Part shown: piece by piece, positions 1 to 64,000 of the stretch
How positions within the stretch are numbered: position 1 is the stretch's first letter
Layout of the letters: every line of letters begins with the position of its first letter
Source: Bacteroidales bacterium
Lineage (GTDB): Bacteria; Bacteroidota; Bacteroidia; Bacteroidales; FEN-979
Direction of reading: 5' to 3'
Assembly: GCA_023229525.1 (NCBI GenBank)
Contig: JALNZC010000002.1
Coordinates: 33,090-97,089, forward strand
Length of the DNA stretch: 64,000 bases
Position numbers and translations under genes: made by a program
The notes under the pieces: model-generated
The model's input: only the letters and a program-made list of their open reading frames with translations
The model's database searches: none
Told to the model about the DNA's origin: nothing

Positions 1-2
1 TT

Positions 3-2183
3 AACCTGAATTGGACAGATGCAACCGGTGATCAGGTTCCCACAGCATATCTTGTTCTTGGAAGTTCTTCAGATAATATTGAACTGCCGGTTGACGGTAT
101 TCCCGTTTCGGATGATCCTGACCTCGCCGATGGTTACGGCGCTATAAACGTTCAGGCAGGGGTTCAATCGTGTCATTTTTCAAACCTGCCATCAAACGTT
201 CCTTATTATTTTAAAATTTTTCCCTATACCAACAGCGGAATTCTGATCAACTACAAGACGGACGGAACTCCCCCGGCCGCCACTGCCACGACCCCCAATG
301 CTTACATTATCAATTCGGAAAATTTCAATAGTGGCACATTTGGCACATGGACCCAAATGACAACGGCTGGCGACACTTCATGGATAATTGATATGACCCA
401 TGGTGTCGGAGGTACTCCATGTACCAAAGCAAGCGGCTATTTTAATTCCGCAAATCATCTTACTGAGATGTGGCTGATTTCTCCGGCGCTGAATTTAAAT
501 CATTATACCAATGGGATATTTAATTTTCAAACCGCAAAGAATTATACCGGTCCGATACTAGAAGTGCTTATTTCCAATGATTACAACGGAACAGGCACCC
601 CCGATGAGTTCACCTGGATTCCACTTTCAGCGACGCTTAGCCCCGGTGGCTGGGCATGGACTTCTTCGGGAAATATAGATATCTCCGCCTATTCAGGGCA
701 AAGCGTTTATCTTGCTTTTAAATTCAGCAGTACCGACACTGAATCGGCCACCTGGGAAGTTGATGATATCCTGGTCACTGCAGTTCCAACCTTCGATCTT
801 CCCATTGTAACAACGAACCCCATCTTTACCGATGTAACATATAATTCTGCCACCGGTGGAGGAAACGTTACCGATGATGGCGGCTCTACAATAATTGCCC
901 GCGGACTTTGTTATTCGACCACATCGAATCCTACAATCGGCGATCCTCATACTACTGAACCCGGTACACTTGGCGAATTTACGAGTACCATGACCGCATT
1001 GACCGCCCAAACCACCTATTTTGTAAAAGCTTATGCAACCACAACCATAGGTACCGGTTACGGAGAGGAGGCATCCTTTTCCACTCCCTGTGAACCCATC
1101 GCACCTGTTTCCGATTTTTTTGCCGATACGTTGTTTGTCAGGATCGGGGAAACAGTTACCTTCTCTGATGCCTCTACGAATTGTCCGACCTCATGGGACT
1201 GGACTTTTGCAGGAGGCAGCCCGGAAGCATTTTCCGGCCAGACCCCTCCACCTATACAATATAATATCCCGGGTGTTTACCAGGTTTGCCTGACGGCCAC
1301 CAACGATTACGGAAATTCAACAAATTGCAAGGATGCTTACATAACCGTGTTGGGACCAACCAATGCACATATCGTCATGACCGAGATCATGTACAATCCT
1401 CCGGAAAGCGGTTCTGATTCCCTCGAGTTTATCGAATTATATAATAACGACCAGGTATCCTGGAACCTTCAAAATTTCTATTTTGACAAAGGCGTTGTTT
1501 TTACTTTTCCGGATTACGCAATGACACCCGGTTCTTATGTTATTGTAGCAAAAAATTCTTCAGCTTTCCAAAACACGTTTCATGTCCCTTCGATACAATG
1601 GACGGAAGGAGCCCTGAGTAATTCAGGTGAACCGATCGTAATTAAAGATTATCTCGGTTATATTGTTGATTCCGTATATTACAGACCCGATTTGCCATGG
1701 GATACCTTAGCCAACGGATTCGGACCCTCACTGGAACTTTGTGATCCCAGTGCAGACAATACTGACCCGTTAAACTGGCGTCATGCCATTGAATTCCAAG
1801 CAATCAATGCGGCAGGAGACTCCATCTGGGCTTCTCCCGCGGCTGGCTGTTCTTACTTTCCGGTCGCTGATTTCTCTGCCAGTGAAACAACCATCGTAGA
1901 GCATGGTTATGTAACCTTTACGGATGCTTCTTCTTCAAACACAACAGGATGGGAGTGGACATTTGATGGAGGGACTCCTTCCTCATTTTCAGGGAAGTTT
2001 CCACCTCCGGTGCAGTACAATGTTCCGGGGCAATACACGGTTTGCCTTGTTGCCAGCAACAACATCGGAAATTCAACAAACTGTAAACAGGATTATATTA
2101 CCGTACTTAGCCCGACAAATGCAAATATTGTGATTACCGAAATCATGTATAACCCACCTGGGAATGATGCAGATTCGCTTTAA
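3..2183 (+). CDS. Large T9SS-cargo surface protein, cut at its 5' end by the window edge. Contains FN3-like, choice-of-anchor-J-like beta-sandwich, PKD and lamin-tail-domain (LTD) modules. Ends at an in-frame TAA (2181-2183) inside the second LTD.
   Basis: The frame is open from nt 3; NLNWTDATGDQVPTAYLV parallels LNWVDAVGAQLPTGYLV in the next gene. PKD-like FSDASTNCPTSWDWTFAGG is present. LTD signature ITEIMYNPP..SLEFIELYNND occurs twice. The frame continues at 2184. Confidence 0.75.
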   Translation, partial: NLNWTDATGDQVPTAYLVLGSSSDNIELPVDGIPVSDDPDLADGYGAINVQAGVQSCHFSNLPSNVPYYFKIFPYTNSGILINYKTDGTPPAATATTPNAYIINSENFNSGTFGTWTQMTTAGDTSWIIDMTHGVGGTPCTKASGYFNSANHLTEMWLISPALNLNHYTNGIFNFQTAKNYTGPILEVLISNDYNGTGTPDEFTWIPLSATLSPGGWAWTSSGNIDISAYSGQSVYLAFKFSSTDTESATWEVDDILVTAVPTFDLPIVTTNPIFTDVTYNSATGGGNVTDDGGSTIIARGLCYSTTSNPTIGDPHTTEPGTLGEFTSTMTALTAQTTYFVKAYATTTIGTGYGEEASFSTPCEPIAPVSDFFADTLFVRIGETVTFSDASTNCPTSWDWTFAGGSPEAFSGQTPPPIQYNIPGVYQVCLTATNDYGNSTNCKDAYITVLGPTNAHIVMTEIMYNPPESGSDSLEFIELYNNDQVSWNLQNFYFDKGVVFTFPDYAMTPGSYVIVAKNSSAFQNTFHVPSIQWTEGALSNSGEPIVIKDYLGYIVDSVYYRPDLPWDTLANGFGPSLELCDPSADNTDPLNWRHAIEFQAINAAGDSIWASPAAGCSYFPVADFSASETTIVEHGYVTFTDASSSNTTGWEWTFDGGTPSSFSGKFPPPVQYNVPGQYTVCLVASNNIGNSTNCKQDYITVLSPTNANIVITEIMYNPPGNDADSL

Positions 2184-2192
2184 TTCATTGAA

Positions 2193-3131
2193 TTGTATAA
2201 CAACGATATCGTCACATGGAATTTACAGAATTTCTATTTTGATAAAGGAGTTACTTATGCTTTCCCGGAGACTATACTGAGTCCGGGTGCATTTCTTATC
2301 GTTGCCAAGAATTCTGCCAGTATGCAAAATACCTTTAATATACCATCACAGCAATGGACCGAAGGTTCACTCGATCACCAGGGAGAACCGATCGTATTAA
2401 AGGATCATCTTGGATTTGTTATTGATTCGGTTTATTATCATCGGGAATTACCATGGGACACTTTAGCCAACGGACATGGACCTTCCCTTGAACTTTGTGA
2501 TCCGAATTCCGATAATACCGATCCGGCCAACTGGCGTCATGCCCTCGAGTTTCAGACGGTGAATGCCACAGGTGATTCAATCTGGGCCTCACCACTTGCC
2601 GGATGTTCCTATCCGCCGACAGCTAATTTCACTGCCGACAATACCGTTATTCATTTACATGATTATGTGACTTTTACGGATGAATCTTCGTCGAACACCA
2701 CAACATGGGAATGGATATTTGATGGTGGAACACCCTCCACTTTCTCCGGACAGAATCCACCACCTATCAAGTACAATGCCTTCGGTCTCTACGATGTTAC
2801 TTTAAGGGTTTCCAATATTGCAGGACATAATACATTGATAAAATCCAATTATATAGATGTCGGATGGGTAGGGATACCGAAAGCCGAAAACCCAGCAGGA
2901 TTCTCTGTTTACCCAAACCCATCTTCAGGAAAATTCAAGGTGGTTTTGAATGGAGAAAAATCCTGTATGATCCGGATTCTGGACCCAATTGGAAATATTA
3001 TCATGGAAAGATCAACCCGTACCGAAAATAATTACTTTGACCATTCTGGTTTGACACCCGGAATTTACATTGTACAAGTAACGGAAACGGAAACCAACCG
3101 GTCATCAAACCAAAAATTAGTCATTCAATAA
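2193..3131 (+). CDS. Continuation of the same surface-protein gene: rest of the LTD, a PKD domain and a T9SS C-terminal sorting domain.
   Basis: Same reading frame as 3-2183. FIELYNNDIVTWNLQNFYFDKG directly continues the LTD interrupted by the TAA. The only start offered by the ORF track is a TTG. C-terminus FSVYPNPSSGKFKV...GIYIVQV...KLVIQ matches the T9SS type-A CTD pattern. Confidence 0.7.
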   Translation: MYNNDIVTWNLQNFYFDKGVTYAFPETILSPGAFLIVAKNSASMQNTFNIPSQQWTEGSLDHQGEPIVLKDHLGFVIDSVYYHRELPWDTLANGHGPSLELCDPNSDNTDPANWRHALEFQTVNATGDSIWASPLAGCSYPPTANFTADNTVIHLHDYVTFTDESSSNTTTWEWIFDGGTPSTFSGQNPPPIKYNAFGLYDVTLRVSNIAGHNTLIKSNYIDVGWVGIPKAENPAGFSVYPNPSSGKFKVVLNGEKSCMIRILDPIGNIIMERSTRTENNYFDHSGLTPGIYIVQVTETETNRSSNQKLVIQ

Positions 3132-3147
3132 TCTTAATTTATTACTT

Positions 3148-5634
3148 ATGAAAAATCGTATTACAGCTTTTCTCTTGATGGTCCTGCTGTTCACCGGTTC
3201 AATAACATTTGGACAGGGACTTGAAAATTTCGCTAATTACCCAGAGACAGGAAATTCCTATCATGATGGAACCTTTACCGGCCAGGATGGTTCTATGTGG
3301 TCGTATTTCCAGTGCCGGGGCGATCGGCCCATCAACCCACCGACACCTTGTATCAGAAAGAACACAGCCACAGCAACTGGTTTGATCTATTCCGGTTCAA
3401 TACCCAACGGTTGCGGAATTCTCAGTTTTGATTATAAACAAGGATTTTCCTCTGCAGTTAACCTGAATGTTCTGATCAATGGCTTGGTAGTAGGAAATGT
3501 TATCAGTCCCGGAGGAAGCGGAGACACCAGCGTGGTCCATAACTCGGGTCCTATTACAGTGAACGTTTCCGGTGATTTCATCATCCGGTTCGAGCAGGTC
3601 GACCTCTCCTCAGGACAGGTAGCTATTGATAATATTACGTGGACTGCATACAACACAGCTCCGTTGCCGGAACCCACCAATTATCCGACGGCCTTTACCG
3701 CCACCCCTTTGCCCAATACCATCGCCCTGAATTGGGTGGATGCCGTGGGTGACCAATTACCGACTGCTTACCTTTTGTTGGCCAGTGAAAATGATAATAT
3801 TGACCTGCCTGTGGATGGCGTTCCTGTACCTGATGACCCAGATTTGACAGATGGTACTGCCGCCAAGAATATCCTTCCCGGTGTTCAGACCTATCAGTTC
3901 ACCAACTTACCCAACAATAAAGCGTATTTCTTTAAAATATTTCCATACACCAATACCGGGAGTAACATCAATTACAAAACAGATGGCGTGCCACCTGCTG
4001 CTACAGCCATAACGCCAAATTATTCAATTATCAACTCCGAGAATTTCAACAATGGTAATTTTGGTTCCTGGACCAAAATGACTGTAGTGGGTGATACTTC
4101 GTGGATTATTGATTTGACCCATGGAGTTGGGGGTACACCATGCGCCAAAGCAAGCGGATTTTTTGCCAGTTCCTCGCATGTTACTGAAATGTGGCTTCTC
4201 TCTCCGGCTATGAATTTCGATCAATATACCAGTGAATTATTGAGTTTTCAGACAGCAAAGAACTATACAGGTCCCGACCTTGAGGTAATGATATCCAGTA
4301 ATTATGACGGAACCGGCAACCCCAATAACTTTACATGGACACCGCTTACAGCTACACTTTCAGCCGGAGGATGGGTATGGACTCCTTCCGGGAGTATAGA
4401 TATATCAACCATTGGTGGCACACATGTTTATGTTGGTTTTAAATATACAAGCACAGCTACCGAATCATCCACTTGGGAATTGGATGATATTCTGATCCTG
4501 GGTATCTCCGGGATCGGCCCTTTACCTGAACCAACCAATTATCCGACAAGTTTTGCTGCAGTGCCTTCTCCCTTTACTGTTAAACTGAATTGGGTAGATG
4601 CTGTCGGGGCCCAACTTCCAACCGGCTATCTTGTCAGGGGAAGTTCTTCAGATAATATTGAACTGCCTGTGGATGGGGTGCCTGTTCCGGATGACCCTAA
4701 CCTGGCTGATGGTTCGGGTGCATTGAATACTCTTCAGGGTGTACAGACCTGTCAATTTAATAATTTGCTGGGTAACACGCCTTATTACTTTAAAATTTTT
4801 CCTTACACCAACACAGGAATTACTATCAATTATAAAACCGACGGAACACCACCCAGTGCAAATGCCACCACACCCAATATTTCTATCATCAACTCCGAGA
4901 ATTTCATTAACGGTAATTTTGGTACCTGGACTAAAATGACAGTTACAGGTGATACTTCGTGGATTATTGATCTGACCCATGGAGTTGGGGGAACCCCCTG
5001 CGCCAAAGCAAGCGGTTTTTTTGGCAGTTCCTCTCATATTACTGAAATGTGGCTTCTCTCTCCGGCGATGAATTTCGATCAATATACCCAAGAATCATTG
5101 AGTTTTCAGACCGCGAAGAACTATACCGGACCCAGCCTTGAGGTATTGATATCCAGTGATTATAATGGTTCAGGTAATCCGAATAGTTTCACCTGGACAT
5201 CACTTACGGGAACACTTTCGCCAGGGACCTGGACATGGACCCCGTCCGGAAGTATTGATATTTCAGCCATTGGAGGGACACATGTTTATGTTGGTTTTAA
5301 GTATACGAGTACCGCTACTGAATCAACCACCTGGGAAGTGGATGATATTCTAATCCTTGGTGTCTCATCGGTGGGCATCCCGGAAACAACAATGAATAAT
5401 GAATTCACTGTGCTTCCAAACCCTTCGGATGGTCAGTTCCGGATACTTTTCAATGATAATTCACTCAAAGAGATCCGGATTTATTCAATGATCGGAACCG
5501 AACTCTTTCATGCCAATACCAGTCAATCTGAATTCGGTGTGTACCTTCCGAACCTTTCCGCGGGGATTTATTTCATCCAGGCGAAGAAAACAGGATCGGA
5601 TAAACCGGAAGTGAAAAAGCTCATTATCCGTTAG
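3148..5634 (+). CDS. Secreted T9SS-cargo protein with an internal tandem duplication of an FN3-like plus choice-of-anchor-J-like module. Paralogous to the upstream gene.
   Basis: Signal peptide MKNRITAFLLMVLLFTGSITFGQ. Two near-identical blocks of about 280 aa (PLPEPTNYPT...WE.DDILILG). C-terminal FTVLPNPSDGQFRILF...GIYFIQAKK...KKLIIR is a T9SS CTD pattern. Confidence 0.85.
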   Translation: MKNRITAFLLMVLLFTGSITFGQGLENFANYPETGNSYHDGTFTGQDGSMWSYFQCRGDRPINPPTPCIRKNTATATGLIYSGSIPNGCGILSFDYKQGFSSAVNLNVLINGLVVGNVISPGGSGDTSVVHNSGPITVNVSGDFIIRFEQVDLSSGQVAIDNITWTAYNTAPLPEPTNYPTAFTATPLPNTIALNWVDAVGDQLPTAYLLLASENDNIDLPVDGVPVPDDPDLTDGTAAKNILPGVQTYQFTNLPNNKAYFFKIFPYTNTGSNINYKTDGVPPAATAITPNYSIINSENFNNGNFGSWTKMTVVGDTSWIIDLTHGVGGTPCAKASGFFASSSHVTEMWLLSPAMNFDQYTSELLSFQTAKNYTGPDLEVMISSNYDGTGNPNNFTWTPLTATLSAGGWVWTPSGSIDISTIGGTHVYVGFKYTSTATESSTWELDDILILGISGIGPLPEPTNYPTSFAAVPSPFTVKLNWVDAVGAQLPTGYLVRGSSSDNIELPVDGVPVPDDPNLADGSGALNTLQGVQTCQFNNLLGNTPYYFKIFPYTNTGITINYKTDGTPPSANATTPNISIINSENFINGNFGTWTKMTVTGDTSWIIDLTHGVGGTPCAKASGFFGSSSHITEMWLLSPAMNFDQYTQESLSFQTAKNYTGPSLEVLISSDYNGSGNPNSFTWTSLTGTLSPGTWTWTPSGSIDISAIGGTHVYVGFKYTSTATESTTWEVDDILILGVSSVGIPETTMNNEFTVLPNPSDGQFRILFNDNSLKEIRIYSMIGTELFHANTSQSEFGVYLPNLSAGIYFIQAKKTGSDKPEVKKLIIR

Positions 5635-5660
5635 CAATTAACCTGATCCGGAAAGAAAAA

Positions 5661-5691
5661 GGTTGTCTTCACAATAAGACAGCCTTTTTTT
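5661..5691 (+). terminator. Rho-independent terminator after the surface-protein gene pair.
   Basis: Stem GGTTGTCTT (5661-5669) pairs with AAGACAGCC (5676-5684), one G.U pair, 6-nt loop, followed by T7 (5685-5691). Confidence 0.7.
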
Positions 5692-5698
5692 ATCTTTG
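5691..5698 (+). promoter_or_regulatory. Bacteroidota sigma-A -7 box (TAnnTTTG).
   Basis: TATCTTTG lies 20 nt upstream of the ATG at 5718. Confidence 0.4.
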
Positions 5699-5717
5699 TC
5701 CGGTCAATTCTTGGGTA

Positions 5718-7289
5718 ATGCGGTTTTACGGATTTTTCCTTTTTATTTTGTTATTCTGGCCGATGACTCCGTCAATGGCTCAGCAATCACAGCGGGTCAA
5801 GGATGAGGATCAACCGTTACGCGTTGAAATTTCTGCCAAGTCCGATAATGAAACCTACCGGGTAATACCTTGTGACAGCAACGGTATGATCATGTTTTTC
5901 AGAAGCGTAGAAGTGGCTGCTGAAAACCAGGTCAAATGGTATTTTTCTTATTATGATAAAAATCTGACCCATTTATGGACAAAAAGCCTTCCCTTGTTGA
6001 ATGACCAGGATTACCGTATTCATCAACTGATCAGCGACACACTGGCTATATTATTTGTCCACACAGGGAAACCCCGTTCTGACGCTACTGATTTTAAGAT
6101 TCTACGTATATCACTCACAAAAGGAACCTTTATTCTTAACGATGGTAAACTTCCGGAAAACGGGGAGATCGCTGCATTCGGAATCCGGATGGATAATGCC
6201 TGGTTTGGGATCAACTTTAAGGTTAACGTGGGGCAAATCGGATATCTCCGGATGAGTACAGGTCTCCTTAAAACTTTTCCTTCAGGAATCGGAGCCCAGA
6301 TTAATATTCAATGGATCCGGCCCGATTCCCTTGGTGATCATGTTTCAGCCATAGTCAGTCGAAAAGTATCGAAGAAAACCACGGAATATTATCTTGTCAG
6401 GTACGATTCTACCGGTAAAATCCAACGCGAGATCCCCATCAATACAAACAATACCGGGCAGGAGCTCAACCATTTCCAATATATTGAAGAACAACCCGGA
6501 AGAGAGATGATCATGGGAAGTTATGGTCAGGAAACAGGTTCCGTTAACCAGAAGAACAGGGTAGCAGAAGAAATGACCGGGTTGTTTTCGGGTTCTGTTG
6601 TCAACAATTCTTTAAAAGCATTTTCATTTTACAATTTCCTGGAAATGAAAAATGTCAATGCATTGGTAGATGAAAGGGAAATGCTGAATCTCAGGAAAAA
6701 ATCATCAAAAAAAAATAAAGCATTAAATGAATTCTCTGTAGATTTTTCGCTACTGTTACATGAGATCATTACGTGGAAAAACCAGTACATTTTAATCAGT
6801 GAAATATATTCTCCACAGTACCATACAGAAAGTTTTACGGAATTTGATTATTACGGCCGGCCTTATTCAAACAACTATTCGGTTTTCGACGGTTACCGTT
6901 ATCTGAATGCTGTTGTAACCGCGTTTGATGAAGATGGAAAACTTTTATGGGATAATGTTCTTGAGATCCGTAATCTTGTTTCGTTCGATCTCAACACGAA
7001 AGTCTCGGCCTTTTTTAACGGGAACGACATAATGTTGTGCTATCTTAGTGACGGGAAAATCGGATCCAAAATCATTCATGAGGACAAGGTCATTGAAAAG
7101 CCCGTCTTTGCTTCACTTGAAATGCTTTACCCCGAAGATAAACTCCTCTCGGAATCAAAAGAGCGGATCCTCCCATGGTATGGTAACTATTTTATCGCTT
7201 ATGGATATCAGGAAATAAAAAACATTGCCTTATCCGGGAATAATAAGCGCATGGTGTTTTATTTCAGTAAAGTCAGATTCGACAAATAG
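5718..7289 (+). CDS. Hypothetical secreted protein with an N-terminal signal peptide; function unknown.
   Basis: 523-aa ORF with leader MRFYGFFLFILLFWPMTPSMAQQ. A promoter box lies upstream. I recognise no catalytic motif. Confidence 0.6.
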   Translation: MRFYGFFLFILLFWPMTPSMAQQSQRVKDEDQPLRVEISAKSDNETYRVIPCDSNGMIMFFRSVEVAAENQVKWYFSYYDKNLTHLWTKSLPLLNDQDYRIHQLISDTLAILFVHTGKPRSDATDFKILRISLTKGTFILNDGKLPENGEIAAFGIRMDNAWFGINFKVNVGQIGYLRMSTGLLKTFPSGIGAQINIQWIRPDSLGDHVSAIVSRKVSKKTTEYYLVRYDSTGKIQREIPINTNNTGQELNHFQYIEEQPGREMIMGSYGQETGSVNQKNRVAEEMTGLFSGSVVNNSLKAFSFYNFLEMKNVNALVDEREMLNLRKKSSKKNKALNEFSVDFSLLLHEIITWKNQYILISEIYSPQYHTESFTEFDYYGRPYSNNYSVFDGYRYLNAVVTAFDEDGKLLWDNVLEIRNLVSFDLNTKVSAFFNGNDIMLCYLSDGKIGSKIIHEDKVIEKPVFASLEMLYPEDKLLSESKERILPWYGNYFIAYGYQEIKNIALSGNNKRMVFYFSKVRFDK

Positions 7290-7295
7290 CGGAAA

Positions 7296-8576
7296 TTATC
7301 CCTCCATGTTGGCAATGATCTCTGAACCGAATTCAGAGCATTTGAGTTTTGTTGCTCCTTCCATCTGCCGTTCAAAATCGTATGTAACCCGTTTTTTCTG
7401 GATGGCTCCTTCCAGTCCTTTCAGAATGAGACCGGCGGCTTCGTTCCAACCTATGTATTCAAACATCATCATACCGGAAAGAATTAATGAACCTGGATTT
7501 ACCTGATCTTTCCCCGCATATTTGGGAGCAGTACCGTGTGTGGCTTCAAAAACAGCGTGTCCGGTGACATAGTTGATATTGGCTCCGGGTGCAATTCCAA
7601 TACCACCCACAATAGCAGCAAGTGCATCGGAAATATAATCGCCGTTCAGATTTAAAGTGGCAATGACTGAATATTCTGCTGGTCGTGTTAATATTTGTTG
7701 CAGAAAAGCGTCGGCAATGACATCCTTAATAATGATCCTTCCTTCAGTCATTGCCTCTTTTTGTGCCGTTTCGGCTGCAGTTTCTCCCGACTTTGCCTTG
7801 ATCGCATCAAACTGATTCCAGGTAAAAACCTGGTCGCCAAACTCCCGTTCCGCAAGTTCATATCCCCATTGTTTAAACTGTCCTTCGGTAAATTTCATGA
7901 TATTCCCTTTATGTACCAGGGTTACCGACGGTTTTTTATGGGTAATGGCAAAAAGGATTGCAGCCCTGACCAATCGTTCCGTACCCTCTTTTGAGACCGG
8001 TTTGATCCCAATGGAAGAGGTTTCCGGGAAGCGGATCTTTTTTACACCCATTTCCTGGATGAGGAAATGGATTATTTTTTTAGCTTCAGGAGTTCCTTGA
8101 AGCCATTCAATTCCGGCATAGATATCTTCAGAATTTTCACGGAAGATAACCATATCTGTCGTTTCGGGATGTTTCACCGGCGAAGGAACCCCGGTGAAGT
8201 ACCGAACGGGGCGAAGGCAGGTATAAAGGTCCAGATTCTGCCGTAAGGCCACATTAAGAGAGCGGATTCCTCCTCCAACCGGTGTAGTGAGCGGGCCCTT
8301 AATTGCCACAAGGTATTCACGGATGATATCGAGGGTTTCCACCGGTAACCATTCACCGGTTTGCTTAAACGCTTTTTCTCCTGCAAGTACCTCTTTCCAT
8401 TCAATTTTCCGGTTTCCGGAATAGGCTTTTTCAACTGCGGCATCAAAAACACGCACGCTTGCATTCCAGATATCCGGCCCGGTTCCGTCCCCTTCGATAA
8501 ATGGAATAACAGGGTGATCGGGAACGTTAAGTTTCCCATTTAATAATTTGATTTTTTCTCCATTCATAATTGTCAT
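7296..8576 (-). CDS. icd: NADP-dependent isocitrate dehydrogenase.
   Basis: [43 protein letters not shown] and [11 protein letters not shown] are hallmark prokaryotic IDH motifs. Length is 426 aa. Confidence 0.95.
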
Positions 8577-8592
8577 ATTTTAAGTTGGGGTT

Positions 8593-8650
8593 AAAAACTA
8601 TAAACTCAAAAGTCAAAACTCAAAACTCAAAACTAAAACTTAAAGATTAA
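8593..8650. repeat. Tandem 7-nt repeat array (AAAACTC family).
   Basis: aaaactataaactcaaaagtcaaaactcaaaactcaaaactaaaactt, immediately upstream of the icd start. Confidence 0.8.
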
Positions 8651-8670
8651 AAATTATTTGTTACTTTATT

Positions 8671-8760
8671 TATCCATTCTCTATTATCCAGCATCCATTA
8701 TCCAGCATCTTGTATCCAGCATCTTGCATCCAGTATCTTGTATCCTGCATCTTGCATCTT
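8671..8760. repeat. Tandem 14-nt repeat array (TATCCAGCATCTTG, two 7-mers), about 6.4 copies.
   Basis: tatccattctctat / tatccagcatccat / tatccagcatcttg x2 / catccagtatcttg / tatcctgcatcttg / catctt. The array abuts the stop codon of the 1529-aa gene. Confidence 0.9.
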
Positions 8761-8761
8761 T

Positions 8762-11700
8762 TCATTTCAGTGTTTTGATAAGTGCTCCCCATTGTTTGTC
8801 CACCTCAAAATAATGTTTCAAATAATAATTGCCCAGGAGGAAGTGAGCCTTAACGATTTTCACACCCCGGGCAGCCATGCTGGTGAAGAAACTTTTAATC
8901 ATCCCGGAAGCAATTCCTTTACCCTGCAACGAAGCGGTAACAACAATACCGTCGAGAAACACATTTTCATCTTCCAGGTAACGCCAGGTCAGACCACCAA
9001 TGATCTTGTCTGTTTCATCCGTTACGATATACTGATGGTCGTTATCGGAAATATCTTTGGGATAATTTTCACGGAAAAAGAGCTGATAGAGCTGACCTGT
9101 TTCACGAGGTTCAATCGGTTCGCGCAAGGTATACCGTTTTCCTGATTTATCCTGGATCGGGAAACGTACGACCACGTGCTCTTTTTGAAGTTGGCCCACT
9201 TTCAGGAAATCGATATCACCATTTCCCTGAATACGGGGGAAAACCATCCGGTTGAATACATTTTTATCGTCACTCTCCTTCAGAACTGATTGCAGGTCGG
9301 ATAATTCTATCAATTGTATAGCCAATCCATCGTGATTTTCGTGCATACGGTCAATCAAAAAATCGAATGCTGTTTGAATTTCGGAACTGGATTCCGAAAA
9401 ATAAGTATGACGGTAAAAATAAAAGCGGACAAGTTCAAGGTATTGATTCAGTTTGTAAAGTTCCATCAATTCCCCCATGGTTTGCTCCTTGGCTGCCAAT
9501 GTCGTTAACTGGTTCATTTTGTACCAATCCTGGTACTGATCGATTGCACTGAACAGGGCGACCGGCAGATAATATTTTTTCAATGAAGACTGGATATATT
9601 GATCCAAAAACGTCTGTATATCAGCACGATCAAAACAGGTCATGGATTTTCCGCCAATATCTTGCTGCAGGTTTTTCAGGAAACCGGATGCTTCATCAAT
9701 TCCAAGTGCCTCAATACATGCATCAAAAATCCAGTTTACGTCGAGTTGTTTTCGGCACCAGGGATAAAGTGAAGCGGTTTTGCAATAATAATCCTGGAGC
9801 ATCGGAGACACAAGCGAAAGGGTGTTCTTATATTTTGACCATCCTGCCAGAGAAAGCACCAGGGCGTTTTCACGGAAATCCATTTCGGGAATTGAGACAT
9901 TGGAGGGGGAAATCGAACCTGGAACAATCTGATAACCACTATGATGCCACGCTTTAAAAATAACGGCAAATGACTTGATAAAGATTTTTTTCCAGGCATT
10001 TGCCCTGATATAACCGGAAGATCTGTGAATTTCAGATAATTCCCTGATTTTATCCCAAGCGGTCAGACCTCCGATATACTGGGTTGTAAGGATTCCCAGA
10101 TTAGGCCGGCTGCTTCCAAGCAACGGAGCAACAGCAGGTTCATGGGGGAATCCCGCCAATGAAGCAAGCCAATAAAAAGTATCCGGACTTGGCCTTTTGG
10201 AAGGATTTTCACTCATAACCATATGCAAGTCATAGTGTTTGCCCCCTATTGTATTAATACTCAACCGGTAATGCTTGAATTCCTTGTAAGCCAGCAACCG
10301 TAATATCCAGATTCCCTGATCCGGAATCCCGGCCAGGTCAAATCCCTTTTCATTAAAAGTCAGAACAATACTCTCATGAAGAAAAGTGGTGGTTCGGAAA
10401 ATTTTGGTGATACTTTGTTTTTCAGTATCGGAAATTCCATGTTCAAATACCAGTTTTGATTTCCAGGAGGCAATGGAATAAGGTTTGGATTTACTCTCAA
10501 TTTCTTTCTCGAATACGGAGGCCAGCTGATAAAAATATTTTTCTGCTATTTTTGATAAGTATGGATCTTGTTTGTGTAGGATCCATCGCGATAATTCGGC
10601 ACGCATCGGAACATAGTATTCCATGTGTGTGACGGCAAAATTATAAAGCATCCCGAGCACATCTTCAAATGCGCGCCTGCGTTTTTTTGTTGCCGGCCAT
10701 TTCAGGTTTGTACGGTAATAATAAAGTCGTTGTTTCAGGGCATCGAGCCGGTGTTTACCAAAGTTGCTGGAAGCAATTTCGCGGATCGATTTTTCATTCA
10801 GAAAAGAAAGTCCCGATTCGATAAATGGTGGCATTGCCGCAATGTCTTCAGGACGAGGAACTTTTAGAAGGATCAACCGGTATGCAAGACAACGGATCTC
10901 CTCCTCTGGATGGTATGCAAGCGCTTCAAGCCGATGTCGTAAGGTAGTGGTCAGCCGGGGTTCTGCAGTCCCCAGAATCTTACCCAATTCTTCCAGTGAA
11001 ACGAGAGCTTCCTCAAAATCACGATAATATGTATTGAAAAGTAGATTATTGGCCCGGATTAGCATATTGTCACGAACCGATTTAAATTCGGGGAAAAACG
11101 TTTGTTTTAATTTTCTGAATCCGGATAAGGAAATATTGGAAGAAATAGATCCAAGCGGGATATCCCAGCCCTCTTTGACCGGAAAGAAACTGATCAATTC
11201 AGGATTTCCGGTCCAGATTTTTGGCTGACGGGTAAAAATCCCCAAGTCGATCAGGTCAGAATTTATGAAGTACCTGAGATCTCCTACCTGAAACCAGTTG
11301 CCCTTGTATTTCTTTATCCTGAGTGCCATTCTGTTACGGCGATTCACCAAACGATGGGATTGATAAACAATGTCAGTTTCCAGAATTCCAAGATCGCGAA
11401 ATAACCATTTCGGTATATTTATCGTAAACCCGTCACCAGAAATGCGTACGGTGTTACTCTGGTAAAGCTTTTCAATGATATCTCTGAAATTGGATTCGAT
11501 GACCTTACGATTGAACGATCCTTTGGGGGTAATTTCCCCTTTTTCCCCACTGAAATCGCGGTTGAGGAGGGTAAAATTGATTACCCGTTCATACGTCGCC
11601 ACATCATTGTTTGCCTTCATGACAATCTGATGGAAATATTCTTCCTGGTTTTCACCCGACAGCGCTCTGAACAAAGAATCTTCACGATCAGGGACGATGA

Positions 11701-13351
11701 GTAAAACATTGTAGGGACGGTTATCCCCCACCAGAAAAACGTTTTTAATACCGGGAACTTTATAAAATTTCTTTTCAACAACCTGCGGCGCTACTGTTTG
11801 CCCGCGATTGTTCTTATAAATGTCTTTGATCCTGTCGATGATCTGGTAATGTCCATCTTTTGAAATTTTAAAGACGTCGCCTGTAGCGAGCCAATAATCT
11901 TTTCTCTGGGAGTCAGGATAACAAATTGTATCCCCGGGACCGGCATCTTCCAGATAACGCCCGACATAATGTCCACTGATTTCAAGTTCGGAATCACCCC
12001 TTAGCCGGGTTGAAATTCCAGGCAAAGGGATTCCAACCGAAAAATCCCGGTATGTTCCTGAAGGGGTCATAGTGATACCACCTGTTGCTTCGGTCATTCC
12101 AAAACCGCTGTTGAGATGGATCCCATAGAGGTTGAAAAAATGGAAAACGGCCGGATCAAGATAACCCGCGGCTGAAAGTCCCCAGTGTAACCGGTTACCG
12201 ACGACTTCCCTGACAGCTTTCTCACACAGATCCGGGTTCCCGACCGAACCGATGGTTTCCTGGCAACGATCGTACAGTTCCTGCCATCGCAATGGAATAC
12301 TGATAAAACCTGAAGGATTCGTTTTCGGAAAAAGGGAAAGAAGGGTCTCAGCGGAAGTGTTTCCGGTGAAAATATAGGTTCCGTCCCAGAAAATTGCACC
12401 TGTCATTTCAAGATACCTGCCAAAGGTATGATAGAGGGGAAGATAGGAAAGAAAAAGTTCATTTCCCACTTCGGGTAAAGCAGCAGCACGGGCGAAACGT
12501 TTACTGACGATATTATAAATGGAAAAAGAGACTCCTTTCGGGAAACCGGTGCTACCTGATGTGAACATGGTCGTAGCAACCATGTTGTTTTGCCGGACCG
12601 GCTGACGGGCCAGTGTAACATCGTTATCCCACCTGGAAATTTTTTTCCCTTCCTCGACAAGATAAGGAATATTCCGGGTTTTCGAGGTAGCCGGCTGTAA
12701 TGAGAATATCTGAAATTTAACATCCGTTTTATCGCGAATCTTTTCCAACAAGGCCAACCGGTCTTCGGTATCTGCGAGGGCAATGTTGATTTTCAATTCA
12801 TTGAAAATCGAAAGTAATACGTCAATTTTAAAATGTGGGCTCAACGGTGTATCGAAAATGCCAAACATCAGGCAGGCAAGATCGGTGCAGGCACCCTCCA
12901 GGCAGTTTTCGGTATAAATAGCAACCCTTGGCTGGTTGGGTACTGTCCTGTAAAAACCACCCGCAATTTCGCGCAGGTGCCGGAAAATCTGCACATAGGT
13001 CCAATCAATAGCCAGGGCCGAAGACATGTCCTTGAACAGCACAAGATCCGGGTGAGCAGCTACGCGTTGTTCCATCATGTCGCGCAGGTTATAATCTATG
13101 CTTTGGATGATCTTGAATACCCATTTGACCCATTCTTCACGCAATCTTGAAGTCTTTAGAGCCTTCAGAAATACCGGTTTTTTCGTAGTATTAAGAAAAT
13201 CAAGCCAGAAAGGTTTCTTCAATGATTTTTCCCTTTTTGTATTGAAGATCAAGGAAGTAGATTTTATGATCTGCGTTACCAGATTTCCTTCGGCGGCGTC
13301 ATCGTCTTTTTGACTTTTCCACTTTTCCAGTAAGGTCTCTAATTCAACCAT
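8762..13351 (-). CDS. 1529-aa fusion protein: an N-terminal AMP-forming acyl-CoA synthetase/adenylation domain, a central region of about 750 aa with no motif I recognise, and a C-terminal GNAT acetyltransferase domain.
   Basis: Adenylation motifs FTSGSTGFPKGV, GFGMTEATGG, GDVFKISKDGHYQIIDRIKD and PKGSFNRK. The C-terminus DGIVVTASLQGKGIASGMIKSFF fits the GNAT Q/RxxGxG/A motif. Confidence 0.8.
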   Translation of the reverse strand: MVELETLLEKWKSQKDDDAAEGNLVTQIIKSTSLIFNTKREKSLKKPFWLDFLNTTKKPVFLKALKTSRLREEWVKWVFKIIQSIDYNLRDMMEQRVAAHPDLVLFKDMSSALAIDWTYVQIFRHLREIAGGFYRTVPNQPRVAIYTENCLEGACTDLACLMFGIFDTPLSPHFKIDVLLSIFNELKINIALADTEDRLALLEKIRDKTDVKFQIFSLQPATSKTRNIPYLVEEGKKISRWDNDVTLARQPVRQNNMVATTMFTSGSTGFPKGVSFSIYNIVSKRFARAAALPEVGNELFLSYLPLYHTFGRYLEMTGAIFWDGTYIFTGNTSAETLLSLFPKTNPSGFISIPLRWQELYDRCQETIGSVGNPDLCEKAVREVVGNRLHWGLSAAGYLDPAVFHFFNLYGIHLNSGFGMTEATGGITMTPSGTYRDFSVGIPLPGISTRLRGDSELEISGHYVGRYLEDAGPGDTICYPDSQRKDYWLATGDVFKISKDGHYQIIDRIKDIYKNNRGQTVAPQVVEKKFYKVPGIKNVFLVGDNRPYNVLLIVPDREDSLFRALSGENQEEYFHQIVMKANNDVATYERVINFTLLNRDFSGEKGEITPKGSFNRKVIESNFRDIIEKLYQSNTVRISGDGFTINIPKWLFRDLGILETDIVYQSHRLVNRRNRMALRIKKYKGNWFQVGDLRYFINSDLIDLGIFTRQPKIWTGNPELISFFPVKEGWDIPLGSISSNISLSGFRKLKQTFFPEFKSVRDNMLIRANNLLFNTYYRDFEEALVSLEELGKILGTAEPRLTTTLRHRLEALAYHPEEEIRCLAYRLILLKVPRPEDIAAMPPFIESGLSFLNEKSIREIASSNFGKHRLDALKQRLYYYRTNLKWPATKKRRRAFEDVLGMLYNFAVTHMEYYVPMRAELSRWILHKQDPYLSKIAEKYFYQLASVFEKEIESKSKPYSIASWKSKLVFEHGISDTEKQSITKIFRTTTFLHESIVLTFNEKGFDLAGIPDQGIWILRLLAYKEFKHYRLSINTIGGKHYDLHMVMSENPSKRPSPDTFYWLASLAGFPHEPAVAPLLGSSRPNLGILTTQYIGGLTAWDKIRELSEIHRSSGYIRANAWKKIFIKSFAVIFKAWHHSGYQIVPGSISPSNVSIPEMDFRENALVLSLAGWSKYKNTLSLVSPMLQDYYCKTASLYPWCRKQLDVNWIFDACIEALGIDEASGFLKNLQQDIGGKSMTCFDRADIQTFLDQYIQSSLKKYYLPVALFSAIDQYQDWYKMNQLTTLAAKEQTMGELMELYKLNQYLELVRFYFYRHTYFSESSSEIQTAFDFLIDRMHENHDGLAIQLIELSDLQSVLKESDDKNVFNRMVFPRIQGNGDIDFLKVGQLQKEHVVVRFPIQDKSGKRYTLREPIEPRETGQLYQLFFRENYPKDISDNDHQYIVTDETDKIIGGLTWRYLEDENVFLDGIVVTASLQGKGIASGMIKSFFTSMAARGVKIVKAHFLLGNYYLKHYFEVDKQWGALIKTLK

Positions 13352-13468
13352 TGTTCGTTCATCTTTGATTAAAAACTTTTATAAATTTATAACCTTATTT
13401 TTAAATAAAAACTATTACATTTAAACTTCTAAATATATCGTTTATTTTACTTTCAAAATTAGTTATTT

Positions 13469-15730
13469 ATGTTACTCAATACTAAATCGATACAGGACAC
13501 TTACAAAAAAATCGAGGAGGGTGTTTCCAGAGCAAAATTGATGTTGGAAAAACCGTTGACACTTACAGAAAAGATTTTGTATGGTCATTTATTTGAAGGG
13601 AGTTTGAAAAAAACCTATATACGGGGGAAGGATTATGTGAATTTTTTGCCTGACCGGGTGGCCATGCAGGATGCCACTGCCCAGATGGCCCTTTTGCAGT
13701 TTATGACTGCTGGCAAGAGAGCGTCAGCCGTTCCGGCAACAGTTCACTGCGACCATCTGATCCAGGCTCAACTTGGCGTTAAGACTGACCTGACCACCGC
13801 CCTGGTTCAAAACAAGGAGGTTTATCATTTTCTTGAAACAGTCTCTGCAAAGTATGGTATTGGTTTCTGGAAACCCGGTGCAGGGATCATTCATCAGGTG
13901 GTTTTTGAAAATTATGCCTTTCCCGGGGGGATGATGATCGGGACCGATTCACATACACCCAATGCCGGCGGGCTTTGCATGGTTGCGATTGGTGTTGGCG
14001 GGGCTGATGCGGTTGACGTTATGGCTGCCATGCCGCTTGAACTTAAAATGCCGAAAATTCTGGGCGTTGAATTAACCGGGAAACTCAGCGGATGGGCTTC
14101 ACCTAAAGATATAATTCTGAAACTCTCCGGACTATTGACTGTTAAAGGGGGCACCGGATTTATCATTGAATATTTTGGCGAGGGTGCAGAATCGCTTTCC
14201 TGCACAGGTAAAGGAACCATCTGCAACATGGGCGCTGAGGTAGGTGCCACTTGTTCATTGTTCAGCTATGATCAAAAAATGAAGGCGTATCTTGTGGCAA
14301 CCGGACGGGAAGAGGTTGCAGCACTTGCTGATCAATACAGAGACAACCTGGTACCGGATACCGCCATTTATAAGAATCCGCAGGCTTATTATGACCAATA
14401 CATTAAACTTGATCTTTCGACCATTGAGCCCTATATCAACGGTCCCTATTCGCCGGATATAGCTCATCCCATATCGGAATTCAAAGCGTTCATTATAGAC
14501 AGTAAATATCCGGAGACATTGGAAGTAGGGTTGATCGGCTCATGTACCAATTCCTCATACGAAGATATCTCACGCGCAGCTTCCATAGCCAGACAAGCAA
14601 GAGCAAAAAATCTTAAGGTCAGGTCGGAGTTTATCATTACACCCGGATCGGAGCAGATCAGGTTTACCTGTGAACGTGACGGGTTACTTGAAGTTTTCAG
14701 CGATATCGGCGGTGTGATCATGGCGAACGCTTGTGGTCCATGTATTGGTCAGTGGTCAAGGAAAATGGATAATCCCGAACGCAAAAATTCGATACTGAAC
14801 TCCTTTAACCGGAATTTTGCGAAACGTAACGATGGAAATGCCAGTACCCACAGTTTCATCGCATCCCCGGAAATCGTCACTGCCCTGACCCTTGCAGGTA
14901 ATCTTACCTTCAACCCGCTGAAAGATACCCTGGTAAATGAACAGGGAAGGGAAGTGAAACTGGATGAACCGTCCGGTCATGAACTTCCTCCGAAAGGATT
15001 TGCCATGAAAGATACCGGATACGTGGCCCCTCCGAAGGATCCCTCCATGGTTTCCGTTCAGATAGAACCTGATTCCGATCGCTTACAGTTGCTGGAACCT
15101 TTTGAACCCTGGAATGGGAAAGATATTACCGGTCTGCGTCTCCTGATCAAGGCCAAAGGAAAGTGTACCACCGACCATATTTCCATGGCCGGACCTTGGC
15201 TCAAGTATCGCGGACACCTCGATAATATTTCAAACAACCTCTTGATGGGAGCCCTTAACTTCTTTAATGAAAAGACCAATTCCGTGAAGAATGTCGAAAC
15301 CGGTGAATATAATGAGGTTTCTAAGATCGCCAGGTATTATAAAGCGAAGTGCATACCTACGATGATTGTCGGTGATGAAAATTATGGTGAAGGATCCTCC
15401 CGGGAACATGCTGCAATGGAGCCACGACATCTTGGCGTCCGCATAGTACTGGTAAAATCGTTTGCCCGTATCCATGAAACAAACCTGAAAAAACAGGGAA
15501 TTCTTGCCCTGACTTTTACTGATCTTGAAGATTATAATAAGATTCGCGAGGAAGATCAGTTTGATCTTATCGGGTTGGATAAATTTTCACCCGGAATCCC
15601 ATTGGAATTAATCATCTATCATTCAGACGGAATGTCCGAGGTTATCGCTCTCAATCACAGTTACAACGACCAGCAGATCAAATGGTTCAAGGCAGGCGGC
15701 GCCCTTAATTTTATGAAAACCTTAAAATAG
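13469..15730 (+). CDS. acnA: Aconitate hydratase, mitochondrial-type, 753 aa.
   Basis: [46 protein letters not shown] and [10 protein letters not shown] are the aconitase Fe-S ligand and substrate motifs. Confidence 0.95.
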
Positions 15731-16141
15731 AATATCAGGAATCCTGTTTTATCTGCGGGTAATTTTTTTCCATATACCTGCTGACCCAATAACCAGCCAT
15801 CCGACGTGGCATTAACCGGGTAAGAATAAAAAACTGGAGACGGTTTTTTCATCCTGGTATGCAGACCGCTGTTTTACCGAGTTTTTTCAATCCATAGCGG
15901 GCAATATCCAGTGGATCCATAAGGCTGATATTCCTTGATAGAATATGGGGTTGTGTCGACCAGAACATCGGTGTCGAGGTGGTGCCTGCACAGCCAACAG
16001 CTCCGGCCACAACTGCCCACTCCCCATATTTATTGTGAAAGGCATCCATGGAATTTTTTATCTTTGGCAACTGTGAAAACAGTCGGTACATGATTTTTCG
16101 GAGATCAGTTTTCGTTGCAATAATACTTAAATCTTTCAATA

Positions 16142-17311
16142 ATGAAGGGATTGCTCTTTTTCTTTTTAAGGATGTTGAAATTCTTTCACAACATCCGGAT
16201 GAAACTGTCCGGAAAAACTGAAGATGATCTTCATGCTCAAAGAGTTGTTGGAGGTGAATCCTGGGAAGAGTTTTGTAATAACCTGAAAACGGCCGGCGCC
16301 TCTTTACTTTATCCGGGAACACCGCGTGATGCTTTTAACCAGGCGGAAGGGCTGAGATACCTGACACGACTTACACGCGGCGGATTGGAAGCCTTTGTGG
16401 AATTTTGCGATCCGGCATTTCCGGTATTGCGTCGCATGGCACATGAAACGATAAAACTCGGAGCCGATAACCCCGACAATTATTATTTCAATGCACAGAT
16501 CAGCGGTAAATATTCGTACCGCATCCGTGGAAAAAGAAACACAGTTCATTATATCGGTTTTTTTACTCAGAATGGAAATTACGGATCGACGGGTGGACTG
16601 GCTCCCAGTGGTGCGTTGGAAGATTCCGAACTAAAAATCGAGGAAGACGGCAGTTTCGAGATCATCCTCAGTAAATCTCGGGCTGGTAAAAACTGGTTAA
16701 AAACCGAAGATGCAACTACAATGGTTTTGGTGCGGCAGACATTCTTTGACCGGTTCGCCGAAACTCCGGCTGAAATTCTTATTGAAAATCTGGATGGCAG
16801 AACACAACCGGATCCCATTACCCCGGCTATGATCGATGAAGGATTGAAGACAGTATCCTTGTTTGTAGCCGGGGCCTCCTTGCTTTTCGCACGATGGGCG
16901 AAAGGGTTTCAAAAGCATACCAACCGGTTACCTTTGTTTGATCCTGAAGTTTCCAATGCCGCAGGTGGAGATGCACAAATTATTTATTACCACAGTTATT
17001 GGAGATTGGCTGTGGATGAAGCCCTGGTAATCGAAGTTATGCCACCGGATTGCGATTCATGGAATTTTCAACTCAACAATTACTGGATGGAATCGCTTGA
17101 TTATAGATATTTTACAATTTGTATCAATAAAGCATCGGCCCACTATGAAGCAGATGGATCAGTCAGGGTTGTCGTTGCCCATTCCGACCCGGGAATTCCG
17201 AACTGGATCAATACATGCAATCACACCGAAGGGACCATGCTCTGGCGATGGTACCGGTTGAAAGATAGTGCACAAGCGATGGAACCGGCATGTAAAGTAA
17301 TTAAGAATTAG
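16142..17311 (+). CDS. Hypothetical protein, DUF1214-like by recollection of the LGADNPDNxY motif. The start codon is uncertain.
   Basis: 389-aa ORF with EGLRYLTRLTRGGLEAFVE and KLGADNPDNYYFNA. First gene of a same-strand trio with the sulfotransferase and SDR. Confidence 0.5.
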   Translation: MKGLLFFFLRMLKFFHNIRMKLSGKTEDDLHAQRVVGGESWEEFCNNLKTAGASLLYPGTPRDAFNQAEGLRYLTRLTRGGLEAFVEFCDPAFPVLRRMAHETIKLGADNPDNYYFNAQISGKYSYRIRGKRNTVHYIGFFTQNGNYGSTGGLAPSGALEDSELKIEEDGSFEIILSKSRAGKNWLKTEDATTMVLVRQTFFDRFAETPAEILIENLDGRTQPDPITPAMIDEGLKTVSLFVAGASLLFARWAKGFQKHTNRLPLFDPEVSNAAGGDAQIIYYHSYWRLAVDEALVIEVMPPDCDSWNFQLNNYWMESLDYRYFTICINKASAHYEADGSVRVVVAHSDPGIPNWINTCNHTEGTMLWRWYRLKDSAQAMEPACKVIKN

Positions 17312-17373
17312 GTATGACGGATTAGGAATTAATTGATAATTATACATTGTTCATTAATATTACTTGAAATACA

Positions 17374-18690
17374 ATGGCTGGAGAGAGTTTCAGGAAAAGT
17401 CCATGGTGGTTTAATGGGGTGAATGTGGTATGGAAAAAAACCTATTTTTTAGGAACAAAGATCAAGCTGGACAAAGATGAAATGATCAAAACCGCCAGGG
17501 CGAAGACGGGCCTGCACGATCTCGGCAAAGAGTTCATGGATGAACCGTTGGAAAGACTTATTACTTCAATCAATAAAGAAGCTAACCTCCATCCGGTCGG
17601 AAGATTTATTACCCGGGAACGGTTTGTGAGTTTATTATGTATCCGTCTTCGCGCTGAATATTTTTTCAGGAAATATCCCCGGATCCTTGAACAAGATCTT
17701 TACCCTGCCTGGATCATCATTGGATTGCAACGTACCGGTACCACAAAGCTTCAACGTCTGCTGGCAGCCGATCCGGATCACCGGGTCATCCCCAGTTGGG
17801 AAGTGATCAACCCCGTTCCCATCAACATGGATTATTTTGAAAATACACATCAACTCCTGGATCATAATCCAGAATCCAGTATCCAGAATCCAACATCCAG
17901 CATCCTTTATCCTGATCCTCTCCGCGTGAAGATCGCCAATACCTCCGTCAATGCTGTGAAATTCATGTCACCCGGTTTCTTTGCCATTCATCCGATCGAT
18001 ACAATGGAGCCCGAAGAAGATATTCTGTTGCTTGACATCAGTTTTTTAAGCACCACTCCGGAAGCTATGATGCAGGTGCCTTCCTATGCATCCTGGCTGG
18101 AACAAACCGATCAATCGCCGGCCTACGCTTATGCCGTGAAACTGCTGAAATTTCTGCAATGGATTAAACCGGCCAGAAGGTGGGTGCTGAAGACACCGCA
18201 CCACCTGGAATTTCCCGATCTGATCGAAAAGTATTTTGGGAAAGTGCACTTCCTTTGGCCTCACCGGAGGATCTATGAGTCGGTTCCTTCATTCCTAAGT
18301 ATGGTCACATACAACCAGATGATTTTCAGTGATCATGTGGATGAGCAACAGGTTGCCCAGCACTGGATCAGGAAGACCGGTTATATGCTACAGAAAGCGC
18401 TCGATTACCGGAACAAGGGAAATAATCAAGAGAAGTTCCTCGATATATACTACAAAAATTTCATAAATGATCCAATCGATACATTGTCAGGAATTTACTC
18501 AATGGATGGCGGGTTAACTCCCGAACTTATTACACGGTTTAATCAGCATGAACGTGATCATCCGCATCGAAAATATGGTGCCCATCAATATTCGCTTGCC
18601 GATTTCGGGTTGACCGAGGCCGATATCGACCAACATACCACTTCCTATCAACAATTTATTTTGCAACACAATGGCTGGGATCAGGCATAA
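17374..18690 (+). CDS. Sulfotransferase family protein.
   Basis: A PAPS 5'-phosphosulfate-binding loop-like GLQRTGTTKLQRLL, with VLKTPHHL downstream. Carries an in-frame heptamer-repeat insertion at 17864-17919. Confidence 0.7.
   Translation: MAGESFRKSPWWFNGVNVVWKKTYFLGTKIKLDKDEMIKTARAKTGLHDLGKEFMDEPLERLITSINKEANLHPVGRFITRERFVSLLCIRLRAEYFFRKYPRILEQDLYPAWIIIGLQRTGTTKLQRLLAADPDHRVIPSWEVINPVPINMDYFENTHQLLDHNPESSIQNPTSSILYPDPLRVKIANTSVNAVKFMSPGFFAIHPIDTMEPEEDILLLDISFLSTTPEAMMQVPSYASWLEQTDQSPAYAYAVKLLKFLQWIKPARRWVLKTPHHLEFPDLIEKYFGKVHFLWPHRRIYESVPSFLSMVTYNQMIFSDHVDEQQVAQHWIRKTGYMLQKALDYRNKGNNQEKFLDIYYKNFINDPIDTLSGIYSMDGGLTPELITRFNQHERDHPHRKYGAHQYSLADFGLTEADIDQHTTSYQQFILQHNGWDQA
17864..17919. repeat. 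In-frame tandem heptamer array (NNNATCC x8) inside the sulfotransferase CDS.
   Basis: ataatcc agaatcc agtatcc agaatcc aacatcc agcatcc tttatcc tgatcct, translated as NPESSIQNPTSSILYPDP. Confidence 0.85.
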
Positions 18691-19774
18691 AAAATATGAT
18701 AATCCTTTCATCGCGACGGTTACGGGGATAACCGATCTTTTCAGAAAATATGAACCGGCGGGAACCCTTAAACACAGCGACAGGCTTGAAGGAAAAACCG
18801 TACTTGTTGACGGATCCAGCTCAGGACTTGGATTTGCTGTTGCCACTGAATGTGCACGCCGGGGCGCCAGGGTGATAATGGCGTGTCGGAGCGGAATACC
18901 AGAGAAAGGGGAGAAGATAAAACAATTGACCGGGAACCCGAAGATACACATGCTTCCCGTCGACTTTTCCGATATCAATTCGATACGTCATCTGGCAGTT
19001 GTCATCCATAATCAGTTTGCCCCGATTGACATTTATATCTGCAATGCAGGCATTGTTCCTAAACAAAGTCGCAAAACGAGTCAAGGACTTGAAGAGATGT
19101 TCATGGTCAATTATTTCTCGAAATTCATCTTTGTTAACCTTCTGTTTGGGAATAGACTTTTGAACAAAAGAACAAAAGAACAATCGAATATTGAAGTCCG
19201 TACGAAGCATAACAGGAATCATGAATCAGCTCTAAATCAACCGAAACCTGCATCCTGTATCCTTTATCCTGCATCCGGTATCCAGCATCCGGTTCCACGA
19301 ATCATCTTCATTGCCTCGGAAAGTCACCGCAATCCGGAAAAGTTTGAATGGGATGCTTTCGGGAAATATCAAGATTACTCTATCGGCAAATCAGTTGAAT
19401 TGTACGGTTATTACAAATTATTACTGACGACCTTTGTGAAAGAACTTTCGCGGCGATTGAATCCGGATCCGGAAATCCGGTGTCCGGTATTTGTATTGTG
19501 TCCCGGACCGGTGAACTCAAATATCGCACGTGAGGCGCCCGGATTTTTTAAACCTCTTTTAAAACTTGTTTTTACTATTTTCTTTAAATCACCGGTCAAA
19601 GCTGCAATACCGGTGATATACCTGGCAGCCTCCCCGGATGTTGAAGGTAAACCATTTGACTACCTTTTCCTGATGAACCGTAAATCGATCGATGAAAAAG
19701 CAGCCGCTCCGGAAAACGGTAAACGTTTATGGGAATTATCCGAAAAACTATTGCAAAGTATTGAAAATGCGTAA
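18671..19774 (+). CDS. Short-chain dehydrogenase/reductase (SDR) family oxidoreductase with a long internal low-complexity insertion.
   Basis: GKTVLVDGSSSGLGFAVA is the TGxxxGxG Rossmann motif, and NAGI is present. Overlaps the sulfotransferase stop by 20 nt. Heptamer insertion at 19249-19290. Confidence 0.75.
   Translation: MAGIRHKKYDNPFIATVTGITDLFRKYEPAGTLKHSDRLEGKTVLVDGSSSGLGFAVATECARRGARVIMACRSGIPEKGEKIKQLTGNPKIHMLPVDFSDINSIRHLAVVIHNQFAPIDIYICNAGIVPKQSRKTSQGLEEMFMVNYFSKFIFVNLLFGNRLLNKRTKEQSNIEVRTKHNRNHESALNQPKPASCILYPASGIQHPVPRIIFIASESHRNPEKFEWDAFGKYQDYSIGKSVELYGYYKLLLTTFVKELSRRLNPDPEIRCPVFVLCPGPVNSNIAREAPGFFKPLLKLVFTIFFKSPVKAAIPVIYLAASPDVEGKPFDYLFLMNRKSIDEKAAAPENGKRLWELSEKLLQSIENA
19249..19290. 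repeat. In-frame tandem heptamer array (NNNATCC x6) inside the SDR CDS.
   Basis: tgcatcc tgtatcc tttatcc tgcatcc ggtatcc agcatcc, translated as ASCILYPASGIQHP. Confidence 0.85.
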
Positions 19775-19801
19775 AATGGCCTTAACGGTAAGGATTGTTA
19801 T

Positions 19802-20638
19802 CTACATTTTATATAGCATCTGAATTTCTTCTTTCCACAAGGTTTCATCGGGTGTTTCGAGGATCAAAGGCATATTGTCGAACCTGGGATCATGCATCAG
19901 GTACCTGAACATATCAATGCCAAGGACTCCTTTCCCTAAATTATCATGTCTGTCGACCCGGCTGTTCAACCCTTTTTTCGAATCGTTAAGGTGTACTCCT
20001 TTAAGGAACCGGAAACCGATGATTTCATCAAAGGAATGAAAAGTTGATTTAAATCCTGCTTCAGTCGAGAGGTCATAACCTGCGGCAAAAGTGTGACAGG
20101 TATCAATACAAACACCGACGCGGCTTTGATCTTCGACAAGGTTGATAATGAAACGAAGTTGTTCAAATTTAAAACCCATATTACTTCCCTGTCCGGCCGT
20201 ATTTTCAATGACTGCGATAACTCCTTTGGTTTTTTCCAATGCCATATTTATAGAGGTAGCAATTCGTTTAAGGCATTCCTCTTCACTGATTTTGCCCAGG
20301 GAACCGCCTGGATGGAAATTCAGACGATCGAGACCCAATTGTTCACAACGCTGCATTTCATCGAGGAAGGCTTCCCTCGATTTTTCCAACCCTTCCTTTT
20401 CGGGATGACCCAGATTGATCAGGTAGCTGTCGTGAGGTAGGATCTGAAAAGGAAGATATCCCAACTTTTCGCAATTTTCACGGAAAGAGGTGATATTGTT
20501 TTTACCGAGAGGCGCTGATTTCCATTGACGCTGATTTTTGGTAAATAGGGCAAACCCCCTGGCTCCGATTTCATGGGCGTTGAACGGTGCATTTTCGACA
20601 CCACCCGATGCACTGACATGTGCTCCGATATATTTCAT
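19802..20638 (-). CDS. nfo: Deoxyribonuclease IV (endonuclease IV).
   Basis: [13 protein letters not shown]...FTKNQRQW...NFHPGS...IENTAGQGS...[11 protein letters not shown] matches the Nfo metal-binding motifs. Length is 278 aa. Confidence 0.9.
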
Positions 20639-20653
20639 ATTCTGTTTTTTTTA

Positions 20654-20661
20654 CAAAATTA
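20654..20661 (-). promoter_or_regulatory. Bacteroidota -7 box (TAATTTTG on the minus strand) upstream of nfo.
   Basis: Plus-strand caaaatta is the reverse complement of TAATTTTG, 16 nt upstream of the nfo ATG at 20638. Confidence 0.4.
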
Positions 20662-20803
20662 AAAGTAAAAAATTGGTTGTTTTAAAATCGGGGATTGATA
20701 AAATTTTTATAAAAATATTAGATACTTGAAAATGTGATATTTATGTTAAGTTCGGATTTATAAATAAGGTCATGAGTTCCTTTCAAATATGATTTTTCAT
20801 CTT

Positions 20804-20811
20804 TATTTTTG
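20804..20811 (+). promoter_or_regulatory. Bacteroidota -7 box (TAnnTTTG).
   Basis: TATTTTTG lies 29 nt upstream of the ATG at 20840. Confidence 0.35.
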
Positions 20812-20839
20812 TTTTTCAACTCAAAACTAAAATAAAACT

Positions 20840-22435
20840 ATGAAAAATGTCGTCAGATTCTGGGTGTTATTTGCATCAATTTTATTTGTTCAATCTATCT
20901 GGGCACAATCGGAAGTCCAGGTAAGTGGTTTAAAGGCCGATGAGGTTTGGCCGGTAATCCGTTTTGTGTTAAAAGAGAGCAATCTCGGGGTTGCCACAAT
21001 GGATCAGCAGGCGGGTGTACTTGTCACAGCGCCCAAAGAATATTCAACTGCATTAGCCAAGTTCAGAGCCTGCGTGGTGTTTACTTATAAAAATGATAAC
21101 CTGGTGATAACCATGAAAAATAAACAATCCGCTACCAGTACCGGTTGGGAAAATTCGATTTTACCTTCAAAAAAAGCAGACGATAAGCTGGTAGGTGGCT
21201 TCGCGGATGCCATTAAAGGAGTAATTGCCAATCCTGAACAGATCAGCAAACTTAAGGATTCGGGCGCTCCTGCTGCCACTACAACCAAACCTGTTGCTGG
21301 TAACCAGGCGGTTCAGACATCTGCGCTAAAGCCCGAACCCCCAAAACCTTCACTGGCAAACGCCAAAGAACTGCGTTTCGATGATGAAGATAATTATACA
21401 TTTAGTGATGGAATGTGTGCCCTGAAAAAAAATGAATTGTGGGGATTTATTGATACCACGGGGAAAGTGGTCATCGATTTCACGTTATTTAAATTGGGGA
21501 ACAAGATTCCTAAATTTTCTTCTGGGATCGCTTTAATGGCTAACCAGGAATCATCAGGAATGCGCATGCCTGTCTTCATCGATAAAAAAGGGCAGCAATT
21601 GTTCAAACCACAGAAGTTCTCGGCGGCTACTCCTTTTGAGAACGGGATCGCCATTGTAGAAAAAACCAATGAAAAGACCCGCATGAGAACCTATTCATTT
21701 ATCAATAAACAGGGTCAGCCCATACCCGGCGCCATTGAACCGGGATCGGGTAGGGGCTTGTCTCTTGAATTAAAACCTTTCCATGAAGGAGTGACACCAC
21801 TTTATAATAATAAGGCCAGTGCCTGCGGGTTCATCAACTCCCAAGGAAAATGGGTAATCCCTCCGACTGCTTATGGTGAAACAGGAGATTTCGGGGATGG
21901 TCTTGTATCTGTTCAGAATAAAGTGAACTGGTACTGGGGATATATCAATAAAAAAGGGGAAGTAAAAGTACCTTTTGATTACAAAAAGCAACCGGGTGTT
22001 TTCTCCGAAGGTTTGGCTGCCGTTGAAAACTCACAGGAAAAGGTGGGTTTTATTGATCAAAATGGGAAAACAGTATTGCCATTCATTTATGAAGAAGGTC
22101 GTTCTCCTTTTAACAACGGTCATGCTATTGTTTATCTGAAAGACAAAGCGCCCGGTTATACCATTATTGATAAATCAGGAAACGTTGTTCGTAAGCTGGG
22201 CCCCGATCCCATTCAGGTTTTCGATAACGGTTGGATTTACTACAAAGAATGGCACAAAAAATGGGCGATCGGTATTTTATCCCCGGATGGAAAGGACATC
22301 CTTCTTCCTGAATATTTTACTTATATCGGTGAGTTCGCGAACGGACTTGCTTATGCCGTTGCCATTATTGATAATAAGCAGGTGAAGGGATTCATTAACC
22401 TGAATTTTGATTTTGTGATCATTCAGACGTATTGA
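20840..22435 (+). CDS. Secreted WG-repeat (KWG-type) protein.
   Basis: Signal peptide MKNVVRFWVLFASILFVQSIWAQ. Repeated motifs WGFIDTTGKVVI, CGFINSQGKWVIPP, WGYINKKGEVKVPFDY and VGFIDQNGKTVLPFIYE. Confidence 0.75.
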   Translation: MKNVVRFWVLFASILFVQSIWAQSEVQVSGLKADEVWPVIRFVLKESNLGVATMDQQAGVLVTAPKEYSTALAKFRACVVFTYKNDNLVITMKNKQSATSTGWENSILPSKKADDKLVGGFADAIKGVIANPEQISKLKDSGAPAATTTKPVAGNQAVQTSALKPEPPKPSLANAKELRFDDEDNYTFSDGMCALKKNELWGFIDTTGKVVIDFTLFKLGNKIPKFSSGIALMANQESSGMRMPVFIDKKGQQLFKPQKFSAATPFENGIAIVEKTNEKTRMRTYSFINKQGQPIPGAIEPGSGRGLSLELKPFHEGVTPLYNNKASACGFINSQGKWVIPPTAYGETGDFGDGLVSVQNKVNWYWGYINKKGEVKVPFDYKKQPGVFSEGLAAVENSQEKVGFIDQNGKTVLPFIYEEGRSPFNNGHAIVYLKDKAPGYTIIDKSGNVVRKLGPDPIQVFDNGWIYYKEWHKKWAIGILSPDGKDILLPEYFTYIGEFANGLAYAVAIIDNKQVKGFINLNFDFVIIQTY

Positions 22436-22516
22436 TAAAATTATAAATGCCAGATGATTTAATCAAAAGTTTTTGTAAGTTTGCACCTCAATTTTCTGAC
22501 TTTTGTCGGAAAATAT

Positions 22517-22590
22517 CGGGGCGTGGCGCAGTTGGCTAGCGTACTTGCATGGGGTGCAAGGGGTCGGAAGTTCGAGTCTTCTCGCCCCGA
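22517..22590 (+). tRNA. tRNA-Pro, anticodon GGG.
   Basis: Manual cloverleaf: acceptor CGGGGCG/CGCCCCG, D-arm GCGC..GCGT, anticodon stem CTTGC/GCAAG with loop A-T-GGG-G-T (U33, G37), T-arm GGAAG-TTCGAGT-CTTCT. 74 nt, CCA not encoded. Confidence 0.9.
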
Positions 22591-22604
22591 CAAAAAAACA
22601 AATT

Positions 22605-22655
22605 CCCAAATCATATAATATTCCAAATTTAAATATTATGTGGTTTGGGTTTTTT
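22605..22655 (+). terminator. Long hairpin plus T-run terminator after tRNA-Pro.
   Basis: cccaaatcatataatatt pairs with aatattatgtggtttggg (one mismatch), followed by T6 (22650-22655). Confidence 0.6.
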
Positions 22656-22745
22656 GTTAAAACAACGGATTGGCTAATTCCCAATCTATCTTCCGCATCC
22701 TATATCTGGCAAGATATATCCAGTCTCCGTCATCTGAAAAATTCT

Positions 22746-22753
22746 TACCTTTG
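22746..22753 (+). promoter_or_regulatory. Bacteroidota -7 box (TAnnTTTG) upstream of trxB.
   Basis: TACCTTTG lies 21 nt upstream of the ATG at 22774. Confidence 0.45.
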
Positions 22754-22773
22754 CATCGCATTAAAAGGTTAAT

Positions 22774-23709
22774 ATGTCTGAAAATATTGAGAATGTCCGT
22801 TGTCTGATCATTGGTTCCGGTCCGGCAGGTTTTACCGCCGCCATTTATGCATCCCGCGCAGATCTGAAACCCGTTATTTACCAAGGTATGCAGCCTGGAG
22901 GTCAATTGACCATCACTACCGATGTAGACAATTTTCCGGGCTATCCAAAAGGGATAACCGGTCCTGAAATGATGGAAGAATTCAAACAACAAGCCGAACG
23001 GTTTGGCACTTTAGTGCGTTCCGGAGTTGTGACCCGGGTCGACTTTTCACAGCGACCATTTATTGCCGTAGCTGATGATGGTAAGACAATCTTTGCTGAG
23101 ACAGTAATCATAGCTACCGGGGCATCCGCAAAATGGATGGGCCTTGAATCGGAAAAAAAATTCATGGGTATGGGTGTATCGGGTTGTGCCACCTGCGACG
23201 GCTTTTTCTATCGAGGCCAGGATGTGGCTATCGTGGGAGGAGGAGATACCGCTGCTGAAGAAGCTACCTACCTTGCCAAGCTTTGTAAAAAGGTTTATCT
23301 GATCCATCGCCGGAATGAGTTGCGTGCTTCCAAAGCAATGCAGCATAAGGTTTTAAAAACAACCAACATTGAAATATTCTGGGATAGTATTCCCGAAGAG
23401 GTTCTTGGTGATAGTAGCGGTGTGACCGGATTACGGATTCGTAATGTAAAAACCGGTGAATCAAAAGATTTATCAGTGATGGGATTTTTTGTTGCCATTG
23501 GCCATAAGCCCAATACTGAAATCTTTGCCGGACAACTGGAACTAGACGAAATGAATTATATCAAGACCAAACCTGGTACTACCCAAACCAGTGTCCCCGG
23601 GGTATTCGCCTCAGGCGATGTTCAGGATCATTATTACCGCCAGGCCGTTACCGCTGCCGGCACAGGATGTATGGCAGCAATTGAGGCGGAAAGATTTCTT
23701 TCCAGTTAA
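22774..23709 (+). CDS. trxB: Thioredoxin-disulfide reductase.
   Basis: IIGSGPAGFTAAIYA (FAD-binding), redox-active CATCDG, GGGDTAAEEA (NADPH-binding) and GVFASGDV. Length is 311 aa. Confidence 0.95.
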   Translation: MSENIENVRCLIIGSGPAGFTAAIYASRADLKPVIYQGMQPGGQLTITTDVDNFPGYPKGITGPEMMEEFKQQAERFGTLVRSGVVTRVDFSQRPFIAVADDGKTIFAETVIIATGASAKWMGLESEKKFMGMGVSGCATCDGFFYRGQDVAIVGGGDTAAEEATYLAKLCKKVYLIHRRNELRASKAMQHKVLKTTNIEIFWDSIPEEVLGDSSGVTGLRIRNVKTGESKDLSVMGFFVAIGHKPNTEIFAGQLELDEMNYIKTKPGTTQTSVPGVFASGDVQDHYYRQAVTAAGTGCMAAIEAERFLSS

Positions 23710-23717
23710 AGATGTAT

Positions 23718-23753
23718 GATTTGAAAATTTGAGGATTTGAAAATTTGAAAATG
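23718..23753. repeat. Tandem 8-nt repeat array (RATTTGAR family) between trxB and purL.
   Basis: gatttgaa aatttgag gatttgaa aatttgaa aatg. Confidence 0.8.
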
Positions 23754-23814
23754 AATCAATTGATTTTATTATTGAGATGAGTTTTTTAACTTCTGGTTTT
23801 TATCCTACTGAAAA

Positions 23815-26800
23815 ATGATAACTTTTTTCAAAACCCCCACCAATTTCTATGCAGTCGAAAGCCTTGACAAACTGTCTGGTGAAGATTTGAAGAAACTCTC
23901 ATGGTTATTTGGCAGTGCGGACTATGTGACCGAACCGGTTGTAGCGGGACATTTCATCGGTCCCCGCCCTGAAATGATCACCCCGTGGAGTACCAATGCA
24001 GTTGAGATTACTCAAAATATGGGAATCACAGACATTACGCGAATAGAAGAATTTTCCCAATTCCCCTCGTCCCTCGTCCCTCCTCCTTCGTCCTTCGTCC
24101 CTACATTTGATCCGATGCTTCAGCATATTTATGAAGGTTTGGATCAGCATATTTTCAAGGTTCACCGGGAACCGGATTCCATCCGGTACATTGAAGATAT
24201 TTCAGCTTATTCCGACCAGGAAGGTCTGGCGCTCAGCGCGGAAGAGATCGGTTACCTGCTTCAAATCAGTCACAAACTTGGCCGCCCGCTTACCGATAGC
24301 GAAGTTTTTGGATTTTCACAGGTCAATTCAGAACATTGCCGGCACAAAATTTTTAACGGCACTTTCATCATTGATCGTAGGGAGATGCCGGAATCTCTTT
24401 TTGAACTGATCAAAAAAACAGCCAGGGAGCATCCCAACTTCCTGGTTTCTGCTTATCATGACAATGTCGCCTTTATCCTCGGACCTGAGATTGAACAATT
24501 TGCCCCTGCTATCCAGAACAAGGCAGATTTTTTCGTCATCAAGGACATCCAGACCGTCATTTCATTGAAGGCCGAAACACATAATTTCCCGACAACGGTT
24601 GAACCATTTAATGGAGCCGCGACTGGTTCCGGTGGTGAGATCCGCGACCGGATGGCGGGAGGAAAGGGGAGCATTCCCCTTGCAGGCACTGCCGTCTACA
24701 TGACTTCTTACCCCCGGTTTGATGGCGGACGAAGCTGGGAGAAGCAGATCGATGCCCGTTCGTGGCTCTATAAAACCCCGGAAGAGATACTGATAAAAGC
24801 TTCCAATGGCGCCAGCGATTTCGGGAATAAGTTCGGGCAACCATTAATTTGCGGTTCCCTATTGACTTTCGAACATGAAGAAAACGGAAAGACTTTCGGT
24901 TATGATAAGGTCATCATGCTGGCGGGTGGTATCGGTTATGCCCGGAAATCAGATAGCCTGAAAGGTATACCGGAACCGGGGCAACGTATCGTTGTTCTGG
25001 GTGGCGACAATTATCGCATCGGTATGGGTGGAGGCGCAGTCTCCTCAGTTGCAACCGGTGAATTTGGAAACGCGATAGAGCTGAATGCCGTACAAAGATC
25101 GAATCCCGAAATGCAGAAACGGGTCTTCAACGCGATCAGGGCCTTGACAGAAATGGATACAAACCCAATTATTTCAATCCATGATCATGGCGCCGGAGGA
25201 CATCTCAATTCGCTGTCCGAACTGGTTGAATCAACTGGTGGTACGGTCTATATTGATGCTTTACCACTTGGTGATCCGACGTTATCGGATAAAGAGATCA
25301 TCAGCAACGAATCGCAGGAACGGATTGGCCTTATTGTTGGGGAAAATGATGTGGAGATGCTCCATGAAATTGCCGAACGCGAAAGGGCTCCAATATATGA
25401 GGTTGGAATAACAACAGGAGACCATCAACTGGTTTTTCTTAACAGAAAAAATGAAAGCAAGCCAATTGACCTGAATTTGGAAGATTTCTTCGGTAAACCT
25501 CCCAGAACCCAGATCCGGGATTCCTCCTATGCAACCCGTTTTTCACAACTTACCTATAAACCCTCCCGGTTGCATGAATATCTTGAGGAAGTTTTACAAT
25601 TGGAAGCGGTTGCCTGTAAGGACTGGTTGACCAATAAAGTGGACCGTGCCGTTTCTGGAAAAATTGCAAAACAGCAAACCTGCGGAGCGATTCAATTACC
25701 CCTTAACAATCTGGGAGTTGTAGCGCTAGATTACACAGGTAGGAAGGGAATAGCCACATCGCTCGGGCATGCACCGATCGCGGGTTTGGTAGATCCCTCT
25801 GCCGGTTCCAGGTTATCCATTGCTGAAGCGCTGACCAACATCATCTGGGCGCCACTTACTTATGGGTTGAAAGGCGTGTCCCTGTCTGCCAACTGGATGT
25901 GGCCTTGCAAAAATGCCGGAGAAGATGCGCGCCTGTATGCTGCCGTTAAGGCGGTAAGTGATTTTGCAATTGAATTGGGAATTAATATCCCAACTGGTAA
26001 GGATTCTTTATCAATGACACAAAAATATCCGGGGGGCAAGATGGTATTCTCTCCCGGAACTGTGGTCATTTCAGCCGTTGCAGAAGTATCTGATGTAAAA
26101 AGGGTTGTCAGCCCTGTATTGATCGAAGAACCTGGTTCATACCTTATTTATATAGATTTTTCAAGGGGAATGCTGAAGCTTGGAGGAAGTAGTTTTGCTC
26201 AGGTTGTCAACGCAATCGGAAATGAAGTTCCGTCAGTGAACGACAGTGGATATTTTATCAGGGCTTTCGACGTCATTCAGCAGTTGATCATGGATCAACT
26301 GATTCTCGCCGGTCATGATATTTCAGCGGGTGGACTTATCACAACACTACTTGAAATGACTTTTCCAAACGAAGGTTCCGGAATTAATGCCGACCTGACC
26401 CAACTGAAAGAAAGGGATATTATTAAATTGCTTTTCAATGAAAATCCCGGGATCATCATTCAGGTAAAAGATATCGATACGATAAAGAAATATCTGGCAA
26501 AAGCACGGGTAGATGGTATCCACATTGGATCGGTGAGTAATGAAAGAAATATAACCATCAGAAATAGTACGGATAGTTATTCCTTCGACATTGAATCGTT
26601 ACGTGATATTTGGTATCGGACATCCTATCTGCTCGACCGGAAACAATGTGGTGACAGCCTTGCATTGAAGCGATACACCAATTACAAAAACCAACCGTTG
26701 AAATTCCGGTTTAAGGAAAATTTTAAAGGGACATTTGCATCCTATGGGATTGCTTCCAAACGCCGTATCCCATCCGGAATCAAGGCCGCTATAATCCGCG

Positions 26801-27555
26801 AAAAAGGAGTTAACCGTGATCGTGATATGGCGTGGGCACTGTACCTTGCCGGATTCGACGTAAAAGATATCCACATGACCGACCTGATTTCCGGCCGGGA
26901 AAATCTTGAAGACGTTAACCTCGTCGCTTTTGTCGGGGGGTTCTCAAATTCAGATGTACTGGGTTCAGCCAAAGGTTGGGCCGGAGCCTTCCTTTACAAT
27001 GAAAAAGCAAAGATGGCGCTGAACAACTACTTTAAACGCGATGATACCCTTAGTCTGGGTGTGTGCAATGGCTGCCAGTTGCTCGTCGAACTGGGTCTGA
27101 TCTATCCGGAATCTGAAATACAACCAAAAATGTCGTGGAACGATTCACATAAATATGAATGTACATTCGTGAGTATAGATATAGTGAAAAATAGTTCGGT
27201 GATGTTGCAATCGCTGGCCGGATCCAAACTCGGCATCTGGGTGGCTCATGGTGAGGGTAAATTTAACTTTCCGGCACCGGAAAACCAGTATCATATTCCG
27301 GCAAAATTCAGTTATCATGAATATCCGGGAAATCCAAATGGTTCGCAGTATGATGCTGCCTGTATCGCTTCCCACGATGGACGGCATCTTGCCATCATGC
27401 CTCATCTGGAAGATTCGGTTTTACCCTGGCAGTGGACTTATTATTTGCAGGATCGCAAAAACGATGAAATAACTCCATGGATCGAAGCGTTTATCAATGC
27501 AAAAAAGTGGATCGCAAAAACAAATAAGAGTGAAGATTCAGAAATAGGGAATTAA
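23815..27555 (+). CDS. purL: Phosphoribosylformylglycinamidine (FGAM) synthase, single-chain large form.
   Basis: 1246 aa. SEHCRHKIF, ETHNFPT.VEPF.GA.TG.GG.IRD, DHGAGG, and a C-terminal glutamine amidotransferase with GVCNGCQ. Heptamer insertion at 24064-24101. Confidence 0.95.
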   Translation: MITFFKTPTNFYAVESLDKLSGEDLKKLSWLFGSADYVTEPVVAGHFIGPRPEMITPWSTNAVEITQNMGITDITRIEEFSQFPSSLVPPPSSFVPTFDPMLQHIYEGLDQHIFKVHREPDSIRYIEDISAYSDQEGLALSAEEIGYLLQISHKLGRPLTDSEVFGFSQVNSEHCRHKIFNGTFIIDRREMPESLFELIKKTAREHPNFLVSAYHDNVAFILGPEIEQFAPAIQNKADFFVIKDIQTVISLKAETHNFPTTVEPFNGAATGSGGEIRDRMAGGKGSIPLAGTAVYMTSYPRFDGGRSWEKQIDARSWLYKTPEEILIKASNGASDFGNKFGQPLICGSLLTFEHEENGKTFGYDKVIMLAGGIGYARKSDSLKGIPEPGQRIVVLGGDNYRIGMGGGAVSSVATGEFGNAIELNAVQRSNPEMQKRVFNAIRALTEMDTNPIISIHDHGAGGHLNSLSELVESTGGTVYIDALPLGDPTLSDKEIISNESQERIGLIVGENDVEMLHEIAERERAPIYEVGITTGDHQLVFLNRKNESKPIDLNLEDFFGKPPRTQIRDSSYATRFSQLTYKPSRLHEYLEEVLQLEAVACKDWLTNKVDRAVSGKIAKQQTCGAIQLPLNNLGVVALDYTGRKGIATSLGHAPIAGLVDPSAGSRLSIAEALTNIIWAPLTYGLKGVSLSANWMWPCKNAGEDARLYAAVKAVSDFAIELGINIPTGKDSLSMTQKYPGGKMVFSPGTVVISAVAEVSDVKRVVSPVLIEEPGSYLIYIDFSRGMLKLGGSSFAQVVNAIGNEVPSVNDSGYFIRAFDVIQQLIMDQLILAGHDISAGGLITTLLEMTFPNEGSGINADLTQLKERDIIKLLFNENPGIIIQVKDIDTIKKYLAKARVDGIHIGSVSNERNITIRNSTDSYSFDIESLRDIWYRTSYLLDRKQCGDSLALKRYTNYKNQPLKFRFKENFKGTFASYGIASKRRIPSGIKAAIIREKGVNRDRDMAWALYLAGFDVKDIHMTDLISGRENLEDVNLVAFVGGFSNSDVLGSAKGWAGAFLYNEKAKMALNNYFKRDDTLSLGVCNGCQLLVELGLIYPESEIQPKMSWNDSHKYECTFVSIDIVKNSSVMLQSLAGSKLGIWVAHGEGKFNFPAPENQYHIPAKFSYHEYPGNPNGSQYDAACIASHDGRHLAIMPHLEDSVLPWQWTYYLQDRKNDEITPWIEAFINAKKWIAKTNKSEDSEIGN
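24064..24101. repeat. In-frame tandem heptamer array (CCYTCGT family) inside purL.
   Basis: ccctcgt ccctcgt ccctcct ccttcgt ccttcgt ccc, translated as PSSLVPPPSSFVP. Confidence 0.85.
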
Positions 27556-27560
27556 AAAGT

Positions 27561-28319
27561 ATGGTTAAAATTGTTTTGATAACAGGAGCAACAAGCGGAT
27601 TTGGAAAAGCCATCGCGATTAAATTTGCACAAAATGGAAACAATCTGATCATTACAGGAAGAAGAAAAGAATTGCTCGATGAGGTTGCCAAAGAACTTGT
27701 GCTGAGCTTCAATATCGAAGTTCTGCCACGCTGTTTTGATATAAGAAAACCGGAAGAGGTGAATGAAGCCATCCACACTTTACCGGAAAAATGGAAAAAG
27801 ATCGATATACTCGTAAACAATGCAGGCCTTGCTGTGGGATTAAATCCGATTCACGAGGGCGTTCTTGATGACTGGGAGCGCATGCTCGATACCAATGTCA
27901 AGGGATTGCTGTATATGACACGGCTGGTTGCTCCGATGATGGTGGCCCGCAAAAAGGGACATATTATTAATATCGGTTCTATTGCTGGCAGGGAATTGTA
28001 TCCCATGGGAAATGTATATTGCGCATCAAAATTCGCGGTCGACGCAATTACCAAAGGTACACGCATCGACTTGTTGGCTCATAACATCAAAGTCACTCAG
28101 ATTGCCCCCGGCGCTGCCGAAACAGAATTCTCTCTGGTCCGTTTCAAGGGCGATAAAGAACGAGCCGACAATTTTTATCAAGGTTATAAACCCCTTACCG
28201 CTGAAGATGTCGCGGAAGTTGTTTATTATTCGACTACCCTTCCGGACCATGTTAATATCAACGACCTTGTATTAATGCCCACGGCTCAGGCCAACGCAAC
28301 ATATTTCCACAAGAAATAG
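27561..28319 (+). CDS. SDR family NAD(P)-dependent oxidoreductase (YdfG / serine 3-dehydrogenase-like).
   Basis: LITGATSGFGKAIA, NNAG and YCASKFAV (the YxxxK catalytic motif). Length is 252 aa. Confidence 0.85.
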   Translation: MVKIVLITGATSGFGKAIAIKFAQNGNNLIITGRRKELLDEVAKELVLSFNIEVLPRCFDIRKPEEVNEAIHTLPEKWKKIDILVNNAGLAVGLNPIHEGVLDDWERMLDTNVKGLLYMTRLVAPMMVARKKGHIINIGSIAGRELYPMGNVYCASKFAVDAITKGTRIDLLAHNIKVTQIAPGAAETEFSLVRFKGDKERADNFYQGYKPLTAEDVAEVVYYSTTLPDHVNINDLVLMPTAQANATYFHKK

Positions 28320-28404
28320 AAGGTCCGTCAGGTAATTATTTCACTATTTTCTTTATTATTGCACTGCAAATCAGGAAATAATTCCCGGTTATAAATTTAT
28401 TGAT

Positions 28405-30171
28405 ATGGAAGTTACCCGCATCTTTGACCTTTTACCATACCACGAAATTACCTTCAAACCCAAAGAAGACGTCATTTCATCCAAAGAAAACGGTGAATGG
28501 GTCAGGTATGGCATTAAACAATACAGGGAAATCGTAGATAATATCAGTTACGGTTTCCTGGTATCCGGCGTACAACCCGGGGATAAGATTGCCCAGATCA
28601 GTACCAACAGGGCTGAATGGAACTTTGTCGACATGGCGATTTTACAAGTTGGTGCCATTCACGTGCCTATCTATCCTACTATCAGTGAATCCGATTATAA
28701 ATATATCCTTGGCCATGCCGAGGTCACGTATATATTTGTTTCAGGGATGGAATTGCTACGCAAAATCCAGCATATTCTCCCGGAAATTTCACATATTAAA
28801 GGGGTATACACTTACAAGGAACACGACGGGTTAAAGCACCTCAATGAACTCATCGATTTAGGTAAGAAAAACCCAAACCCTGTGCTTCTGGAACAACGAA
28901 AATCAGCCATTACAGAGAAGGATGTTGCCACCATCATTTATACATCCGGAACGACCGGAAATCCCAAAGGTGTAATGCTGACTCATCATAATATTATTTC
29001 GAATTTTAAGGCATGTGCACACATTCCGCCTTTTGGTGAAGAGGCTAAGGCTGTAAGTTATTTGCCTTTATGCCATGTGTATGAGCGGATGCTGAATTAC
29101 CTTTATCATTACCTTGGATTTTCTATTTACTACGCTGAGAACCTTGGAACCATCACCGAAAACATAAAGGATGTAAAACCGGATATCTTATCAACTGTGC
29201 CGCGGTTACTCGAAAAGATCTACGATAAATTGTTTGCCACCGGGCACAAACTTACCGGTGTAAAACGATGGATATTTTTCTGGGCGTTGCATCTTGCACT
29301 GAGGTATGAACTGAAAGGCGCTAATGGCTGGTTTTATGAATTGAAACGAAAACTCTATGACCAGCTGGTCTATTCAAAATGGCGTGATGCACTGGGAGGG
29401 AAGCACCTGTTGGTAGTATCTGGTGGAGCTGCATTACAGCCACGTTTGGCGAGAATGTTTACTTGTGCCGGCATCAACGTGTTGGAAGGTTACGGATTAA
29501 CAGAGACTTCCCCTGTGATTGCAGTAAACGAACTTAGCGAAAACGGAATGATGTTCGGAACAGTGGGTAAGGTTTTAAAGGGAGTTCAAGTGAAAATTGC
29601 CGGCGATGGAGAAATTTTATGTAAAGGGCCGAATGTGATGTCAGGATACTTCAAAGCACCTGAAATGACCCTTGATGCCATCGAAGCTGACGGTTGGTTC
29701 CATACCGGTGACCTGGGTCGTATTGAATCCGAAGGTCATCTGAAAATCACCGGGAGAAAAAAAGAGCTCTTCAAAACTTCCTTTGGCAAGTACGTTAGCC
29801 CACAACCCATCGAGGATACTTTTAAGGAATCCCTGTTTATTGATCAGATCATCGTTGTTGGTGAAAATCAGAAATTTGCCGGAGCTCTCATCGTCCCCGA
29901 TTTCACCTTTTTACAATCATGGTGTAATGTGAAAGAGATTTCCTATACCACAAATACTGAAATGGTCCAACTGCCCAGGATCCGTAAACGTTTTCAAACT
30001 GAAATCAATCGTTTTAATAAATTATTCGGTGATACGGAAAAAATAAAAAGCTGGGATCTTCTGGAGGAAGAATGGTCCTTTGAATCGGGAGAAATTACCC
30101 CTACACTGAAATTAAAGCGGAATTTTATCCTCGGGAAATACAAAAACCGTATTGAGAAATTATTTGCCTAA
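28405..30171 (+). CDS. Long-chain-fatty-acid--CoA ligase (AMP-dependent synthetase), paralog 1.
   Basis: IIYTSGTTGNPKGVMLTHHN, EGYGLTETSP, GWFHTGDLG...LKITGRKKELFK and ITPTLKLKR. Confidence 0.85.
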   Translation: MEVTRIFDLLPYHEITFKPKEDVISSKENGEWVRYGIKQYREIVDNISYGFLVSGVQPGDKIAQISTNRAEWNFVDMAILQVGAIHVPIYPTISESDYKYILGHAEVTYIFVSGMELLRKIQHILPEISHIKGVYTYKEHDGLKHLNELIDLGKKNPNPVLLEQRKSAITEKDVATIIYTSGTTGNPKGVMLTHHNIISNFKACAHIPPFGEEAKAVSYLPLCHVYERMLNYLYHYLGFSIYYAENLGTITENIKDVKPDILSTVPRLLEKIYDKLFATGHKLTGVKRWIFFWALHLALRYELKGANGWFYELKRKLYDQLVYSKWRDALGGKHLLVVSGGAALQPRLARMFTCAGINVLEGYGLTETSPVIAVNELSENGMMFGTVGKVLKGVQVKIAGDGEILCKGPNVMSGYFKAPEMTLDAIEADGWFHTGDLGRIESEGHLKITGRKKELFKTSFGKYVSPQPIEDTFKESLFIDQIIVVGENQKFAGALIVPDFTFLQSWCNVKEISYTTNTEMVQLPRIRKRFQTEINRFNKLFGDTEKIKSWDLLEEEWSFESGEITPTLKLKRNFILGKYKNRIEKLFA

Positions 30172-30182
30172 AAATCAGGCCT

Positions 30183-31979
30183 ATGCTGAAAATAACCCGA
30201 CTTTTTGATCTATTGGAGCTTTACCGAAACGAATTCAAATCCCTGACCAACGTATTTAATGTCAAAAAAGAAGGGAAATGGATTTCTTATTCCGCTTCGG
30301 ATTATTGTGAATACAGTAGATTAATCAGCCTGGGTTTGTTATCGATGGGTGTGAAGGAAGGGACTAAAATAGCCACGGTGATGTTAAATTGTCCCGAATG
30401 GAATTTTTTCGATATGGGCATCATGCAGGCAGGTGCAGTTCAGGTTCCTATCTATCCGACCGTAAGTGAAGATACTTACCGCTATATCTTTGTTGATGCA
30501 CAGGTTGAATATCTCATCGTGTCCAATAAAACCATTTATGAACGGTTATCTAAAATAGTCAAAGATATTACTTCGCTTAAAGCAGTTTATTCGATTGAAC
30601 CGGTACCTGGATTACGCAGTTGGACTGAAATACTTGAACAGGGAAAAAACTTTAGCAGACCGGATGACCTTGAAACGATCAAAAAATCGATTCCGCCCTG
30701 TCAGATGGTTTCCATCATTTATACATCCGGAACGACCGGCAGGCCCAAAGGAGTTATGTTGTCGCATCACAACTTCGTTACCAATTACCAGGCAATGAAG
30801 GAGATCCCGCCTTTGGAATACGGAAACCGGATTCTCAGTTTCCTCCCACTTTGCCATGTTTATGAACGAACGGCCAGTTATGTTTTTCAGTCTTTCGGGG
30901 TCTCGATTTTTTATGTCCAGGACCTGGATGAACTTGCAGATTATATCGGAGAAGTAAAGCCCCATGCATTTGCAGCGGTACCAAGGGTATTGGAGAAAAT
31001 TTACAACCGGATTGTCGCTCGTGGCCGGGCTCAGAGATTACCGATCAAGGTCCTGTTTTTCTGGGCTCTGCGACAAGGCCACAAATATGAGATAAATCAT
31101 GCCAGGGGATGGTTTTATGAAATCAAATTATGGGTCGCCAACCTGCTGATATTTACCAAATGGAGAAAAGCCCTGGGAGGAAATATAAAATTCATCGTTT
31201 CGGGAAGCGCTGCGCTTCATCCGCGACTTACCCGTATTTTCTGGGCTGCCCGGATTCCGGTACTGGAAGCCTATGGTTTAACGGAGACTTCACCCGGTAT
31301 TGCCCTTTTCCGTTTTGACCCCGGAGGAATTAAATTCGGAACTGTTGGTCCCCTTCTTAAGAATGTCCAAGTGAAAATCGCTGATGATGGCGAAATCCTG
31401 GTTAAAAGCCCGGGAGTAATGATGGGCTATTTTAACCGTCCAGAAAAAACCGCGGAGGTCATGGACAAAGAAGGATGGTTCCATACCGGTGATATTGGCG
31501 TGATGGAGGATGGTAAGTACCTCAGGATTACCGATCGGAAAAAAGAAATTTTCAAAACATCTACTGGCAGATACATTGCCCCTCAAGTCATTGAACAGAA
31601 ATTCAAGGAATCTCCTTTTATCGAGAACATTATGGTTATCGGTGAAAACAGACCTTATGCAGCAGCGCTGATCATTCCCAATTTCGAGTACCTGATGAAT
31701 TGGTGTGAAGTAAAACATGTCGGGTTCGGTTCAAGGGAGAAAGTAATCCGGAATCCACGGATCATCAAGAGGATCAAACAGGAAGTTGACAGGTTCAACC
31801 AGGACCTTGGGCAAACCGAAAAAATCAAGAAATTCCGGTTAATGGCTTGCGAATGGAGTGTGTCATCGGGTGAATTATCCCCGACCTTGAAACTCCGCCG
31901 TAAATATATCCTGGAACAATATAAAAAAATCATTGATGAAACATATCGTTCCCCGGAATACAATTACCGTTCGGAATAA
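30183..31979 (+). CDS. Long-chain-fatty-acid--CoA ligase (AMP-dependent synthetase), paralog 2, in tandem with paralog 1.
   Basis: IIYTSGTTGRPKGVMLSHHN, EAYGLTETSP, GWFHTGDIG...LRITDRKKEIFK and LSPTLKLRR. Collinear with the upstream paralog. Confidence 0.85.
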   Translation: MLKITRLFDLLELYRNEFKSLTNVFNVKKEGKWISYSASDYCEYSRLISLGLLSMGVKEGTKIATVMLNCPEWNFFDMGIMQAGAVQVPIYPTVSEDTYRYIFVDAQVEYLIVSNKTIYERLSKIVKDITSLKAVYSIEPVPGLRSWTEILEQGKNFSRPDDLETIKKSIPPCQMVSIIYTSGTTGRPKGVMLSHHNFVTNYQAMKEIPPLEYGNRILSFLPLCHVYERTASYVFQSFGVSIFYVQDLDELADYIGEVKPHAFAAVPRVLEKIYNRIVARGRAQRLPIKVLFFWALRQGHKYEINHARGWFYEIKLWVANLLIFTKWRKALGGNIKFIVSGSAALHPRLTRIFWAARIPVLEAYGLTETSPGIALFRFDPGGIKFGTVGPLLKNVQVKIADDGEILVKSPGVMMGYFNRPEKTAEVMDKEGWFHTGDIGVMEDGKYLRITDRKKEIFKTSTGRYIAPQVIEQKFKESPFIENIMVIGENRPYAAALIIPNFEYLMNWCEVKHVGFGSREKVIRNPRIIKRIKQEVDRFNQDLGQTEKIKKFRLMACEWSVSSGELSPTLKLRRKYILEQYKKIIDETYRSPEYNYRSE

Positions 31980-31981
31980 TG

Positions 31982-33004
31982 TTAATGCAGGATTTTGAAA
32001 ATAATTTCCTTCATCAATTCACCATCCCCGGCGTAAGTTGCATTGTTTTCAACTCCTTTTGATTTCAAATCATATTCCCGTAGGATCGAAATGATCTGAA
32101 TAATCCTGGCCACGGGGAAACTTCGGGCTGCCTGCAGATAGTCGTTTACGAAAAAGGGATTTACGGAAAGTGCGGATGCCACTGAATTCCGCGATTTGTC
32201 AGTAAGATAATGGTAGGTCAACACTTTCGAAAAGTAAGCAAAGAGGATGGGAATCACTTTCACCAGCGGGTTTTCGCGGGGATTTGCAGCAAAATGGAGG
32301 ATGATCCGGTTTGATTTTACAATATCCTTTTGAGCGAGGGCCTTTTGAAGCTCAAACACATTGTAATCCTTACTTATCCCGATATTTTTTTCAACGTCTT
32401 CTTCGGTAATCGCGGAGCCGGGAGCTAAATTGATCAGCAGTTTTTGAATCTCATTGACGATCTTTCCAAGGTCGGATCCGAGAAATTCTGCTAACAAGGC
32501 TGCGGCTTTTGGATTGATGGTATAGTTCTGCTGATGTAAATAATTATTGATCCAATCCGGAATTTTATTGTCGTACAATCTGGCTGATTCAAAAACAACC
32601 CCCTGTTTTTCTATGGATTTGTAAAACGTCTTTCGTTTATCAACTTTCCCATATTTGTAACAAAGTACCAGGATCGTGGAAGATAGCGGTTTATCAACAT
32701 AGGATTGAAGCTCTTCGATTTTGTCGAGCTCTTGTGCTTCTTTTACAATGAGTACATGGTAATTGGCCATCATGGGAAAACGCCTGGCATAACTCGCCAG
32801 GGTCGGCACGTTCGAATCTTTTCCATAGACAATGGTCAGGTTGAACTCTTTTTCAAGGTCATTCAGGATATTTTGTTCAATAAAATCAGAAATTACATCG
32901 ATGAAATAAGGCTCTTCGCCATGAAGGAGATAAACCGGATGATAGATCTTGTTTTTCAGATCATTCATCAACTGATCAAAACTGAATTCATTTTTTCCGG
33001 CCAT
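31982..33004 (-). CDS. holA: DNA polymerase III subunit delta.
   Basis: 340 aa. The N-terminal YLLHGEEPYFID and overall layout are typical of Bacteroidota HolA. Family-level recognition only. Confidence 0.7.
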   Translation of the reverse strand: MAGKNEFSFDQLMNDLKNKIYHPVYLLHGEEPYFIDVISDFIEQNILNDLEKEFNLTIVYGKDSNVPTLASYARRFPMMANYHVLIVKEAQELDKIEELQSYVDKPLSSTILVLCYKYGKVDKRKTFYKSIEKQGVVFESARLYDNKIPDWINNYLHQQNYTINPKAAALLAEFLGSDLGKIVNEIQKLLINLAPGSAITEEDVEKNIGISKDYNVFELQKALAQKDIVKSNRIILHFAANPRENPLVKVIPILFAYFSKVLTYHYLTDKSRNSVASALSVNPFFVNDYLQAARSFPVARIIQIISILREYDLKSKGVENNATYAGDGELMKEIIFKILH

Positions 33005-33034
33005 ATGCTCGTGTCTGAATTGACAAACCTGGGA

Positions 33035-33808
33035 TTAATCGAACCTTAAATGTCTGACCAAAAGTTTTTTCTCGATCAGGTCGTTCATCGTATCCACTCC
33101 AATTTTCAGATGTTCCTCGGCAAATTTCTCTGTCACTCTTTTATCGCTGATCTGGGTTTTGATTCCACTGCCGACCATGGGCTGATCGGAAACCAGAAGC
33201 AACGCCCCTGTGGGAATCTGGTTGGCAAATCCAACAATAAAAAGGGTAGCTGTTTCCATGTCGATAGCGATTGACCGGGTAACGCGAAGGGCATCCTTGA
33301 ATTCTTCATCATATTCCCATACCCTGCGGTTTGTCGTGTATACCGTACCGGTCCAGTAGTTTTTCCTGTGGTTGAGAATGATGGTCGACATGATTTTCTG
33401 GAGGTTGAACGCCGGCAATGCCGGAACACGTTCAGGAAAATAATCATCCGATGTGCCATCTCCCCGGATGGAGGCAATGGGTAAAATCATGTCGCCCACT
33501 TTGCACTTTTTCTTGAGCCCGCCGCATTTGCCCAGAAACAGCGCCGCTTTGGGCGTTATTGCACTAAGTAAATCCATGATGGTAGCGGCGTTCGGACTTC
33601 CCATGCCAAAGTTGATCAGGGTAATTCTACCGTGTGTTACACTGGGCATGGCTTTATCTTTCCCGTTAATCGGAACATTGTACCATTTAGAAAACATTTC
33701 AAGATACCGGGTAAAATTCGTTAACAGGATGAAATCACCGAAAGCATCAAGATTTGTTCCGGTGTAGCGGGGTAACCAGTCATCAACGATCTCTTTTTTC
33801 GTCTTCAT
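33035..33808 (-). CDS. amn: AMP nucleosidase, short Bacteroidota form, nucleoside phosphorylase family 1.
   Basis: INFGMGSPNAATIMDLL, GKCGGL and IAIDMETATLF are PNP_UDP_1-type motifs. Length is 257 aa. Confidence 0.75.
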   Translation of the reverse strand: MKTKKEIVDDWLPRYTGTNLDAFGDFILLTNFTRYLEMFSKWYNVPINGKDKAMPSVTHGRITLINFGMGSPNAATIMDLLSAITPKAALFLGKCGGLKKKCKVGDMILPIASIRGDGTSDDYFPERVPALPAFNLQKIMSTIILNHRKNYWTGTVYTTNRRVWEYDEEFKDALRVTRSIAIDMETATLFIVGFANQIPTGALLLVSDQPMVGSGIKTQISDKRVTEKFAEEHLKIGVDTMNDLIEKKLLVRHLRFD

Positions 33809-33902
33809 AGTTCTCTTTTTTTTAGTTTGTCCGAAAATTAACGCTATCGCAAACTTACATAATTATACGTAATTATACAATCCGATTTCCCGGTTTTTTC
33901 CG

Positions 33903-33910
33903 TAAGTTTG
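33903..33910 (+). promoter_or_regulatory. Bacteroidota -7 box (TAnnTTTG).
   Basis: TAAGTTTG lies 11 nt upstream of the ATG at 33921. Confidence 0.4.
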
Positions 33911-33920
33911 TATCTGAACC

Positions 33921-34385
33921 ATGATACATCAACTTAACTTACCGGAATTTAAACCACGCATACGTGACGATAGCGGAAAAAAGGAAATCTTTGACCGGTT
34001 CCGGAAAAAATTTATCCGTCTCACACCCGAAGAATGGGTTCGGCAGCATTTCCTTGATTTTATGGTTACCCGTCTGAAATTCCCGGCTTCACTGATCGTG
34101 GTGGAAGCATCATTGATCTTTAACGGGATGACCAAACGGTTTGATATCCTGGCATACAACACAAGTGGCAATCCCTGCCTGGTGGTTGAATGCAAAGCGC
34201 CTTCCAGAGAAATTACACAGGATGTTTTCGACCAGGTGGCTATATATAATATGACCCTTGCGGTGAATTATCTTGTTGTTACCAATGGGTTGACTCACTA
34301 TTGCTGTCGGATTGACCATCAGGCCCGAGCGTACACTTTTCTGAAAGAGATTCCCACGTTTGAAATCGTGAATCGTACATCGTAA
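33921..34385 (+). CDS. Stand-alone type I restriction enzyme HsdR N-terminal-like domain protein with a PD-(D/E)xK fold.
   Basis: FDILAY...PCLVVECKAP gives D...E-x-K spacing. Length is 154 aa. No M or S partner gene is adjacent. Confidence 0.6.
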   Translation: MIHQLNLPEFKPRIRDDSGKKEIFDRFRKKFIRLTPEEWVRQHFLDFMVTRLKFPASLIVVEASLIFNGMTKRFDILAYNTSGNPCLVVECKAPSREITQDVFDQVAIYNMTLAVNYLVVTNGLTHYCCRIDHQARAYTFLKEIPTFEIVNRTS

Positions 34386-34391
34386 ATCAAA
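34364..34391. repeat. Short tandem heptamer array (AATCGTA family) spanning the stop codon of the HsdR_N-like gene.
   Basis: aatcgtg aatcgta catcgta aatcaaa. Confidence 0.6.
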
Positions 34392-34399
34392 TATAATCC

Positions 34400-35671
34400 A
34401 TGGAAATCATTGGCAACATCCCTCAAAACCTGATCAGTTTTCTGCTGGTTACCGTATTTTCCTTGCTGATCGGGTTATCGCAGCGGCAGATTCACAGCCT
34501 GGCGCATGAAACCGGCCGTACTTTCGGTACCGACCGGACCTTTACATTCATCGGTATACTGGGATTTATTCTTTACCTGCTCGACGGACAAAATGCCATA
34601 CTTTTCATGGGTGGTGGATTTGTGCTGGTAGTTATCATGGGTATCTCTTATTTTTACCATATCCGCGAATTTAAAGATTATGGTGCCACTACCATTGTTG
34701 TAGCCCTCATCACATACTGTCTGGGTCCCCTGATCCTGACCCAACCCATGTGGATGGTTTTGCTAATTGTAGTTACCGTACTGATTTTCACTGAGCTGAA
34801 GGAAACTTTTGCTTCCATTTCAAAAAAGTTTGATCGATACGAATTCATCACCCTGGCCAAATTCCTGATCATTGCAGGAGTGATACTGCCGGTATTGCCC
34901 GACGAGCCCATCATCAGAGGATTAAGTTTGACTCCCTATAAAATATGGCTGGCAGTTGTGGTGATCTCCTCCATATCTTATTTCAGTTATTTGCTGAAAA
35001 AGTTTGTTTTTACCCATGCGAGTATCATTCTATCCGGTATCCTTGGCGGTTTATACTCCAGTACTGCAACAACCATAATTTTGGCCAGGAAAAGCAAACA
35101 AGAACCACAGCATATCAATCAATATATTGCCGGGATTATTTTTGCTACCGCGATGATGTATCTGCGGATACTGATCCTTATCCTGATTTTCAGTCAATCG
35201 TTATTCTCGCGCGTATGGCCGTTCTTTCTTATTCTTTTCATTTTATCGGTGTTTACCGGAGTGGTTATTCTTTTTTACAGGAACCGGGTGATCACGACCC
35301 ACGATCAGGAGCTGCAAGCCGATACAAACCCACTGGAGTTCAAGGTAGCCCTTATCTTCACTGCGCTTTACATTGCCTTTACGTTTATCACTTATGAAGT
35401 ATTGTCCCGCTTTGGAACCCCGGGACTGAATGTATTATCGTACATTGTCGGATTGACGGATATCGATCCTTTCCTGATCAATTTATTTCAGGGGAAATAT
35501 AGTGTTTCACCTGATGCTGTTGCGCTGGCTACACTTCAGGCTATCATCAGCAACAATGTCCTGAAGATGATTTACGGATGCTTTTTTACCGGTAAAAATG
35601 CCCGTTTTTACCTTATTTCGGGTTTTCTTCTTATCATTGCAGCAACCATTCTAGCGGCATTTATTGTTTAA
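34400..35671 (+). CDS. Polytopic inner-membrane protein, possibly MgtC/DUF4010-like.
   Basis: 423 aa with about 10 or more hydrophobic segments. The family assignment is from general resemblance only. Confidence 0.5.
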   Translation: MEIIGNIPQNLISFLLVTVFSLLIGLSQRQIHSLAHETGRTFGTDRTFTFIGILGFILYLLDGQNAILFMGGGFVLVVIMGISYFYHIREFKDYGATTIVVALITYCLGPLILTQPMWMVLLIVVTVLIFTELKETFASISKKFDRYEFITLAKFLIIAGVILPVLPDEPIIRGLSLTPYKIWLAVVVISSISYFSYLLKKFVFTHASIILSGILGGLYSSTATTIILARKSKQEPQHINQYIAGIIFATAMMYLRILILILIFSQSLFSRVWPFFLILFILSVFTGVVILFYRNRVITTHDQELQADTNPLEFKVALIFTALYIAFTFITYEVLSRFGTPGLNVLSYIVGLTDIDPFLINLFQGKYSVSPDAVALATLQAIISNNVLKMIYGCFFTGKNARFYLISGFLLIIAATILAAFIV

Positions 35672-35680
35672 CTCCTGACG

Positions 35681-36574
35681 ATGGCTGATCTTTTTACCCT
35701 CGTGGTTAATAAACTTGATGAGTCGTTTGATATTCAGGAAACCCGGAACTACGGACTTTCACTGGTGTTCAGCGAAACCGGTTTCTCCTATGCTGTTCTG
35801 GATTTCAGGCATAATAAATATTTAGGAATCCAGCAGGTCAAAAAGAATGATCATTCACACGGACAGGGTGTTCCTGCCGTTAAACCTTCCTTTGATGATT
35901 TCCTGATAAACGCTTTCGATGCCATGCCCTGGCTTAAAAACCAATATAAAACAATAAAAATTGCCTATGAAGGGAAAAAATCGACGCTGATACCATCGCT
36001 TCTATACGATGTAAAAGAGCGAGAGCATTACCTGCAGTTCGGATTTTCAAACAGCCTTGAGGAAAAAACATTTTCTGATCACCTGGTACCCCTGGATATC
36101 CAGCATGTTTTCACGATTCCGGTCGCTATCTTTAATTCCATTAAAGTACATTACCCATCGGTCAATATAGTTCATTTTTCCAGTGTAGTCATCAAAAGTA
36201 TCTGGATCAATTATAAAAACAGGATCAATACCGCCAGGGTATTCCTTCACATTCGCGAAAACAGGTTTGATCTGATGATATTCGATGGCCGCCAGATGAG
36301 CTATTTTAATTCTTTCCCCTTTCAAAACGGGGAAGATATCTGCTACTACCTGATCTTTGTAATAGAACAATTGAATCACAATCCCGAAATCATGCCCCTT
36401 GTTTTACTCGGCAATATTGAGAAGAGCGCTCCCGATTTTGAATTGCTTTATAAATATATACGGAACATTGAATTTGCACACCGGAACGATGCTTTTATAT
36501 ACAGCAACACGTTGAATCAATTTCCTCCCCATTTCTTTTATCCACTGTTAAATTTCCAGGCATGCGGATTGTAA
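35681..36574 (+). CDS. Hypothetical protein. A DUF3822-like protein is commonly found upstream of rsmD in Bacteroidota; this is from recollection.
   Basis: 297-aa ORF whose 3' end overlaps the rsmD start by 13 nt. No catalytic motif recognised. Confidence 0.5.
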   Translation: MADLFTLVVNKLDESFDIQETRNYGLSLVFSETGFSYAVLDFRHNKYLGIQQVKKNDHSHGQGVPAVKPSFDDFLINAFDAMPWLKNQYKTIKIAYEGKKSTLIPSLLYDVKEREHYLQFGFSNSLEEKTFSDHLVPLDIQHVFTIPVAIFNSIKVHYPSVNIVHFSSVVIKSIWINYKNRINTARVFLHIRENRFDLMIFDGRQMSYFNSFPFQNGEDICYYLIFVIEQLNHNPEIMPLVLLGNIEKSAPDFELLYKYIRNIEFAHRNDAFIYSNTLNQFPPHFFYPLLNFQACGL

Positions 36575-37098
36575 GCGGAATATACCGGGGGCGGCGATTG
36601 CAACCGCCGGCAAATCTGCCGGTACGGCCAACAACTGATTTTGCCAAGGAAGGATTGTTCAATGTACTCAGCAACATCGTTGATTTTGAGTCGCTGTCCA
36701 TACTTGATCTCTTTACCGGAACAGGAAGTATCTCTTTTGAGTTTTTATCCCGTGGCGCAAAGGAAGTTACTGCTGTAGACGCCAATCACAGGTGCATCGA
36801 TTTTCTTAAGAAAAGTGCGGCTGAATTCGGAATAACGAATCTGCAGGCGGTCAAATCCAATGCTTTCGTCTTTTTAAAGCATATGGTTGCAAAGTATGAT
36901 CTGATATTCGCCGATCCACCATACGATCTGGTCGGGATAACTGAAATACCGGATTTTGTTTTGGATTCTGGTTTGCTCGACAACGACGGACTATTTATCA
37001 TGGAACATTCTGCCCGCTATCAATTCGAAAAACATCCCAGCTTTTTCCAGACCCGCGCTTATGGCAGTGTCAATTTTTCCTTCTTTAAAAAAAGCTGA
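36562..37098 (+). CDS. rsmD: 16S rRNA (guanine966-N2)-methyltransferase.
   Basis: MRIVSGIYRGRRL..P....RPTTDFAKEGLFNVL, DLFTGTGSISFE (motif I) and FADPPY (motif IV). Length is 178 aa. Confidence 0.9.
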   Translation: MRIVSGIYRGRRLQPPANLPVRPTTDFAKEGLFNVLSNIVDFESLSILDLFTGTGSISFEFLSRGAKEVTAVDANHRCIDFLKKSAAEFGITNLQAVKSNAFVFLKHMVAKYDLIFADPPYDLVGITEIPDFVLDSGLLDNDGLFIMEHSARYQFEKHPSFFQTRAYGSVNFSFFKKS

Positions 37099-37148
37099 AA
37101 GAAAATCCTGCGAAAGAAATTTGTATTCAATCGTAAATCGTAAATAGT

Positions 37149-37370
37149 TTAATATTCGTCTTCATGGAAGAAGAAATCGTCTTTGGTGGGATAATCGGGC
37201 CAGATATCTTCGATTCGCTCATAAGATTCGCCTTCGTCTTCGATTTCTCTTAGATTTTCAATAACTTCCTGAGGCGCCCCGGATCGGATCGCCCAATCGA
37301 TCAGCTCATCCTTGGTTGCAGGCCAGGGAGCGTCTTCCAGTTTTGAGGCCAATTCGAGTGTCCAATACAT
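37149..37370 (-). CDS. DUF2795-like small acidic protein.
   Basis: 73-aa ORF with PATKDELIDWAIRSGAPQEVIENL. Family-level recollection. Confidence 0.55.
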   Translation of the reverse strand: MYWTLELASKLEDAPWPATKDELIDWAIRSGAPQEVIENLREIEDEGESYERIEDIWPDYPTKDDFFFHEDEY

Positions 37371-37463
37371 TTCTGAGTGGATTTGTTAAATTCGTGCAAA
37401 AGTATAAAAAAAAAAATCAAATAAACAAACGAAAAATTTTCGATAATTGTTGCTGGATATTGG

Positions 37464-38546
37464 CTACTGGTTGTTTACTTTTTTAAACAGACCATAAATT
37501 TCATGTCCGATATTTAACTCAGGGTTAATAGTGATTAACGAAAGGTGATGGTAAAGACTATACAAACAGGTAATCCATTTTGCTTTCTTTTGTATATACC
37601 ATTTATCAAGGATTTTTCCCTTGATAAATTCACTCTTTAAAACTTCCTTAGCTTTTTCTTTTATCAATAGATCAGCATTTTTCCTTTTCGAAACAGGGCT
37701 CATCAATTTTTGATTTTTCTTCCATCCTGATCCATGCAAAGTAGTTTTGAATTGATAGGTAAAATAATCAACCGGGATGAAACCTTTCTGAACCAGGATT
37801 TTATTCAGCCCTTTCCCATCATAGTAATTCACATGATTAATGAGTAGTTCAGATGACGAATGCGTTAATATTGCCGTCAAATAATGTTTCCAGACATCTT
37901 CATGTCCATTCGGGGTAATAAAATGGAAATATCCATTGGGGGTTAGGTACTGATTTACATTGCTCAAAACTTTTGATATATCGGTTACATGCTCGATTAT
38001 GTCACGGGCAATCACCAGATCAAATTTTCCGACAAACTCAACTACGAAATTATCCGGGATTCCACGTATTATATTGTATTTGTGATGTTCCTGATTGAAA
38101 TTAAGTACCTCCCGGTTAATATCCATCACCGTTATTTCGATACCGGGAAAAACAAACTGTAAACCAGCAGAAAAATAACCCGATCCTGGACCTAATTCCA
38201 AAATGGAATGAGGTCGAATTTTTTTAGATTTTAGTGAATAGCCAAAAATAACTCCCCGCCTAAAGTTCCTTTCACAATTTTTAAATTGTTCTTCATTACT
38301 TGTTATCAGGGATTCTTCAATGTAATAAGCGAAACAACCTTTTGACGTTTCCGCATCGTTCAGCATTGGATCCAATTGAATGTGGTCGCATGTCGGGCAT
38401 TTGATAAGTCTTGATGTTTTAATGTCCCAGTAATCCACTACAGCAATCTGCTTTCCGGTTTTTCCATTACAAATCCTGCAATTTTCCTCTCTCTCGATAA
38501 GTTCTCCGTCAATGACGGCCGGTATTTTCCTTAACAGGCTTTTCAT
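37464..38546 (-). CDS. Class I SAM-dependent methyltransferase with an N-terminal four-Cys zinc ribbon.
   Basis: CRICNG...CPTCDH zinc ribbon; ILELGPGSGYFS (motif I). I prefer the ATG at 38546 over the TTG at 38597. The local sequence is visibly AT-rich. Confidence 0.7.
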   Translation of the reverse strand: MKSLLRKIPAVIDGELIEREENCRICNGKTGKQIAVVDYWDIKTSRLIKCPTCDHIQLDPMLNDAETSKGCFAYYIEESLITSNEEQFKNCERNFRRGVIFGYSLKSKKIRPHSILELGPGSGYFSAGLQFVFPGIEITVMDINREVLNFNQEHHKYNIIRGIPDNFVVEFVGKFDLVIARDIIEHVTDISKVLSNVNQYLTPNGYFHFITPNGHEDVWKHYLTAILTHSSSELLINHVNYYDGKGLNKILVQKGFIPVDYFTYQFKTTLHGSGWKKNQKLMSPVSKRKNADLLIKEKAKEVLKSEFIKGKILDKWYIQKKAKWITCLYSLYHHLSLITINPELNIGHEIYGLFKKVNNQ

Positions 38547-38825
38547 TTTTTTTCTGAAATCAAATCCCAATGTTAAAAACAACCTGTTCAAACACAATCT
38601 ATCCCTTTATATTATACAAACACCACCAAAGTTATGAAAAACATCATAAACCAGCCTTGTATAGCTCAAATCATGAGATCCATTGCTTGCGAAAGGTGTA
38701 CATTGGAAAGCAATTATTTTTACGGTTGAAAAGCTCATGACCGGATTTCCGCACCGTTTTTATCAGGACAACTTACCTAAGAATTTGTGTGAATAGGGTT
38801 TACCGTTTAAACGCAACCGAACCCC

Positions 38826-39389
38826 TTATTTTGTTTTCGGTATCCAGCATACTTCCTGGGCGCCAAGATCTTTTCCGGTTTTCCTTGCCAGTACGAACAG
38901 GTAATCGGATAAACGGTTCAAAAAGTGAATTATTATTTCATCCACTGGACTGAATTGGTTCAGACGGATTACAGAACGTTCAGCGCACCTACATACTGTT
39001 CGTGCCACGTGACAAATAGAGACCACCGGATGACCACCTGGAAGGATAAAATGCTGTAATAAAGGAAGTGCTTCATTCATTGCATCAATCTCGTTTTCAA
39101 GCAATATGATGACTTCTTCTTTCAGAATCGGCAAATCACGGACTATTTTATCAGGATCACGGGCAATCAATGCCTCGGCGATGAACAGGTTTTCTTGTAT
39201 GATAAGTAATATCTCGCGGTAATGTGCATCGATATTCTGATCACGGACAAGCCCGATAAAGCTGTTCAATTCATCCAGGTTACCATAAGCTTCCACCCTC
39301 TCGTGACTTTTCGCAACACGAGCCCCACCCAGCAGAGAGGTTTCCCCCTTGTCGCCACCTTTTGTATAAATTTTAAATTTCTCAGCCAT
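38826..39389 (-). CDS. ATP:cob(I)alamin adenosyltransferase, PduO type.
   Basis: KIYTKGGDKGETSL..G.RV.K...RVEAYG..DELNS.IG and FILPGG are PduO-type motifs. I prefer the ATG at 39389 (MAEKF) over the TTG at 39401. Confidence 0.85.
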   Translation of the reverse strand: MAEKFKIYTKGGDKGETSLLGGARVAKSHERVEAYGNLDELNSFIGLVRDQNIDAHYREILLIIQENLFIAEALIARDPDKIVRDLPILKEEVIILLENEIDAMNEALPLLQHFILPGGHPVVSICHVARTVCRCAERSVIRLNQFSPVDEIIIHFLNRLSDYLFVLARKTGKDLGAQEVCWIPKTK

Positions 39390-39403
39390 ATCAAAGTTCA
39401 AAA

Positions 39404-39438
39404 CAGGATGCAGGATGCAAGATACAGGATACAGGATA
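39404..39438. repeat. Tandem heptamer array (CAGGATR family), 5 units, directly upstream of the adenosyltransferase start.
   Basis: caggatg caggatg caagata caggata caggata. Confidence 0.85.
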
Positions 39439-39512
39439 TCGATTATTGTTTATGATTTTCATTATAAATGAATGATAATGAGATTTATGTGTGAGAACAC
39501 AAAGATAAGAAT

Positions 39513-39546
39513 AAATCTAAAATCGTAAATCTAAAATCGTAAATTT
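39513..39546. repeat. Tandem 14-nt repeat (AAATCTAAAATCGT), about 2.4 copies.
   Basis: aaatctaaaatcgt aaatctaaaatcgt aaatttgt. Shares the AATCGTA core with arrays at 34364 and 37129. Confidence 0.75.
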
Positions 39547-39566
39547 GTTATTAAATTGTAAGACCT

Positions 39567-40115
39567 ATGCATGCTTCTATTGATCAACCTTTTATTTTCC
39601 ACCTTCTGGGTGGAGTCGTGCGTTTCATCTTTATATTTGGTGGCGCCTTTTTTCTGCTCTGGTATTATCTTAAGTATTCAAAAAAACTGGTACAATCTGC
39701 TATCACCCCGGATGTTCAAAATATCCTACTTCCTTTGAAGTTGCAGGCATATGAAAGGTTTGTACTTTTCCTTGAGCGTATCCATCCCTCCAATCTTGTG
39801 ATGCGGCTCAACAATCCTGATCTAACATCCGGACAGTTGCAATCACTGCTGGTTCGTACCATCCGCGAAGAATTTGAATACAATCTTTCCCAGCAACTCT
39901 ATGTTTCTACTCATACATGGGAATTGATCAAAAATGCCAAAGAGGAAATGGTGGCGCTGATCAATAAAGCATTCGCCAAAACCGGAGACCAGCTTATGGC
40001 CAACGACCTGGTCAAAACTATTTTTGAGGACGTGATCGAAAAAGGTAAATTACCATCGGAACTGGCACTCGATGAAATTAAGAAAGAGGTAAAAAACCAA
40101 TTTCCACAGAGTTAA
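39567..40115 (+). CDS. Hypothetical protein with one N-terminal transmembrane segment.
   Basis: 182-aa ORF with hydrophobic segment VVRFIFIFGGAFFLLWYYL. No motif recognised. Confidence 0.45.
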   Translation: MHASIDQPFIFHLLGGVVRFIFIFGGAFFLLWYYLKYSKKLVQSAITPDVQNILLPLKLQAYERFVLFLERIHPSNLVMRLNNPDLTSGQLQSLLVRTIREEFEYNLSQQLYVSTHTWELIKNAKEEMVALINKAFAKTGDQLMANDLVKTIFEDVIEKGKLPSELALDEIKKEVKNQFPQS

Positions 40116-40181
40116 TTCAGGTATTCATGCAATTGAACGGGAGATTGTTTGGGAACCTCCGATACTATTCAACAGAGTGGT

Positions 40182-40799
40182 TTATTTTTTAAAGCGGTAA
40201 GCAATTGTAATACTGGCCACCGTATTTGTAAAACCGAAAGAAAAATTACTGGTTGTCATTTCCTGAGAATATGTATTCTGCTCATATTTTACCACACCAT
40301 AAGTGTATACTATGGAAGGATTTATTTCGGCAGAAATCACCAGGACATCATTTACAATATACCCGGCACCAATCTGCAATGAAACGAGCGGTGAAACTGA
40401 CCACATTGTAGTTTTGGAGTCATTTACGTATCCTTCTTGCTGGTTTTTCCCAAAGCTATAACTGCATCCGCCATCAAGTCCCCAAAGGAAATATAAGCTT
40501 TTTACAAGTGGAATTCTTCGTTCAAAGCCAAGGCGAATACCAACCCCGCAGTTTGTCAGTTTGTTATCCAATGAATCCTCCTTGCGACCCCAACTTTTAT
40601 TCAATCCGAGATTCAGGGATAGCAGACTCAGTCTGAACATGGTATTGGATTTGCCTGTTTTGTAGTTGATCCCGAATGAGTTTAAACCGGAAAAGTTCAA
40701 ACCGATTTCATGGTTGCGTAAGGGTTTTTCAGTTTGTCCGATGCTTAGCAATGGGAAGCAAAATACTAAAATTAAAACTGCAATAAATAGTCTTTTCAT
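40182..40799 (-). CDS. Outer-membrane beta-barrel protein.
   Basis: Signal peptide MKRLFIAVLILVFCFPLLSIGQ. Alternating hydrophobic beta-strand pattern and a C-terminal aromatic residue (..IAYRFKK). Confidence 0.55.
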   Translation of the reverse strand: MKRLFIAVLILVFCFPLLSIGQTEKPLRNHEIGLNFSGLNSFGINYKTGKSNTMFRLSLLSLNLGLNKSWGRKEDSLDNKLTNCGVGIRLGFERRIPLVKSLYFLWGLDGGCSYSFGKNQQEGYVNDSKTTMWSVSPLVSLQIGAGYIVNDVLVISAEINPSIVYTYGVVKYEQNTYSQEMTTSNFSFGFTNTVASITIAYRFKK

Positions 40800-40847
40800 G
40801 AGATTAGGTTGTTGGTTTGAATTATCGGGTTAGTTGTAATATGAAAA

Positions 40848-41684
40848 TCAATGATGTTTCAGCCTGTAATGGTACTGATATATTTCGGAAAAACCAAACT
40901 TTTTATATAATTTTATTGCGGGGATATTATCAGTGAGTACCTGCAAATATGCTATTTCTGCACCCTGATTTCTTCCCCATTGCAGAATATTTGCTACAAT
41001 CCGCATTCCCAGACCGGTATTCCGATAAGGTTGACCTACAACAATATCAAATAACCCGAGAAAATTTCTTTCCAGCACCCCCAATCCAACACCAAGCGTA
41101 TTATCTCCCTGCATTACAGAAACCAGGCATTTCGGAGTGAGTGTTTGTTCCATGATATTTATATAGGATGACTTCCGTGAAGGATCAAATCCGTTCATAC
41201 GGATAAATTCATCGAGCCAACGAACATTTATGGTTTCTTCTATTGTTACTTTAACAGTTTCCGGATGATGAACGTTTTCAGGTTGGGGCGGCTTTGAAGG
41301 ATCACAATTTTTTAACCCATCAAGCATACCGGACTCCTTCCTGTTCGCTTCATCCGTTGACACATTGTTCAGAACAGAAAATTGAAGGATTTGAAAAGAG
41401 ATATGGGAATGAATAAAGTAGCCCCGTTTTTCAAGCCGCAGATCGATATCCTGTGGATCAGCGATGGATGTTATTTTAAAACATGGTGCAATGCCCTGAT
41501 TTGTATACAGGCCTTCGCAAAAAGTGATCTTTTCATCAGGATCGATCGTAGAAGGATAGAGCATATTCACACTGTTGGAGCGTTTGGTCACACCGTTTGC
41601 AAATCGCAGAAGCCATCCGTCGTATTGCAAGGTTTGCAGGGCCGGCCAAGCGTTGTTGGAGATCTCTTCAAACCGCCGGATCAT
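40848..41684 (-). CDS. GNAT family N-acetyltransferase.
   Basis: The C-terminal VVGQPYRNTGLGMRIV...AYLQV...N..A..LYKKFGF matches the acetyl-CoA-binding motif A. Confidence 0.75.
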   Translation of the reverse strand: MIRRFEEISNNAWPALQTLQYDGWLLRFANGVTKRSNSVNMLYPSTIDPDEKITFCEGLYTNQGIAPCFKITSIADPQDIDLRLEKRGYFIHSHISFQILQFSVLNNVSTDEANRKESGMLDGLKNCDPSKPPQPENVHHPETVKVTIEETINVRWLDEFIRMNGFDPSRKSSYINIMEQTLTPKCLVSVMQGDNTLGVGLGVLERNFLGLFDIVVGQPYRNTGLGMRIVANILQWGRNQGAEIAYLQVLTDNIPAIKLYKKFGFSEIYQYHYRLKHH

Positions 41685-41687
41685 AAT

Positions 41688-41778
41688 GAAAACTTAAAAC
41701 TTAAAGTGTAAAGCTCAAAACTTTATTTCAAAAGTCAAAACAATTGATTTATCCTTAAATCCTCAAATCTTCAAATTT
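41688..41778. repeat. Degenerate 7-nt (AAAACTT/AAAGTCA) and 8-nt (ATCYTYAA) tandem repeats between the GNAT and alkylation-repair genes.
   Basis: gaaaact taaaact taaagtg taaagct caaaact ... atccttaa atcctcaa atcttcaa. Confidence 0.6.
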
Positions 41779-42487
41779 TCCCCCGTTTGAATCGCTGTTT
41801 CCCTTCTGGGGTCATCTTTTCACATGCATACTGAAAAATAAGCCTCGGTGAAGTATCTTTGTATTTCAATAAAAAAAATTCGGCAGGTTCTGGCTGTTTT
41901 TTCCAGGCTTCGCGCAGGAACCAGCCAAGTCCCTGATGTACTTCACGTTCGGGATCTTGCATCAGGGGTGCAATGAACTGGAACCAGGGTTGAAAATCAC
42001 TGGAAAGTTTCATTGGTTTGATCAGGCTGACGGCAGCCGCTCTTCGCTGGAATTTATTCTTAGCCGAACGCCAACCGGCAATACTATCCAAGGTTATGAA
42101 CTCTTTTTTAAAAAAGAGCGCCATGATTTCTCCACAGATATAATCGGTATGTGCCCAGTTTGTAATGCCTATCGAAAACCAGCTTTCCACATCTTTAAAG
42201 GTATCGGGGGTCCACTGTTTGTGTAATTTCAGTGTCATCAGAATGGCCATGCTCACCTCTTCATATTTGGGAGACTTCACAAGGATCTCCGCCATAGATA
42301 AAACAGAAGGAAGATCCATTCCGGGCAATGCAAGGATTTCAGCCACTTTGGCCTCGAACATTCCGGAAGGTAACCCCCAGCCATTGTACCCCTCTTTAAA
42401 ATAACGGGAATATTTCTGAACAATGGCAGGATCGGAATGCTCCATGCAAAATTCACGGAAGTTGTGGATGATTTCGTTAGTGTTCAT
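41771..42487 (-). CDS. DNA alkylation repair protein (AlkD-like HEAT-repeat family).
   Basis: MNTNEIIHNFREFCMEHSDPAIVQKYSRYFKEGY... resembles the family N-terminus. The ORF-track start at 42610 reads through a heptamer array, so I prefer the ATG at 42487. Confidence 0.65.
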   Translation of the reverse strand: MNTNEIIHNFREFCMEHSDPAIVQKYSRYFKEGYNGWGLPSGMFEAKVAEILALPGMDLPSVLSMAEILVKSPKYEEVSMAILMTLKLHKQWTPDTFKDVESWFSIGITNWAHTDYICGEIMALFFKKEFITLDSIAGWRSAKNKFQRRAAAVSLIKPMKLSSDFQPWFQFIAPLMQDPEREVHQGLGWFLREAWKKQPEPAEFFLLKYKDTSPRLIFQYACEKMTPEGKQRFKRGKI

Positions 42488-42499
42488 AGGCTGGGTGTT

Positions 42500-42576
42500 G
42501 GATGCAGGATGCAGGATGCAGGATACAGGATACAGGATACAGGATACAGGATACAGGATACAGGATGCAGGATGCT
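42500..42576. repeat. Tandem heptamer array, 11 units (GGATGCA x3, GGATACA x6, GGATGCA, GGATGCT), between alaS and the alkylation-repair gene.
   Basis: Counted directly: 77 nt of uninterrupted 7-nt periodicity. Confidence 0.95.
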
Positions 42577-42655
42577 GGGGACAAGATGTAAAATAATTAA
42601 GAGCTATCAAATTTAGTAAATCTAAAACAAACAGATATAGTATACAACACGATTG

Positions 42656-45357
42656 TTATTCCGCAAGGTACTCCCGTGCTTTTTCCAATGCCTTAGGTAT
42701 TCCTGCCGGATTTTTTCCACCGGCCGTGGCAATGTGGGGTTGTCCGCCGCCACCGCCCTGGATCTCTTTAGCCAATTCCCGGATGATTTTCCCGGCATGC
42801 AGATCATGTTCCTTTACTAAATTATCAGCAAGCATAACGGTAAGCGAAGCTTTGCCTCCGTTTTCGGAAGCAAACACAAGAAATAAATTGGGGATTGCGC
42901 GATTCAGCTCATGGGCCAGGTTCTTAACAGTTTCGGCATCAAGATCAACAAGGACAGCAAGGAAGTTGATTCCATTAATGGATTGCACCTGTGTTATATA
43001 CTCTTCTTTGAGTTGGTGCAGCTTTAATTTCCCCAATTCAGCCACCTGGCGTCTCAACTCCTGGTTTTCTTCCTGTAGATTCTTAACGCCTTTTATAAGG
43101 TCTTTCGGATTTTTCAGCAGTTCGCCCACTTCGTCCAGAAGTGTTTCTTTCGCATTCCAGTATTTTTCTGCTTTTTCGGCAGTGATTGCTTCAATCCTTC
43201 GGATTCCAGCAGCGATGGCGCCTTCGGATATGATTTTAAACATTCCGATTTGCCCGGTCGCTGCAACGTGGGTTCCTCCGCAAAGTTCAACGGAGTAATC
43301 AGGATCAAAAACGATAACGCGAACAAGGTCACCGTATTTCTCACCAAACAGTGCCATGGCTCCCATTTCACGCGCTTTCTCAATGGGAATTGCCCGTTCT
43401 TCCTTCAGGATGATATTCTCACGGATTTTGGCATTCACCAGCGTTTCCACTTTCGTGATTTCTTCCTTTGTCATCCTGGCGAAATGAGTGAAATCGAACC
43501 GGAGATGCTGATCATCGACAAGCGATCCTTTTTGTTCGACATGGGTACCCAGAATATTTCTCAGAGCAGCATGTAACAAGTGGGTCGCCGAATGGTTGTT
43601 GGCTGTATTTGTACGTTTTACAGTATCAACCCTGGCATCAACCGGCAAATTCGGATTGCTGAAAATGGAGGGTGTAATATGTATGAAAAGTTCATTTTCT
43701 TTGAGGGTATCCAATACTTCGAGTTTTTCTTCCCCCGATACCAGCCAACCCTTGTCGCCTACCTGACCACCGATTCCGCATAAAAAGGGGTTTTATCCAA
43801 AACGATGTGATAATGCTCCCGGCCTTTGGTTGTAACCATGCGGAATTTGGTGATTCTGGAGTTAGTTTCCAACATATCGTATCCTTTAAATTCTGACATT
43901 CCGGCATCGCTTACTAAAACAGTCCAATCGGATGCATCCAATGTAGCATCCTGCCGCGAACGGGCTTTTTGTTCCTCCAATCCTTTTTTAAACCCTTCCA
44001 TATCGACCGTCCACCCGAATTCCCGGGCCATGAGTTGCGTTAGATCGATGGGAAACCCGAACGTATCATAAAGTTCAAAGGCAAAAGCACCCGAAATAGC
44101 TGGTGAGCTGGTGAACTGGTGAGTTGGTGAGCCAATGAGTTGTTCAGTTTTGAAATTTGAATCGAGGTTTTGAATTTTGAGTTTTGAGTTTTGAACTGAC
44201 TCAACATAATTATTAAACCGTTGAATCCCTGCGGAAAGTGTTCTCATGAAAGCGGCTTCTTCTTCACGGACCACATTGTTTATCAACTTTTGTTGTGCAA
44301 TAAGTTCGGGAAAAAACGGACCCATTTGGGCGACCAGAACGGGAAGCAACCTGTAAAGGAATGGTTCTTTGATCCCGAGAAACGTATATCCATAGCGAAC
44401 TGCCCGCCGGAGGATGCGACGGATCACATAACCTGCTTTCACGTTCGATGGCAATTGTCCGTCGGCAATTGCAAAAGCTACGGCACGCAAGTGATCGGCT
44501 ATGACCCGCATAGCGATATCGGCTTTGGGATCTTTGCTGTATTCTATCCCCGCCTTCAACGCAATAGCTTGTATAATGGGTTGGAATACATCGGTATCGT
44601 AATTTGACTTTTTACCCTGCAACACCATACACAGGCGTTCGAATCCCATACCGGTATCAACATGTTTGTCCGGCAGTGGAACTAATTTTCCGTCCGACTG
44701 ACGGTTAAATTCGATGAATACAAGGTTCCATATTTCGATAACAAACGGGTTCCCGGTATTGACAAGTGAGGCGCCCGGGATTTTATTACGGTCAGCATCT
44801 TCGCGGATATCAGCATGAATTTCCGAACAAGGGCCGCAGGGACCCGTATCACCCATCTCCCAGAAATTATCTTTTTTTGATCCGAACAGGATTTGTTCCT
44901 CTGGAATCATGGCTTTCCAGTACCCAAAGGCATCATCATCCCGTGACAATCCTTCGGTTTCATCCCCTTTAAAAACAGTAACATACAATCGTGTTTTATC
45001 AATTTTCAGGACTTCTGTCAGCAGTTCCCATCCCCAGGAAATGGCTTCTTTTTTAAAATAATCTCCAAATGACCAATTACCAAGCATCTCGAACATGGTA
45101 TGGTGATAAGTGTCATGGCCTACTTCCTCCAGATCGTTGTGTTTTCCCGACACCCGAAGACATTTCTGAGTATCGGCAATCCGCTTGAATTTAGCTTCCC
45201 GGTTACCAAGGAAAATATCCTTGAATTGGTTCATGCCGGCATTGGTGAACATCAAAGTAGGATCGTTTTTTATCACCATGGGGGCCGAGGCGACAATTTC
45301 ATGTTGCTTCGACCTGAAAAATTCGAGAAAGGTCTGTCGGATACTTGTAGAATCCAT
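42656..45357 (-). CDS. alaS: Alanine--tRNA ligase, split into two ORFs (43759-45357 and 42656-43714) by an apparent 1-nt deletion near 43770.
   Basis: N-terminal part: FF..K.H....S..V...[15 protein letters not shown]. The upstream ORF ends ...[10 protein letters not shown]. Shifting one base restores the canonical [13 protein letters not shown] and runs into the downstream ORF, which has [12 protein letters not shown] and a C-terminal DHHA1-like GGGG region. Confidence 0.9.
44099..44196. repeat. In-frame 8-nt (GYTGGTGA) and 7/8-nt (TTTTGAR) tandem repeat arrays inside alaS.
   Basis: gctggtga gctggtga actggtga gttggtga gccaatga ... ttttgaattttgagttttgagttttgaac. Sense translation is [33 protein letters not shown]. 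Confidence 0.85.
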
Positions 45358-45438
45358 CTAATTATAAGATTAACAATTCGTTAACAATCTTTAACATTTT
45401 TTAAAAACCCCAAACGGCTGCAAAGTTAATTATTTACT

Positions 45439-45446
45439 TAATTTTG
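45439..45446 (+). promoter_or_regulatory. Bacteroidota -7 box (TAnnTTTG).
   Basis: TAATTTTG lies 47 nt upstream of the ATG at 45493. Confidence 0.35.
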
Positions 45447-45492
45447 TAGACGTTAGCTTGCCTGTTTTGATTAATTCTTTATTTAGCTATTG

Positions 45493-46467
45493 ATGAGCAA
45501 AGTAAAGTACAAATTCAATAAAAAATTATTAACTTTCGACCGGGTGCATACAACATTCCGGAAGAGGTTGTTGTATTTTTTCTCGCATTTATCAACAGGT
45601 GTTGTGTTTGCCGCAGCTGTGCTTATCCTGGCCTATAATTTTCTGGATTCTCCAAAGGAAAAGGCACAGAAACGGGAAATTGATGAATTAAAACTCCAAT
45701 ACCAGATTCTGAATGATCAGCTTGACAGGGCAACAAAGATAATGGCCGATTTGCAGGACCGGGATGATAATATTTACCGGGTGATTTTCGAAGCAGAGCC
45801 GATCCCGAATTCCATCCGGGAAGCGGGTATCGGTGGAATTGACCGATATGAGCCTCTGAAAGGCTATTCCAATTCTGATGTCGTAATCGAAACAGCAAAG
45901 AAAATGGACAGGATACTGGGAAAGCTTTATGTTCAGTCAAAATCTTTTGATGAAGTTTTTGGCCTTGCTAAAAATAAGGAAAAGATGCTGGCATGTATCC
46001 CGGCCATTCAGCCAGTGAACAATAAAGATTTGAGAAGGATCGGCTCTTATTTTGGCACCCGGATGGATCCTTTTTATAAAGTCAGGAAATTTCATGAAGG
46101 GATGGATTTTTCGGCATCGGTTGGTACCGAGATTTATGCAACCGGAAATGGTATCATTGTTGATGCCGGCCGGGATACCCAGGGAGGATATGGTAATGAA
46201 ATAATCATTGATCATGGTTATAATTATAAAACAGTGTATGCCCATCTTTCAAGGATTTTTGTTAAATCAGGTCAAAAAATATTGCGTGGACAAATCATTG
46301 GATATGTCGGCAACACTGGAAAATCAACATCCCCGCATCTCCATTATGAGGTACGGAGAAACGGCGTACCATTAAATCCTATTTATTTCTTTTTCAATGA
46401 TTTAACATCAGAGCAATTTCAGATGATGTTGGACCTTTCTTCCCGGCCTTCTCAAACCATGGACTAA
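45493..46467 (+). CDS. M23 family metallopeptidase (peptidoglycan endopeptidase) with an N-terminal membrane anchor and coiled coil.
   Basis: HEGMDFSA (HxxxD) and GNTGKSTSPHLHYEV (HxH) zinc-ligand motifs. ATG at 45493, one codon after the track's TTG. Confidence 0.9.
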   Translation: MSKVKYKFNKKLLTFDRVHTTFRKRLLYFFSHLSTGVVFAAAVLILAYNFLDSPKEKAQKREIDELKLQYQILNDQLDRATKIMADLQDRDDNIYRVIFEAEPIPNSIREAGIGGIDRYEPLKGYSNSDVVIETAKKMDRILGKLYVQSKSFDEVFGLAKNKEKMLACIPAIQPVNNKDLRRIGSYFGTRMDPFYKVRKFHEGMDFSASVGTEIYATGNGIIVDAGRDTQGGYGNEIIIDHGYNYKTVYAHLSRIFVKSGQKILRGQIIGYVGNTGKSTSPHLHYEVRRNGVPLNPIYFFFNDLTSEQFQMMLDLSSRPSQTMD

Positions 46468-46481
46468 CGGAACTTCGGTTG

Positions 46482-46817
46482 ATGCTAAAAACAAACAAGA
46501 AAATAGAAAAAATCTACTATTCCATTGGGGAAGTGGCTGAATTATTTGAGGTAAACACGTCGCTCATCCGATTTTGGGAGAAAGAATTTGATATTTTACA
46601 GCCACAAAAAAACAAAAAGGGAAACCGGTTATTTACCCGGCAGGATTTAAATAACCTTCGTATCATTTATCATCTGGTGAAGGAGAGGGGGTATACGTTG
46701 CAGGGAGCAAAAGAAAAGCTTCGACAGAATAAAGAGGATGTTGGGAAACAGGTGGAGATCATCGATTCTCTTAATCAGATCAAGGGCTTCCTGCTTGATT
46801 TGAAAGAACAGATGTAA
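46482..46817 (+). CDS. MerR family transcriptional regulator.
   Basis: YSIGEVAELFEVNTSLIRFWEKEF is a MerR-type helix-turn-helix. Length is about 111 aa. Confidence 0.8.
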   Translation: MLKTNKKIEKIYYSIGEVAELFEVNTSLIRFWEKEFDILQPQKNKKGNRLFTRQDLNNLRIIYHLVKERGYTLQGAKEKLRQNKEDVGKQVEIIDSLNQIKGFLLDLKEQM

Positions 46818-47170
46818 TGCGGGAAACATCGATGCCGGGTTCAGCTTCATTTTTTGAAAATGTTTATGATGTCGTTCGTCAAATCCCGGCCGGCCGGGTC
46901 ACATCGTATGGAGCAATTGCAGAATATCTGGGGTTGCGGGGGTCAGCCAGGATGGTTGGCTGGGCGATGAATGCAGCCCAGACACCGGACAACGATGTTC
47001 CTGCACACCGGGTAGTGAACCGAAACGGGATGCTTACCGGAAAACATCATTTCGGTGGTCCGTTGATAATGCAGCAACTTCTTGAGAGTGAGAATATAGA
47101 GATCATTGATGACCAGGTGGTACGGTTCGGTGAATTGTTTTGGGATCCGGCTAAGGAGTTGACAAGTTAA
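46817..47170 (+). CDS. MGMT-family DNA-binding protein lacking the acceptor cysteine (alkyltransferase-like, ATL).
   Basis: IPAGRVTSYGAIA and VPAHRVVNRNG, where PAHR replaces the catalytic PCHR. The start ATG overlaps the MerR stop (TAATG). Confidence 0.75.
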   Translation: MRETSMPGSASFFENVYDVVRQIPAGRVTSYGAIAEYLGLRGSARMVGWAMNAAQTPDNDVPAHRVVNRNGMLTGKHHFGGPLIMQQLLESENIEIIDDQVVRFGELFWDPAKELTS

Positions 47171-47209
47171 AAGTGAAAAGTGATAATGGATTTATTAAGT
47201 GAATTGCAC

Positions 47210-47265
47210 AACATCCTATATCCTGTATCGTGTATCCTGTATCCCGTATCCTGTATCCAGCGTCC
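47210..47265. repeat. Tandem heptamer array (NGTATCC family), 8 units, between the ATL gene and mrp.
   Basis: aacatcc tatatcc tgtatcg tgtatcc tgtatcc cgtatcc tgtatcc agcgtcc. Confidence 0.9.
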
Positions 47266-47271
47266 TTTTTT

Positions 47272-47279
47272 TAATTTTG
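47272..47279 (+). promoter_or_regulatory. Bacteroidota -7 box (TAnnTTTG).
   Basis: TAATTTTG lies 14 nt upstream of the ATG at 47293, immediately after the heptamer array. Confidence 0.4.
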
Positions 47280-47292
47280 TAGATGACATAAT

Positions 47293-48384
47293 ATGAATAT
47301 AGAAATAAATATCTCCCAAATAACTGAAGCGTTACGACATGTTGATGATCCCGATCTCCATCAAGACCTGGTAACGCTCAAAATGATCGAAAATATTCAG
47401 ATCGAGAGTCCGGTCGTCCGTTTTGATGTTGTACTCACAACACCGGCTTGCCCGCTGAAAAACCAGATCCGACAAACCTGTATCGATGCTATCCATCAAT
47501 ATGTACATCCTGAGGTGGAAGTAGTTATAAACATGACTTCCCGGGTCACTTCAAGACGAAAAGAGACTGATTTGATGCTGAAAGATGTAAAGAATATTAT
47601 CGCCGTTGGATCCGGCAAAGGGGGTGTCGGAAAATCGACTGTGGCTGTAAATCTCGCAGTTGCCCTGTCTCAAACGGGTGCCCGCGTAGGCCTCATAGAT
47701 GCTGATATTTACGGACCTTCTGTCCCGATGATGTTCGGGATGGTCAATGAGCGCCCAAAGGGTTTCGATAAGGATGGAAAAACATTTGTCTATCCGTTTG
47801 AAAGGTTCGGAATTAAAATATTATCCATAGGATTTTTTGTCGATCAATCGAAAGCCCTGATATGGCGAGGTCCGATGGCTTCGATGGCTCTGCGTCAGCT
47901 TTTTACGGATGCAGAATGGGGTACACTCGATTACATGATCGTTGACCTTCCACCCGGAACCGGCGATATTCCACTGACCCTGGTCCAGGATTTCCCACTC
48001 ACAGGCGCGATCATTGTGAGTACTCCGCAAGAAGTCGCTATTGCTGACGTGCGAAAAGCGGCCGATATGTTCCGTAATGATAAAATCCACATCCCGGTGC
48101 TCGGATTGGTCGAAAATATGTCATACTTTTCGCCACCTGATCAACCTGAGAAAAAGTATTATATCTTTGGTATGGGAGGATGCCGTAAATTTGCTGCAGA
48201 ATTGAATATTCCTTTGCTGGGGCAAATACCGATCGTTGCTGCCATTGCCGAATCAGGTGATGCCGGAAATCCGGTTGCGACCGATCCGGAATCCCCGATA
48301 ACCGCTACTTTTAATGAGTTGGCCGAAAAAGTAGCACAACAGATAGCGATAAGCAATACAATAAGGGAATCATTTGAAAATTGA
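47293..48384 (+). CDS. apbC: Mrp/NBP35-family iron-sulfur cluster carrier ATPase.
   Basis: N-terminal DUF59-like V.DP.L..DLV.L. The deviant Walker A is GSGKGGVGKST. Length is 363 aa. Confidence 0.9.
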   Translation: MNIEINISQITEALRHVDDPDLHQDLVTLKMIENIQIESPVVRFDVVLTTPACPLKNQIRQTCIDAIHQYVHPEVEVVINMTSRVTSRRKETDLMLKDVKNIIAVGSGKGGVGKSTVAVNLAVALSQTGARVGLIDADIYGPSVPMMFGMVNERPKGFDKDGKTFVYPFERFGIKILSIGFFVDQSKALIWRGPMASMALRQLFTDAEWGTLDYMIVDLPPGTGDIPLTLVQDFPLTGAIIVSTPQEVAIADVRKAADMFRNDKIHIPVLGLVENMSYFSPPDQPEKKYYIFGMGGCRKFAAELNIPLLGQIPIVAAIAESGDAGNPVATDPESPITATFNELAEKVAQQIAISNTIRESFEN

Positions 48385-48420
48385 TAACTTAACCCGACCT
48401 AACTGATAATTCCAATAAAT

Positions 48421-48669
48421 ATGTCTGTAAACGAAGAACTGGTATCGAAAGTAAAAAATGTTATTGAGCAGATACGTCCTTACCTGCAAGCTGATGGGGG
48501 AGATGTTGAATATATTAATCTAACCGAGGATAATGTGGTGAATATCCGACTTCTCGGAATGTGTGGAAATTGTCCCCACAGCCGGATGACACTGAAAAAC
48601 GGCATCGAAGCTGCCGTTGTCCGGGCCATTCCGGAAATCAAGGCTGTAGAATCCGTTATGGTTGAGTAA
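48421..48669 (+). CDS. NifU C-terminal-domain (Nfu-type) Fe-S scaffold protein.
   Basis: IRPYLQADGGDVEY......V.IRL.G.CGNCPHS contains the CxxC motif. Length is 82 aa. Confidence 0.85.
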   Translation: MSVNEELVSKVKNVIEQIRPYLQADGGDVEYINLTEDNVVNIRLLGMCGNCPHSRMTLKNGIEAAVVRAIPEIKAVESVMVE

Positions 48670-48681
48670 AAACGCAGTTTA

Positions 48682-50370
48682 TCACGAAAGATACCTGGCT
48701 ACAATAGGCATGCGACGCCCCATACCGAATGCTTTAGGAGAAACCCTGAGGATGGGAGGTGTCTGATAACGTTTGTATTCGGAAGTGTTGACCAGTTTCA
48801 GAACCTTTCTTACTGTTGATGCATCAAATCCCTCCCGGATCAGTTCTTCAGGTCCAGTGCGTTGTTCTATGTATTTAAAAAGAATCTGATCAAGGATATC
48901 ATAACCAGGTAAAGAATCAGAATCTTTCTGGCCAGGCCGCAATTCTGCCGAAGGAGGCTTAAGGATAGAATTTTCCGGGATGACCAACTGGTTTGAATTG
49001 ATGAGCCTTGCCAGTTCGTAAACCTGGGTTTTGTATACATCACCAAGTACCGACAACCCGCCGCTCATATCCCCATACAATGTCCCGTACCCCACCGCAG
49101 CTTCACTTTTATTGGAAGTATTAAGCAGGATGTACCCGAATTTATTTGATAATGCCATCAGGATAACAGCCCGGAGACGAGCTTGAATATTTTCTTCTGT
49201 CAGGTTAAATGGCAGATTGCCGAATTGTGGTTCCAGGGTGTGCTTCAGCGCTTTAAAGCCTTCCTCAATGGGGATAATTTCGTATGGAACACCCAGATTT
49301 TCGGCTAAAGTGCGTGCATCTGTAATGCTGTGATCCGAAGAAAATTGCGAAGGAAGGAGAATCGCCCTGACATTTTCGGGACCAAGTGCTTCCGCTGCAA
49401 GGACAAGTGTTACTGCTGAATCGATTCCTCCCGAAAGACCAATTATCGCTTGAGCAAATCCCATCTTATTGAAATAATCACGAATACCAAGGACCAGGGC
49501 AGAATGGATCATCTGTATACTGGATGCTGGATACTGGATTTTTCTCTCTTCCAGAGGTGAAAAATCTGGGAATGATCTTGATGTATGATGCAGGATGCAG
49601 GATTGATTTTCTGGATTAAAATCGATGATCTGAAGATCTTCTTCAAAGCGTTTGAGCCCGGCAATTACGTCTCCGTTCGGAGCGATAACCATGGAATCGC
49701 CGTCGAAAATGAGCTCAGTCTGGCCACCAACCTGGTTAACATATATCACAGGAAGATGGTAGGTAATGGCATTTCTGGAAAGTACTTCACGACGGATAGC
49801 CGGTTGATCGTAATTAAAGGGTGAAGCTGAAATATTGATGACCAGATCGGGATTCAAGGAGATCAGCTCATCCATGGGATTGCGTACGTATAGTGGGTCA
49901 TCGGCTACATTCCAAAGATCTTCACAGATAGTTACTGCAAACCGGCAGCCGAGGTGTTCTATCAGAGAGTAGGGGAGCCGGTTTGGCTCAAAATAACGAT
50001 ATTCGTCAAAAACATCGTAATTGGGCAAAAGGGTCTTATTTGTCATTGCCTTTATGGCGCCGTCGGCAAGGAAATAAGCGGTATTATAGAGCGGTTTACC
50101 ACGCGGAGCAGGATTAATCGAAGGAGCGCCGACTACGGCAGCAATTCCCTGACACGCCAATGCAATGGTTTCAACTGCCTGCCTGCACTGACGGATAAAA
50201 TCATCAAATTCAAGAAAATCGCGAGGCGGATAACCGCAAACTGAAAGTTCAGCAAACACAACGACATCGGCTTGCAGAATTTTGGCTTGGTTAATTGCCG
50301 AGATGATCCGGGCTGTATTACTCGCGAAATCACCTACATGATAATTCAGTTGTGCCAGTGCAATTTTCAT
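48682..50370 (-). CDS. nadE: Glutamine-dependent NAD+ synthase.
   Basis: N-terminal CN-hydrolase (MKIALAQLN...VVFAELSVCGYP...ICEDLW) and C-terminal NAD synthetase with GLSGGIDSAV (SGGxDS PP-loop). Heptamer insertions lie in the interdomain linker. Confidence 0.95.
   Translation of the reverse strand: MKIALAQLNYHVGDFASNTARIISAINQAKILQADVVVFAELSVCGYPPRDFLEFDDFIRQCRQAVETIALACQGIAAVVGAPSINPAPRGKPLYNTAYFLADGAIKAMTNKTLLPNYDVFDEYRYFEPNRLPYSLIEHLGCRFAVTICEDLWNVADDPLYVRNPMDELISLNPDLVINISASPFNYDQPAIRREVLSRNAITYHLPVIYVNQVGGQTELIFDGDSMVIAPNGDVIAGLKRFEEDLQIIDFNPENQSCILHHTSRSFPDFSPLEERKIQYPASSIQMIHSALVLGIRDYFNKMGFAQAIIGLSGGIDSAVTLVLAAEALGPENVRAILLPSQFSSDHSITDARTLAENLGVPYEIIPIEEGFKALKHTLEPQFGNLPFNLTEENIQARLRAVILMALSNKFGYILLNTSNKSEAAVGYGTLYGDMSGGLSVLGDVYKTQVYELARLINSNQLVIPENSILKPPSAELRPGQKDSDSLPGYDILDQILFKYIEQRTGPEELIREGFDASTVRKVLKLVNTSEYKRYQTPPILRVSPKAFGMGRRMPIVARYLS
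49513..49607. repeat. Two in-frame heptamer arrays (CTGGATR x4 and GATGCAG x4) inside the nadE linker.
   Basis: ctgtata ctggatg ctggata ctggatt (49513-49540) and gatgtat gatgcag gatgcag gattgat (49580-49607). Sense translation is ...CILHHTS...QYPASSIQ... Confidence 0.8.
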
Positions 50371-50378
50371 GGTCTCAT

Positions 50379-51089
50379 TTAGAAAAGAAAACCAAGATTC
50401 AACTCTAGATAATTCAATGTACTCTTTTCATTCAGTTTCGATTTATCGTTCACTCCTCCGTTAAGGACATTATTGAGTGCGTTAGAATAAGAGAGGCCAA
50501 AAAAGATTCTGGAAGAGAGATCGAGATGGTACTCAAACCCCAACCCGATAAGCAACGATTCCCGGATTAAGGAGGTTGCCTCATTGATATCATATTGCTG
50601 ATCAAAAGAATCCCCGCGATCGGGTTGGAAAGTTTCTTTGGCGATAACTTTCAACCGGATTCCGGTACCGAAACCAATCTGGCCGAAAAAAGAAAAACGT
50701 CCAAAATCTTTTGTTTGCATCTTGATCATGAGCGGGATCTCGAGATAAATAAAGTTATATTTACGGATAACTTCACCTGTTAACACAATGGTATCGTTAG
50801 GCTTAAGTCGTTTATCCGGATAATTTAATTTTCCATTAAGGAATTGAAAATTAAAACCGGTCGAAAAAGCATATCGTTCTGCAAAATAAATATCGCTCAC
50901 AAAGCCAATGGTGGCTCCCATTCTGGCGCCATCGTAAGAATAATCCTTCGTGCTTGGATTCATCCAGCCGATATTCGGTGATACCTTCAGTCCAAGTTTT
51001 ACCGGAAGATTTTTTAACTGGGGATAGCCTGTAAAAGGAATAAGCAATATCAGGACAGACCATAGGATTATTCGGTATGCTTTTTTCAT
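50379..51089 (-). CDS. Outer-membrane beta-barrel protein (PorT/porin-family-like).
   Basis: Signal peptide MKKAYRIILWSVLILLIPFTGYPQ, amphipathic beta-strand pattern, C-terminal ...LNLGFLF. Confidence 0.55.
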   Translation of the reverse strand: MKKAYRIILWSVLILLIPFTGYPQLKNLPVKLGLKVSPNIGWMNPSTKDYSYDGARMGATIGFVSDIYFAERYAFSTGFNFQFLNGKLNYPDKRLKPNDTIVLTGEVIRKYNFIYLEIPLMIKMQTKDFGRFSFFGQIGFGTGIRLKVIAKETFQPDRGDSFDQQYDINEATSLIRESLLIGLGFEYHLDLSSRIFFGLSYSNALNNVLNGGVNDKSKLNEKSTLNYLELNLGFLF

Positions 51090-51221
51090 GATTTCTTTTT
51101 TTAATGATAATTAGGAATGTCGAAAAAACAAAAATAAGTATTAATATCCCGACCCGGTAGGAGATTTCCATAATTTTATCCAAAAATAATTAACCGGGAA
51201 ATGCGTTTGAGATTTGGGTGG

Positions 51222-51306
51222 GGAATGGGAGGAAGGAATGAAGGAATGAAGGAATGAAGAATTGAGTGATTGAGTGATTGAGTGATTGTGTGATTGTGTG
51301 ATTGAA
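51222..51306. repeat. Two abutting tandem 8-nt arrays (GGAATGAA x3, then TGATTGAG/TGATTGTG x6).
   Basis: ggaatgaa ggaatgaa ggaatgaa gaattgag tgattgag tgattgag tgattgtg tgattgtg tgattgaa. Confidence 0.9.
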
Positions 51307-51317
51307 TAAGTAAGGTA

Positions 51318-52388
51318 GTGAGCAAGCGAGAAGCATATTTTGAATCAGCTAATTTTTTCTTGGGTTTATATTTCGAAAGGGTGAGGATTTTCAGATTTTT
51401 CTGGATTTTATCGGGAATTTGGCTGGTAACGGACATTGGATGTGTTTCTCACAACGATCGTATTAGCATAGATGTATCAAAAGTTGATGTTCCTGCTGTA
51501 AAAATTCACAGGTATGATTTGGATTTATTTAAAGTCAGACCGGGCTTTCTCCGGCAGGACCTGGAAAAATTAAAACCCGGATACCGGTTTTTTCTTGACA
51601 CTGACCTAAACGATTCATCGAAAATTCAGCAGATAAAAATATACCTTGAAACTCCCCGTAATATTGACTTTCATGCAGCAGTACAAGCCCGATTTAAGGA
51701 TGTTACTTTCTTGGAAACTTCGATCAGAGAGGCTTTCCGTCATGTAAAATTTTATTATCCTGGTGTAAAGATCCCCAGGGTATACACTTATATTTCGGGG
51801 GGCGATTATGATTTTCCGGTCCAGCTTGCCGACAGTGTACTGTTGATTGGCCTGGATAATTATCTCGGTAAAGATTTTAAAGCTTTTATGGTGGATGGTA
51901 TTCCGCTTTACCGTATCGCGAGGATGACTCCGGATTATATCCTTCCCCAGGTTTTGAAAGTGATGCAGGCCAACCTGGTTCCAGAACCATTGCCAGGAAA
52001 TAATTTGCTCGAACAAATGATCGAGGGCGGCAGACGGCTTTATTTCGTCCAGGCCATGATTCCTCAGACTGATCCGCGTTTTATTATAGGATATAGCGTT
52101 GAACAGTACGAATGGATAATCAATAATGAGGCCCCTGTATGGAGCGCTATCATCGAAAACCAAATCCTCTATTCTACCGATGGCAGGATCATCCGCTCAT
52201 TCATGGCCGATGGCCCTTTTACACCGGAGTTTTCCAAAGAGGCACCCTCCCGTCTCGGCGAATTTCTCGGGTGGCAAATCGTAAAGAACTATATGGAAAA
52301 TGAGCCACAAGTTACGCTACCACAGATGATGGCTGAAAAAGATTTCCAGAAAATTCTCACCCTTTCGAAGTATAAGCCTAAGAAATAG
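51318..52388 (+). CDS. gldB: Gliding-motility lipoprotein GldB-like protein. The start is uncertain: GTG 51318, or GTG 51381, which gives the lipoprotein-like leader MRIFRFFWILSGIWLVTDIGC.
   Basis: Overall resemblance to GldB (..LGWQIVKNYME...SKYKPKK C-terminus) and position next to nadE, both from recollection of Bacteroidota synteny. No search was run. Confidence 0.55.
   Translation: MSKREAYFESANFFLGLYFERVRIFRFFWILSGIWLVTDIGCVSHNDRISIDVSKVDVPAVKIHRYDLDLFKVRPGFLRQDLEKLKPGYRFFLDTDLNDSSKIQQIKIYLETPRNIDFHAAVQARFKDVTFLETSIREAFRHVKFYYPGVKIPRVYTYISGGDYDFPVQLADSVLLIGLDNYLGKDFKAFMVDGIPLYRIARMTPDYILPQVLKVMQANLVPEPLPGNNLLEQMIEGGRRLYFVQAMIPQTDPRFIIGYSVEQYEWIINNEAPVWSAIIENQILYSTDGRIIRSFMADGPFTPEFSKEAPSRLGEFLGWQIVKNYMENEPQVTLPQMMAEKDFQKILTLSKYKPKK
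51356..51392. repeat. Left arm of a 37-nt inverted repeat bracketing the gldB-like ORF.
   Basis: tttcttgggtttatatttcgaaagggtgaggattttc matches the reverse complement of 52349-52385 at 33 of 37 positions. Confidence 0.85.
52349..52385. repeat. Right arm of the 37-nt inverted repeat. It encodes the last 12 codons of the gldB-like ORF.
   Basis: gaaaattctcaccctttcgaagtataagcctaagaaa. All 4 mismatches to the left arm are G.U-compatible on the plus-strand RNA. Confidence 0.85.
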
Positions 52389-52425
52389 AGTGTGGTCAAG
52401 TAGACAAGTCAACCAGTTCATCCTG

Positions 52426-52545
52426 CCACCTGCCCACTTGTCCACCTGCCCACTTGTCCACCTGCCCACTTGTCCACCTGCCCACTTGTCCACCTGCCCA
52501 CTTGTCCACCTGCCCACTTGTCCACCTGCCCACTTGTCCACTTGT
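52426..52545. repeat. Perfect tandem 16-nt repeat (CCACCTGCCCACTTGT), 7 full copies plus a half copy.
   Basis: Counted directly from 52426. Lies between the gldB-like stop (52388) and the comM start (52614). Confidence 0.95.
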
Positions 52546-52613
52546 TAATAACTTTTTTCCGTTAATGTATTACTTTTCTTATTCCAGGGGGATTAATCTA
52601 GAAATCTGTTGAT

Positions 52614-53669
52614 ATGCTGGTAAAAACATATGGCAGTGCCGTATTTGGAATCACAGCTATGACCGTAACTGTGGAGGTTCATATGGATCAGGGTATCCAG
52701 TTTTTTATGGTGGGATTGCCCGACAATGCCGTCAGGGAAAGTCATCAGCGCATTGAATCAGCCTTACGGACAAACGGGTATCGGATTCCCGGGAAAAAGA
52801 TCACTATAAATATGGCGCCGGCTGACATCCGAAAAGAGGGGTCATCATATGATCTTACCATTGCTATGGGAATACTGGCCGCGAATGAAGTAATAAAACC
52901 GGATAAACTTGAACATTACATGATCATGGGGGAGCTTTCGCTTGACGGAAGCCTGCTGCCGATCAAAGGAGCCATATCCATTGCCCTTGAAGCCCAGCAA
53001 AAGGGATTCAAGGGGATTTTACTTCCTGTTCAAAATGCGAGGGAGGCAGCCATTGTACGTGAACTTGAAGTTTATGGGGTTCAGACAATCCGGGAAGTTA
53101 TTGATTTTTTTAATGACGCCTGCATTTTATCGCGTCAATTTCCTGAAGTAACAAACGAAACCGATCAAGCCTTTTCTGAACATGAATATGATTTTGCGGA
53201 TGTCAGGGGTCAGGAGAACATAAAACGTGCAATAGAAATAGCCGCTGCTGGTGGCCACAATGTCATTCTGATCGGACCTCCCGGAGCTGGAAAAACAATG
53301 CTGGCAAAACGGCTTCCATCCATTCTGCCCCCATTGAATTTCAGGGAAGCCATTGAAACAACCAAAATACATTCCATTGCAGGGAAACTTGGAGTAAACC
53401 GGTCACTGGTATCGATGCGACCTTTCAGGGCGCCTCACCATACAGTTTCGAACACGGCTCTTGTCGGTGGTGGTAGTATTCCGCAACCGGGAGAGATCTC
53501 TCTTGCTCACAATGGTGTTTTATTCCTCGATGAACTGCCGGAATTCAAAAGATCGGTTCTGGAAGTCTTGCGTCAGCCAATGGAAGATCGTGTCGTGACA
53601 ATCTCCCGCGCCAAGGTAGCCATTGAGTATCCATCCAGCTTTATGCTTGTGGCAGCAATGAACCCTTGA
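52614..53669 (+). pseudogene. comM: comM/yifB (Mg-chelatase-like AAA+ ATPase), truncated after about 351 codons by island insertion.
   Basis: N-terminal Lon-protease-like domain; Walker [10 protein letters not shown]; Walker [10 protein letters not shown]. The ORF ends ...FMLVAAMNP*, where family members continue with a Cys-rich CPCG zinc motif and about 150 more residues. Confidence 0.85.
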
Positions 53670-55140
53670 AGTTGCATTGCTTATTTCCCAGCTTTCCTAA
53701 ATTGGATGGAATATACGCAAGCTTGATTGCAATGTCTTCACGTCCAACGGTTATTTTCTCGGTAATGACTTCAATGATTGTCCGTTTTTCTTCAAAGGGC
53801 ATTTGGGGCCAGCGGTCATAGAGGTCTTTGGCGTCTCGTAATATGGTGTCTGATGATAGGGTTTGAATTTTAAGGAAATCGACTTCGGCCATGAGTTCAG
53901 GGAGCTGATTTTCGATTTGAGCTAATTGTTCTTCAATGGGTTTGTAGTGACGGGGGAAGCTGTCCTTGGAGATTTCGCCGGACAGTCTCATGGCCACTAG
54001 TTCATTCATTTCTTTGCGGATTCTGTCAGCTTCGCTAGTTTGCCGGGACAGCATGGTTTCCTTTTCTTGAATAATTGAATCTGTTTGGGAAAGATAGGTT
54101 TTGATGTCCTGATCAGTGAGTAAAAAGGCTTTAAGTTGTTCATGATAGATTTCATCAATGTCTGCGGCCAGAATTCTGTTTTTGCAGGCTTTACAAGTAA
54201 ATACGTTGGAAGGATGGAAAACATACATCTTTTTACCGCAAGAGCAGGACAATAGACCGGAAAGAAGGTGGGCTGGTTTAGGTCCCGGTTTCCGGCGTTT
54301 GATTTCCTGTTCTTCTAAAATTCGATTACATTCATTCCAAAGCTTATCAGAAACTACAGCCGGACAAGCGGTAACAATCCATTCACTTTCCGGTTTAAGA
54401 GTCCAATGTTTACCCTCCCCTAAGCTTTTTGTGTAGTTGGCCCGGCGTTCACCTTTGGCCGTTGGGTCTTTAATCAATCGATCAACAGTTGTGTCAGAAA
54501 ATTTTGAGCCGTTCCGGGTCCGGTATCCGAGGTCGTTTAACTCTTTGGCCGTAGTTTTTTTTCGTTTATGCTTTAAAAATATCTCGTAAAGGAGTTTCCG
54601 GATTGGGGCTTCTTTTTCATCAACCACCAGCTCCTTTCCGTCCCAACGATAGCCAAACGAGCCGGCCCCACCCAGTGGCTTGCCTAATTTAGCGCGGACG
54701 GGAACTGAAGCGGCTACCCGGCTGGAAATTTCTTCCCGTTCCCATTGAGCCATAGCCGCTATCATGGTGTAAAAGAGTCGTCCAGCCGGGGTGCTCGTGT
54801 CTATGGCTTCCTGAAGCGATATTAGGTCAGCATTGCTTTCCCGAAAGAGGTCAGCAAAGTCGAGCAGTTCTCTGGTATTTCGGGCTAATCGGGCCAGCTT
54901 GGAAAAGATAAGTCCGGTAATGTTACCATGTTTAATATCTCTTAACATCCTCTTGGTTTCCGGGTGATCCATCACGGATTTGCCGGAAACTGCTTCTAAA
55001 TGATAGACCTCAACAACATTCCATTCTTTGGCTTCAGCATATAATCGAGCCCGTTTTTCGTGATGTTCAGGCGATTCTCCTTTTGCCTGATCTTCGGTAC
55101 TGACACGAATCCAGATACCGACTTCTTTCTTGGTTTCCAT
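53641..55140 (-). CDS. Large serine recombinase (integrase).
   Basis: Resolvase-type catalytic region [12 protein letters not shown], a recombinase domain, the zinc-ribbon [25 protein letters not shown], and a C-terminal coiled coil. I prefer the ATG at 55140 (METKK) over the TTG at 55173. The last 9 or so codons read into comM antisense sequence. Confidence 0.9.
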
Positions 55141-55302
55141 TCTATTGTGTTGCCGTGAGCCAAAATTACTCAATTGTTATGATCGTGAAGCAGCTAAAGG
55201 GGCGAATTTTTATATATTTGCCGGGTTATTATCGTTCCTAATCCAAATAATTGCTGAAGTTACCCCCATCATTGGAAAGCAAACCAAATCTACTCATTAA
55301 CC

Positions 55303-57813
55303 ATGACAGAAGAAATAAAAGAAGGCTATATACACGATTATGTTTCTGGTGTTGAAATAAAAGCCACACCTGAAGAAATTGAAGCCGTCCAAGTTTATTC
55401 AAAAATTCTTGTCGAGGACTATGAGTACCCAAAAAACCACCTTCAAACTCGACCTCAATGGAGGGTAAAAGTAAGACCTTCTGATAACAAAAAAGAGTAT
55501 CCTGTTGATATCGTTATTTTTGAGAATAACAAAAAGGAAGATGGAGCGGAGATCATTATCGTTGAATGTAAAAAAAGGAACCGTAAAGACGGTAGAACAC
55601 AGCTAGAAGATTACTTAAGATTTTCTAGAGCCAGTATTGGTGTGTGGTTCAATGGTGATGAAAAATTATTTCTTAAGAAATCTGAAAAAAAAGGAAAGGT
55701 TCTGTTTGAAGAAATACCAAATATTCCAAAGTATGGTGAGAAGCTTGAAGATATTGGACTGTACAAAAGGAAGGATTTAAAAATAGCCCATAACCTTAAA
55801 AGTGTTTTTAAAACGATAAGAAACTACCTGGCCGCCAACGCAGTTGGAATTACGCGAGACGAAGTATTCGCTCAACAAATTATCAATGTGATCTTCTGCA
55901 AGATTTACGATGAGCGCTTTACTAAACCGGAGGAAACAGTTAATTTTCGTGCGGGGATTGAGGAAGACTCAAATATTATAGCTAACCGAATAAAGGATAT
56001 TTTCGAAAAGGTTAAAACACAATACGGTGATGTTATTGAGAAAAATGACAGAATATTATTAGATGATTCCTCATTAACATATGTTGTAGGTGAGCTGCAA
56101 ATATATTCAATCACTCAAAGTGAGAGGGATGCAATAGCGGATGCCTTTGAAACATTTATTGGCCCCTCTTTAAAGGGTGGCCAAGGTCAGTTTTTTACTC
56201 CACGCAATATTGTCAGGCTAATAATTGAGATCGTCAATCCGTCTGAGACCGACAAAGTAATTGATCCGGCCTGTGGTAGTGGCGGATTTCTCGTTGAAGG
56301 GTTACGACATGTTTGGCGGAAGATTGACCAAAATGGTAAAAAATTCAACTGGCCTGATCCTGAGATTTATGCTGAGAAACAGAAGGCCGCCATTCAGAAT
56401 TTTAGGGGAATCGATAAGGATAATTTTCTTAGCAAGGTTGCTAAGGCTTACATGGCGATAATCGGTGACGGTCGCGGGGGCGTGTTTTGCGAAAACTCTC
56501 TTGAGAATTTTAAAAACTGGAAGGTCTCAACCAGAAATGGAATTAGTATTGGCGAATATGATGTGGTTGTTACTAATCCACCGTTTGGAAAAAAACTTAA
56601 GATTGATGACATCGGAATTCTAACTTCTTTTAATCTTGGCCATAAATGGAAAAATGACAAGAAAATAAAAACTTTCGAATTGACCAATATCCTTCAAGAT
56701 GCCCAGGCTCCTCAAATTCTTTTTGTTGAGAGATGCTTAGAGTTATTGAAGGATGGAGCTAAAATGGGATTTATTGCCCCGGAAAGTATGTTTTGTAACC
56801 CAAGTCATAGATACATCGTTCAGTATATTAAGTCTATAGCCAAAATAAAGGTAATAATTTCGTTGCCTGAGGAGTTGTTTCAACCATATACCCATGCTAA
56901 AACTTGCCTGGTTGTTCTTGAAAAGGACCTAAAAAAGGCGAAAGCTGATCACGAGATATTTATGGCTGTTGCTAAGTGGTGCGGTCATGATTCAAGGGGC
57001 CTTGAAATCCCCTTTGATGATATCCCCAAGATTCAGAATAGATATAATCAATATGTGACAGATGGGAAGATTGAATATGATCATTTAGGATTTACAATTT
57101 TAGAATCTCACATTAAAAGTAATGTTTATTTACCTAAATATTACAATCCGGAAATGCAGGATAAATTGAAAATTCTATCAGAAACTCACGACTTGGTCGA
57201 ATTTAAGGACTTAGTTAAAGCAAAGATTATTAGAGTATCAACTGGTGATGAAGTTGGCAAATTGAGTTATGGAACTGGTAATATCCCTTTTATTCGGACG
57301 TCTGATATCGCAAACTGGGAAATTAAAAGTGACCCAAAACAGGGTCTGAGCAATGAAATCTATGAGTCATTAAGGGAGAAGCAAGATGTTTGTGAAAATG
57401 ATGTCTTAATGGTTAGAGATGGAACATATTTAGTTGGCACCTGTGCTATTGTCACCAAACTCGAAACAAAGATTCTTTATCAGAGCCATTTGTACAAAAT
57501 CCGGTCACTTGACCCTGAGAAATTGCATCCATATTTGTTATTGGCGTTACTTTCCGCACCAATCGTTAAAGAACAAATAGCCGCTAAGCGTTTTACTCAG
57601 GATATTATTGACACGCTTGGGGAACGATTATATGAGCTCGTTTTACCTATACCGAAGAATGCCAAGGATAAGGAGAAAATTATAAAAAACATTGAAGATG
57701 TAATTTCTTATAGGATAAAAGCGAAGGAGATTGCTCGAACCACTATCTTAGAGTTAGCTCCTGATGGCACTGATTTTACAGATGAATATGATTTCTTGAC
57801 TATGAGCAAGTAA
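55303..57813 (+). CDS. Single-chain Type IIG-like restriction-modification enzyme: HsdR-N-like PD-(D/E)xK nuclease, N6-adenine methyltransferase and an HsdS-like target-recognition domain.
   Basis: Nuclease YPVDIVIF...IIIVECKK. Methylase FFTPRNIVRLI, VIDPACGSGGFLVE (motif I) and VVVTNPPFGKK (motif IV NPPF). The C-terminal single TRD has GNIPFIRTSDI. Confidence 0.8.
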   Translation: MTEEIKEGYIHDYVSGVEIKATPEEIEAVQVYSKILVEDYEYPKNHLQTRPQWRVKVRPSDNKKEYPVDIVIFENNKKEDGAEIIIVECKKRNRKDGRTQLEDYLRFSRASIGVWFNGDEKLFLKKSEKKGKVLFEEIPNIPKYGEKLEDIGLYKRKDLKIAHNLKSVFKTIRNYLAANAVGITRDEVFAQQIINVIFCKIYDERFTKPEETVNFRAGIEEDSNIIANRIKDIFEKVKTQYGDVIEKNDRILLDDSSLTYVVGELQIYSITQSERDAIADAFETFIGPSLKGGQGQFFTPRNIVRLIIEIVNPSETDKVIDPACGSGGFLVEGLRHVWRKIDQNGKKFNWPDPEIYAEKQKAAIQNFRGIDKDNFLSKVAKAYMAIIGDGRGGVFCENSLENFKNWKVSTRNGISIGEYDVVVTNPPFGKKLKIDDIGILTSFNLGHKWKNDKKIKTFELTNILQDAQAPQILFVERCLELLKDGAKMGFIAPESMFCNPSHRYIVQYIKSIAKIKVIISLPEELFQPYTHAKTCLVVLEKDLKKAKADHEIFMAVAKWCGHDSRGLEIPFDDIPKIQNRYNQYVTDGKIEYDHLGFTILESHIKSNVYLPKYYNPEMQDKLKILSETHDLVEFKDLVKAKIIRVSTGDEVGKLSYGTGNIPFIRTSDIANWEIKSDPKQGLSNEIYESLREKQDVCENDVLMVRDGTYLVGTCAIVTKLETKILYQSHLYKIRSLDPEKLHPYLLLALLSAPIVKEQIAAKRFTQDIIDTLGERLYELVLPIPKNAKDKEKIIKNIEDVISYRIKAKEIARTTILELAPDGTDFTDEYDFLTMSK

Positions 57814-57827
57814 AACGATAATGTAGT

Positions 57828-59675
57828 CTATTTTTTCGTAAAATTATGTAGCTCCGGCGTCCTTGCCGTAAATAATGCATATTTACTTAGCAGATTTCTG
57901 GCATATGGATTATGTAATCTTCTTACCCGCTTTATTCCATATTTAATCGAATTTTCTTCTAAAGAAATGATCTTCCCTAAGGAGGAGTTTAATGATATCT
58001 TTTTTGCTTTAAGCAAAAGGATGGTTCCGGCAGTTTCAGTGGCTAGATTTTTAATATCTTCTCTCAAATCTTTAATAGTTTTGAACATTTTTTCAAAATC
58101 GGTTTTCAGTTTTGGCAATCGTGATTCCCAGGATGAACTTATTAAATTCTGGTCAAAATCGATTAATGCTAAACTTGAAGCCTCCCCATCTTGATTAAAA
58201 ACACATAAATCTAATACGTTTAAATCGACTAGGATGGGCTTTTTGAGGTTTACTACCCCTATGTTCTGGTTGTCATCAGAATAACAATCAAGGAGAAATT
58301 TATTGGCTAAATAGGAATTTTGATTTCTATAAAGTTTTTGAAAGTTCATTATAAGTTTATCGACCTCATCATTATTTTTCTCATCGATCTTTAGTAATGT
58401 CGCAAATTCAGCGCCTCTTTTCCCATCACTCCTCATCATTAAATCACATTCTTGGGCAACAAGTATATAATTACCTTTATTATCTCCTTCGTAAACTTCA
58501 AAAATATCTCCATTTCCTAAAGGTAAATGAAGTGAGTTTAGTATTTTACTTTCAAGATAAATTTCAGCCCTTCTTAGTTTATCGCTGTCTTTATTTGGCT
58601 GACTGTCAAATTTGACCTCAAAACGAATATCACTTATTTTTTTTGCTTGTTTAATATCCGGATTAACAGTTTTGGGATAGGAGCTTGAAAACATAAATTC
58701 TCTAATCTTCTGATTATAAAGAATGTCGAAAAACCTTAATAGTGTTTCCACTTCCCAGACACCTTCTTCATTTGAAGAAATAAGGACTGATTGATCAAAA
58801 TCGTATGTATCAATGGATTTTATCCCCTCTAACACATCTGTTTGTACCTTAGTAACAAGTTCCAGGGATTCAGATTTTATTTTCTCGAAATATTTATCCA
58901 GAATTGCCTTTTTTATTCCATCACATATTAATTCTGGTGTTGAAATTCTTTGTTTTGTTAATGCAAAAAAATCTTTTGTATCCAGGCCAATCTCCTTTGC
59001 TAACTCTCCTCGCTTTTGAAATTCTTCATGCACCGAACTGATAGTATGGGTGATTAGAATACAAAAAGCTTTATCTCCCAGGCCCGTGTTTTTCACTTCC
59101 AATATTAGACTATTTCCCTTGGTTCTTCCTGTTGTGAATTCCTCATCAATAGCCTTGGTCAAATCTTGATCAAAAATAAGTAATACTTTTTCCGTTCCAG
59201 TTATTTTCTTATCAATATCCTTTGAAATAGTGCGCCATTCTTCAGGACCAATCAACTTTAAATACCTCTCTTCAAATATATTCTTTAATTCATGTGTCTT
59301 ATCATAATCATCTGGTTCGAAGGTTGTATCATTTAATCCGGCAAAACTCTTATAGATTGCAGATTTTTTAGGATCATCAAAGGTTTCCCATTTTTTAAGG
59401 AAATCCTCCAAAATAACATCGATGTCTGGTAAAGTAAAATTTATATCATTATTTAAAATTGCGATCACCTTTTCAGTTTGACTAGCTCCGTGCAATGTTC
59501 TGATATGACCTGCAATAATCGAATATACATCATTAATATTGTAATCATCAATAAAATATGCTTCTTTTATCCCTACCTGATTGAGTAAGTGGCCTAGTTT
59601 TTTTATAGTCTCCGGCAGGACATTTTGTTGTATAACTTTTAGTTCAGGCTCTTCACTCATAAGATCAATTTTCAA
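57828..59675 (-). CDS. 615-aa protein of unknown function, third gene of the methyltransferase/GHKL operon and a candidate effector or partner.
   Basis: A long AT-rich ORF. Its start (TTG 59675 or ATG 59660) overlaps or abuts the stop of the upstream gene (TGA 59665-59667). No catalytic motif recognised. Confidence 0.75.
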   Translation of the reverse strand: MKIDLMSEEPELKVIQQNVLPETIKKLGHLLNQVGIKEAYFIDDYNINDVYSIIAGHIRTLHGASQTEKVIAILNNDINFTLPDIDVILEDFLKKWETFDDPKKSAIYKSFAGLNDTTFEPDDYDKTHELKNIFEERYLKLIGPEEWRTISKDIDKKITGTEKVLLIFDQDLTKAIDEEFTTGRTKGNSLILEVKNTGLGDKAFCILITHTISSVHEEFQKRGELAKEIGLDTKDFFALTKQRISTPELICDGIKKAILDKYFEKIKSESLELVTKVQTDVLEGIKSIDTYDFDQSVLISSNEEGVWEVETLLRFFDILYNQKIREFMFSSSYPKTVNPDIKQAKKISDIRFEVKFDSQPNKDSDKLRRAEIYLESKILNSLHLPLGNGDIFEVYEGDNKGNYILVAQECDLMMRSDGKRGAEFATLLKIDEKNNDEVDKLIMNFQKLYRNQNSYLANKFLLDCYSDDNQNIGVVNLKKPILVDLNVLDLCVFNQDGEASSLALIDFDQNLISSSWESRLPKLKTDFEKMFKTIKDLREDIKNLATETAGTILLLKAKKISLNSSLGKIISLEENSIKYGIKRVRRLHNPYARNLLSKYALFTARTPELHNFTKK

Positions 59676-62175
59676 TAACCGAAGATAAGTTTAGTTGAAA
59701 TATATATCGATGATTATACTGATTAGTTTCATTAAGTAGTAAAATTTCACATCCAGATGATTCAAGTAATTGCTGAACAATAAATAGCCCCAAGCCTCTT
59801 CCGATTCTTTTAGGCTTAGTTGTTATAAATGGTTGGAATAGACTGTCTTGAACGTTTGGGTCTACTCCCTTGCCATTATCAAATATCCTCAAGAAAGGTT
59901 CCTTTAGCTCAATGGTAATTAATGGATCAAAACTGGATTCAATACTTTTTTTCTCTTTGAGCCAATATTCAGAATTAATAATAATATTATCAATCACTTG
60001 GGTAATTTTCCCTTTGTTTATGCGAATGCTATAATCCTGCCCAGGTTTAACGAAAACAATTTGAATTTTTCCTGAAAATCGTTCTTTATAATAATCGATG
60101 ATTTCATCAAGAAAACTTGTCATGCCAAGTAATTCCTTACTTTCTCTTACATATTTCAAGGAAGGGGAAATATGACTTAATTGTTTTCTAAATGATTTTG
60201 TGGCATTTTTAATGTATTCGATATAAATGTTGATAGAAAGTTTATCAAGGGTATCCTTGCTATTAGTCTTTTTTATTATCCGATCAGTTTCAAGAACGAT
60301 CCTGTCAACAATATTAAGTAATTCGTGAGAAAGAGCTTCGGAAGTAAGTCCTAGTCCGGCTAATTCTGCAAATTCCGAAAGTTGCTGTTCTAGGTTTTCT
60401 ATTTGTGGCTGTAAGAATTCAATATGTTCGTCTATTTTTTTCGTTTCGGCTAAGGTTGACATAACTTCCTCTAGCATAGCTTGCGCCTCTTCAATAATCT
60501 TGGCTAACCTTTGTAAACGGTCTGTAAACTCATGGTTATCTCCTGGAATTGATTGGCCCGTCGGGTTTTCAGATAAGTCAGAGACTTCATTCTCAATCGA
60601 TTTTAAGTTCTCCTTTATTAAAGTTGCTCTTTGACTTAATCTTTTCGCGGACAATGAAGTATCTCGCAATTGCTTAAAGGAATCTTTGATGTCCTTAACT
60701 CCGGTTGATTGTTGGGCGATTTTTATTTTATATTCATTATAACTTCTTCTAGTCCCTTCCAAAATGTTATTGATTTGTTCAATAAAATAATCCATAATTC
60801 GATTAAAATTTCTTGAATATGGATTATCCATAAAACCTTCTCTATCAGTCTTCTCTTTTAAGTTGTAATTGTCTCTAGCACTGATAGATACGAATCCAAT
60901 GATGTTTTTTGGTCGCAAGCCATAAAAAGAACTTCCAGATGTTTGCAAATTTGCTAAATTGAGCCAGTCTTGCCCATTTATTCCATATGGTTTAATCCCA
61001 AAGCCATCTCTAAATACCCGTACTCCAACTTGGTTCTGTACAATCCTCTTAAACTCTGAGAAAGAATCAAATACACTTTCAATGGCTTTAGAAGTTTGAA
61101 AATAGAAATCATCCATTTCACCATTAAAATTTCCAGGGTGGGCGATAACCTCTTCATTTTTGTTTTCGTCATGAAGTACCGCCATCTTATCAAGATCACG
61201 CAAATTAACCTCTTTCTTAAAACTAAAAAACCCGCCATGTAATTTTGAATATTCCAAATTTTGAATAGAATACCTTTTATTATGGCTTGAACTTGTGAGA
61301 TACGAAAAAAAATCCTTTCCACTATCTGGAAGAATGAATTTCTCATAAAAGGCAGTGTTCTCTATTGAATTTGAACCATTTATTTTTTGCAGTTTAATTT
61401 CACCTTCAAAAAATAGTTTATCCTCAGTTACTTTAAAGGAGTACCGAGAAACTGCGTTTTCTCTAATACTGTCATTAAGTTCATCAAGATCAACATTTTG
61501 TCCATTCAATTTTAAATAAACGGTAAAAACTCGCTTCTCCTTATAGGGGAATATCATCTGAGAAACTTGCCCTCGGAATCTATCCCAGGAGCTTCCTTCC
61601 CACCTTAAGGGTTCTTTAAGATTAGTTATTACGAGTACTGTGCCTTTCTCGTTTTTCGCCTTTGGAAAAGTGCCGAGATGAACTGGAACGGAAGTTAGCC
61701 ATATATCATCATTAAAATCATTCCAGTCAAAGGCAACGTGATTTTTTGTGTCGCTGTCAATTTTCCCGGTAAACAGTTCTAACCTGTTTCCCAATCGTTG
61801 GGTGCTTAATCTTCCAACCCCTTTCTCTCCAATCGGAGTGCGTCCTTTGGGAGTAACCTTACCGTCTTCTCTAAATTTCTTTTTCGCAGAAAGAGATATT
61901 TTCATCCAACTATTCCAAATGTCGCTGTCCGACATCCCGAATCCATTATCCTCAATCTTTATATATCCCTTGGCTGAGTCTTGATAAAAAGCATTGGGAT
62001 TTGATAGGTAGTCTTTTGTGTTTACTTCGACCTTAACCCAATCGGCATCAGCGTCATATGAATTTTTAATCAATTCCATGATTGCTGTAACTTCATCGGT
62101 AACCAGCTCTTCGCCAAGTTGTCGAATGACAGCGGCACTAATGTCGAAATGCGTAATATTGTTTTGATCAGCCAA
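59665..62175 (-). CDS. 836-aa dual-GHKL protein: an N-terminal MORC/MutL/Hsp90-like ATPase, a coiled coil, and a C-terminal histidine-kinase core (DHp H-box plus HATPase).
   Basis: N-terminal Bergerat motifs MELIKNSYDADA (ExxxNxxD), IEDNGFGMS and GEKGVGRLS. C-terminal H-box ALSHELLNIV, N-box VIDNIIINSEYW, G1 FDNGKGVD, F LFQPFITTK and G2 GRGLGLFIV. The TTG start overlaps the methyltransferase stop by 8 nt. Confidence 0.8.
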   Translation of the reverse strand: MADQNNITHFDISAAVIRQLGEELVTDEVTAIMELIKNSYDADADWVKVEVNTKDYLSNPNAFYQDSAKGYIKIEDNGFGMSDSDIWNSWMKISLSAKKKFREDGKVTPKGRTPIGEKGVGRLSTQRLGNRLELFTGKIDSDTKNHVAFDWNDFNDDIWLTSVPVHLGTFPKAKNEKGTVLVITNLKEPLRWEGSSWDRFRGQVSQMIFPYKEKRVFTVYLKLNGQNVDLDELNDSIRENAVSRYSFKVTEDKLFFEGEIKLQKINGSNSIENTAFYEKFILPDSGKDFFSYLTSSSHNKRYSIQNLEYSKLHGGFFSFKKEVNLRDLDKMAVLHDENKNEEVIAHPGNFNGEMDDFYFQTSKAIESVFDSFSEFKRIVQNQVGVRVFRDGFGIKPYGINGQDWLNLANLQTSGSSFYGLRPKNIIGFVSISARDNYNLKEKTDREGFMDNPYSRNFNRIMDYFIEQINNILEGTRRSYNEYKIKIAQQSTGVKDIKDSFKQLRDTSLSAKRLSQRATLIKENLKSIENEVSDLSENPTGQSIPGDNHEFTDRLQRLAKIIEEAQAMLEEVMSTLAETKKIDEHIEFLQPQIENLEQQLSEFAELAGLGLTSEALSHELLNIVDRIVLETDRIIKKTNSKDTLDKLSINIYIEYIKNATKSFRKQLSHISPSLKYVRESKELLGMTSFLDEIIDYYKERFSGKIQIVFVKPGQDYSIRINKGKITQVIDNIIINSEYWLKEKKSIESSFDPLITIELKEPFLRIFDNGKGVDPNVQDSLFQPFITTKPKRIGRGLGLFIVQQLLESSGCEILLLNETNQYNHRYIFQLNLSSVIEN

Positions 62176-63574
62176 GCTTCCTAAATATTAGAATGTCTTC
62201 ATTATTCATTAAAGCCGTGTCTTTATTTCGCTTAGCCATCCGCTTATTGATTATTTCGCGCTCGACCTGAGTTACTAACTTTCCACCCTTGCTCTCGATT
62301 AATTCAATAAGAATTTTGCTGTTAGGGATAGTAAGCCCGGCCACCCTTCTATTGCCAATAGTCCATATCTGGTAGCTATTCTTTTTTAATACCTGGAAAA
62401 TATTATCCAAAGTCTTATTTAGGTCCAAAATAAAAGCCGCCACCTTATTATGTTTATTTTCGTTGGTATTAATAATACTCTGATAAGTATTTCTAAAGGT
62501 TGGGCTTATTTCAAGTAAAGATATCAAATCTACTTGATTTAACTGTGATGTGATCCCCCCTAATGATCTTCTATCAATTTCGCTAGTTGTCCTTAAGAAA
62601 TCCCTTGTTGCAGTCTCATCAATATCTGGGAGATCAATCCATTGCAGCGGCAAATATGAGTGTTGTCCATAAGTGACGGTCGTCTTATTATCCCCATACG
62701 GTGGAGAAGTAACTAATAGATCGTAAAAGGGTTCAGCGGTAGGGTTGAATATCCCATCTTTCGAATTTAAAAGCTTGATTTCTACGTTTCCAGTATAACT
62801 TCCATTATGAACCATCCCAAATTTTGTCAGATAGTCCACGTGAGTCCTGTAGTCCTCAAGGCTTTTCGCTAAATGATATTTGAAAAGATCAGTGGCAGAT
62901 AAGTTACGGTTCAGTATTTCTTCTTGAGGTCTAGCGTGCAACTTAAAGGTGGAAGTTCGATCATTAGAGGTTAACCGAACGGTTTCTGAAAGTATCACCC
63001 ATAAGAACCTTCTGATAGAAAGATTATCCACTTTCCGAATGGCTCTAACGAGCCTGGAAAGTTCTTTGGCAATTTCCGGCTTAAACCATTTACTTAGCCC
63101 ACGGAAATCCACTTCAATATATTCGGACTTATCGGCTCCGATATTTTCTACCAGTTGAGATTGGCTATGCTTCAGGTCATTCAGAAAATATGGCCCAGTC
63201 CGAACTTTTGCTATAAGTATCGCTAATGGGTTGATGTCGAACCCATAACAATCAATGCCAGTTTCCATGCAAGCCGCTAAAGTTGTTGCTGATCCCATAA
63301 ATGGGTCCACCATGTTTTTGATCTCTGAGTCCGCCTGAAGTACAATTTCGATGAGCTTTCGTTGGACAACCGGGACCATCATTGCCGGGTACTGAAAGAA
63401 ATTACGGAGATATTCTCTTCGGTTAAATTCCGGGCAGGTCCATATATTTGAGTTCTCCCCAGTGGCTTTGGTAACCTCAGATATGATCCTCTTGTCTATT
63501 TCAATATACCTATCTACAACCCCTATTTTATTAGGAATCAGTTCATAAAAAGTGATTTTGCGTTGTGATAACAC
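62168..63574 (-). CDS. SAM-dependent DNA methyltransferase (N6-adenine or N4-cytosine class), first gene of the operon.
   Basis: Motif I VDPFMGSATTLAAC at about aa 90 and motif IV LVTSPPYGDN at about aa 290, with a variable region of about 200 aa between them (alpha-like order). GTG start. Confidence 0.8.
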   Translation of the reverse strand: MLSQRKITFYELIPNKIGVVDRYIEIDKRIISEVTKATGENSNIWTCPEFNRREYLRNFFQYPAMMVPVVQRKLIEIVLQADSEIKNMVDPFMGSATTLAACMETGIDCYGFDINPLAILIAKVRTGPYFLNDLKHSQSQLVENIGADKSEYIEVDFRGLSKWFKPEIAKELSRLVRAIRKVDNLSIRRFLWVILSETVRLTSNDRTSTFKLHARPQEEILNRNLSATDLFKYHLAKSLEDYRTHVDYLTKFGMVHNGSYTGNVEIKLLNSKDGIFNPTAEPFYDLLVTSPPYGDNKTTVTYGQHSYLPLQWIDLPDIDETATRDFLRTTSEIDRRSLGGITSQLNQVDLISLLEISPTFRNTYQSIINTNENKHNKVAAFILDLNKTLDNIFQVLKKNSYQIWTIGNRRVAGLTIPNSKILIELIESKGGKLVTQVEREIINKRMAKRNKDTALMNNEDILIFRKLG

Positions 63575-63599
63575 GATAGTACATAATTAGCCTTGAGTA

Positions 63600-63607
63600 C
63601 AAAAATA
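63600..63607 (-). promoter_or_regulatory. Candidate Bacteroidota -7 box (TATTTTTG on the minus strand) for the three-gene operon.
   Basis: Plus-strand caaaaata is the reverse complement of TATTTTTG, 26 nt upstream of the GTG at 63574. Confidence 0.35.
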
Positions 63608-64000
63608 GTCTATTGGTACGATAGATCCTTAACCCAGGATGATTTTTTTTAACATTCTGCTGTTTGCTTCTAGCTTCGAGTTAGGAGAATGTGTGGTTAT
63701 GCCCGTTAAGAAAAGACCCCGACCAGGTAAAACGGTGTTCACTCCAGCCCTATCAACAAAAAATCCGCCAAGCCATCGCCCTGCGGGTTCGTACCTCAGC
63801 TTGTCATATTTTTTGCCTTTTATAGGGCATCCATTCACTACAGCCTGCTTTGTCTTGTAGCTATCTCTTTCTTTCCGCTTCGCTCCAGTCAATCAATAGC
63901 TACAATCCACCGGCTGATAATGTTTTGCTCGCCTGCGAGCTCATTCGGCTTCGGAATTATATTTCATTTTCCTAACTCACAAGCTTTTATATAAAATGGA

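Follow-up and report, generated by a model that had tools for sequence, protein, structure and literature searches.

The window, that is, the whole 64-kb stretch of DNA analysed here, encodes GldB and carries icd, purL, alaS, mrp/apbC and comM, the sole recombinase of the window being part of an island inserted in comM. Spacer-free arrays of 7- and 8-nt units lie between and within its genes (Table 1). In the comparison of the window with 30 dinucleotide shuffles by TRF, 25 arrays with a period of 7, 8, 14, 16 or 21 nt were detected against 3.7 expected. Arrays of any period numbered 39 (12.0 +/- 3.5 in the shuffles), and 15 of any period had a TRF score of at least 50, for which 0.27 were expected. 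Each array listed in an earlier note on this DNA was recovered by TRF (the one placed there at 44147 is 44167 by TRF), and others were added, among them 41751-41776, 47160-47183 and 49587-49603.

An 8.1-kb metagenome contig of the same strain (L081, JGI 3300037067) is 99.975% identical to window positions 39931-48027, and its copy numbers equal those of the window at every shared array (9 arrays). Provided that L081 was assembled independently, the arrays are therefore not an artefact of one assembly; as they also stand far above the shuffles, they were confirmed as a real feature and not a product of chance. The earlier exclusion of CRISPR holds because spacers are absent, and so does that of REP- or MITE-like elements, since no significant inverted repeats were found beside or inside the window arrays. 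A positional bias was also found: 14 of the 25 arrays are mostly intergenic (P = 3e-11), although intergenic DNA makes up 6.2% of the window, and 17% of this intergenic DNA consists of arrays.

Table 1. Tandem arrays of the window, with their units, families and locations
Position	Strand	Unit and copies	Family	Location
8591..8656	.	AAAACTC-type 7-nt, ~7-9 units	B	Intergenic; 14 nt upstream of icd start (8576, minus strand)
8670..8760	.	13 units, TATCCAG/CATCTTG interleaved (14-nt double unit)	A	Ends 1 nt off stop of 1529-aa AMP-binding/GNAT gene (8762-13351, minus)
17866..17905	+	AATCCAG x5.7	A	Sulfotransferase gene, aa 165-178
19247..19293	+	ATCCTGY x ~6.7	A	Short-chain dehydrogenase gene, aa 193-208
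23718..23752	+	GATTTGAA/AATTTGAG, 8-nt units (16-nt double unit x1.9)		Intergenic; 8 nt past thioredoxin-reductase-like gene stop, 62 nt before purL
24064..24102	+	CCCTCGT x5.6		purL (FGAR amidotransferase), aa 84-96
34363..34388	+	AAATCGT x3.7	C	Covers HSDR_N_2 final codons and stop (34385)
37129..37145	.	AATCGTA x2.4, weak	C	Between convergent genes
39403..39438	-	ACAGGAT x5.1 (sense strand ATCCTGT)	A	Immediately 5' of cobalamin adenosyltransferase start
39512..39544	+	TAAATCTAAAATCG x2.4, double unit	C-like	22 nt upstream of DUF7935 gene
41689..41723	.	AAAACTT x5	B	4 nt upstream of GNAT start (41684, minus)
41751..41776	.	ATCCTCAA x3.2, 8-nt unit		Overlaps DNA-alkylation-repair gene stop
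42500..42573	-	GGATRCA x10.6, 97% matches (sense strand TGYATCC)	A	Between alaS stop (42656) and alkylation-repair start called on L081 (~42445)
44098..44132	-	AGCTGGTG x4.4, 8-nt unit		alaS, in 46-aa variable loop
44167..44195	-	TTTTGAA x4 (alaS frame: TTCAAAA)	B	Same 46-aa alaS loop
47160..47183	+	TGAAAAG x3.4		Spans MGMT-like gene stop codon (47168-47170)
47213..47266	+	ATCCTGT x ~7	A	Ends 26 nt before mrp/apbC start
49513..49603	-	CTGGATA x3.9 + GATGCAG x2.4	A	NadE linker, CN_hydrolase to NAD_synthase
51230..51305	+	GAAGGAAT x3.5, then directly ATTGWGTG x5.6 (8-nt units)		Divergent spacer upstream of gldB
52426..52541	+	CCACCTGCCCACTTGT x7.2, perfect, 16-nt double unit of two 8-mers		Between gldB and comM

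Many arrays lie within a few nucleotides of start or stop codons or adjoin TAnnTTTG -7-type motifs. The array at 8591 includes TAGTTTTG, which matches the Bacteroidetes -7 promoter motif on the icd strand; the final unit of the array at 39512 overlaps another such match (TAAATTTG), and the array at 47213 ends 5 nt before the -7-type motif TAATTTTG. The enrichment of TAnnTTTG in the window was not significant (69 matches vs 57 +/- 7). From its position between the alaS stop and the alkylation-repair start called on L081, the array at 42500 is probably 5'-leader and not coding. This array and that at 52426, both long and near perfect, could be functional or hypervariable.

Within genes, the sulfotransferase array falls in a Pfam match about 57 residues longer than the profile, the dehydrogenase array lies just beyond the point where the adh_short match of Pfam stops, at aa 158 (position 119 of the 195 in the profile), and the purL array separates the end of the FGAR-AT_N match (aa 83), which it directly follows, from the linker domain (aa 129). 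The arrays of AlaRS and NadE are confined to unalignable loops, and relatives have different units at the same site. The NadE linker, encoding ...IQYPASSIQ in the window, contains CAATAATT x5 in L001 and CACATCAT x12.8 in L004, and the AlaRS loop ranges from 19 to 67 aa across the clade with heptad peptides (IQHPASS, SRVTRHA, EYRISNI) whose units differ by genome. That three units keep the frame, as was suggested earlier, is only loosely true, as copy numbers are non-integer; insertions persist only if their net length is a multiple of 3, and this preserves the frame.

Unit families, clade distribution and turnover

Among the seventeen 7-nt units of the window, 24 pairs differ by at most one mismatch with rotation and strand flip allowed, against 2.9 expected, which confirms that the unit families are recurrent. 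Family A is the largest cluster (9 members, P = 0.0005). The earlier note had this family reading mostly ATCC on the sense strand, with the array at 8671 as the exception. This stands for the window, where seven of the eight family-A arrays do so and the sense strand has GGAT only at 8670..8760. Clade-wide, the bias of 21:8 is a trend, not a rule. Avoidance of stop codons fails to explain the 21:8 bias, because the family-A unit is open (stop-free) on both strands. Intergenic arrays, read on the sense strand, are almost symmetric in composition.

Arrays at least 500 nt apart share a family in 23% of cases within a genome vs 7% between genomes (odds ratio 4, P ~1e-19), and the genomes have their own favourite units: ATCCNGY in the window, GGACAAGT 16-mers in L004, ATTCCTC and GGAATTA in L002, and TGTTACCC and AGTAATGG, at 3 loci, in L088/L091. 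The GGACAAGT-type family, as found at 52426..52541 of the window, recurs at other L004 loci, and the unit family of ATCCTCAA is also present in L146 and L093. At two L088 loci, two families stand side by side in differing relative orientations. In total, 57 distinct canonical 7-mers were counted among 104 arrays.

The best matches of AlaRS and of the M23 peptidase are Bacteroidales MAGs and metagenome contigs. A cyanobacterial host was rejected, as GldB and the best protein matches point to uncultured Bacteroidales. The arrays of this clade are distributed by period as 7 nt (102), 8 nt (59), 14 nt (14) and 9 nt (3), with no 5-6-nt-period arrays in the clade spectrum. Clade loci contain 2.1-3.9 arrays of the 7/8 type per 10 kb. 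For other Bacteroidota (1.28 Mb) the figure is 0.49 per 10 kb, and periods that are multiples of 3 prevail there. Of 226 clade arrays, 56% lie within the 7.4% of sequence outside ORFs. The 7/8-nt arrays thus characterise an entire clade within the uncultured Bacteroidales.

Between sister genomes of 92-97% identity, 94 of 140 indels (67%) were located in or beside arrays (P ~1e-82), which cover 2.8% of bases, or at most ~5.6% under an either-genome criterion. Exact unit multiples account for 11 of the 32 array indels of at least 7 nt (P = 0.004), in agreement with the earlier suggestion of slippage-prone tracts; these copy-number changes were observed between sister species, the window's own species being represented by the same strain only. 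Indels between relatives often span 2-5 units at once (16, 24, 29 and 34 nt), and one array pair is present or absent between relatives at a TAATGG microhomology. Differences between adjacent units are 58% transitions, equal to genome-wide substitutions. Orthologous spacers in relatives hold different unit families or no array; that corresponding to 47213..47266 contains ATTCCTC in L002 and a 16-mer, GTTTAGG and CTTAAAA in L004. An inverted array pair after a gene in L088 (866-970) is predicted to form a hairpin of -41.8 kcal/mol (z = -6.3), whereas the sole candidate hairpin of the window was no better than shuffles (z = -0.8).

Origin of the arrays

The arrays are probably heptamer/octamer long simple sequence repeats of an STRR-like kind, which are slippage-prone, filtered by selection and largely filler. 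Tandem duplications of short sequence, 7-8 nt per step, would appear and would then lengthen or shorten through strand slippage or unequal exchange, while point mutation would degrade them into interleaved variants. Purifying selection would clear them except where added sequence is harmless, that is, in intergenic spacers and leaders, at gene ends, and in the flexible loops or inter-domain linkers of proteins; within a protein, an array would survive only if it were free of stops and its net length a multiple of 3. If growth by slippage and selection leave arrays only at harmless sites, they would be mainly fast-turnover filler and no contingency switches, incidentally supplying linker peptides, stop codons and promoter-like boxes, and hairpins in relatives. 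The clade excess, the 7/8 spectrum, the positional filtering, the turnover at orthologous sites, the indel hot spots and the normal mutation spectrum are shown by the data. That slippage generates the arrays is inferred, as is whatever sets their step at 7-8 nt. Against it, local slippage alone predicts unrelated units at each locus, yet family A occurs at 8 window loci, and neither the sharp 7/8-nt preference nor the strand bias of family A is accounted for. To explain the genome-specific families, an addition is needed, either some copying between loci or a sequence preference.

It is possible, though doubtful, that lineage-specific active copying spreads unit families between loci, with slippage only adjusting length later. 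Such copying would occur when replication restart or break repair switches template to an ectopic array, or would be the work of a dedicated enzyme or template. The higher sharing of families within genomes, the favourite units of each genome, the refilling of the same permissive sites with different families, and the two families adjacent at L088 loci are all consistent with it. However, the window arrays show no link to a candidate enzyme, a template RNA or a gene of a mobile element, and the co-occurring L088 families are not simple copies because their relative orientations differ. The diversity of 7-mers disfavours one template, and related families differ by ordinary point changes, so that divergence in situ is possible. 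Arrays of functional binding sites, in DNA or in the mRNA leader or trailer, that tune transcription, translation or termination of neighbours through a cold-shock-/S1-type single-strand-binding protein or a transcription factor are an unlikely explanation. The closeness to start and stop codons and TAnnTTTG motifs, the family-A sense bias, the very stable post-gene hairpins of relatives and the similar regulatory role put forward for TAACTGA repeats (PMC4679880) argue for them. But where orthologous spacers and loops hold an array at all, its units are unrelated, which leaves no conserved site specific to a unit; the protein- or RNA-binding sites considered in the earlier note are thus improbable as fixed sites. 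The very diverse units, the symmetric intergenic composition, the presence of the same units within the AlaRS and NadE coding loops, and the results for TAnnTTTG and for the window hairpin point in the same direction.

Contingency loci, in which copy-number shifts would switch or tune genes in populations (phase variation), were also proposed earlier and fit poorly. Arrays are indel hot spots among close relatives, their unit lengths are indivisible by 3, and those at 42500 (10.6 units, 97%) and 52426 (7.2 x 16 nt, 100%) are long, near perfect and intergenic, but the in-gene arrays lie in the essential AlaRS, NadE and PurL, where a one-unit change would be lethal, and the median perfect run is 2.6 units. 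The AlaRS loop does not vary in length among the full-length members of any of the ten 90%-identity clusters examined, where the only two AlaRS length differences are both at the N-terminus; copy numbers on the second contig of this strain are identical at 9 arrays, and none of the flanking genes is a surface, restriction-modification or virulence gene. Phase variation is therefore very unlikely. As a source of the arrays, a transposon that duplicates 7-8 bp of its target site and leaves one more unit after each round of insertion and excision at a preferred target is scarcely credible. A fixed step and recurrent families would be expected from a fixed duplication length and target preference; however, no transposase adjoins any array of the window, relatives often differ by several units per indel, alternating 14-/16-nt double units typify two-unit slippage, and the unit diversity goes far beyond one target specificity.

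Comparison with known repeat systems

The earlier note did not recognise the arrays as a described element class, but tandem heptanucleotide repeats have been described in cyanobacteria, Xanthomonas, Beggiatoaceae and Bacteroidetes. STRR (short tandemly repeated repetitive) heptanucleotide sequences occur in heterocystous cyanobacteria, Calothrix PCC 7601 and Anabaena/Nostoc (cited in PMC4692102). The present arrays resemble them in their head-to-tail, spacer-free 7-nt units, many loci, few dominant families per genome and mostly intergenic location, and differ in that the host is a member of the Bacteroidales, 8-nt units make up about one third of arrays, and many lie in coding loops of essential enzymes. 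The STRR units CCCCAGT, TTGGTCA and CAACAGT are never tandem in the window.

Mrazek, Guo and Shah (2007), as summarised in PMC4679880 and PMC4692102, found tandem repeats of 5-11 nt over-represented with a 7-nt peak in phylogenetically scattered genomes; in the same two papers heptamers outnumber the other classes of long SSR in many bacteria, with polymerase slippage put forward as the cause. The ten genomes richest in long SSRs, as given in PMC4679880, are four Burkholderia, two cyanobacteria, three Actinobacteria and Xanthomonas, with no Bacteroidota among these ten. Units indivisible by 3 are excluded from coding sequence in both cases, whereas a second peak at 8 nt and within-genome family sharing distinguish the present arrays.

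TAACTGA and other heptamers were reported by MacGregor (2015) in Beggiatoaceae, cyanobacteria and five Bacteroidetes including Paludibacter of the Bacteroidales, and in Gramella, Aequorivita and Elizabethkingia heptamers of several families occur together in a single spacer (PMC4679880). Similarly, the present arrays are intergenic near starts, over stops or at the protein periphery, can be missing from the same spacer in related strains, and break assemblies. TAACTGA is never tandem in the window; in contrast to it, there is no dominant unit and no consistent forward orientation before starts, and the arrays are far denser than the 2-14 sets per Bacteroidetes genome (PMC4679880). The GGGAATC/GGGGAYT repeats of Xanthomonas and Nostoc (Rehm et al. 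2015; PMC4692102) likewise lie between the same genes in related species with highly variable length and sequence and occasionally form inverted pairs able to fold into hairpins, here in L088 and L002, but their units are G-rich and form G-quadruplexes, whereas the present units are without G-tracts. Published heptamer arrays have in common with the present ones an intergenic bias and peripheral positions within ORFs (PMC4679880, PMC4692102).

The present arrays share with contingency SSRs the short tandem units and the copy number altered by slippage, but are degenerate, located in housekeeping genes or spacers, and length-stable within species-level clusters. In Haemophilus, Neisseria and Helicobacter, contingency SSRs form long, perfect tracts whose units measure 1-7 nt; they lie in or before surface or restriction-modification genes and show polymorphism within populations. 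The arrays described here are not a new class, but an unusually rich new example of a kind of repeat already known.

Abundance of the arrays in the window and in the clade

To determine the abundance of short-period arrays, the window was analyzed with Tandem Repeats Finder (TRF) and compared with 30 dinucleotide-preserving shuffles. TRF detected 25 arrays with periods of 7, 8, 14, 16 or 21 nt against 3.7 expected, 39 arrays of all periods against 12.0 +/- 3.5 in the shuffles, and 15 arrays with a score of at least 50 against 0.27. The units were contiguous, without spacers, and direct reading of 8540-8800, 17820-17940, 19200-19330, 42460-42660 and 52380-52620 showed clean head-to-tail units with interleaved variants. 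Every array reported in the earlier note was recovered, together with a few more, and this recovery and the excess over the shuffles confirmed that the arrays are real.

An 8.1-kb contig of the same strain (L081; JGI 3300037067) was 99.975% identical to window positions 39931-48027 and carried the nine arrays of this segment at identical copy numbers. Provided that L081 was assembled independently, this rules out an artefact of a single assembly. The recurrence of unit families was also upheld: when rotation and strand flip were allowed in pairing, seventeen 7-nt units formed 24 pairs within one mismatch, compared with 2.9 expected. The largest cluster, ATCCNGY/GGATRCA (family A), comprised nine arrays (P = 0.0005).

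The host belongs to the Bacteroidales. Among the genes of the window is that of the gliding-motility lipoprotein GldB, and the best relatives of its AlaRS and M23 peptidase were from uncultured Bacteroidales MAGs and from freshwater, peat and digester metagenome contigs, the nearest other species having 79% AlaRS identity. Exact-protein look-ups and a large protein search, aimed at further strains of the species, retrieved no strain other than that of the window itself (L081, L162, L163 and L154), and copy-number change was measured in close pairs of the sister clade in place of the window's own species.

The arrays are a property of a clade: the same kind was present in the three closest MAGs (L001, L002 and L004) and in 80 metagenome loci in which synteny was conserved. 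The 0.89 Mb of clade sequence held 102 arrays with a period of 7 nt, 59 of 8 nt, 14 of 14 nt and three of 9 nt, with none at 5-6 nt. The density of 7/8-type arrays was 2.1-3.9 per 10 kb in the clade versus 0.49 in 1.28 Mb of other Bacteroidota, where such arrays were four to eight times rarer and periods in multiples of three dominated.

Position of the arrays and other features of the window

Fourteen of the 25 arrays were mostly intergenic although intergenic DNA makes up 6.2% of the window (P = 3e-11), and arrays occupied 17% of this DNA in the whole window and 21% of it between 8 and 53 kb. Across the clade, 56% of 226 arrays lay in the 7.4% of the sequence without long ORFs. Tandem, divergent and convergent spacers all held arrays. 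The contacts with gene ends described in the earlier note were confirmed, arrays abutting or including stop codons at 8760/8762, 34363-34388, 41751-41776 and 47160-47183 and lying just before start codons at 39403 and 41689. Its association with promoter boxes held in part: TAnnTTTG adjoined or lay inside arrays at 8628, 39540 and 47272, but a scan for the Bacteroidetes -7 promoter motif gave only such single matches, with no significant enrichment overall. The array at 42500, located inside a long ORF call, is probably a leader, because the corresponding gene call in L081 begins downstream of it. The sense-strand base composition of intergenic arrays showed no strong asymmetry; family A, widespread in the clade, was biased 21:8 towards ATCC on the sense strand.

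Inside genes, the arrays coincided with variable protein segments. The two arrays of alaS corresponded to a segment unalignable among nine Bacteroidota AlaRS proteins, and across 60 clade sequences this loop ranged from 19 to 67 residues, often with seven-residue periodic peptides (IQHPASS, SRVTRHA, EYRISNI and RIPDPAS) encoded by different 7-nt units. The arrays of nadE fell in the linker from the CN_hydrolase to the NAD_synthase domain, where the 8-nt arrays differed by genome (CAATAATT x5 in L001 and CACATCAT x12.8 in L004), and those of the purL, sulfotransferase and dehydrogenase genes coincided with breaks in Pfam domain matches. Accordingly, arrays in proteins persist only in permissive loops, where they are stop-free and their net length is a multiple of three. 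A test of whether units are selected to be stop-free gave a circular result, because ORF calls take in arrays that lack stop codons. In-gene and intergenic arrays did not differ in unit identity or in perfect run; the sole difference found was that arrays of at least 60 nt were fewer inside genes (6/75 vs 28/126).

Inverted copies of units were also observed. In the window, the inverted partial copy at 52392-52409 was weak, with two units, and its reading as a hairpin or terminator was rejected (fold no better than shuffles, z = -0.8). Among relatives, same-unit arrays occurred as inverted pairs in L088 (a clade genome; 866-970), L002 (17963-18036) and L004 (6757-6911 and 8035-8154). The pair in L088 forms a hairpin of very high stability (-41.8 kcal/mol, z = -6.3). 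In L004, mrp lies between two oppositely oriented arrays of 120-155 nt, both from a single 16-mer family, which could mediate inversion.

Other features of the window are listed in the table. Compared with L081, which is otherwise identical and encodes an intact 900-aa AlaRS, the window lacks one nucleotide of a CCC run; this deletion, which splits alaS, most likely reflects an error of sequencing or assembly at a homopolymer and no real pseudogene. The 10-nt-period repeat, unlike the 7/8-nt arrays, kept its sequence and position throughout the clade (9954-9988 in L001 and L002, 9962-9989 in L004), and it may serve alaS as an operator or within its leader; about 20 of the period-10 TRF hits in metagenome loci are probably the same repeat. 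The region downstream of the comM-like gene had a GC content of 0.32-0.37, and 52614-63574 resembles a defence island that has integrated into comM. No 7/8-nt arrays were found in it. ARAGORN and Rfam scans for RNA genes in the window identified only tRNA-Pro(GGG).

Coordinates of other features in the window
Feature	Position	Strand	Remarks
AMP-binding/GNAT ORF	8762-13351	minus	1529 aa; N-terminal AMP-binding (acyl-CoA ligase-like), C-terminal GNAT acetyltransferase, ~800 unannotated residues between
89-aa ORF	22503-22772		across tRNA-Pro; from greedy ORF set, probably spurious
tRNA-Pro(GGG)	22517-22591
alaS	42656-45357	minus	split at ~43770 into ORFs 43759-45357 and 42656-43714
10-nt-period triple repeat	45370-45404		AGATTGTTAA-like on the alaS strand; 13-47 nt upstream of alaS start, between divergent alaS and M23-peptidase promoters
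comM-like Mg-chelatase gene	ends at 53669		ends at profile position 158 of 207
Large serine recombinase	53641-55173	opposite comM-like gene	overlaps comM-like gene
Type IIG-like methylase/HSDR_N protein	55303-57813		downstream of serine recombinase
Unannotated ORF			615 aa; downstream of serine recombinase
Protein with two HATPase domains			836 aa; downstream of serine recombinase
N6/N4 DNA methylase			downstream of serine recombinase

Turnover of the arrays and recurrence of unit families

Orthologous spacers held other unit families or no array. Of the MGMT-mrp spacers, for instance, that of the window contained ATCCTGT, that of L002 ATTCCTC, and that of L004 a 16-mer with two heptamers. Alignment of orthologous loci, a check proposed in the earlier note, revealed variation in both length and sequence at the same locus among sister-clade genomes. 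A whole array has been lost or gained in the case of the composite (AGTAATGR)n-(YGTYACCC)n, which was present in the clade genomes L088 (4173-4300) and L091 (4979-5090) and absent at ~5128 from L153, a third genome of 92-93% identity, which retains a single AGTAATGG at a TAATGG microhomology.

The proposal that the arrays are slippage-prone was supported by the indels of seven clade genome pairs of 88-97% identity. Ninety-four of the 140 indels were located in or within 8 nt of arrays, which cover 2.8% of the sequence, and in 11 of the 32 array indels of at least 7 nt the length was an exact multiple of that of the local unit (P = 0.004). Contingency loci are long perfect tracts with a copy number polymorphic within the species, by which a gene is switched. 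The median perfect run here was 2.6 units, most arrays being degenerate, and the hosts include essential housekeeping enzymes. In ten AlaRS clusters of 90% identity, the loop had the same length in every full-length member, with point substitutions only; the only two length differences were N-terminal. Differences between adjacent units were 58% transitions, as in the genome-wide substitution spectrum. With the possible exception of the two long near-perfect intergenic arrays (42500-42573 and 52426-52541), the arrays do not fit this definition, and the contingency reading is weak. Overall, they gain and lose length over the time in which species diverge and are then eroded by ordinary mutation; they do not behave as population-level switches. 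The suggestion that they are fixed binding sites also appears weak.

The unit families themselves were unevenly shared. Among 104 arrays, 57 canonical 7-mers were distinguished, every genome had its own favourite units, and arrays at least 500 nt apart shared a family in 23% of comparisons within a genome versus 7% between genomes (odds ratio 4, P ~1e-19). Sequence-dependent expansion or copying between loci is therefore needed, and the data fit either. That genome-specific families of 7/8-nt units are actively propagated between loci in this Bacteroidales clade is a tentative and rather unlikely reading. Under active propagation, units might spread by template switching between ectopic loci in the course of replication restart or of repair, or by way of an enzyme or template, and permissive spacers, even the loops of essential enzymes, would repeatedly be refilled with the current unit of the genome. 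The clade would then offer a tractable natural system in which to study how and why bacterial heptamer repeats originate, a question that is decades old. The one idea that published work gives for the 7-8 nt step is that the polymerase holds a segment of about 7 nt (PMC4679880, PMC4692102).

This uncultured freshwater, peat and digester clade provides a dense and well-sampled case with two step sizes, 7 and 8 nt, and bears on why bacterial heptamer repeats measure 7 nt, why only some lineages have them and why each genome uses few units. Turnover is measurable on a known divergence scale, the arrays being stable above ~97% identity and variable at 92%, and selection has a clear read-out because the same AlaRS and NadE loops get refilled with different units. 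In practice, annotators should expect arrays to break short-read assemblies, to stretch ORF calls over spacers (as at 42500) and to create low-complexity peptide inserts in housekeeping proteins.

Comparison with known repeat classes

Knowledge of heptamer repeats in bacteria goes back to 1990. CRISPR arrays consist of 23-50-nt direct repeats with unique spacers between them, usually beside cas genes, whereas REP/BIME and MITE elements are imperfect palindromes or carry terminal inverted repeats with target-site duplications. The exclusion of both in the earlier note was correct: the units were 7-8 nt long and contiguous, Pfam scans found no cas domains, and seven array-bearing spacers contained only weak inverted repeats (74-83% matches). 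Cyanobacterial STRR, first suspected from the 42% GC content and the heptamers, were ruled out by GldB and by the best protein matches, all from Bacteroidales. Strict STRR differ in their cyanobacterial host and STRR1-3 units, and the STRR units CCCCAGT, TTGGTCA and CAACAGT were not found in tandem in the window.

The statement that the arrays belong to no described class is not supported, as tandem heptanucleotide repeats have already been described in several lineages. TAACTGA repeats are tandem and mostly forward-oriented just upstream of start codons (MacGregor 2015; PMC4679880); in the window, TAACTGA occurred seven times singly and never as a tandem dimer. TAACTGA and other heptamers have been reported from Beggiatoaceae, cyanobacteria and five Bacteroidetes, and, like the arrays of the window, they adjoin start codons, cover stop codons, lie at protein peripheries and are missing from the orthologous spacers of close relatives (PMC4679880). 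Similarly, GGGAATC and GGGGAYT repeats of Xanthomonas and Nostoc vary in length and sequence between the same genes in related species (PMC4692102), and the long simple sequence repeats of many bacteria peak at heptamers, according to the account of Mrazek (2007) in PMC4679880.

In summary, the arrays have all the defining features of heptanucleotide long simple sequence repeats, or STRR-like repeats: head-to-tail units of 5-11 nt (typically 7) without spacers, over-representation at many loci, a mainly intergenic location with in-gene copies only at tolerated, peripheral or loop sites, limited unit families recurring in each genome, and variation in length and sequence at the same locus among relatives, here the sister genomes of the clade. 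New to this class are the host clade, the density of the arrays, the large share of 8-nt units, the refilling, time and again, of loops in essential enzymes and the quantified genome-specific sharing of families.

Follow-up and report, generated by a model that had tools for sequence, protein, structure and literature searches.

The alanyl-tRNA synthetase gene (alaS) of the window, by which we mean the whole 64-kb stretch of Bacteroidales DNA analysed here, contains two short tandem arrays with units of 7 and 8 nt, back to back and in frame. Together they make up exactly 99 nt (44098–44196). The segment is probably a case of slippage-born simple-sequence arrays that are tolerated in a disordered linker of the enzyme, and one example of a lineage-wide spread of such arrays. 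Here "inserted" may really mean expansion in place and not the arrival of a foreign piece. Given this array origin and a permissive linker, the insert would therefore be a passenger "expansion segment" made at the DNA level and not a protein module kept by selection.

On the coding (minus) strand, seven 7-nt units of the YTCAAAA type are followed by six 8-nt units of the CTCACCAG type, and both arrays decay towards their junction. The plus strand reads AGCTGGTG AGCTGGTG AACTGGTG AGTTGGTG AGCCAATG AGTTGTTC from 44098 (four clean and two degenerate 8-mers, 44098–44145), then AGTTTTG AAATTTG AATCGAG GTTTTGA ATTTTGA GTTTTGA GTTTTGA (44146–44194; seven 7-mers, one of them diverged), and ends with AC. 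TRF found period 8 at 44098–44132 (×4.4, 85% matches, score 56) and period 7 at 44168–44195 (×4.0, 90% matches, score 42); our counts of six and seven units come from parsing by hand. The segment lies inside the minus-strand ORF 43759–45357, where it encodes ∼33 residues, 16 from the first array and 17 from the second. An earlier note made from the letters alone had described back-to-back 8-nt and 7-nt repeats in frame in alaS, which the reparse, TRF and the ORF confirm, and the peptide it gave agrees with the translation. Its location also stands, while its extent (44099–44196) and copy numbers (5–6 each) are refined to the values above.

The host gene encodes an alanyl-tRNA synthetase (AlaRS; E = 6e-130 to 1riq) with the class II core, the tRNA-recognition region, the editing domain (tRNA_SAD) and DHHA1/C-Ala; PF01411, PF07973 and PF02272 were found in its homologues. 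In the window it is split by the loss of 1 nt from a G run at about 43769, ∼330 nt downstream of the arrays, which gives GAATCGGTGG where the intact 900-aa version (P0124/L168) has GAATCGGGTGG. The deletion is peculiar to this assembly and is absent from the 99.975% identical, independent assembly of another JGI sample (L168). The indel on the same contig might also cast doubt on the repeat segment as an artefact of assembly or sequencing, but L168 carries the identical 99 nt in an intact alaS and dozens of independent assemblies have expansions at the same alaS site. Since the near-identical assembly already refutes such a reading, we regard its chance as negligible. The earlier note had named absence from the reads as evidence against the repeats; insofar as an independent metagenome assembly speaks to this, the insert is there, letter for letter. 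The two assemblies are identical across all arrays, with no copy-number difference in any of them.

The insert is found in the linker that follows the long helix of the tRNA-recognition region and precedes a conserved 13-residue segment. Residues 387–419 have no counterpart in solved AlaRS fragments, as against 8 residues (370–377) in 1riq; Aquifex AlaRS has 8 residues where the insert encodes ∼33. The AF2 model (mean pLDDT 80.5) matches AlaRS structures at TM 0.78–0.88 in Foldseek (normalised to the target). It has a helix at 356–399 that runs on into the first (7-nt) array with pLDDT about 72–89, followed by coil at 400–419 with pLDDT <60, falling to <50 at 406–415. According to the model the insert site is a structurally permissive surface linker, in which the first array would lengthen the helix and the remainder would form a disordered loop.

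The same site is variable, and permissive of other sequence, in related AlaRS. The linker is 13–16 aa long in 96 of 130 Bacteroidota loci, which we take as the ancestral state. Across the 120 AlaRS homologues closest to that of the window it spans 14–69 aa, with a median of 29. An "empty" linker of 16 aa is present in L166/L085, and the L166 protein (P0013) groups with the window AlaRS in the tree. When the DNA of ten expanded relatives was read, the extra sequence was a 7/8-nt array of a different unit family in eight (Table 1). The 11 expanded alleles verified at the DNA level all keep the frame and contain no stop, a figure selected by construction as alleles were read only where the frame stayed open through the linker. 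With every allele read being in frame and free of stops, an intein, intron or other excised element was set aside. Sister lineages have lengthened this loop, exchanged it or kept it empty on many occasions. The earlier note would have been contradicted by a non-repetitive insert shared with distant orthologues, and the linker of distant Bacteroidota is 9–16 aa long and non-repetitive. Few close relatives were among the matches listed in a metagenome scan. The conserved flanks of the alaS linker are ATTGAATC and GTCATTGAC.

Several of the relatives' arrays either begin in the phase set by the conserved GAAT flank (of Ile-Glu-Ser) or are similar to the 3' edge CCTGTCATT, which looks like growth in place. 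CGTCATT and CCCGTCA are at distance 1 from CCTGTCATT at the correct edge, which is suggestive only, the background being 0.22–0.28. For the window's own two units, no local seeding from the empty L166 linker was seen: the Hamming minimum was no better there than elsewhere in the gene (fractions of 0.91 and 1.00 for windows of the gene compared with this linker).

The ordered array pair of the window also occurs in the AlaRS of another branch of the tree (the P0047/P0081 group, loci L081/L082; 72% protein identity), and is absent from the window's nearest relatives P0002 (79%) and P0013 (empty). The two versions differ by exactly two 7-mers and two 8-mers, i.e., 30 nt, so that the frame is restored. 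Between the window and L082, the insert is 91/74/87% identical at codon positions 1/2/3, as compared with 80/89/41% for the remainder of the gene, where third positions are saturated. In the insert 20 of 23 third positions are identical (binomial P about 8e-5 against a background of 0.47), and third-position identity to L081/L082 is 78–87% with an insert DNA identity of about 84%. As third positions are not relaxed, this is not protein-type conservation. The pair is not recent, being common to AlaRS genes that are only 72% identical in protein, and simple vertical descent with neutral decay does not account for the ∼84% identity of the insert DNA. A recombination patch was considered and rejected: P0002/L084, and not the L081/L082 group with its shared insert, came out as nearest to the flanks when protein identity was followed in sliding windows and the flanking DNA was compared.

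Six AlaRS sequences from the two branches share the peptide pattern S-K-x-K-x-Q-N ... S-P-x-H-Q-F-T, which could be taken as a lineage-specific functional module, e.g., an extra contact with the tRNA or a partner, that is kept by protein selection and in which the repeats are incidental. In the A. fulgidus complex the acceptor stem is held by Mid1 and Mid2, two subdomains of the tRNA-recognition region (PMC9908026), which is where such a module would sit, and the first half of the module is the predicted helix extension. Yet its second half is predicted to be disordered, sister lineages have unrelated sequence, other repeats or nothing at the site, and the same repeat units are found in non-coding DNA. 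With third positions as conserved as first and second ones, the insert lacks the relaxed third positions, the clade-wide presence and the fold of a protein-level insertion domain, and we find this explanation quite improbable.

Arrays of this type are not restricted to alaS. The window has about 16 sites with 7/8-nt tandem arrays where about 0 are expected (Table 1). At a TRF score ≥40 there were 12 rows of period 7 and 5 of period 8, compared with 0 and 0.05 in twenty Markov-1 simulations of the window. In-frame arrays were present in 5 of about 44 genes, namely alaS, nadE, purL, an SDR gene and a sulfotransferase gene. The coding arrays have at most 5.7 copies, with 80–90% matches for those of at least 3.9 copies, and are thus shorter and less perfect than the best intergenic ones (10.6 copies at 97% and 7.2 copies at 100%). 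In the SDR gene, the Pfam adh_short match ends just ahead of the array pair. The two nadE arrays lie in an interdomain linker, and this site is a second hot spot, with CATCATC ×7 in L082 and ATCCCGC ×5.6 in L084. The intergenic site at 47160–47266 has other arrays in L082 and none in L084.

Table 1. Repeat arrays in the window and their host features, followed by the repeat units in the alaS linker of related loci.
Feature	Position	Strand	Details
Intergenic composite	8591..8760	+	(CAAAACT)n, the alaS 7-mer family, then (ATCCAGC/ATCTTGY)n
Array in sulfotransferase-family gene (17374-18690)	17866..17905	+	(AATCCAG)x5.7, in frame; peptide ESSIQNPTSSILYP
Array pair in SDR gene (18671-19774)	19162..19293	+	(GAACAAAA)x2.8 and (ATCCTGY)x5.3, in frame
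Array in purL (23815-27555)	24064..24102	+	(CCCTCGT)x5.6, in frame in N-terminal domain; peptide PSSLVPPPSSFVP
Intergenic arrays	39403..39543	+	(ACAGGAT)x5.1 and (AAATCTA/AAATCGT)x4.3
Intergenic arrays	41689..41776	+	(AAAACTT)x5 and (ATCCTCAA)x3.2
Intergenic array	42500..42573	+	(GGATACA/GGATGCA)x10.6, 97% matches; just downstream of alaS
alaS, alanyl-tRNA synthetase	42656..45357	-	split into ORFs 43759-45357 and 42656-43714
alaS second array (sense)	44098..44145	-	CTGAACAA CTCATTGG CTCACCAA CTCACCAG TTCACCAG CTCACCAG (+CT)
alaS first array (sense)	44146..44196	-	GTTCAAA ACTCAAA ACTCAAA ATTCAAA ACCTCGA TTCAAAT TTCAAAA; consensus YTCAAAA / CAAAACT
Intergenic arrays	47160..47266	+	(TGAAAAG)x3.4 and (ATCCTGT)x6.6
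Array pair in nadE (48682-50370)	49513..49603	-	two in-frame 7-nt arrays, sense ATCCAGY and CTGCATC, with 47-nt spacer between
Intergenic 8-nt arrays	51232..51305	+	(GAAGGAAT)x3.5 and (ATTGAGTG)x5.6
Intergenic array	52426..52541	+	perfect 16-nt unit (CCACCTGC+CCACTTGT) x7.2
alaS linker, L001			GAATATC + CGTCATT
alaS linker, L003			CGTCACG
alaS linker, L004			CCCGTCA
alaS linker, L086			ATCCCGN x7
alaS linker, L087			GAATAATC
alaS linker, L088			ATCCAGC
alaS linker, L167			AAATTCA

The repeat families of alaS are shared with non-coding DNA. The 7-mer family recurs on the plus strand at 8594–8644 with an exact 20-mer match (CAAAACTCAAAACTCAAAAC), while the 8-mer family has no other occurrence in the window; its unit TTCACCAR forms a non-coding array of 34 copies in L165 and one of 3.4 copies just downstream of alaS in L082. 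Shuffle expectations in the searches for the alaS unit families were 0.23 and 0.00. The earlier note had placed intergenic copies of the 7-mer at 8593 and 23718. The first is borne out by the 20-mer match; the array at 23718 has period 8/16 (ATTTGAAA) and a merely related A/T-rich unit. Read through, the intergenic array at 42500–42573 gives ASCILYPVSCILHP, a type of peptide also found inside the AlaRS of relatives. The common DNA-level origin proposed in that note gains support from these non-coding copies, and further from the other 7-nt arrays at the same site in related orthologues, the four additional window genes with in-frame 7/8-nt arrays, and the equally high insert identity to L081/L082 at the three codon positions.

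As a whole, the composite turned up in AlaRS alone. An exhaustive HMMER search of 1.84 billion representatives gave only a spurious, repeat-derived ORF (P0122) and an unrelated repetitive protein (P0121), so at that sensitivity it does not occur in other protein families; a word-indexed protein search with the 41-aa linker gave no candidates. Exact sharing of units between the relatives' genomes and the window (2 observed against 0.57 expected, P about 0.1) is not significant, and we therefore make no claim of universal unit families.

We suggest that the arrays would gain and lose units by slippage during replication or by unequal exchange. Three observations speak against this: the ordered pair in two branches of the AlaRS tree, the negative seeding result, and the copy numbers, which are the same in the two assemblies. 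Within a gene an array would survive only if its total length stays a multiple of three, if no sense-strand stop arises in any of the three frames through which the units pass, if the peptide is harmless, and if the position is structurally permissive. The unit consensus could persist because perfect units alone would keep expanding. Non-triplet simple-sequence arrays can in this way make new protein sequence in an enzyme that is essential and elsewhere highly conserved: every 7-nt unit is read in all three frames, and a linker of 14 aa has come to measure between 14 and 69 aa in a single clade. The alaS site, together with that in nadE, offers naturally occurring alleles in the empty, the filled and the replaced state. 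With them one could measure how bacterial microsatellites arise, grow, decay and disappear when the frame is strictly constrained, and study where proteins tolerate disordered inserts. On the practical side, such arrays produce spurious ORFs like P0122 and odd low-complexity "motifs" in annotations, and the alignment gaps they make can mislead phylogenies based on marker genes such as alaS.

The array pairs might also be small mobile or copied composite cassettes, an A-rich array followed by a C-rich one, with polarity. An active process with sequence specificity would then have spread them, be it a kind of transposition, the addition of repeats from a template at breaks, or gene conversion by long "master" arrays, and they would have landed in alaS here and independently in alaS of the P0047 group. 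We consider this unlikely. At least two different arrays lie within 80 nt in 19 of the 52 array clusters of the window and ten relatives' loci, and five composites of the window (8594, 19162, 41689, 47160 and the alaS sense strand) have an A-rich array and then an ATCC/C-rich one on one strand. The polarity is not universal, though, the arrays at 39403–39543 being arranged otherwise. Long non-coding arrays of the alaS 8-mer do exist, but unit families mostly differ between genomes and exact sharing is not above chance. The same ordered pair stands in two AlaRS branches without flank similarity and with the high third-position identity given above; against this, the insert has neither flanking (terminal) inverted repeats nor a target duplication, and the relatives' arrays in phase with GAAT or like CCTGTCATT look grown in place. 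No candidate enzyme was identified. The lack of a flanking inverted repeat and of a second 8-mer array in the window also sets the segment apart from MITE/REP-type elements. If the arrays were nevertheless the footprint of an active, sequence-aware process that writes ordered 7/8-nt array pairs into intergenic DNA and permissive loops, which we hold to be just as doubtful, this would explain the same ordered pair with near-identical silent positions in two separated alaS branches, and why one third of the array sites are composites.

A nucleic-acid-level signal common to the alaS insert and the intergenic arrays, such as an array of sites for a DNA/RNA-binding protein or a translation-pausing element, and retained on that account, would fit the equal conservation of all codon positions. 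The intergenic arrays often abut start codons (8591–8656 before the gene starting at 8576, 41689–41723 before 41684), and a translational role has been proposed for TAACTGA arrays (PMC4679880). It is very improbable all the same: the units differ widely between sites and genomes, the orientation of the arrays relative to genes is inconsistent, most alaS orthologues are without this sequence, and an Rfam search of the segment matched no family.

The alaS arrays belong to an already known kind of repeat, the long simple sequence repeats (LSSR) of prokaryotes. These have units of 5–11 nt (Mrazek, Guo and Shah 2007, via PMC4679880), and as summarised in PMC4679880 no class is commoner than the heptamers, slippage of the polymerase has been put forward as their source, and units that are not multiples of three are avoided in genes. 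Like the LSSR described there, the arrays consist of (nearly) uninterrupted head-to-tail units of 7–8 nt, are far longer and commoner than base composition predicts, and are scattered over the genome, mostly between genes (16 sites per 64 kb; relatives' loci are rich in them too). They depart from that account in that in-frame 7/8-nt arrays are held by 5 of about 44 genes, essential housekeeping enzymes included, and that one protein loop has been targeted recurrently across a clade.

The heptamer arrays of cyanobacteria and xanthomonads (STRR; GGGNATC-type), 32% of which are intragenic in Nostoc (PMC4692102), are likewise dispersed, mostly between genes with a minority within, and vary in copy number. 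The present arrays are not members of this group. They come from another phylum (the host is an uncultured Bacteroidales) and have other units (CAAAACT, CTCACCAG, ATCCWGY and others), those of alaS being without G-tract or quadruplex potential, and numerous unit families with no relation to one another occur together here, often in back-to-back pairs. TAACTGA repeats are known from Beggiatoaceae, Cyanobacteria and a few Bacteroidetes, and "larger assemblages of heptamer repeats" from intergenic regions of Bacteroidetes (PMC4679880). They share with our arrays the proximity to start codons and occasional in-ORF copies in a stop-free orientation, but the latter are mostly at protein termini or in hypothetical proteins and not in the middle of conserved enzymes, and no TAACTGA array was found in the window with 1 mismatch allowed.

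Contingency loci, e.g., the SSRs of Haemophilus influenzae (PMC2651432), are long perfect tracts, typically in surface, LPS or restriction-modification genes, for which switching is of use. The alaS arrays resemble them in that the unit lies within a reading frame and its length is not divisible by three, so the frame shifts whenever a unit is gained or lost. However, the alaS arrays are short and imperfect and lie midway along an essential gene, whose switching would be lethal. With the two assemblies identical as well and the frameshift away from the arrays, these are not phase-variable loci of this kind.

In Plasmodium falciparum, housekeeping proteins including aminoacyl-tRNA synthetases tolerate slippage-born, biased and disordered inserts in surface loops, mostly by trinucleotide or homopolymer-codon expansion. 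The alaS insert may be analogous to these as a disordered loop insert in an otherwise conserved enzyme, although it is found in a bacterium and not a eukaryote and its 7–8-nt units are read in three frames.

The insert in the alanyl-tRNA synthetase (AlaRS) gene alaS is exactly 99 nt long (window 44098-44196) and, on the alaS sense strand (minus), reads as seven 7-nt units followed by six 8-nt units. The outer ends are cleanest, and the units decay increasingly toward the junction of the two arrays. The window contains 12 period-7 and 5 period-8 TRF rows with a score of at least 40, compared to expectations of 0 and 0.05 per 64 kb when the window was simulated 20 times with a Markov-1 model. 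The two back-to-back tandem families described in the earlier note are thus borne out.

In the window's assembly, alaS is broken ≈330 nt downstream of the arrays by a 1-nt deletion in a G run (43765-43775, minus strand), which splits it into ORFs of 532 and 352 aa. The coding strand reads GAATCGGTGGTCAGGTAG at the break (GAATCGGTGG at the G run), while the family consensus peptide requires GAATCGGGTGG. The split is also seen in the public JGI gene calls P0001 and P0123. L168, an 8098-nt contig from another JGI sample with 99.975% identity to window 39931-48027, carries the additional G, and its AlaRS is an uninterrupted 900-aa protein with an identical insert. The insert is therefore real and its host gene is unbroken in a sibling assembly, and the frameshift is confined to the window's assembly or strain.

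The insert falls inside the minus-strand ORF 43759-45357, which aligns to the Aquifex aeolicus AlaRS catalytic fragment with E = 6e-130. HMMER left query residues 387-419 unaligned (residues 370-377 in Aquifex), and the conserved 17-residue AlaRS segment follows directly, in agreement with the position proposed earlier. An AlphaFold2 model (83 sequences, mean pLDDT 80.5) resembles solved AlaRS fragments with TM 0.78-0.88, normalised to the target. In this model a long helix (356-399) extends into the first array, followed by coil at residues 400-419 with pLDDT <60 (<50 for 406-415). The insert therefore sits in the linker that, within the tRNA-recognition region, joins the helical part to the alpha/beta part after it. 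These two parts, Mid1 and Mid2, hold the acceptor stem in the A. fulgidus complex (PMC9908026).

With R-T-L-x-x-G-I-x-x-F and G-x-FAFEL as its borders, the linker could be delimited in 130 alaS loci of Bacteroidota and is 13-16 aa in 96 of these, e.g., ENYVEQNKGAKLID. In the 120 nearest homologues (68-100% identity, for the most part uncultured Bacteroidales) it spans 14-69 aa with a median of 29, and just 11 have ≤16 aa. Many of the extra peptides resemble a three-frame reading of 7-nt units (SSIQHPAS, ASCILHPVS, SRVTRHAS, NRQSSIVNR, EYRISNI). In relatives read at the DNA level the added stretch is in most cases a tandem array whose unit differs from genome to genome. No periodicity was detectable in the 38-aa linker insert of L084, the nearest relative with DNA (79%). 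All 11 expanded alleles verified in DNA are in frame and stop-free, which is not independent evidence because only open-frame alleles were read. The PPQPLP-type peptide, as in the inverted repeat of L002, occurs in ≈10 of the 120 homologues, and hairpin-type small elements therefore use the AlaRS site too.

Both alaS families also exist as ordinary non-coding arrays, as the sharing of repeat families between coding and non-coding DNA noted earlier would have it. For the 7-mer, the exact 20-mer CAAAACTCAAAACTCAAAAC lies within an intergenic array at window 8614-8633. The 8-mer is absent from the 64-kb window outside alaS; in the relative L082, the spacer downstream of alaS contains a (GTTCACCA)x3.4 array, with a (GGTGAACA)x10.8 array nearby. 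With the 41-aa linker as query, exhaustive HMMER searching led to the spurious ORF P0122, a translated 34-copy (TTCACCAA) array between unrelated genes (L165, 1553-1824). In a public metagenome this array is called as a 187-aa "protein" with SPIHQFTN x13, exemplifying the spurious ORFs that such arrays produce.

The loci L081 (AlaRS P0047) and L082 (P0081) carry the same array pair in the same order, in 69 nt. The window's insert is longer by exactly two 7-mers and two 8-mers (14 + 16 = 30 nt), and the frame is kept. Between the window and L082, identity at codon positions 1/2/3 is 80%/89%/41% over residues 1-380 and 91%/74%/87% over 23 codons of the insert. Third positions in the insert are thus identical in 20 of 23 codons (P ≈8e-5, background 0.47), and its conservation is not that of a protein segment. 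In a simple distance tree (neighbour-joining, linker left out) and in sliding identities, the window joins P0002, P0013 (the AlaRS of L166, which has a short linker) and P0046, not the P0047 group. Sliding identities revealed no P0047-like patch in the flanks of the insert. The array pair may be ancestral with a persistent consensus, may have been transferred as a very short tract, or may have arisen twice. Of these three readings we favour the first, through the known behaviour of microsatellites, in which expansion is restricted to runs of perfect units. The majority unit would be regenerated repeatedly while mutated units accumulate at the edges, and such persistence fits the decay toward the junction in the window insert. 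Seeding of the window's two units from the empty linker was tested directly with a negative result. In several other lineages the first unit starts at the conserved GAAT within the Ile-Glu-Ser codons or is similar to the 3'-edge CCTGTCATT, which suggests that those arrays grew in place.

In the 64-kb window, TRF located 7/8-nt arrays at 16 sites, the majority in intergenic spacers. Four genes besides alaS contain in-frame arrays: the sulfotransferase-family gene, the SDR gene, purL and nadE.

Arrays and associated features in the window and in relatives' loci (L-handles)
Feature	Position	Details
alaS insert, first array (sense)		GTTCAAA ACTCAAA ACTCAAA ATTCAAA ACCTCGA TTCAAAT TTCAAAA
alaS insert, second array (sense)		CTGAACAA CTCATTGG CTCACCAA CTCACCAG TTCACCAG CTCACCAG, then CT
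TRF row	44098-44132	period 8, 4.4 copies, 85% matches, score 56
TRF row	44168-44195	period 7, 4.0 copies, 90% matches, score 42
Intergenic array site	8591-8760	
Intergenic array site	23719-23752	
Intergenic array site	39403-39543	
Intergenic array site	41689-41776	
Intergenic array site	42500-42573	
Intergenic array site	47160-47266	
Intergenic array site	51232-51305	
Intergenic array, gldB/comM spacer	52426-52541	perfect 16-nt unit CCACCTGCCCACTTGT x7.2, two 8-mers per unit
Sulfotransferase-family gene	17866-17905	in-frame array
SDR gene	19162-19293	two in-frame arrays; Pfam match ends just upstream
purL	24064-24102	in-frame array
nadE	49513-49603	two in-frame arrays, interdomain linker
L082 nadE	603-651	CATCATC x7
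L084 nadE	5989-6027	ATCCCGC x5.6; same interdomain linker by position within gene
L001 alaS linker		GAATATC + CGTCATT on either side of non-repetitive middle
L002 alaS linker	7144-7209	in-frame perfect inverted repeat, 20-bp stem, CCCCACCCCAACCCCTCCCC / GGGGAGAGGGGTTGGGGTGGGG, peptide PPQPLPLGRGVGVGV
L003 alaS linker		CGTCACG array
L004 alaS linker		CCCGTCA array
L086 alaS linker		ATCCCGN x7
L087 alaS linker		GAATAATC
L088 alaS linker		ATCCAGC array
L167 alaS linker		AAATTCA array
L166, L085 alaS linker		short "empty" form NAYIGLQKPNGEPVID
Large serine recombinase	53641-55173	minus strand; after comM/yifB-like gene

The coding arrays in the window have ≤5.7 copies, with 80-90% matches where there are at least 3.9 copies, whereas the best of the intergenic ones have 10.6 copies (97% matches) and 7.2 copies (100%). 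Shorter and less perfect coding arrays would be the expected outcome of selection against tracts prone to slippage within genes. The gene for glutamine-dependent NAD synthetase, nadE, has 7-nt arrays of differing unit families in the window, L082 and L084, and is a second array hot spot akin to the AlaRS linker. The mechanically called ORF 41771-42610 crosses, within 42482-42610, a (GGATACA)x10.6 array, giving the peptide ASCILYPVSCILYPVSCILHPAS. Most probably the array belongs to a 5' untranslated or intergenic stretch, because the DNA_alkylation domain begins after a Met at ≈42481. The half-unit CCACTTGT of the gldB/comM spacer array is a rotation of the 8-mer TGTCCACT, present x12.6 in L004 (2757-2857).

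The window and ten relatives' loci together have 52 array sites, and at 19 of these at least two different arrays lie within 80 nt. Five composites in the window, among them alaS on its sense strand, have an A-rich array and then, on the same strand, an ATCC- or C-rich one. This keeps alive the alternative of a composite cassette that is being copied around, although the polarity has exceptions, the unit families are mostly not common to genomes (2 exact matches versus 0.57 expected) and no terminal inverted repeats surround the insert.

Dispersed arrays with 5-11-nt units, most commonly heptamers, are a known trait of some prokaryotic genomes and are named long simple sequence repeats in the work of Mrazek and co-workers as presented in PMC4679880. 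The window arrays have the defining features of this descriptive class. Studies of particular heptamer families exist for Nostoc and Xanthomonas (PMC4692102), and also for Beggiatoaceae, cyanobacteria and a few Bacteroidetes (PMC4679880). Membership of the STRR, GGGNATC and TAACTGA families was rejected for the window arrays, which also do not behave like contingency loci. What is unusual is how often in-frame non-triplet arrays occur inside conserved housekeeping enzymes, and that one AlaRS loop is repeatedly used across the clade.

The region 5' of alaS (window 45358-45489) is strikingly conserved among genomes with saturated silent sites, also upstream of alaS in L001, L002, L004, L084-L087 and L166. 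It contains ACAAAATTAAGTAAATAATTAACTTTGCAG and then, just before the start codon, three TGTTAA motifs ≈10 nt apart (ATGTTAAAGATTGTTAACnnATTGTTAATC). It could represent a promoter together with an operator or leader element for alaS; it has no match in Rfam. In the region 52614-64000, a comM/yifB-like Mg-chelatase gene ends at position 158 of its 207-position Pfam profile. After the recombinase, a low-GC block (32-40%) at the right end of the window encodes a type IIG-like N6-methylase/HSDR_N protein, a 615-aa protein without assigned family, an HATPase_c_3 protein and an N6/N4 methylase. The region resembles a defence island that has inserted into comM, and TRF found none of the 7/8-nt arrays of the host backbone in this putative island. 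The sole Rfam family match in the window is a tRNA gene at 22517-22590 (RF00005, 55 bits).

Follow-up and report, generated by a model that had tools for sequence, protein, structure and literature searches.

Evidence for an integrative island inserted by a large serine recombinase within comM of a Bacteroidales bacterium

The window analysed here, a stretch of 64,000 nucleotides annotated as part of a Bacteroidales bacterium MAG, very probably (about 90%) contains the left end of an integrative island, at least 19.8 kb long, that was inserted by a large serine recombinase (LSR) at an attB site inside comM. According to this model, the LSR recombined the attP of the element with attB in comM in a site-specific manner. 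The sequence shows that the crossover dinucleotide is the TG of the invariant Cys352 codon and that excision at the same TG would rejoin the two halves of comM in frame. An insertion of this kind in a Bacteroidota host, which fits the annotation, had been proposed in a sequence-only reading of the window.

The comM split and its two junctions

The 5′ fragment of comM (yifB) lies at 52614–53669 on the plus strand and encodes residues 1–351 of a 512-aa protein, ending FMLVAAMNP*. Homologues are nearly all 512 aa long and continue past the cut with CPCGYYNHP. Pfam analysis showed that the Mg_chelatase domain is cut at profile position 158 of 207 and that the C-terminal domain PF13335 is missing, having been detached by the insertion, while TIGR00368 was matched over profile positions 2–347 of 499. 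In an alignment with the intact comM of a relative (L003), identity extends as far as ...AACCCTTG and stops at that point, the window reading AAGTTGC where intact comM reads TCCCTGTGG. The TGA stop codon (53667–53669) is composed of the TG of the Cys352 codon (53667–53668) and one base of the element, and this stop is all that the element contributes to the comM reading frame. With the island in place, comM is probably inactive.

The alignment with intact comM places attL at 53645–53695 (plus strand, crossover TG at 53667–53668), with a host B arm (...GCAGCAATGAACCCT) and an element P′ arm (AAGTTGCATTGCTTATTTCC). Together the arms make up an imperfect dyad, AGCAATGAACCCT[TG]AAGTTGCATTGCT, which was read by eye and then confirmed over 37 sites; its exact seed is only 7 nt, and an inverted-repeat search did not pick it up. 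These 37 related attL sites have in common ATGAAYCCN-TG-ARGTTGYGTTGC, in which the TG is invariant. The attL junction is not an assembly artefact, because independent assemblies match the window at 100% (L001, 3732 nt) and 99.8% (L002) identity.

A tblastn search of the entire 64-kb window detected no comM 3′ part. The right junction was located on L168, another assembly of the same strain that is separate from the window's contig and shares its sequencing run with L001. Here attR reads GGCAACGCAAGGT-TG-TCCCTGTGG and leads into the comM 3′ part, which restarts at TG-TCC-CTG-TGG and is followed by UbiA and Methyltransf_3 genes, as is intact comM in L003. A comM C-terminal ORF (P0241, 146 aa), also present on L168, is recorded on a contig of 205,331 bp, a length equal to that of the contig bearing the window's own proteins. 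The gene is divided into a 351-aa 5′ part and a 161-codon 3′ part. Among the metagenome matches listed, the best match to the comM C-terminus of a relative was 73% identical, and the source strain was not found there.

The only sequence common to attL and attR is TTG, since L003 matches the window through L003 nt 2307 and L168 from nt 2305. Joining the host halves in silico gave AAMNP|CPCG in frame, and the intact comM of L003 (88% nucleotide identity) equals the product of fusing the two flanks in frame. The closest relatives (L003/P0002 and P0365) have an intact comM of 512–515 aa, no island and the same flanking genes on both sides. From the two junctions, attB was rebuilt as ...ATGAACCCT-TG-TCCCTGTGG... 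and attP as ...GGCAACGCAAGGT-TG-AAGTTGCATTGC.... An overlap of TTG alone, together with the in-frame restoration of comM, is the pattern to be expected when a serine recombinase acts with a 2-nt crossover. These results bear out the earlier proposals that comM is truncated just ahead of a Cys-rich family motif, that the TG of its stop codon represents the first two bases of the Cys codon, and that the right junction and the comM 3′ part lie outside the window. They also answer two doubts raised alongside them, in that the remainder of comM exists and the island-free relatives carry the full-length gene rather than a naturally short one; the suggested comparison with intact-comM relatives yielded both attB and the TG crossover at Cys352.

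The recombinase and its cargo

The LSR ORF spans 53641–55173 on the minus strand and has a probable start (METKK) at 55140; the integrated form of the gene (53641–55140) encodes a 499-aa product that is already on record. The gene overlaps comM by 29 nt, such that the final 8 codons (K-G-S-L-L-P-Q-A) and the stop codon of the LSR are comM antisense sequence. Residues 9–154 match Pfam Resolvase (PF00239, 3.5e-32), a resolvase-type catalytic domain, which is followed by Recombinase (PF07508, 2.5e-18) at residues 175–277. The protein also matches the catalytic domain of the TP901-1 integrase (3bvp, 1.4e-18), and Ser14 within IRVSTEDQ is invariant across 27 homologues. Residues C299, C301, C316 and C319 are invariant among homologues as well, and the match to the Zn-ribbon PF13408 is weak (E = 0.014, under cutoff). 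Serine integrases use short att sites with a 2-nt crossover, generate attL and attR with almost no common sequence, and have an attP that is more symmetric than attB. Such features are present here, namely the TTG-only overlap, the TG in 37 attL sites and palindromic attP candidates (see below). No recombination directionality factor was identified.

A divergent intergenic region (55141–55302) separates the LSR gene from the first cargo gene. The G+C content is 0.429 over positions 1–52613 versus 0.361 over 55174–64000; the cargo lies at 0.35–0.36, the flanks at 0.43–0.44 and the LSR gene itself at 0.45. The first cargo gene (55303–57813, plus strand) encodes an 836-aa protein in which a nuclease-like N-terminus is fused to an N6-adenine methyltransferase and a specificity domain (Pfam HSDR_N_2, N6_Mtase, Eco57I). 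PADLOC detected MTase_II (8e-86), mad2 and a type I S-subunit C-terminus in this product, and its NCBIfam MADS2 score was 384 bits, under the cutoff of 720; judged by these matches, it resembles type IIG enzymes and MAD2. On the minus strand lies a three-gene operon that begins with a type II N6/N4 DNA methyltransferase (62168–63574; Pfam N6_N4_Mtase, PADLOC MTase_II 8.5e-99), continues with an 836-aa protein bearing two GHKL/HATPase domains (59665–62175; Pfam HATPase_c_3, HATPase_c) whose N-terminus is like BbrUII/HgiDII-type restriction enzymes (NCBIfam restrict_BbrUII 2e-18, far under cutoff), and ends with a 610-aa protein (57828–59660; on record as hypothetical protein M0Q38_01340) for which Pfam, PADLOC and NCBIfam searches returned no family. 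The island continues past the window through 63575–64000, a segment that has no convincing gene and no overlap with L168; the length of at least 19.8 kb is what was seen from both ends, the middle being outside the sequences seen.

At its far end, the island has genes for a TraD/VirD4-like ATPase and an Xre-type HTH protein. The TraD/VirD4-like backbone ATPase is present at 28 related loci, and the defence cargo of related elements includes type III restriction-modification, OLD/Gabija-like proteins and a dCTP deaminase; comM-targeting LSR elements usually carry anti-phage cargo. Because of the TraD/VirD4-like ATPase, the element is probably mobilisable rather than a phage; phage or conjugation modules could lie in its middle, beyond the 19.8 kb seen. 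The sequence-only reading had correctly recognized the neighbouring minus-strand gene as an LSR whose 3′ end derives from comM antisense sequence (it estimated about 9 codons), the AT-richer DNA downstream (36% G+C against 43% in the host) and the restriction-modification or defence-like character of the cargo.

Recurrence of the insertion and rival explanations

At least 49 of the 80 related LSR loci show comM cut at the same codon, and the 3′ end of the LSR gene there adjoins the 5′ fragment of comM. Direct reading of 37 attL sites, 35 of which belong to these comM loci, showed the conserved TG and P′ arm. LSR loci at comM occur in Bacteroidota, Acidobacteriota, Chloroflexota, Ignavibacteria, Armatimonadota, Proteobacteria and Firmicutes, the total number of phyla being given as at least 8. 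Between phyla the LSR is about 60% identical, versus 47–55% for ComM, and another species shows the identical 351-aa cut and 29-nt overlap with different cargo. Otherwise similar insertions carry different cargo, indicating that integration has been recent and repeated. One highly conserved clade of serine recombinases targets this comM codon in many phyla. We found no literature description of such a comM-specific clade, in a search whose incomplete coverage makes this weak evidence of absence.

The recurrence of the junction at these loci also bears on another explanation, namely that the short comM is its natural form or the product of a mutation, or that an assembly chimera created the junction, the LSR gene being merely a neighbour. 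Nothing beyond the short ORF itself speaks for this explanation, which is refuted by the existence of a comM 3′ part with a matching att half-site, by the agreement of three assemblies on the junction and by its recurrence, such that its probability is negligible. It is also quite improbable that the island is a prophage, left by a temperate phage that used a serine integrase and comM as attB, like phage WO in Wolbachia. Phage integrases are often large serine recombinases, sr1WO prophages reside in a Mg-chelatase gene and have an HTH_XRE gene at their far end (PMC9203015, PMC5062602), and the middle of the island lies outside the 19.8 kb seen. Within those 19.8 kb, however, there are no phage structural, packaging, lysis, capsid, terminase or tail genes; the best phage LSR match is only about 28% identical; in IMG/VR, nothing closely related to the LSR and no match to attP turned up, and the two 50%-identical hits there do not adjoin comM; and in relatives the 10 kb beside the LSR hold defence genes and the TraD-like ATPase.

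It is also unlikely that we are dealing with an immobile remnant left by an old, now fixed insertion whose recombinase no longer works. Such a remnant would be consistent with the failure to find a circle or empty site in the same sample, and with the separation, in the integrated state, of the HTH part of the full-length protein from the recombinase (see below). Against it, the LSR ORF is intact and keeps all residues invariant in 27 homologues, both att sites of the window strain agree with the family consensus, close relatives (88% nucleotide identity) lack the island, and the variable cargo points to recent integration. In the reading preferred here, an intact recombinase and intact att sites at both ends mean that the element can probably still excise; its present-day mobility we infer, neither an excised circle nor an empty site having appeared in the same sample.

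A split recombinase–HTH reading frame and comparison with known systems

When the excised form of this strain's element was rebuilt, attP was found to lie within an ORF encoding an in-frame 581-aa LSR–HTH fusion. Integration splits this ORF, the HTH part coming from the far end of the island. The LSR–HTH ORF is unsplit in L099, L104, L163 and P0155, and full-length fusions occur in at least 15 representative clusters (50% identity). Palindromic attP candidates are present in L138, L104 and L163 (e.g. GCAACACAACGT-CA-TGTTTGCGTTGC). The HTH fusion is not universal, because the L138 ORF stops 8 codons past its attP-like site. Since the unsplit fusions sit inside large contigs (840 kb for L099), they may be tandem-array junctions, or the LSR may have another role there. 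L142 was considered as a complete 11-kb island (HTH 9.5 kb upstream of the LSR) and rejected, as the sequence left of the HTH is not comM; the genome scan revealed no complete related island with both ends within the 10-kb flanks.

We tentatively propose, at somewhat less than even odds, that the comM LSR is really an LSR–HTH fusion of approximately 580–660 aa with attP between body and HTH, such that integration detaches the HTH and excision or circularisation restores it. Because attP is within the LSR–HTH reading frame, the two states would specify different proteins, the integrated element a 499-aa LSR lacking the HTH and the excised element the 581-aa LSR–HTH. The split could thereby act as a switch reporting whether the element is in or out. 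If true, the different recombinase forms could set directionality or control element genes, and the arrangement would be the serine-recombinase counterpart of SSV1-type int partition; the split gene suggests a way, open to direct testing, in which a serine integrase could sense whether its element is integrated or excised. A literature search, incomplete in coverage and thus weak evidence of absence, returned no description of attP inside a serine-recombinase gene. Gene-splitting LSR elements and the comM hotspot are already known, and attP within an ORF is possibly a new variant feature.

During natural transformation, the helicase encoded by comM aids the integration of foreign DNA. Mobile elements that break comM are thought to guard against their own removal by transformation (PMC12378983, PMC11472951). 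The recombinase is also a candidate broad-host-range integration tool, as most bacteria contain its attB. Since this site is an invariant Cys codon of a nearly universal gene, the clade works across at least 8 phyla and could provide a broad-host landing system.

Gene-splitting LSR elements include Listeria phage A118 in comK, B. subtilis SPbeta (SprA) in spsM and skin (SpoIVCA) in sigK, described under regulated gene integrity (Mageeney et al, 2020; PMC7192596), where yifB/comM is a candidate target and the supplement contains comM-disrupting elements at several positions. The island resembles these elements in having the LSR at one end, in interrupting a conserved coding region without restoring the gene, in the many independent insertions at the same position by a tight clade (at least 49 of 80 loci, with varying hosts and cargo), and in that excision would, as judged in silico, rejoin the gene in frame. 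It differs from them in its distant LSR (SprA matches residues 47–311 at 40 bits, and phage integrases are about 28% identical or less), in the host range of its clade, which crosses phyla, and in having attP within a recombinase–HTH ORF.

Compared by description, sr1WO of phage WO in the Wolbachia Mg-chelatase gene (chlI/comM-like) likewise combines an LSR insertion, flanking gene halves and a far-end HTH_XRE gene, but sr1WO elements are tailed prophages, whereas the island parts seen contain no phage genes. The AbaR/AbGRI islands in Acinetobacter comM also interrupt the Mg-chelatase domain and bear resistance or defence cargo (PMC11472951). The sequence-only reading had invoked this hotspot, and the shared target gene stands; the likeness goes no further than analogy, as those islands are Tn7-like transposons (tniA/B/C) with target-site duplications, whereas the present island has a serine recombinase and a 2-nt crossover. 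No Tn7-like transposition genes were found in the 19.8 kb seen, and the 3 nt common to the junctions sit around the recombinase crossover and are not a target-site duplication. Finally, in SSV1-type archaeal integrases (review, PMC8371274), attP likewise lies in the recombinase frame, such that integration partitions int and the two states encode different proteins; those enzymes are tyrosine recombinases whose catalytic protein is disrupted by integration, whereas the body of the island LSR stays whole and only the C-terminal HTH domain or domains are detached.

The left and right junctions within comM

The comM (yifB) reading frame at 52614-53669 encodes 351 amino acids and ends FMLVAAMNP*, the ending that the sequence-only reading had reported. 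By Pfam, the ChlI N-terminal domain is present, the Mg_chelatase AAA+ domain is truncated at 158 of 207 profile positions and PF13335, the C-terminal domain, is missing; NCBIfam assigns the fragment to the YifB family over profile positions 2-347 of 499. Almost all of the 120 best comM homologues have 512 residues, and three have exactly 351, namely the window's comM product together with two 74%-identical clusters. L003, a relative with an intact comM (92% amino-acid and 88% nucleotide identity), provided the comparison that the same reading had proposed and defines the split point. The two genes agree through ...GCAGCAATGAACCCTTG, after which the window reads AAGTTGCATTGC and L003 reads TCCCTGTGG. 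The TGA stop codon (53667-53669) thus consists of the Cys352 TG and one base from the element, as had been suspected.

The adjoining minus-strand ORF (53641-55173) encodes a large serine recombinase (LSR) with Resolvase and Recombinase domains. Translation probably begins at METKK (55140), since the resulting 499-aa product is on record and fits the family consensus. The protein has a weak zinc-ribbon match, its four Cys and catalytic Ser are invariant, and among solved structures it matches TP901-1 integrase and SPbeta SprA; the best phage LSR is about 28% identical. The gene overlaps comM by 29 nt, and the integrated 499-aa LSR carries an 8-codon tail from comM antisense, close to the nine or so codons first estimated.

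The comM 3' part was not found within the 64-kb window, in keeping with the earlier view that it and the right junction lie outside. A query with the missing C-terminus retrieved P0241, a 146-aa comM fragment. P0241, the window's comM fragment and the GHKL and 610-aa proteins of the island are all recorded on contigs of 205,331 bp, and P0241 is also present on the 14.4-kb contig L168, assembled from sequencing run SRR18595301. L001, an assembly from the same run, is 100% identical to window 52512-56243. Both the comM remainder and the right junction (attR), which the sequence-only reading had suggested seeking, were thus located on L168. Here the island ends ...GAAAAAGGCAACGCAAGGT-TG-TCCCTGTGGTTATTATAACC, and the comM 3' part is followed by UbiA and a methyltransferase, the same order as in L003. 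The L003 match to the window runs to L003 nt 2307 and that to L168 begins at nt 2305, so the sequence common to both junctions is TTG only. Joining the host halves in silico gives AAMNP|CPCG, in frame. Because L168 and the window do not overlap, the island spans at least 10,332 + 9,488 = 19.8 kb.

Short tandem repeats with periods of 7, 8, 14 or 16 are numerous in the window (52426-52541, 42500-42573, 51232-51305, 8594-8760 and others), and a perfect 16-mer repeated 7.2 times lies just upstream of comM. At locus L090 a similar GGTGA-rich repeat follows the LSR, at the expected comM position.

A predicted LSR-HTH fusion spanning attP

The excised form was rebuilt by joining the island end on L168, through the TG, to window sequence starting at 53669. 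In this form the LSR continues through the element's own site (attP) into an Xre-type HTH frame, giving a single 581-aa ORF (L168 9217-9490 with window 53641-53669) in which the P arm encodes N-L-A-L-P-F-S. The fusion is found unsplit at L099 (580 aa), at L104 and L163 (657 and 639 aa, each with two HTH domains) and in protein P0155 (638 aa). In five lineages the crossover and the HTH are separated by an open, in-frame stretch of equal length, and end-to-end LSR-HTH matches form at least 15 clusters (50% identity) among 1.84 billion representative proteins. At L080, which carries a second attR of the comM-LSR family (GGTAACGCAACCC-TG-TCCCTGCGG), the linker lacks a start codon when integrated yet is conserved with L163 at the protein level, which argues for its translation within the fusion. 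With attP inside this frame, integration would split the fusion predicted for the excised form, leaving a 499-aa LSR and stranding the HTH at the island's other end; this separation could influence directionality or regulation. At L138 a stop follows soon after attP. The unsplit genes, on large contigs, may be tandem-array junctions; in one such context a TraD-like ATPase and restriction-modification genes lie downstream.

Spread of the recombinase and other arrangements at comM

More than 5,600 LSR homologues have about 499 aa, with identities of 63-94% among the 120 best listed. In L004/L005, from another species, the 351-aa cut and the 29-nt overlap are identical, the LSR has 500 aa and the cargo differs. 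A survey of one genome per species yielded 80 loci, in at least 49 of which the LSR 3' end is overlapped by a comM 5' fragment that stops near residue 351. By record title they include Bacteroidota, Acidobacteriota, Chloroflexota, Ignavibacteria, Armatimonadota, Gemmatimonadota, Alpha- and Deltaproteobacteria and Firmicutes. Across 37 left junctions (attL consensus ATGAAYCCN-TG-ARGTTGYGTTGC) the TG and P' arm are constant and the base preceding TG follows the host's Pro codon. Palindromic attP candidates occur in L138, L104 and L163.

Several arrangements depart from this pattern. LSR subclades at 58-66% identity abut conserved sequences other than comM (L117, L120, L132, L133 and L136; likewise L095, L154, L167, L106, L100, L119 and L153) and presumably use other attB sites. 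The LSR also occurs in L144, L158 and L099, whose contigs were assigned to Thermoplasmatales, Thermococci and Minisyncoccia bins, and in L144 a comM fragment lies beside it; either contaminated bins or an exceptionally broad host range may be the reason. At L116 (11460-11545) the LSR 3' end is joined via TG to the same-strand comM 3' part (GGCACACAACGA-TG-TCCATGTGG), and the element lies the other way round, as though the core dinucleotide had been inverted with respect to the recombinase gene. Two LSR genes in L113 (10001-12988) lie tail to tail without an intervening comM. In L124 (8409-9941 and 11457-12530), an Armatimonadota MAG, the island brings an intact comM of its own, placed a short way upstream of the LSR and 89% identical to the disrupted host copy in amino acids and 77% in nucleotides, with NS rather than NP at the att codon; it may be a replacement copy which the recombinase cannot target. 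At L069 (5699-8563) a different, 719-aa serine recombinase sits beside a comM 3' fragment from near residue 309 (DELPEF), and at L055 (about 1500) comM begins near residue 277; comM is thus struck at several positions by unrelated elements.

Cargo, kind of element and comparison with known systems

The cargo is more AT-rich, as had been noted by eye, with a G+C of 0.361 against 0.429 upstream; in L168 the island part has 0.351 and the flank 0.443. The island is compositionally mosaic, the recombinase gene (53641-55173) being host-like at 0.45 and the cargo (55174-64000) at 0.36. The expected restriction-modification or defence-like genes are predicted in the window: a MAD2-like or type IIG-like methyltransferase-specificity fusion, and an operon of a type II methyltransferase, a double-GHKL ATPase with an N-terminus resembling BbrUII/HgiDII restriction enzymes, and the 610-aa protein, which has no family match. 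The right end on L168 carries a 176-aa gene and a 1005-aa TraD/VirD4-like ATPase (mad8-like in PADLOC), a RidA-like gene, an 858-aa gene with no assigned function and, adjoining attR, the 87-aa HTH gene. In 28 loci the ATPase is found again, with 46-56% identity from end to end and in many cases immediately upstream of the LSR. Together with the 176-aa gene (L168 606-4150) it accompanies the LSR across phyla, for example in L097, L143 and L131, and the pair is probably a backbone module. Relatives carry type III restriction-modification genes, OLD/Gabija/PARIS-like ATPases and a dCTP-deaminase defence gene next to the LSR. The 19.8 kb of island sequence seen contains no phage genes, and IMG/VR gave no close LSR relative and no attP match. 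Judged from sequence, the element is best read as an integrative, probably mobilisable, defence island.

The literature searched gave no account of a cross-phylum LSR clade tied to the Cys352 codon, of a TraD-like backbone in comM-LSR elements or of attP within an LSR-HTH gene. Gene-splitting serine recombinases are classic, as at comK, spsM and sigK. Mobile elements are well known to target comM (PMC12378983; PMC11472951), in agreement with the hotspot first pointed out, and yifB/comM has been listed as a regulated gene integrity candidate with insertions at several positions (PMC7192596). In Wolbachia, phage WO likewise enters the Mg-chelatase gene by means of a serine recombinase (PMC9203015; PMC5062602). 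Thus, the type of insertion itself is already known.
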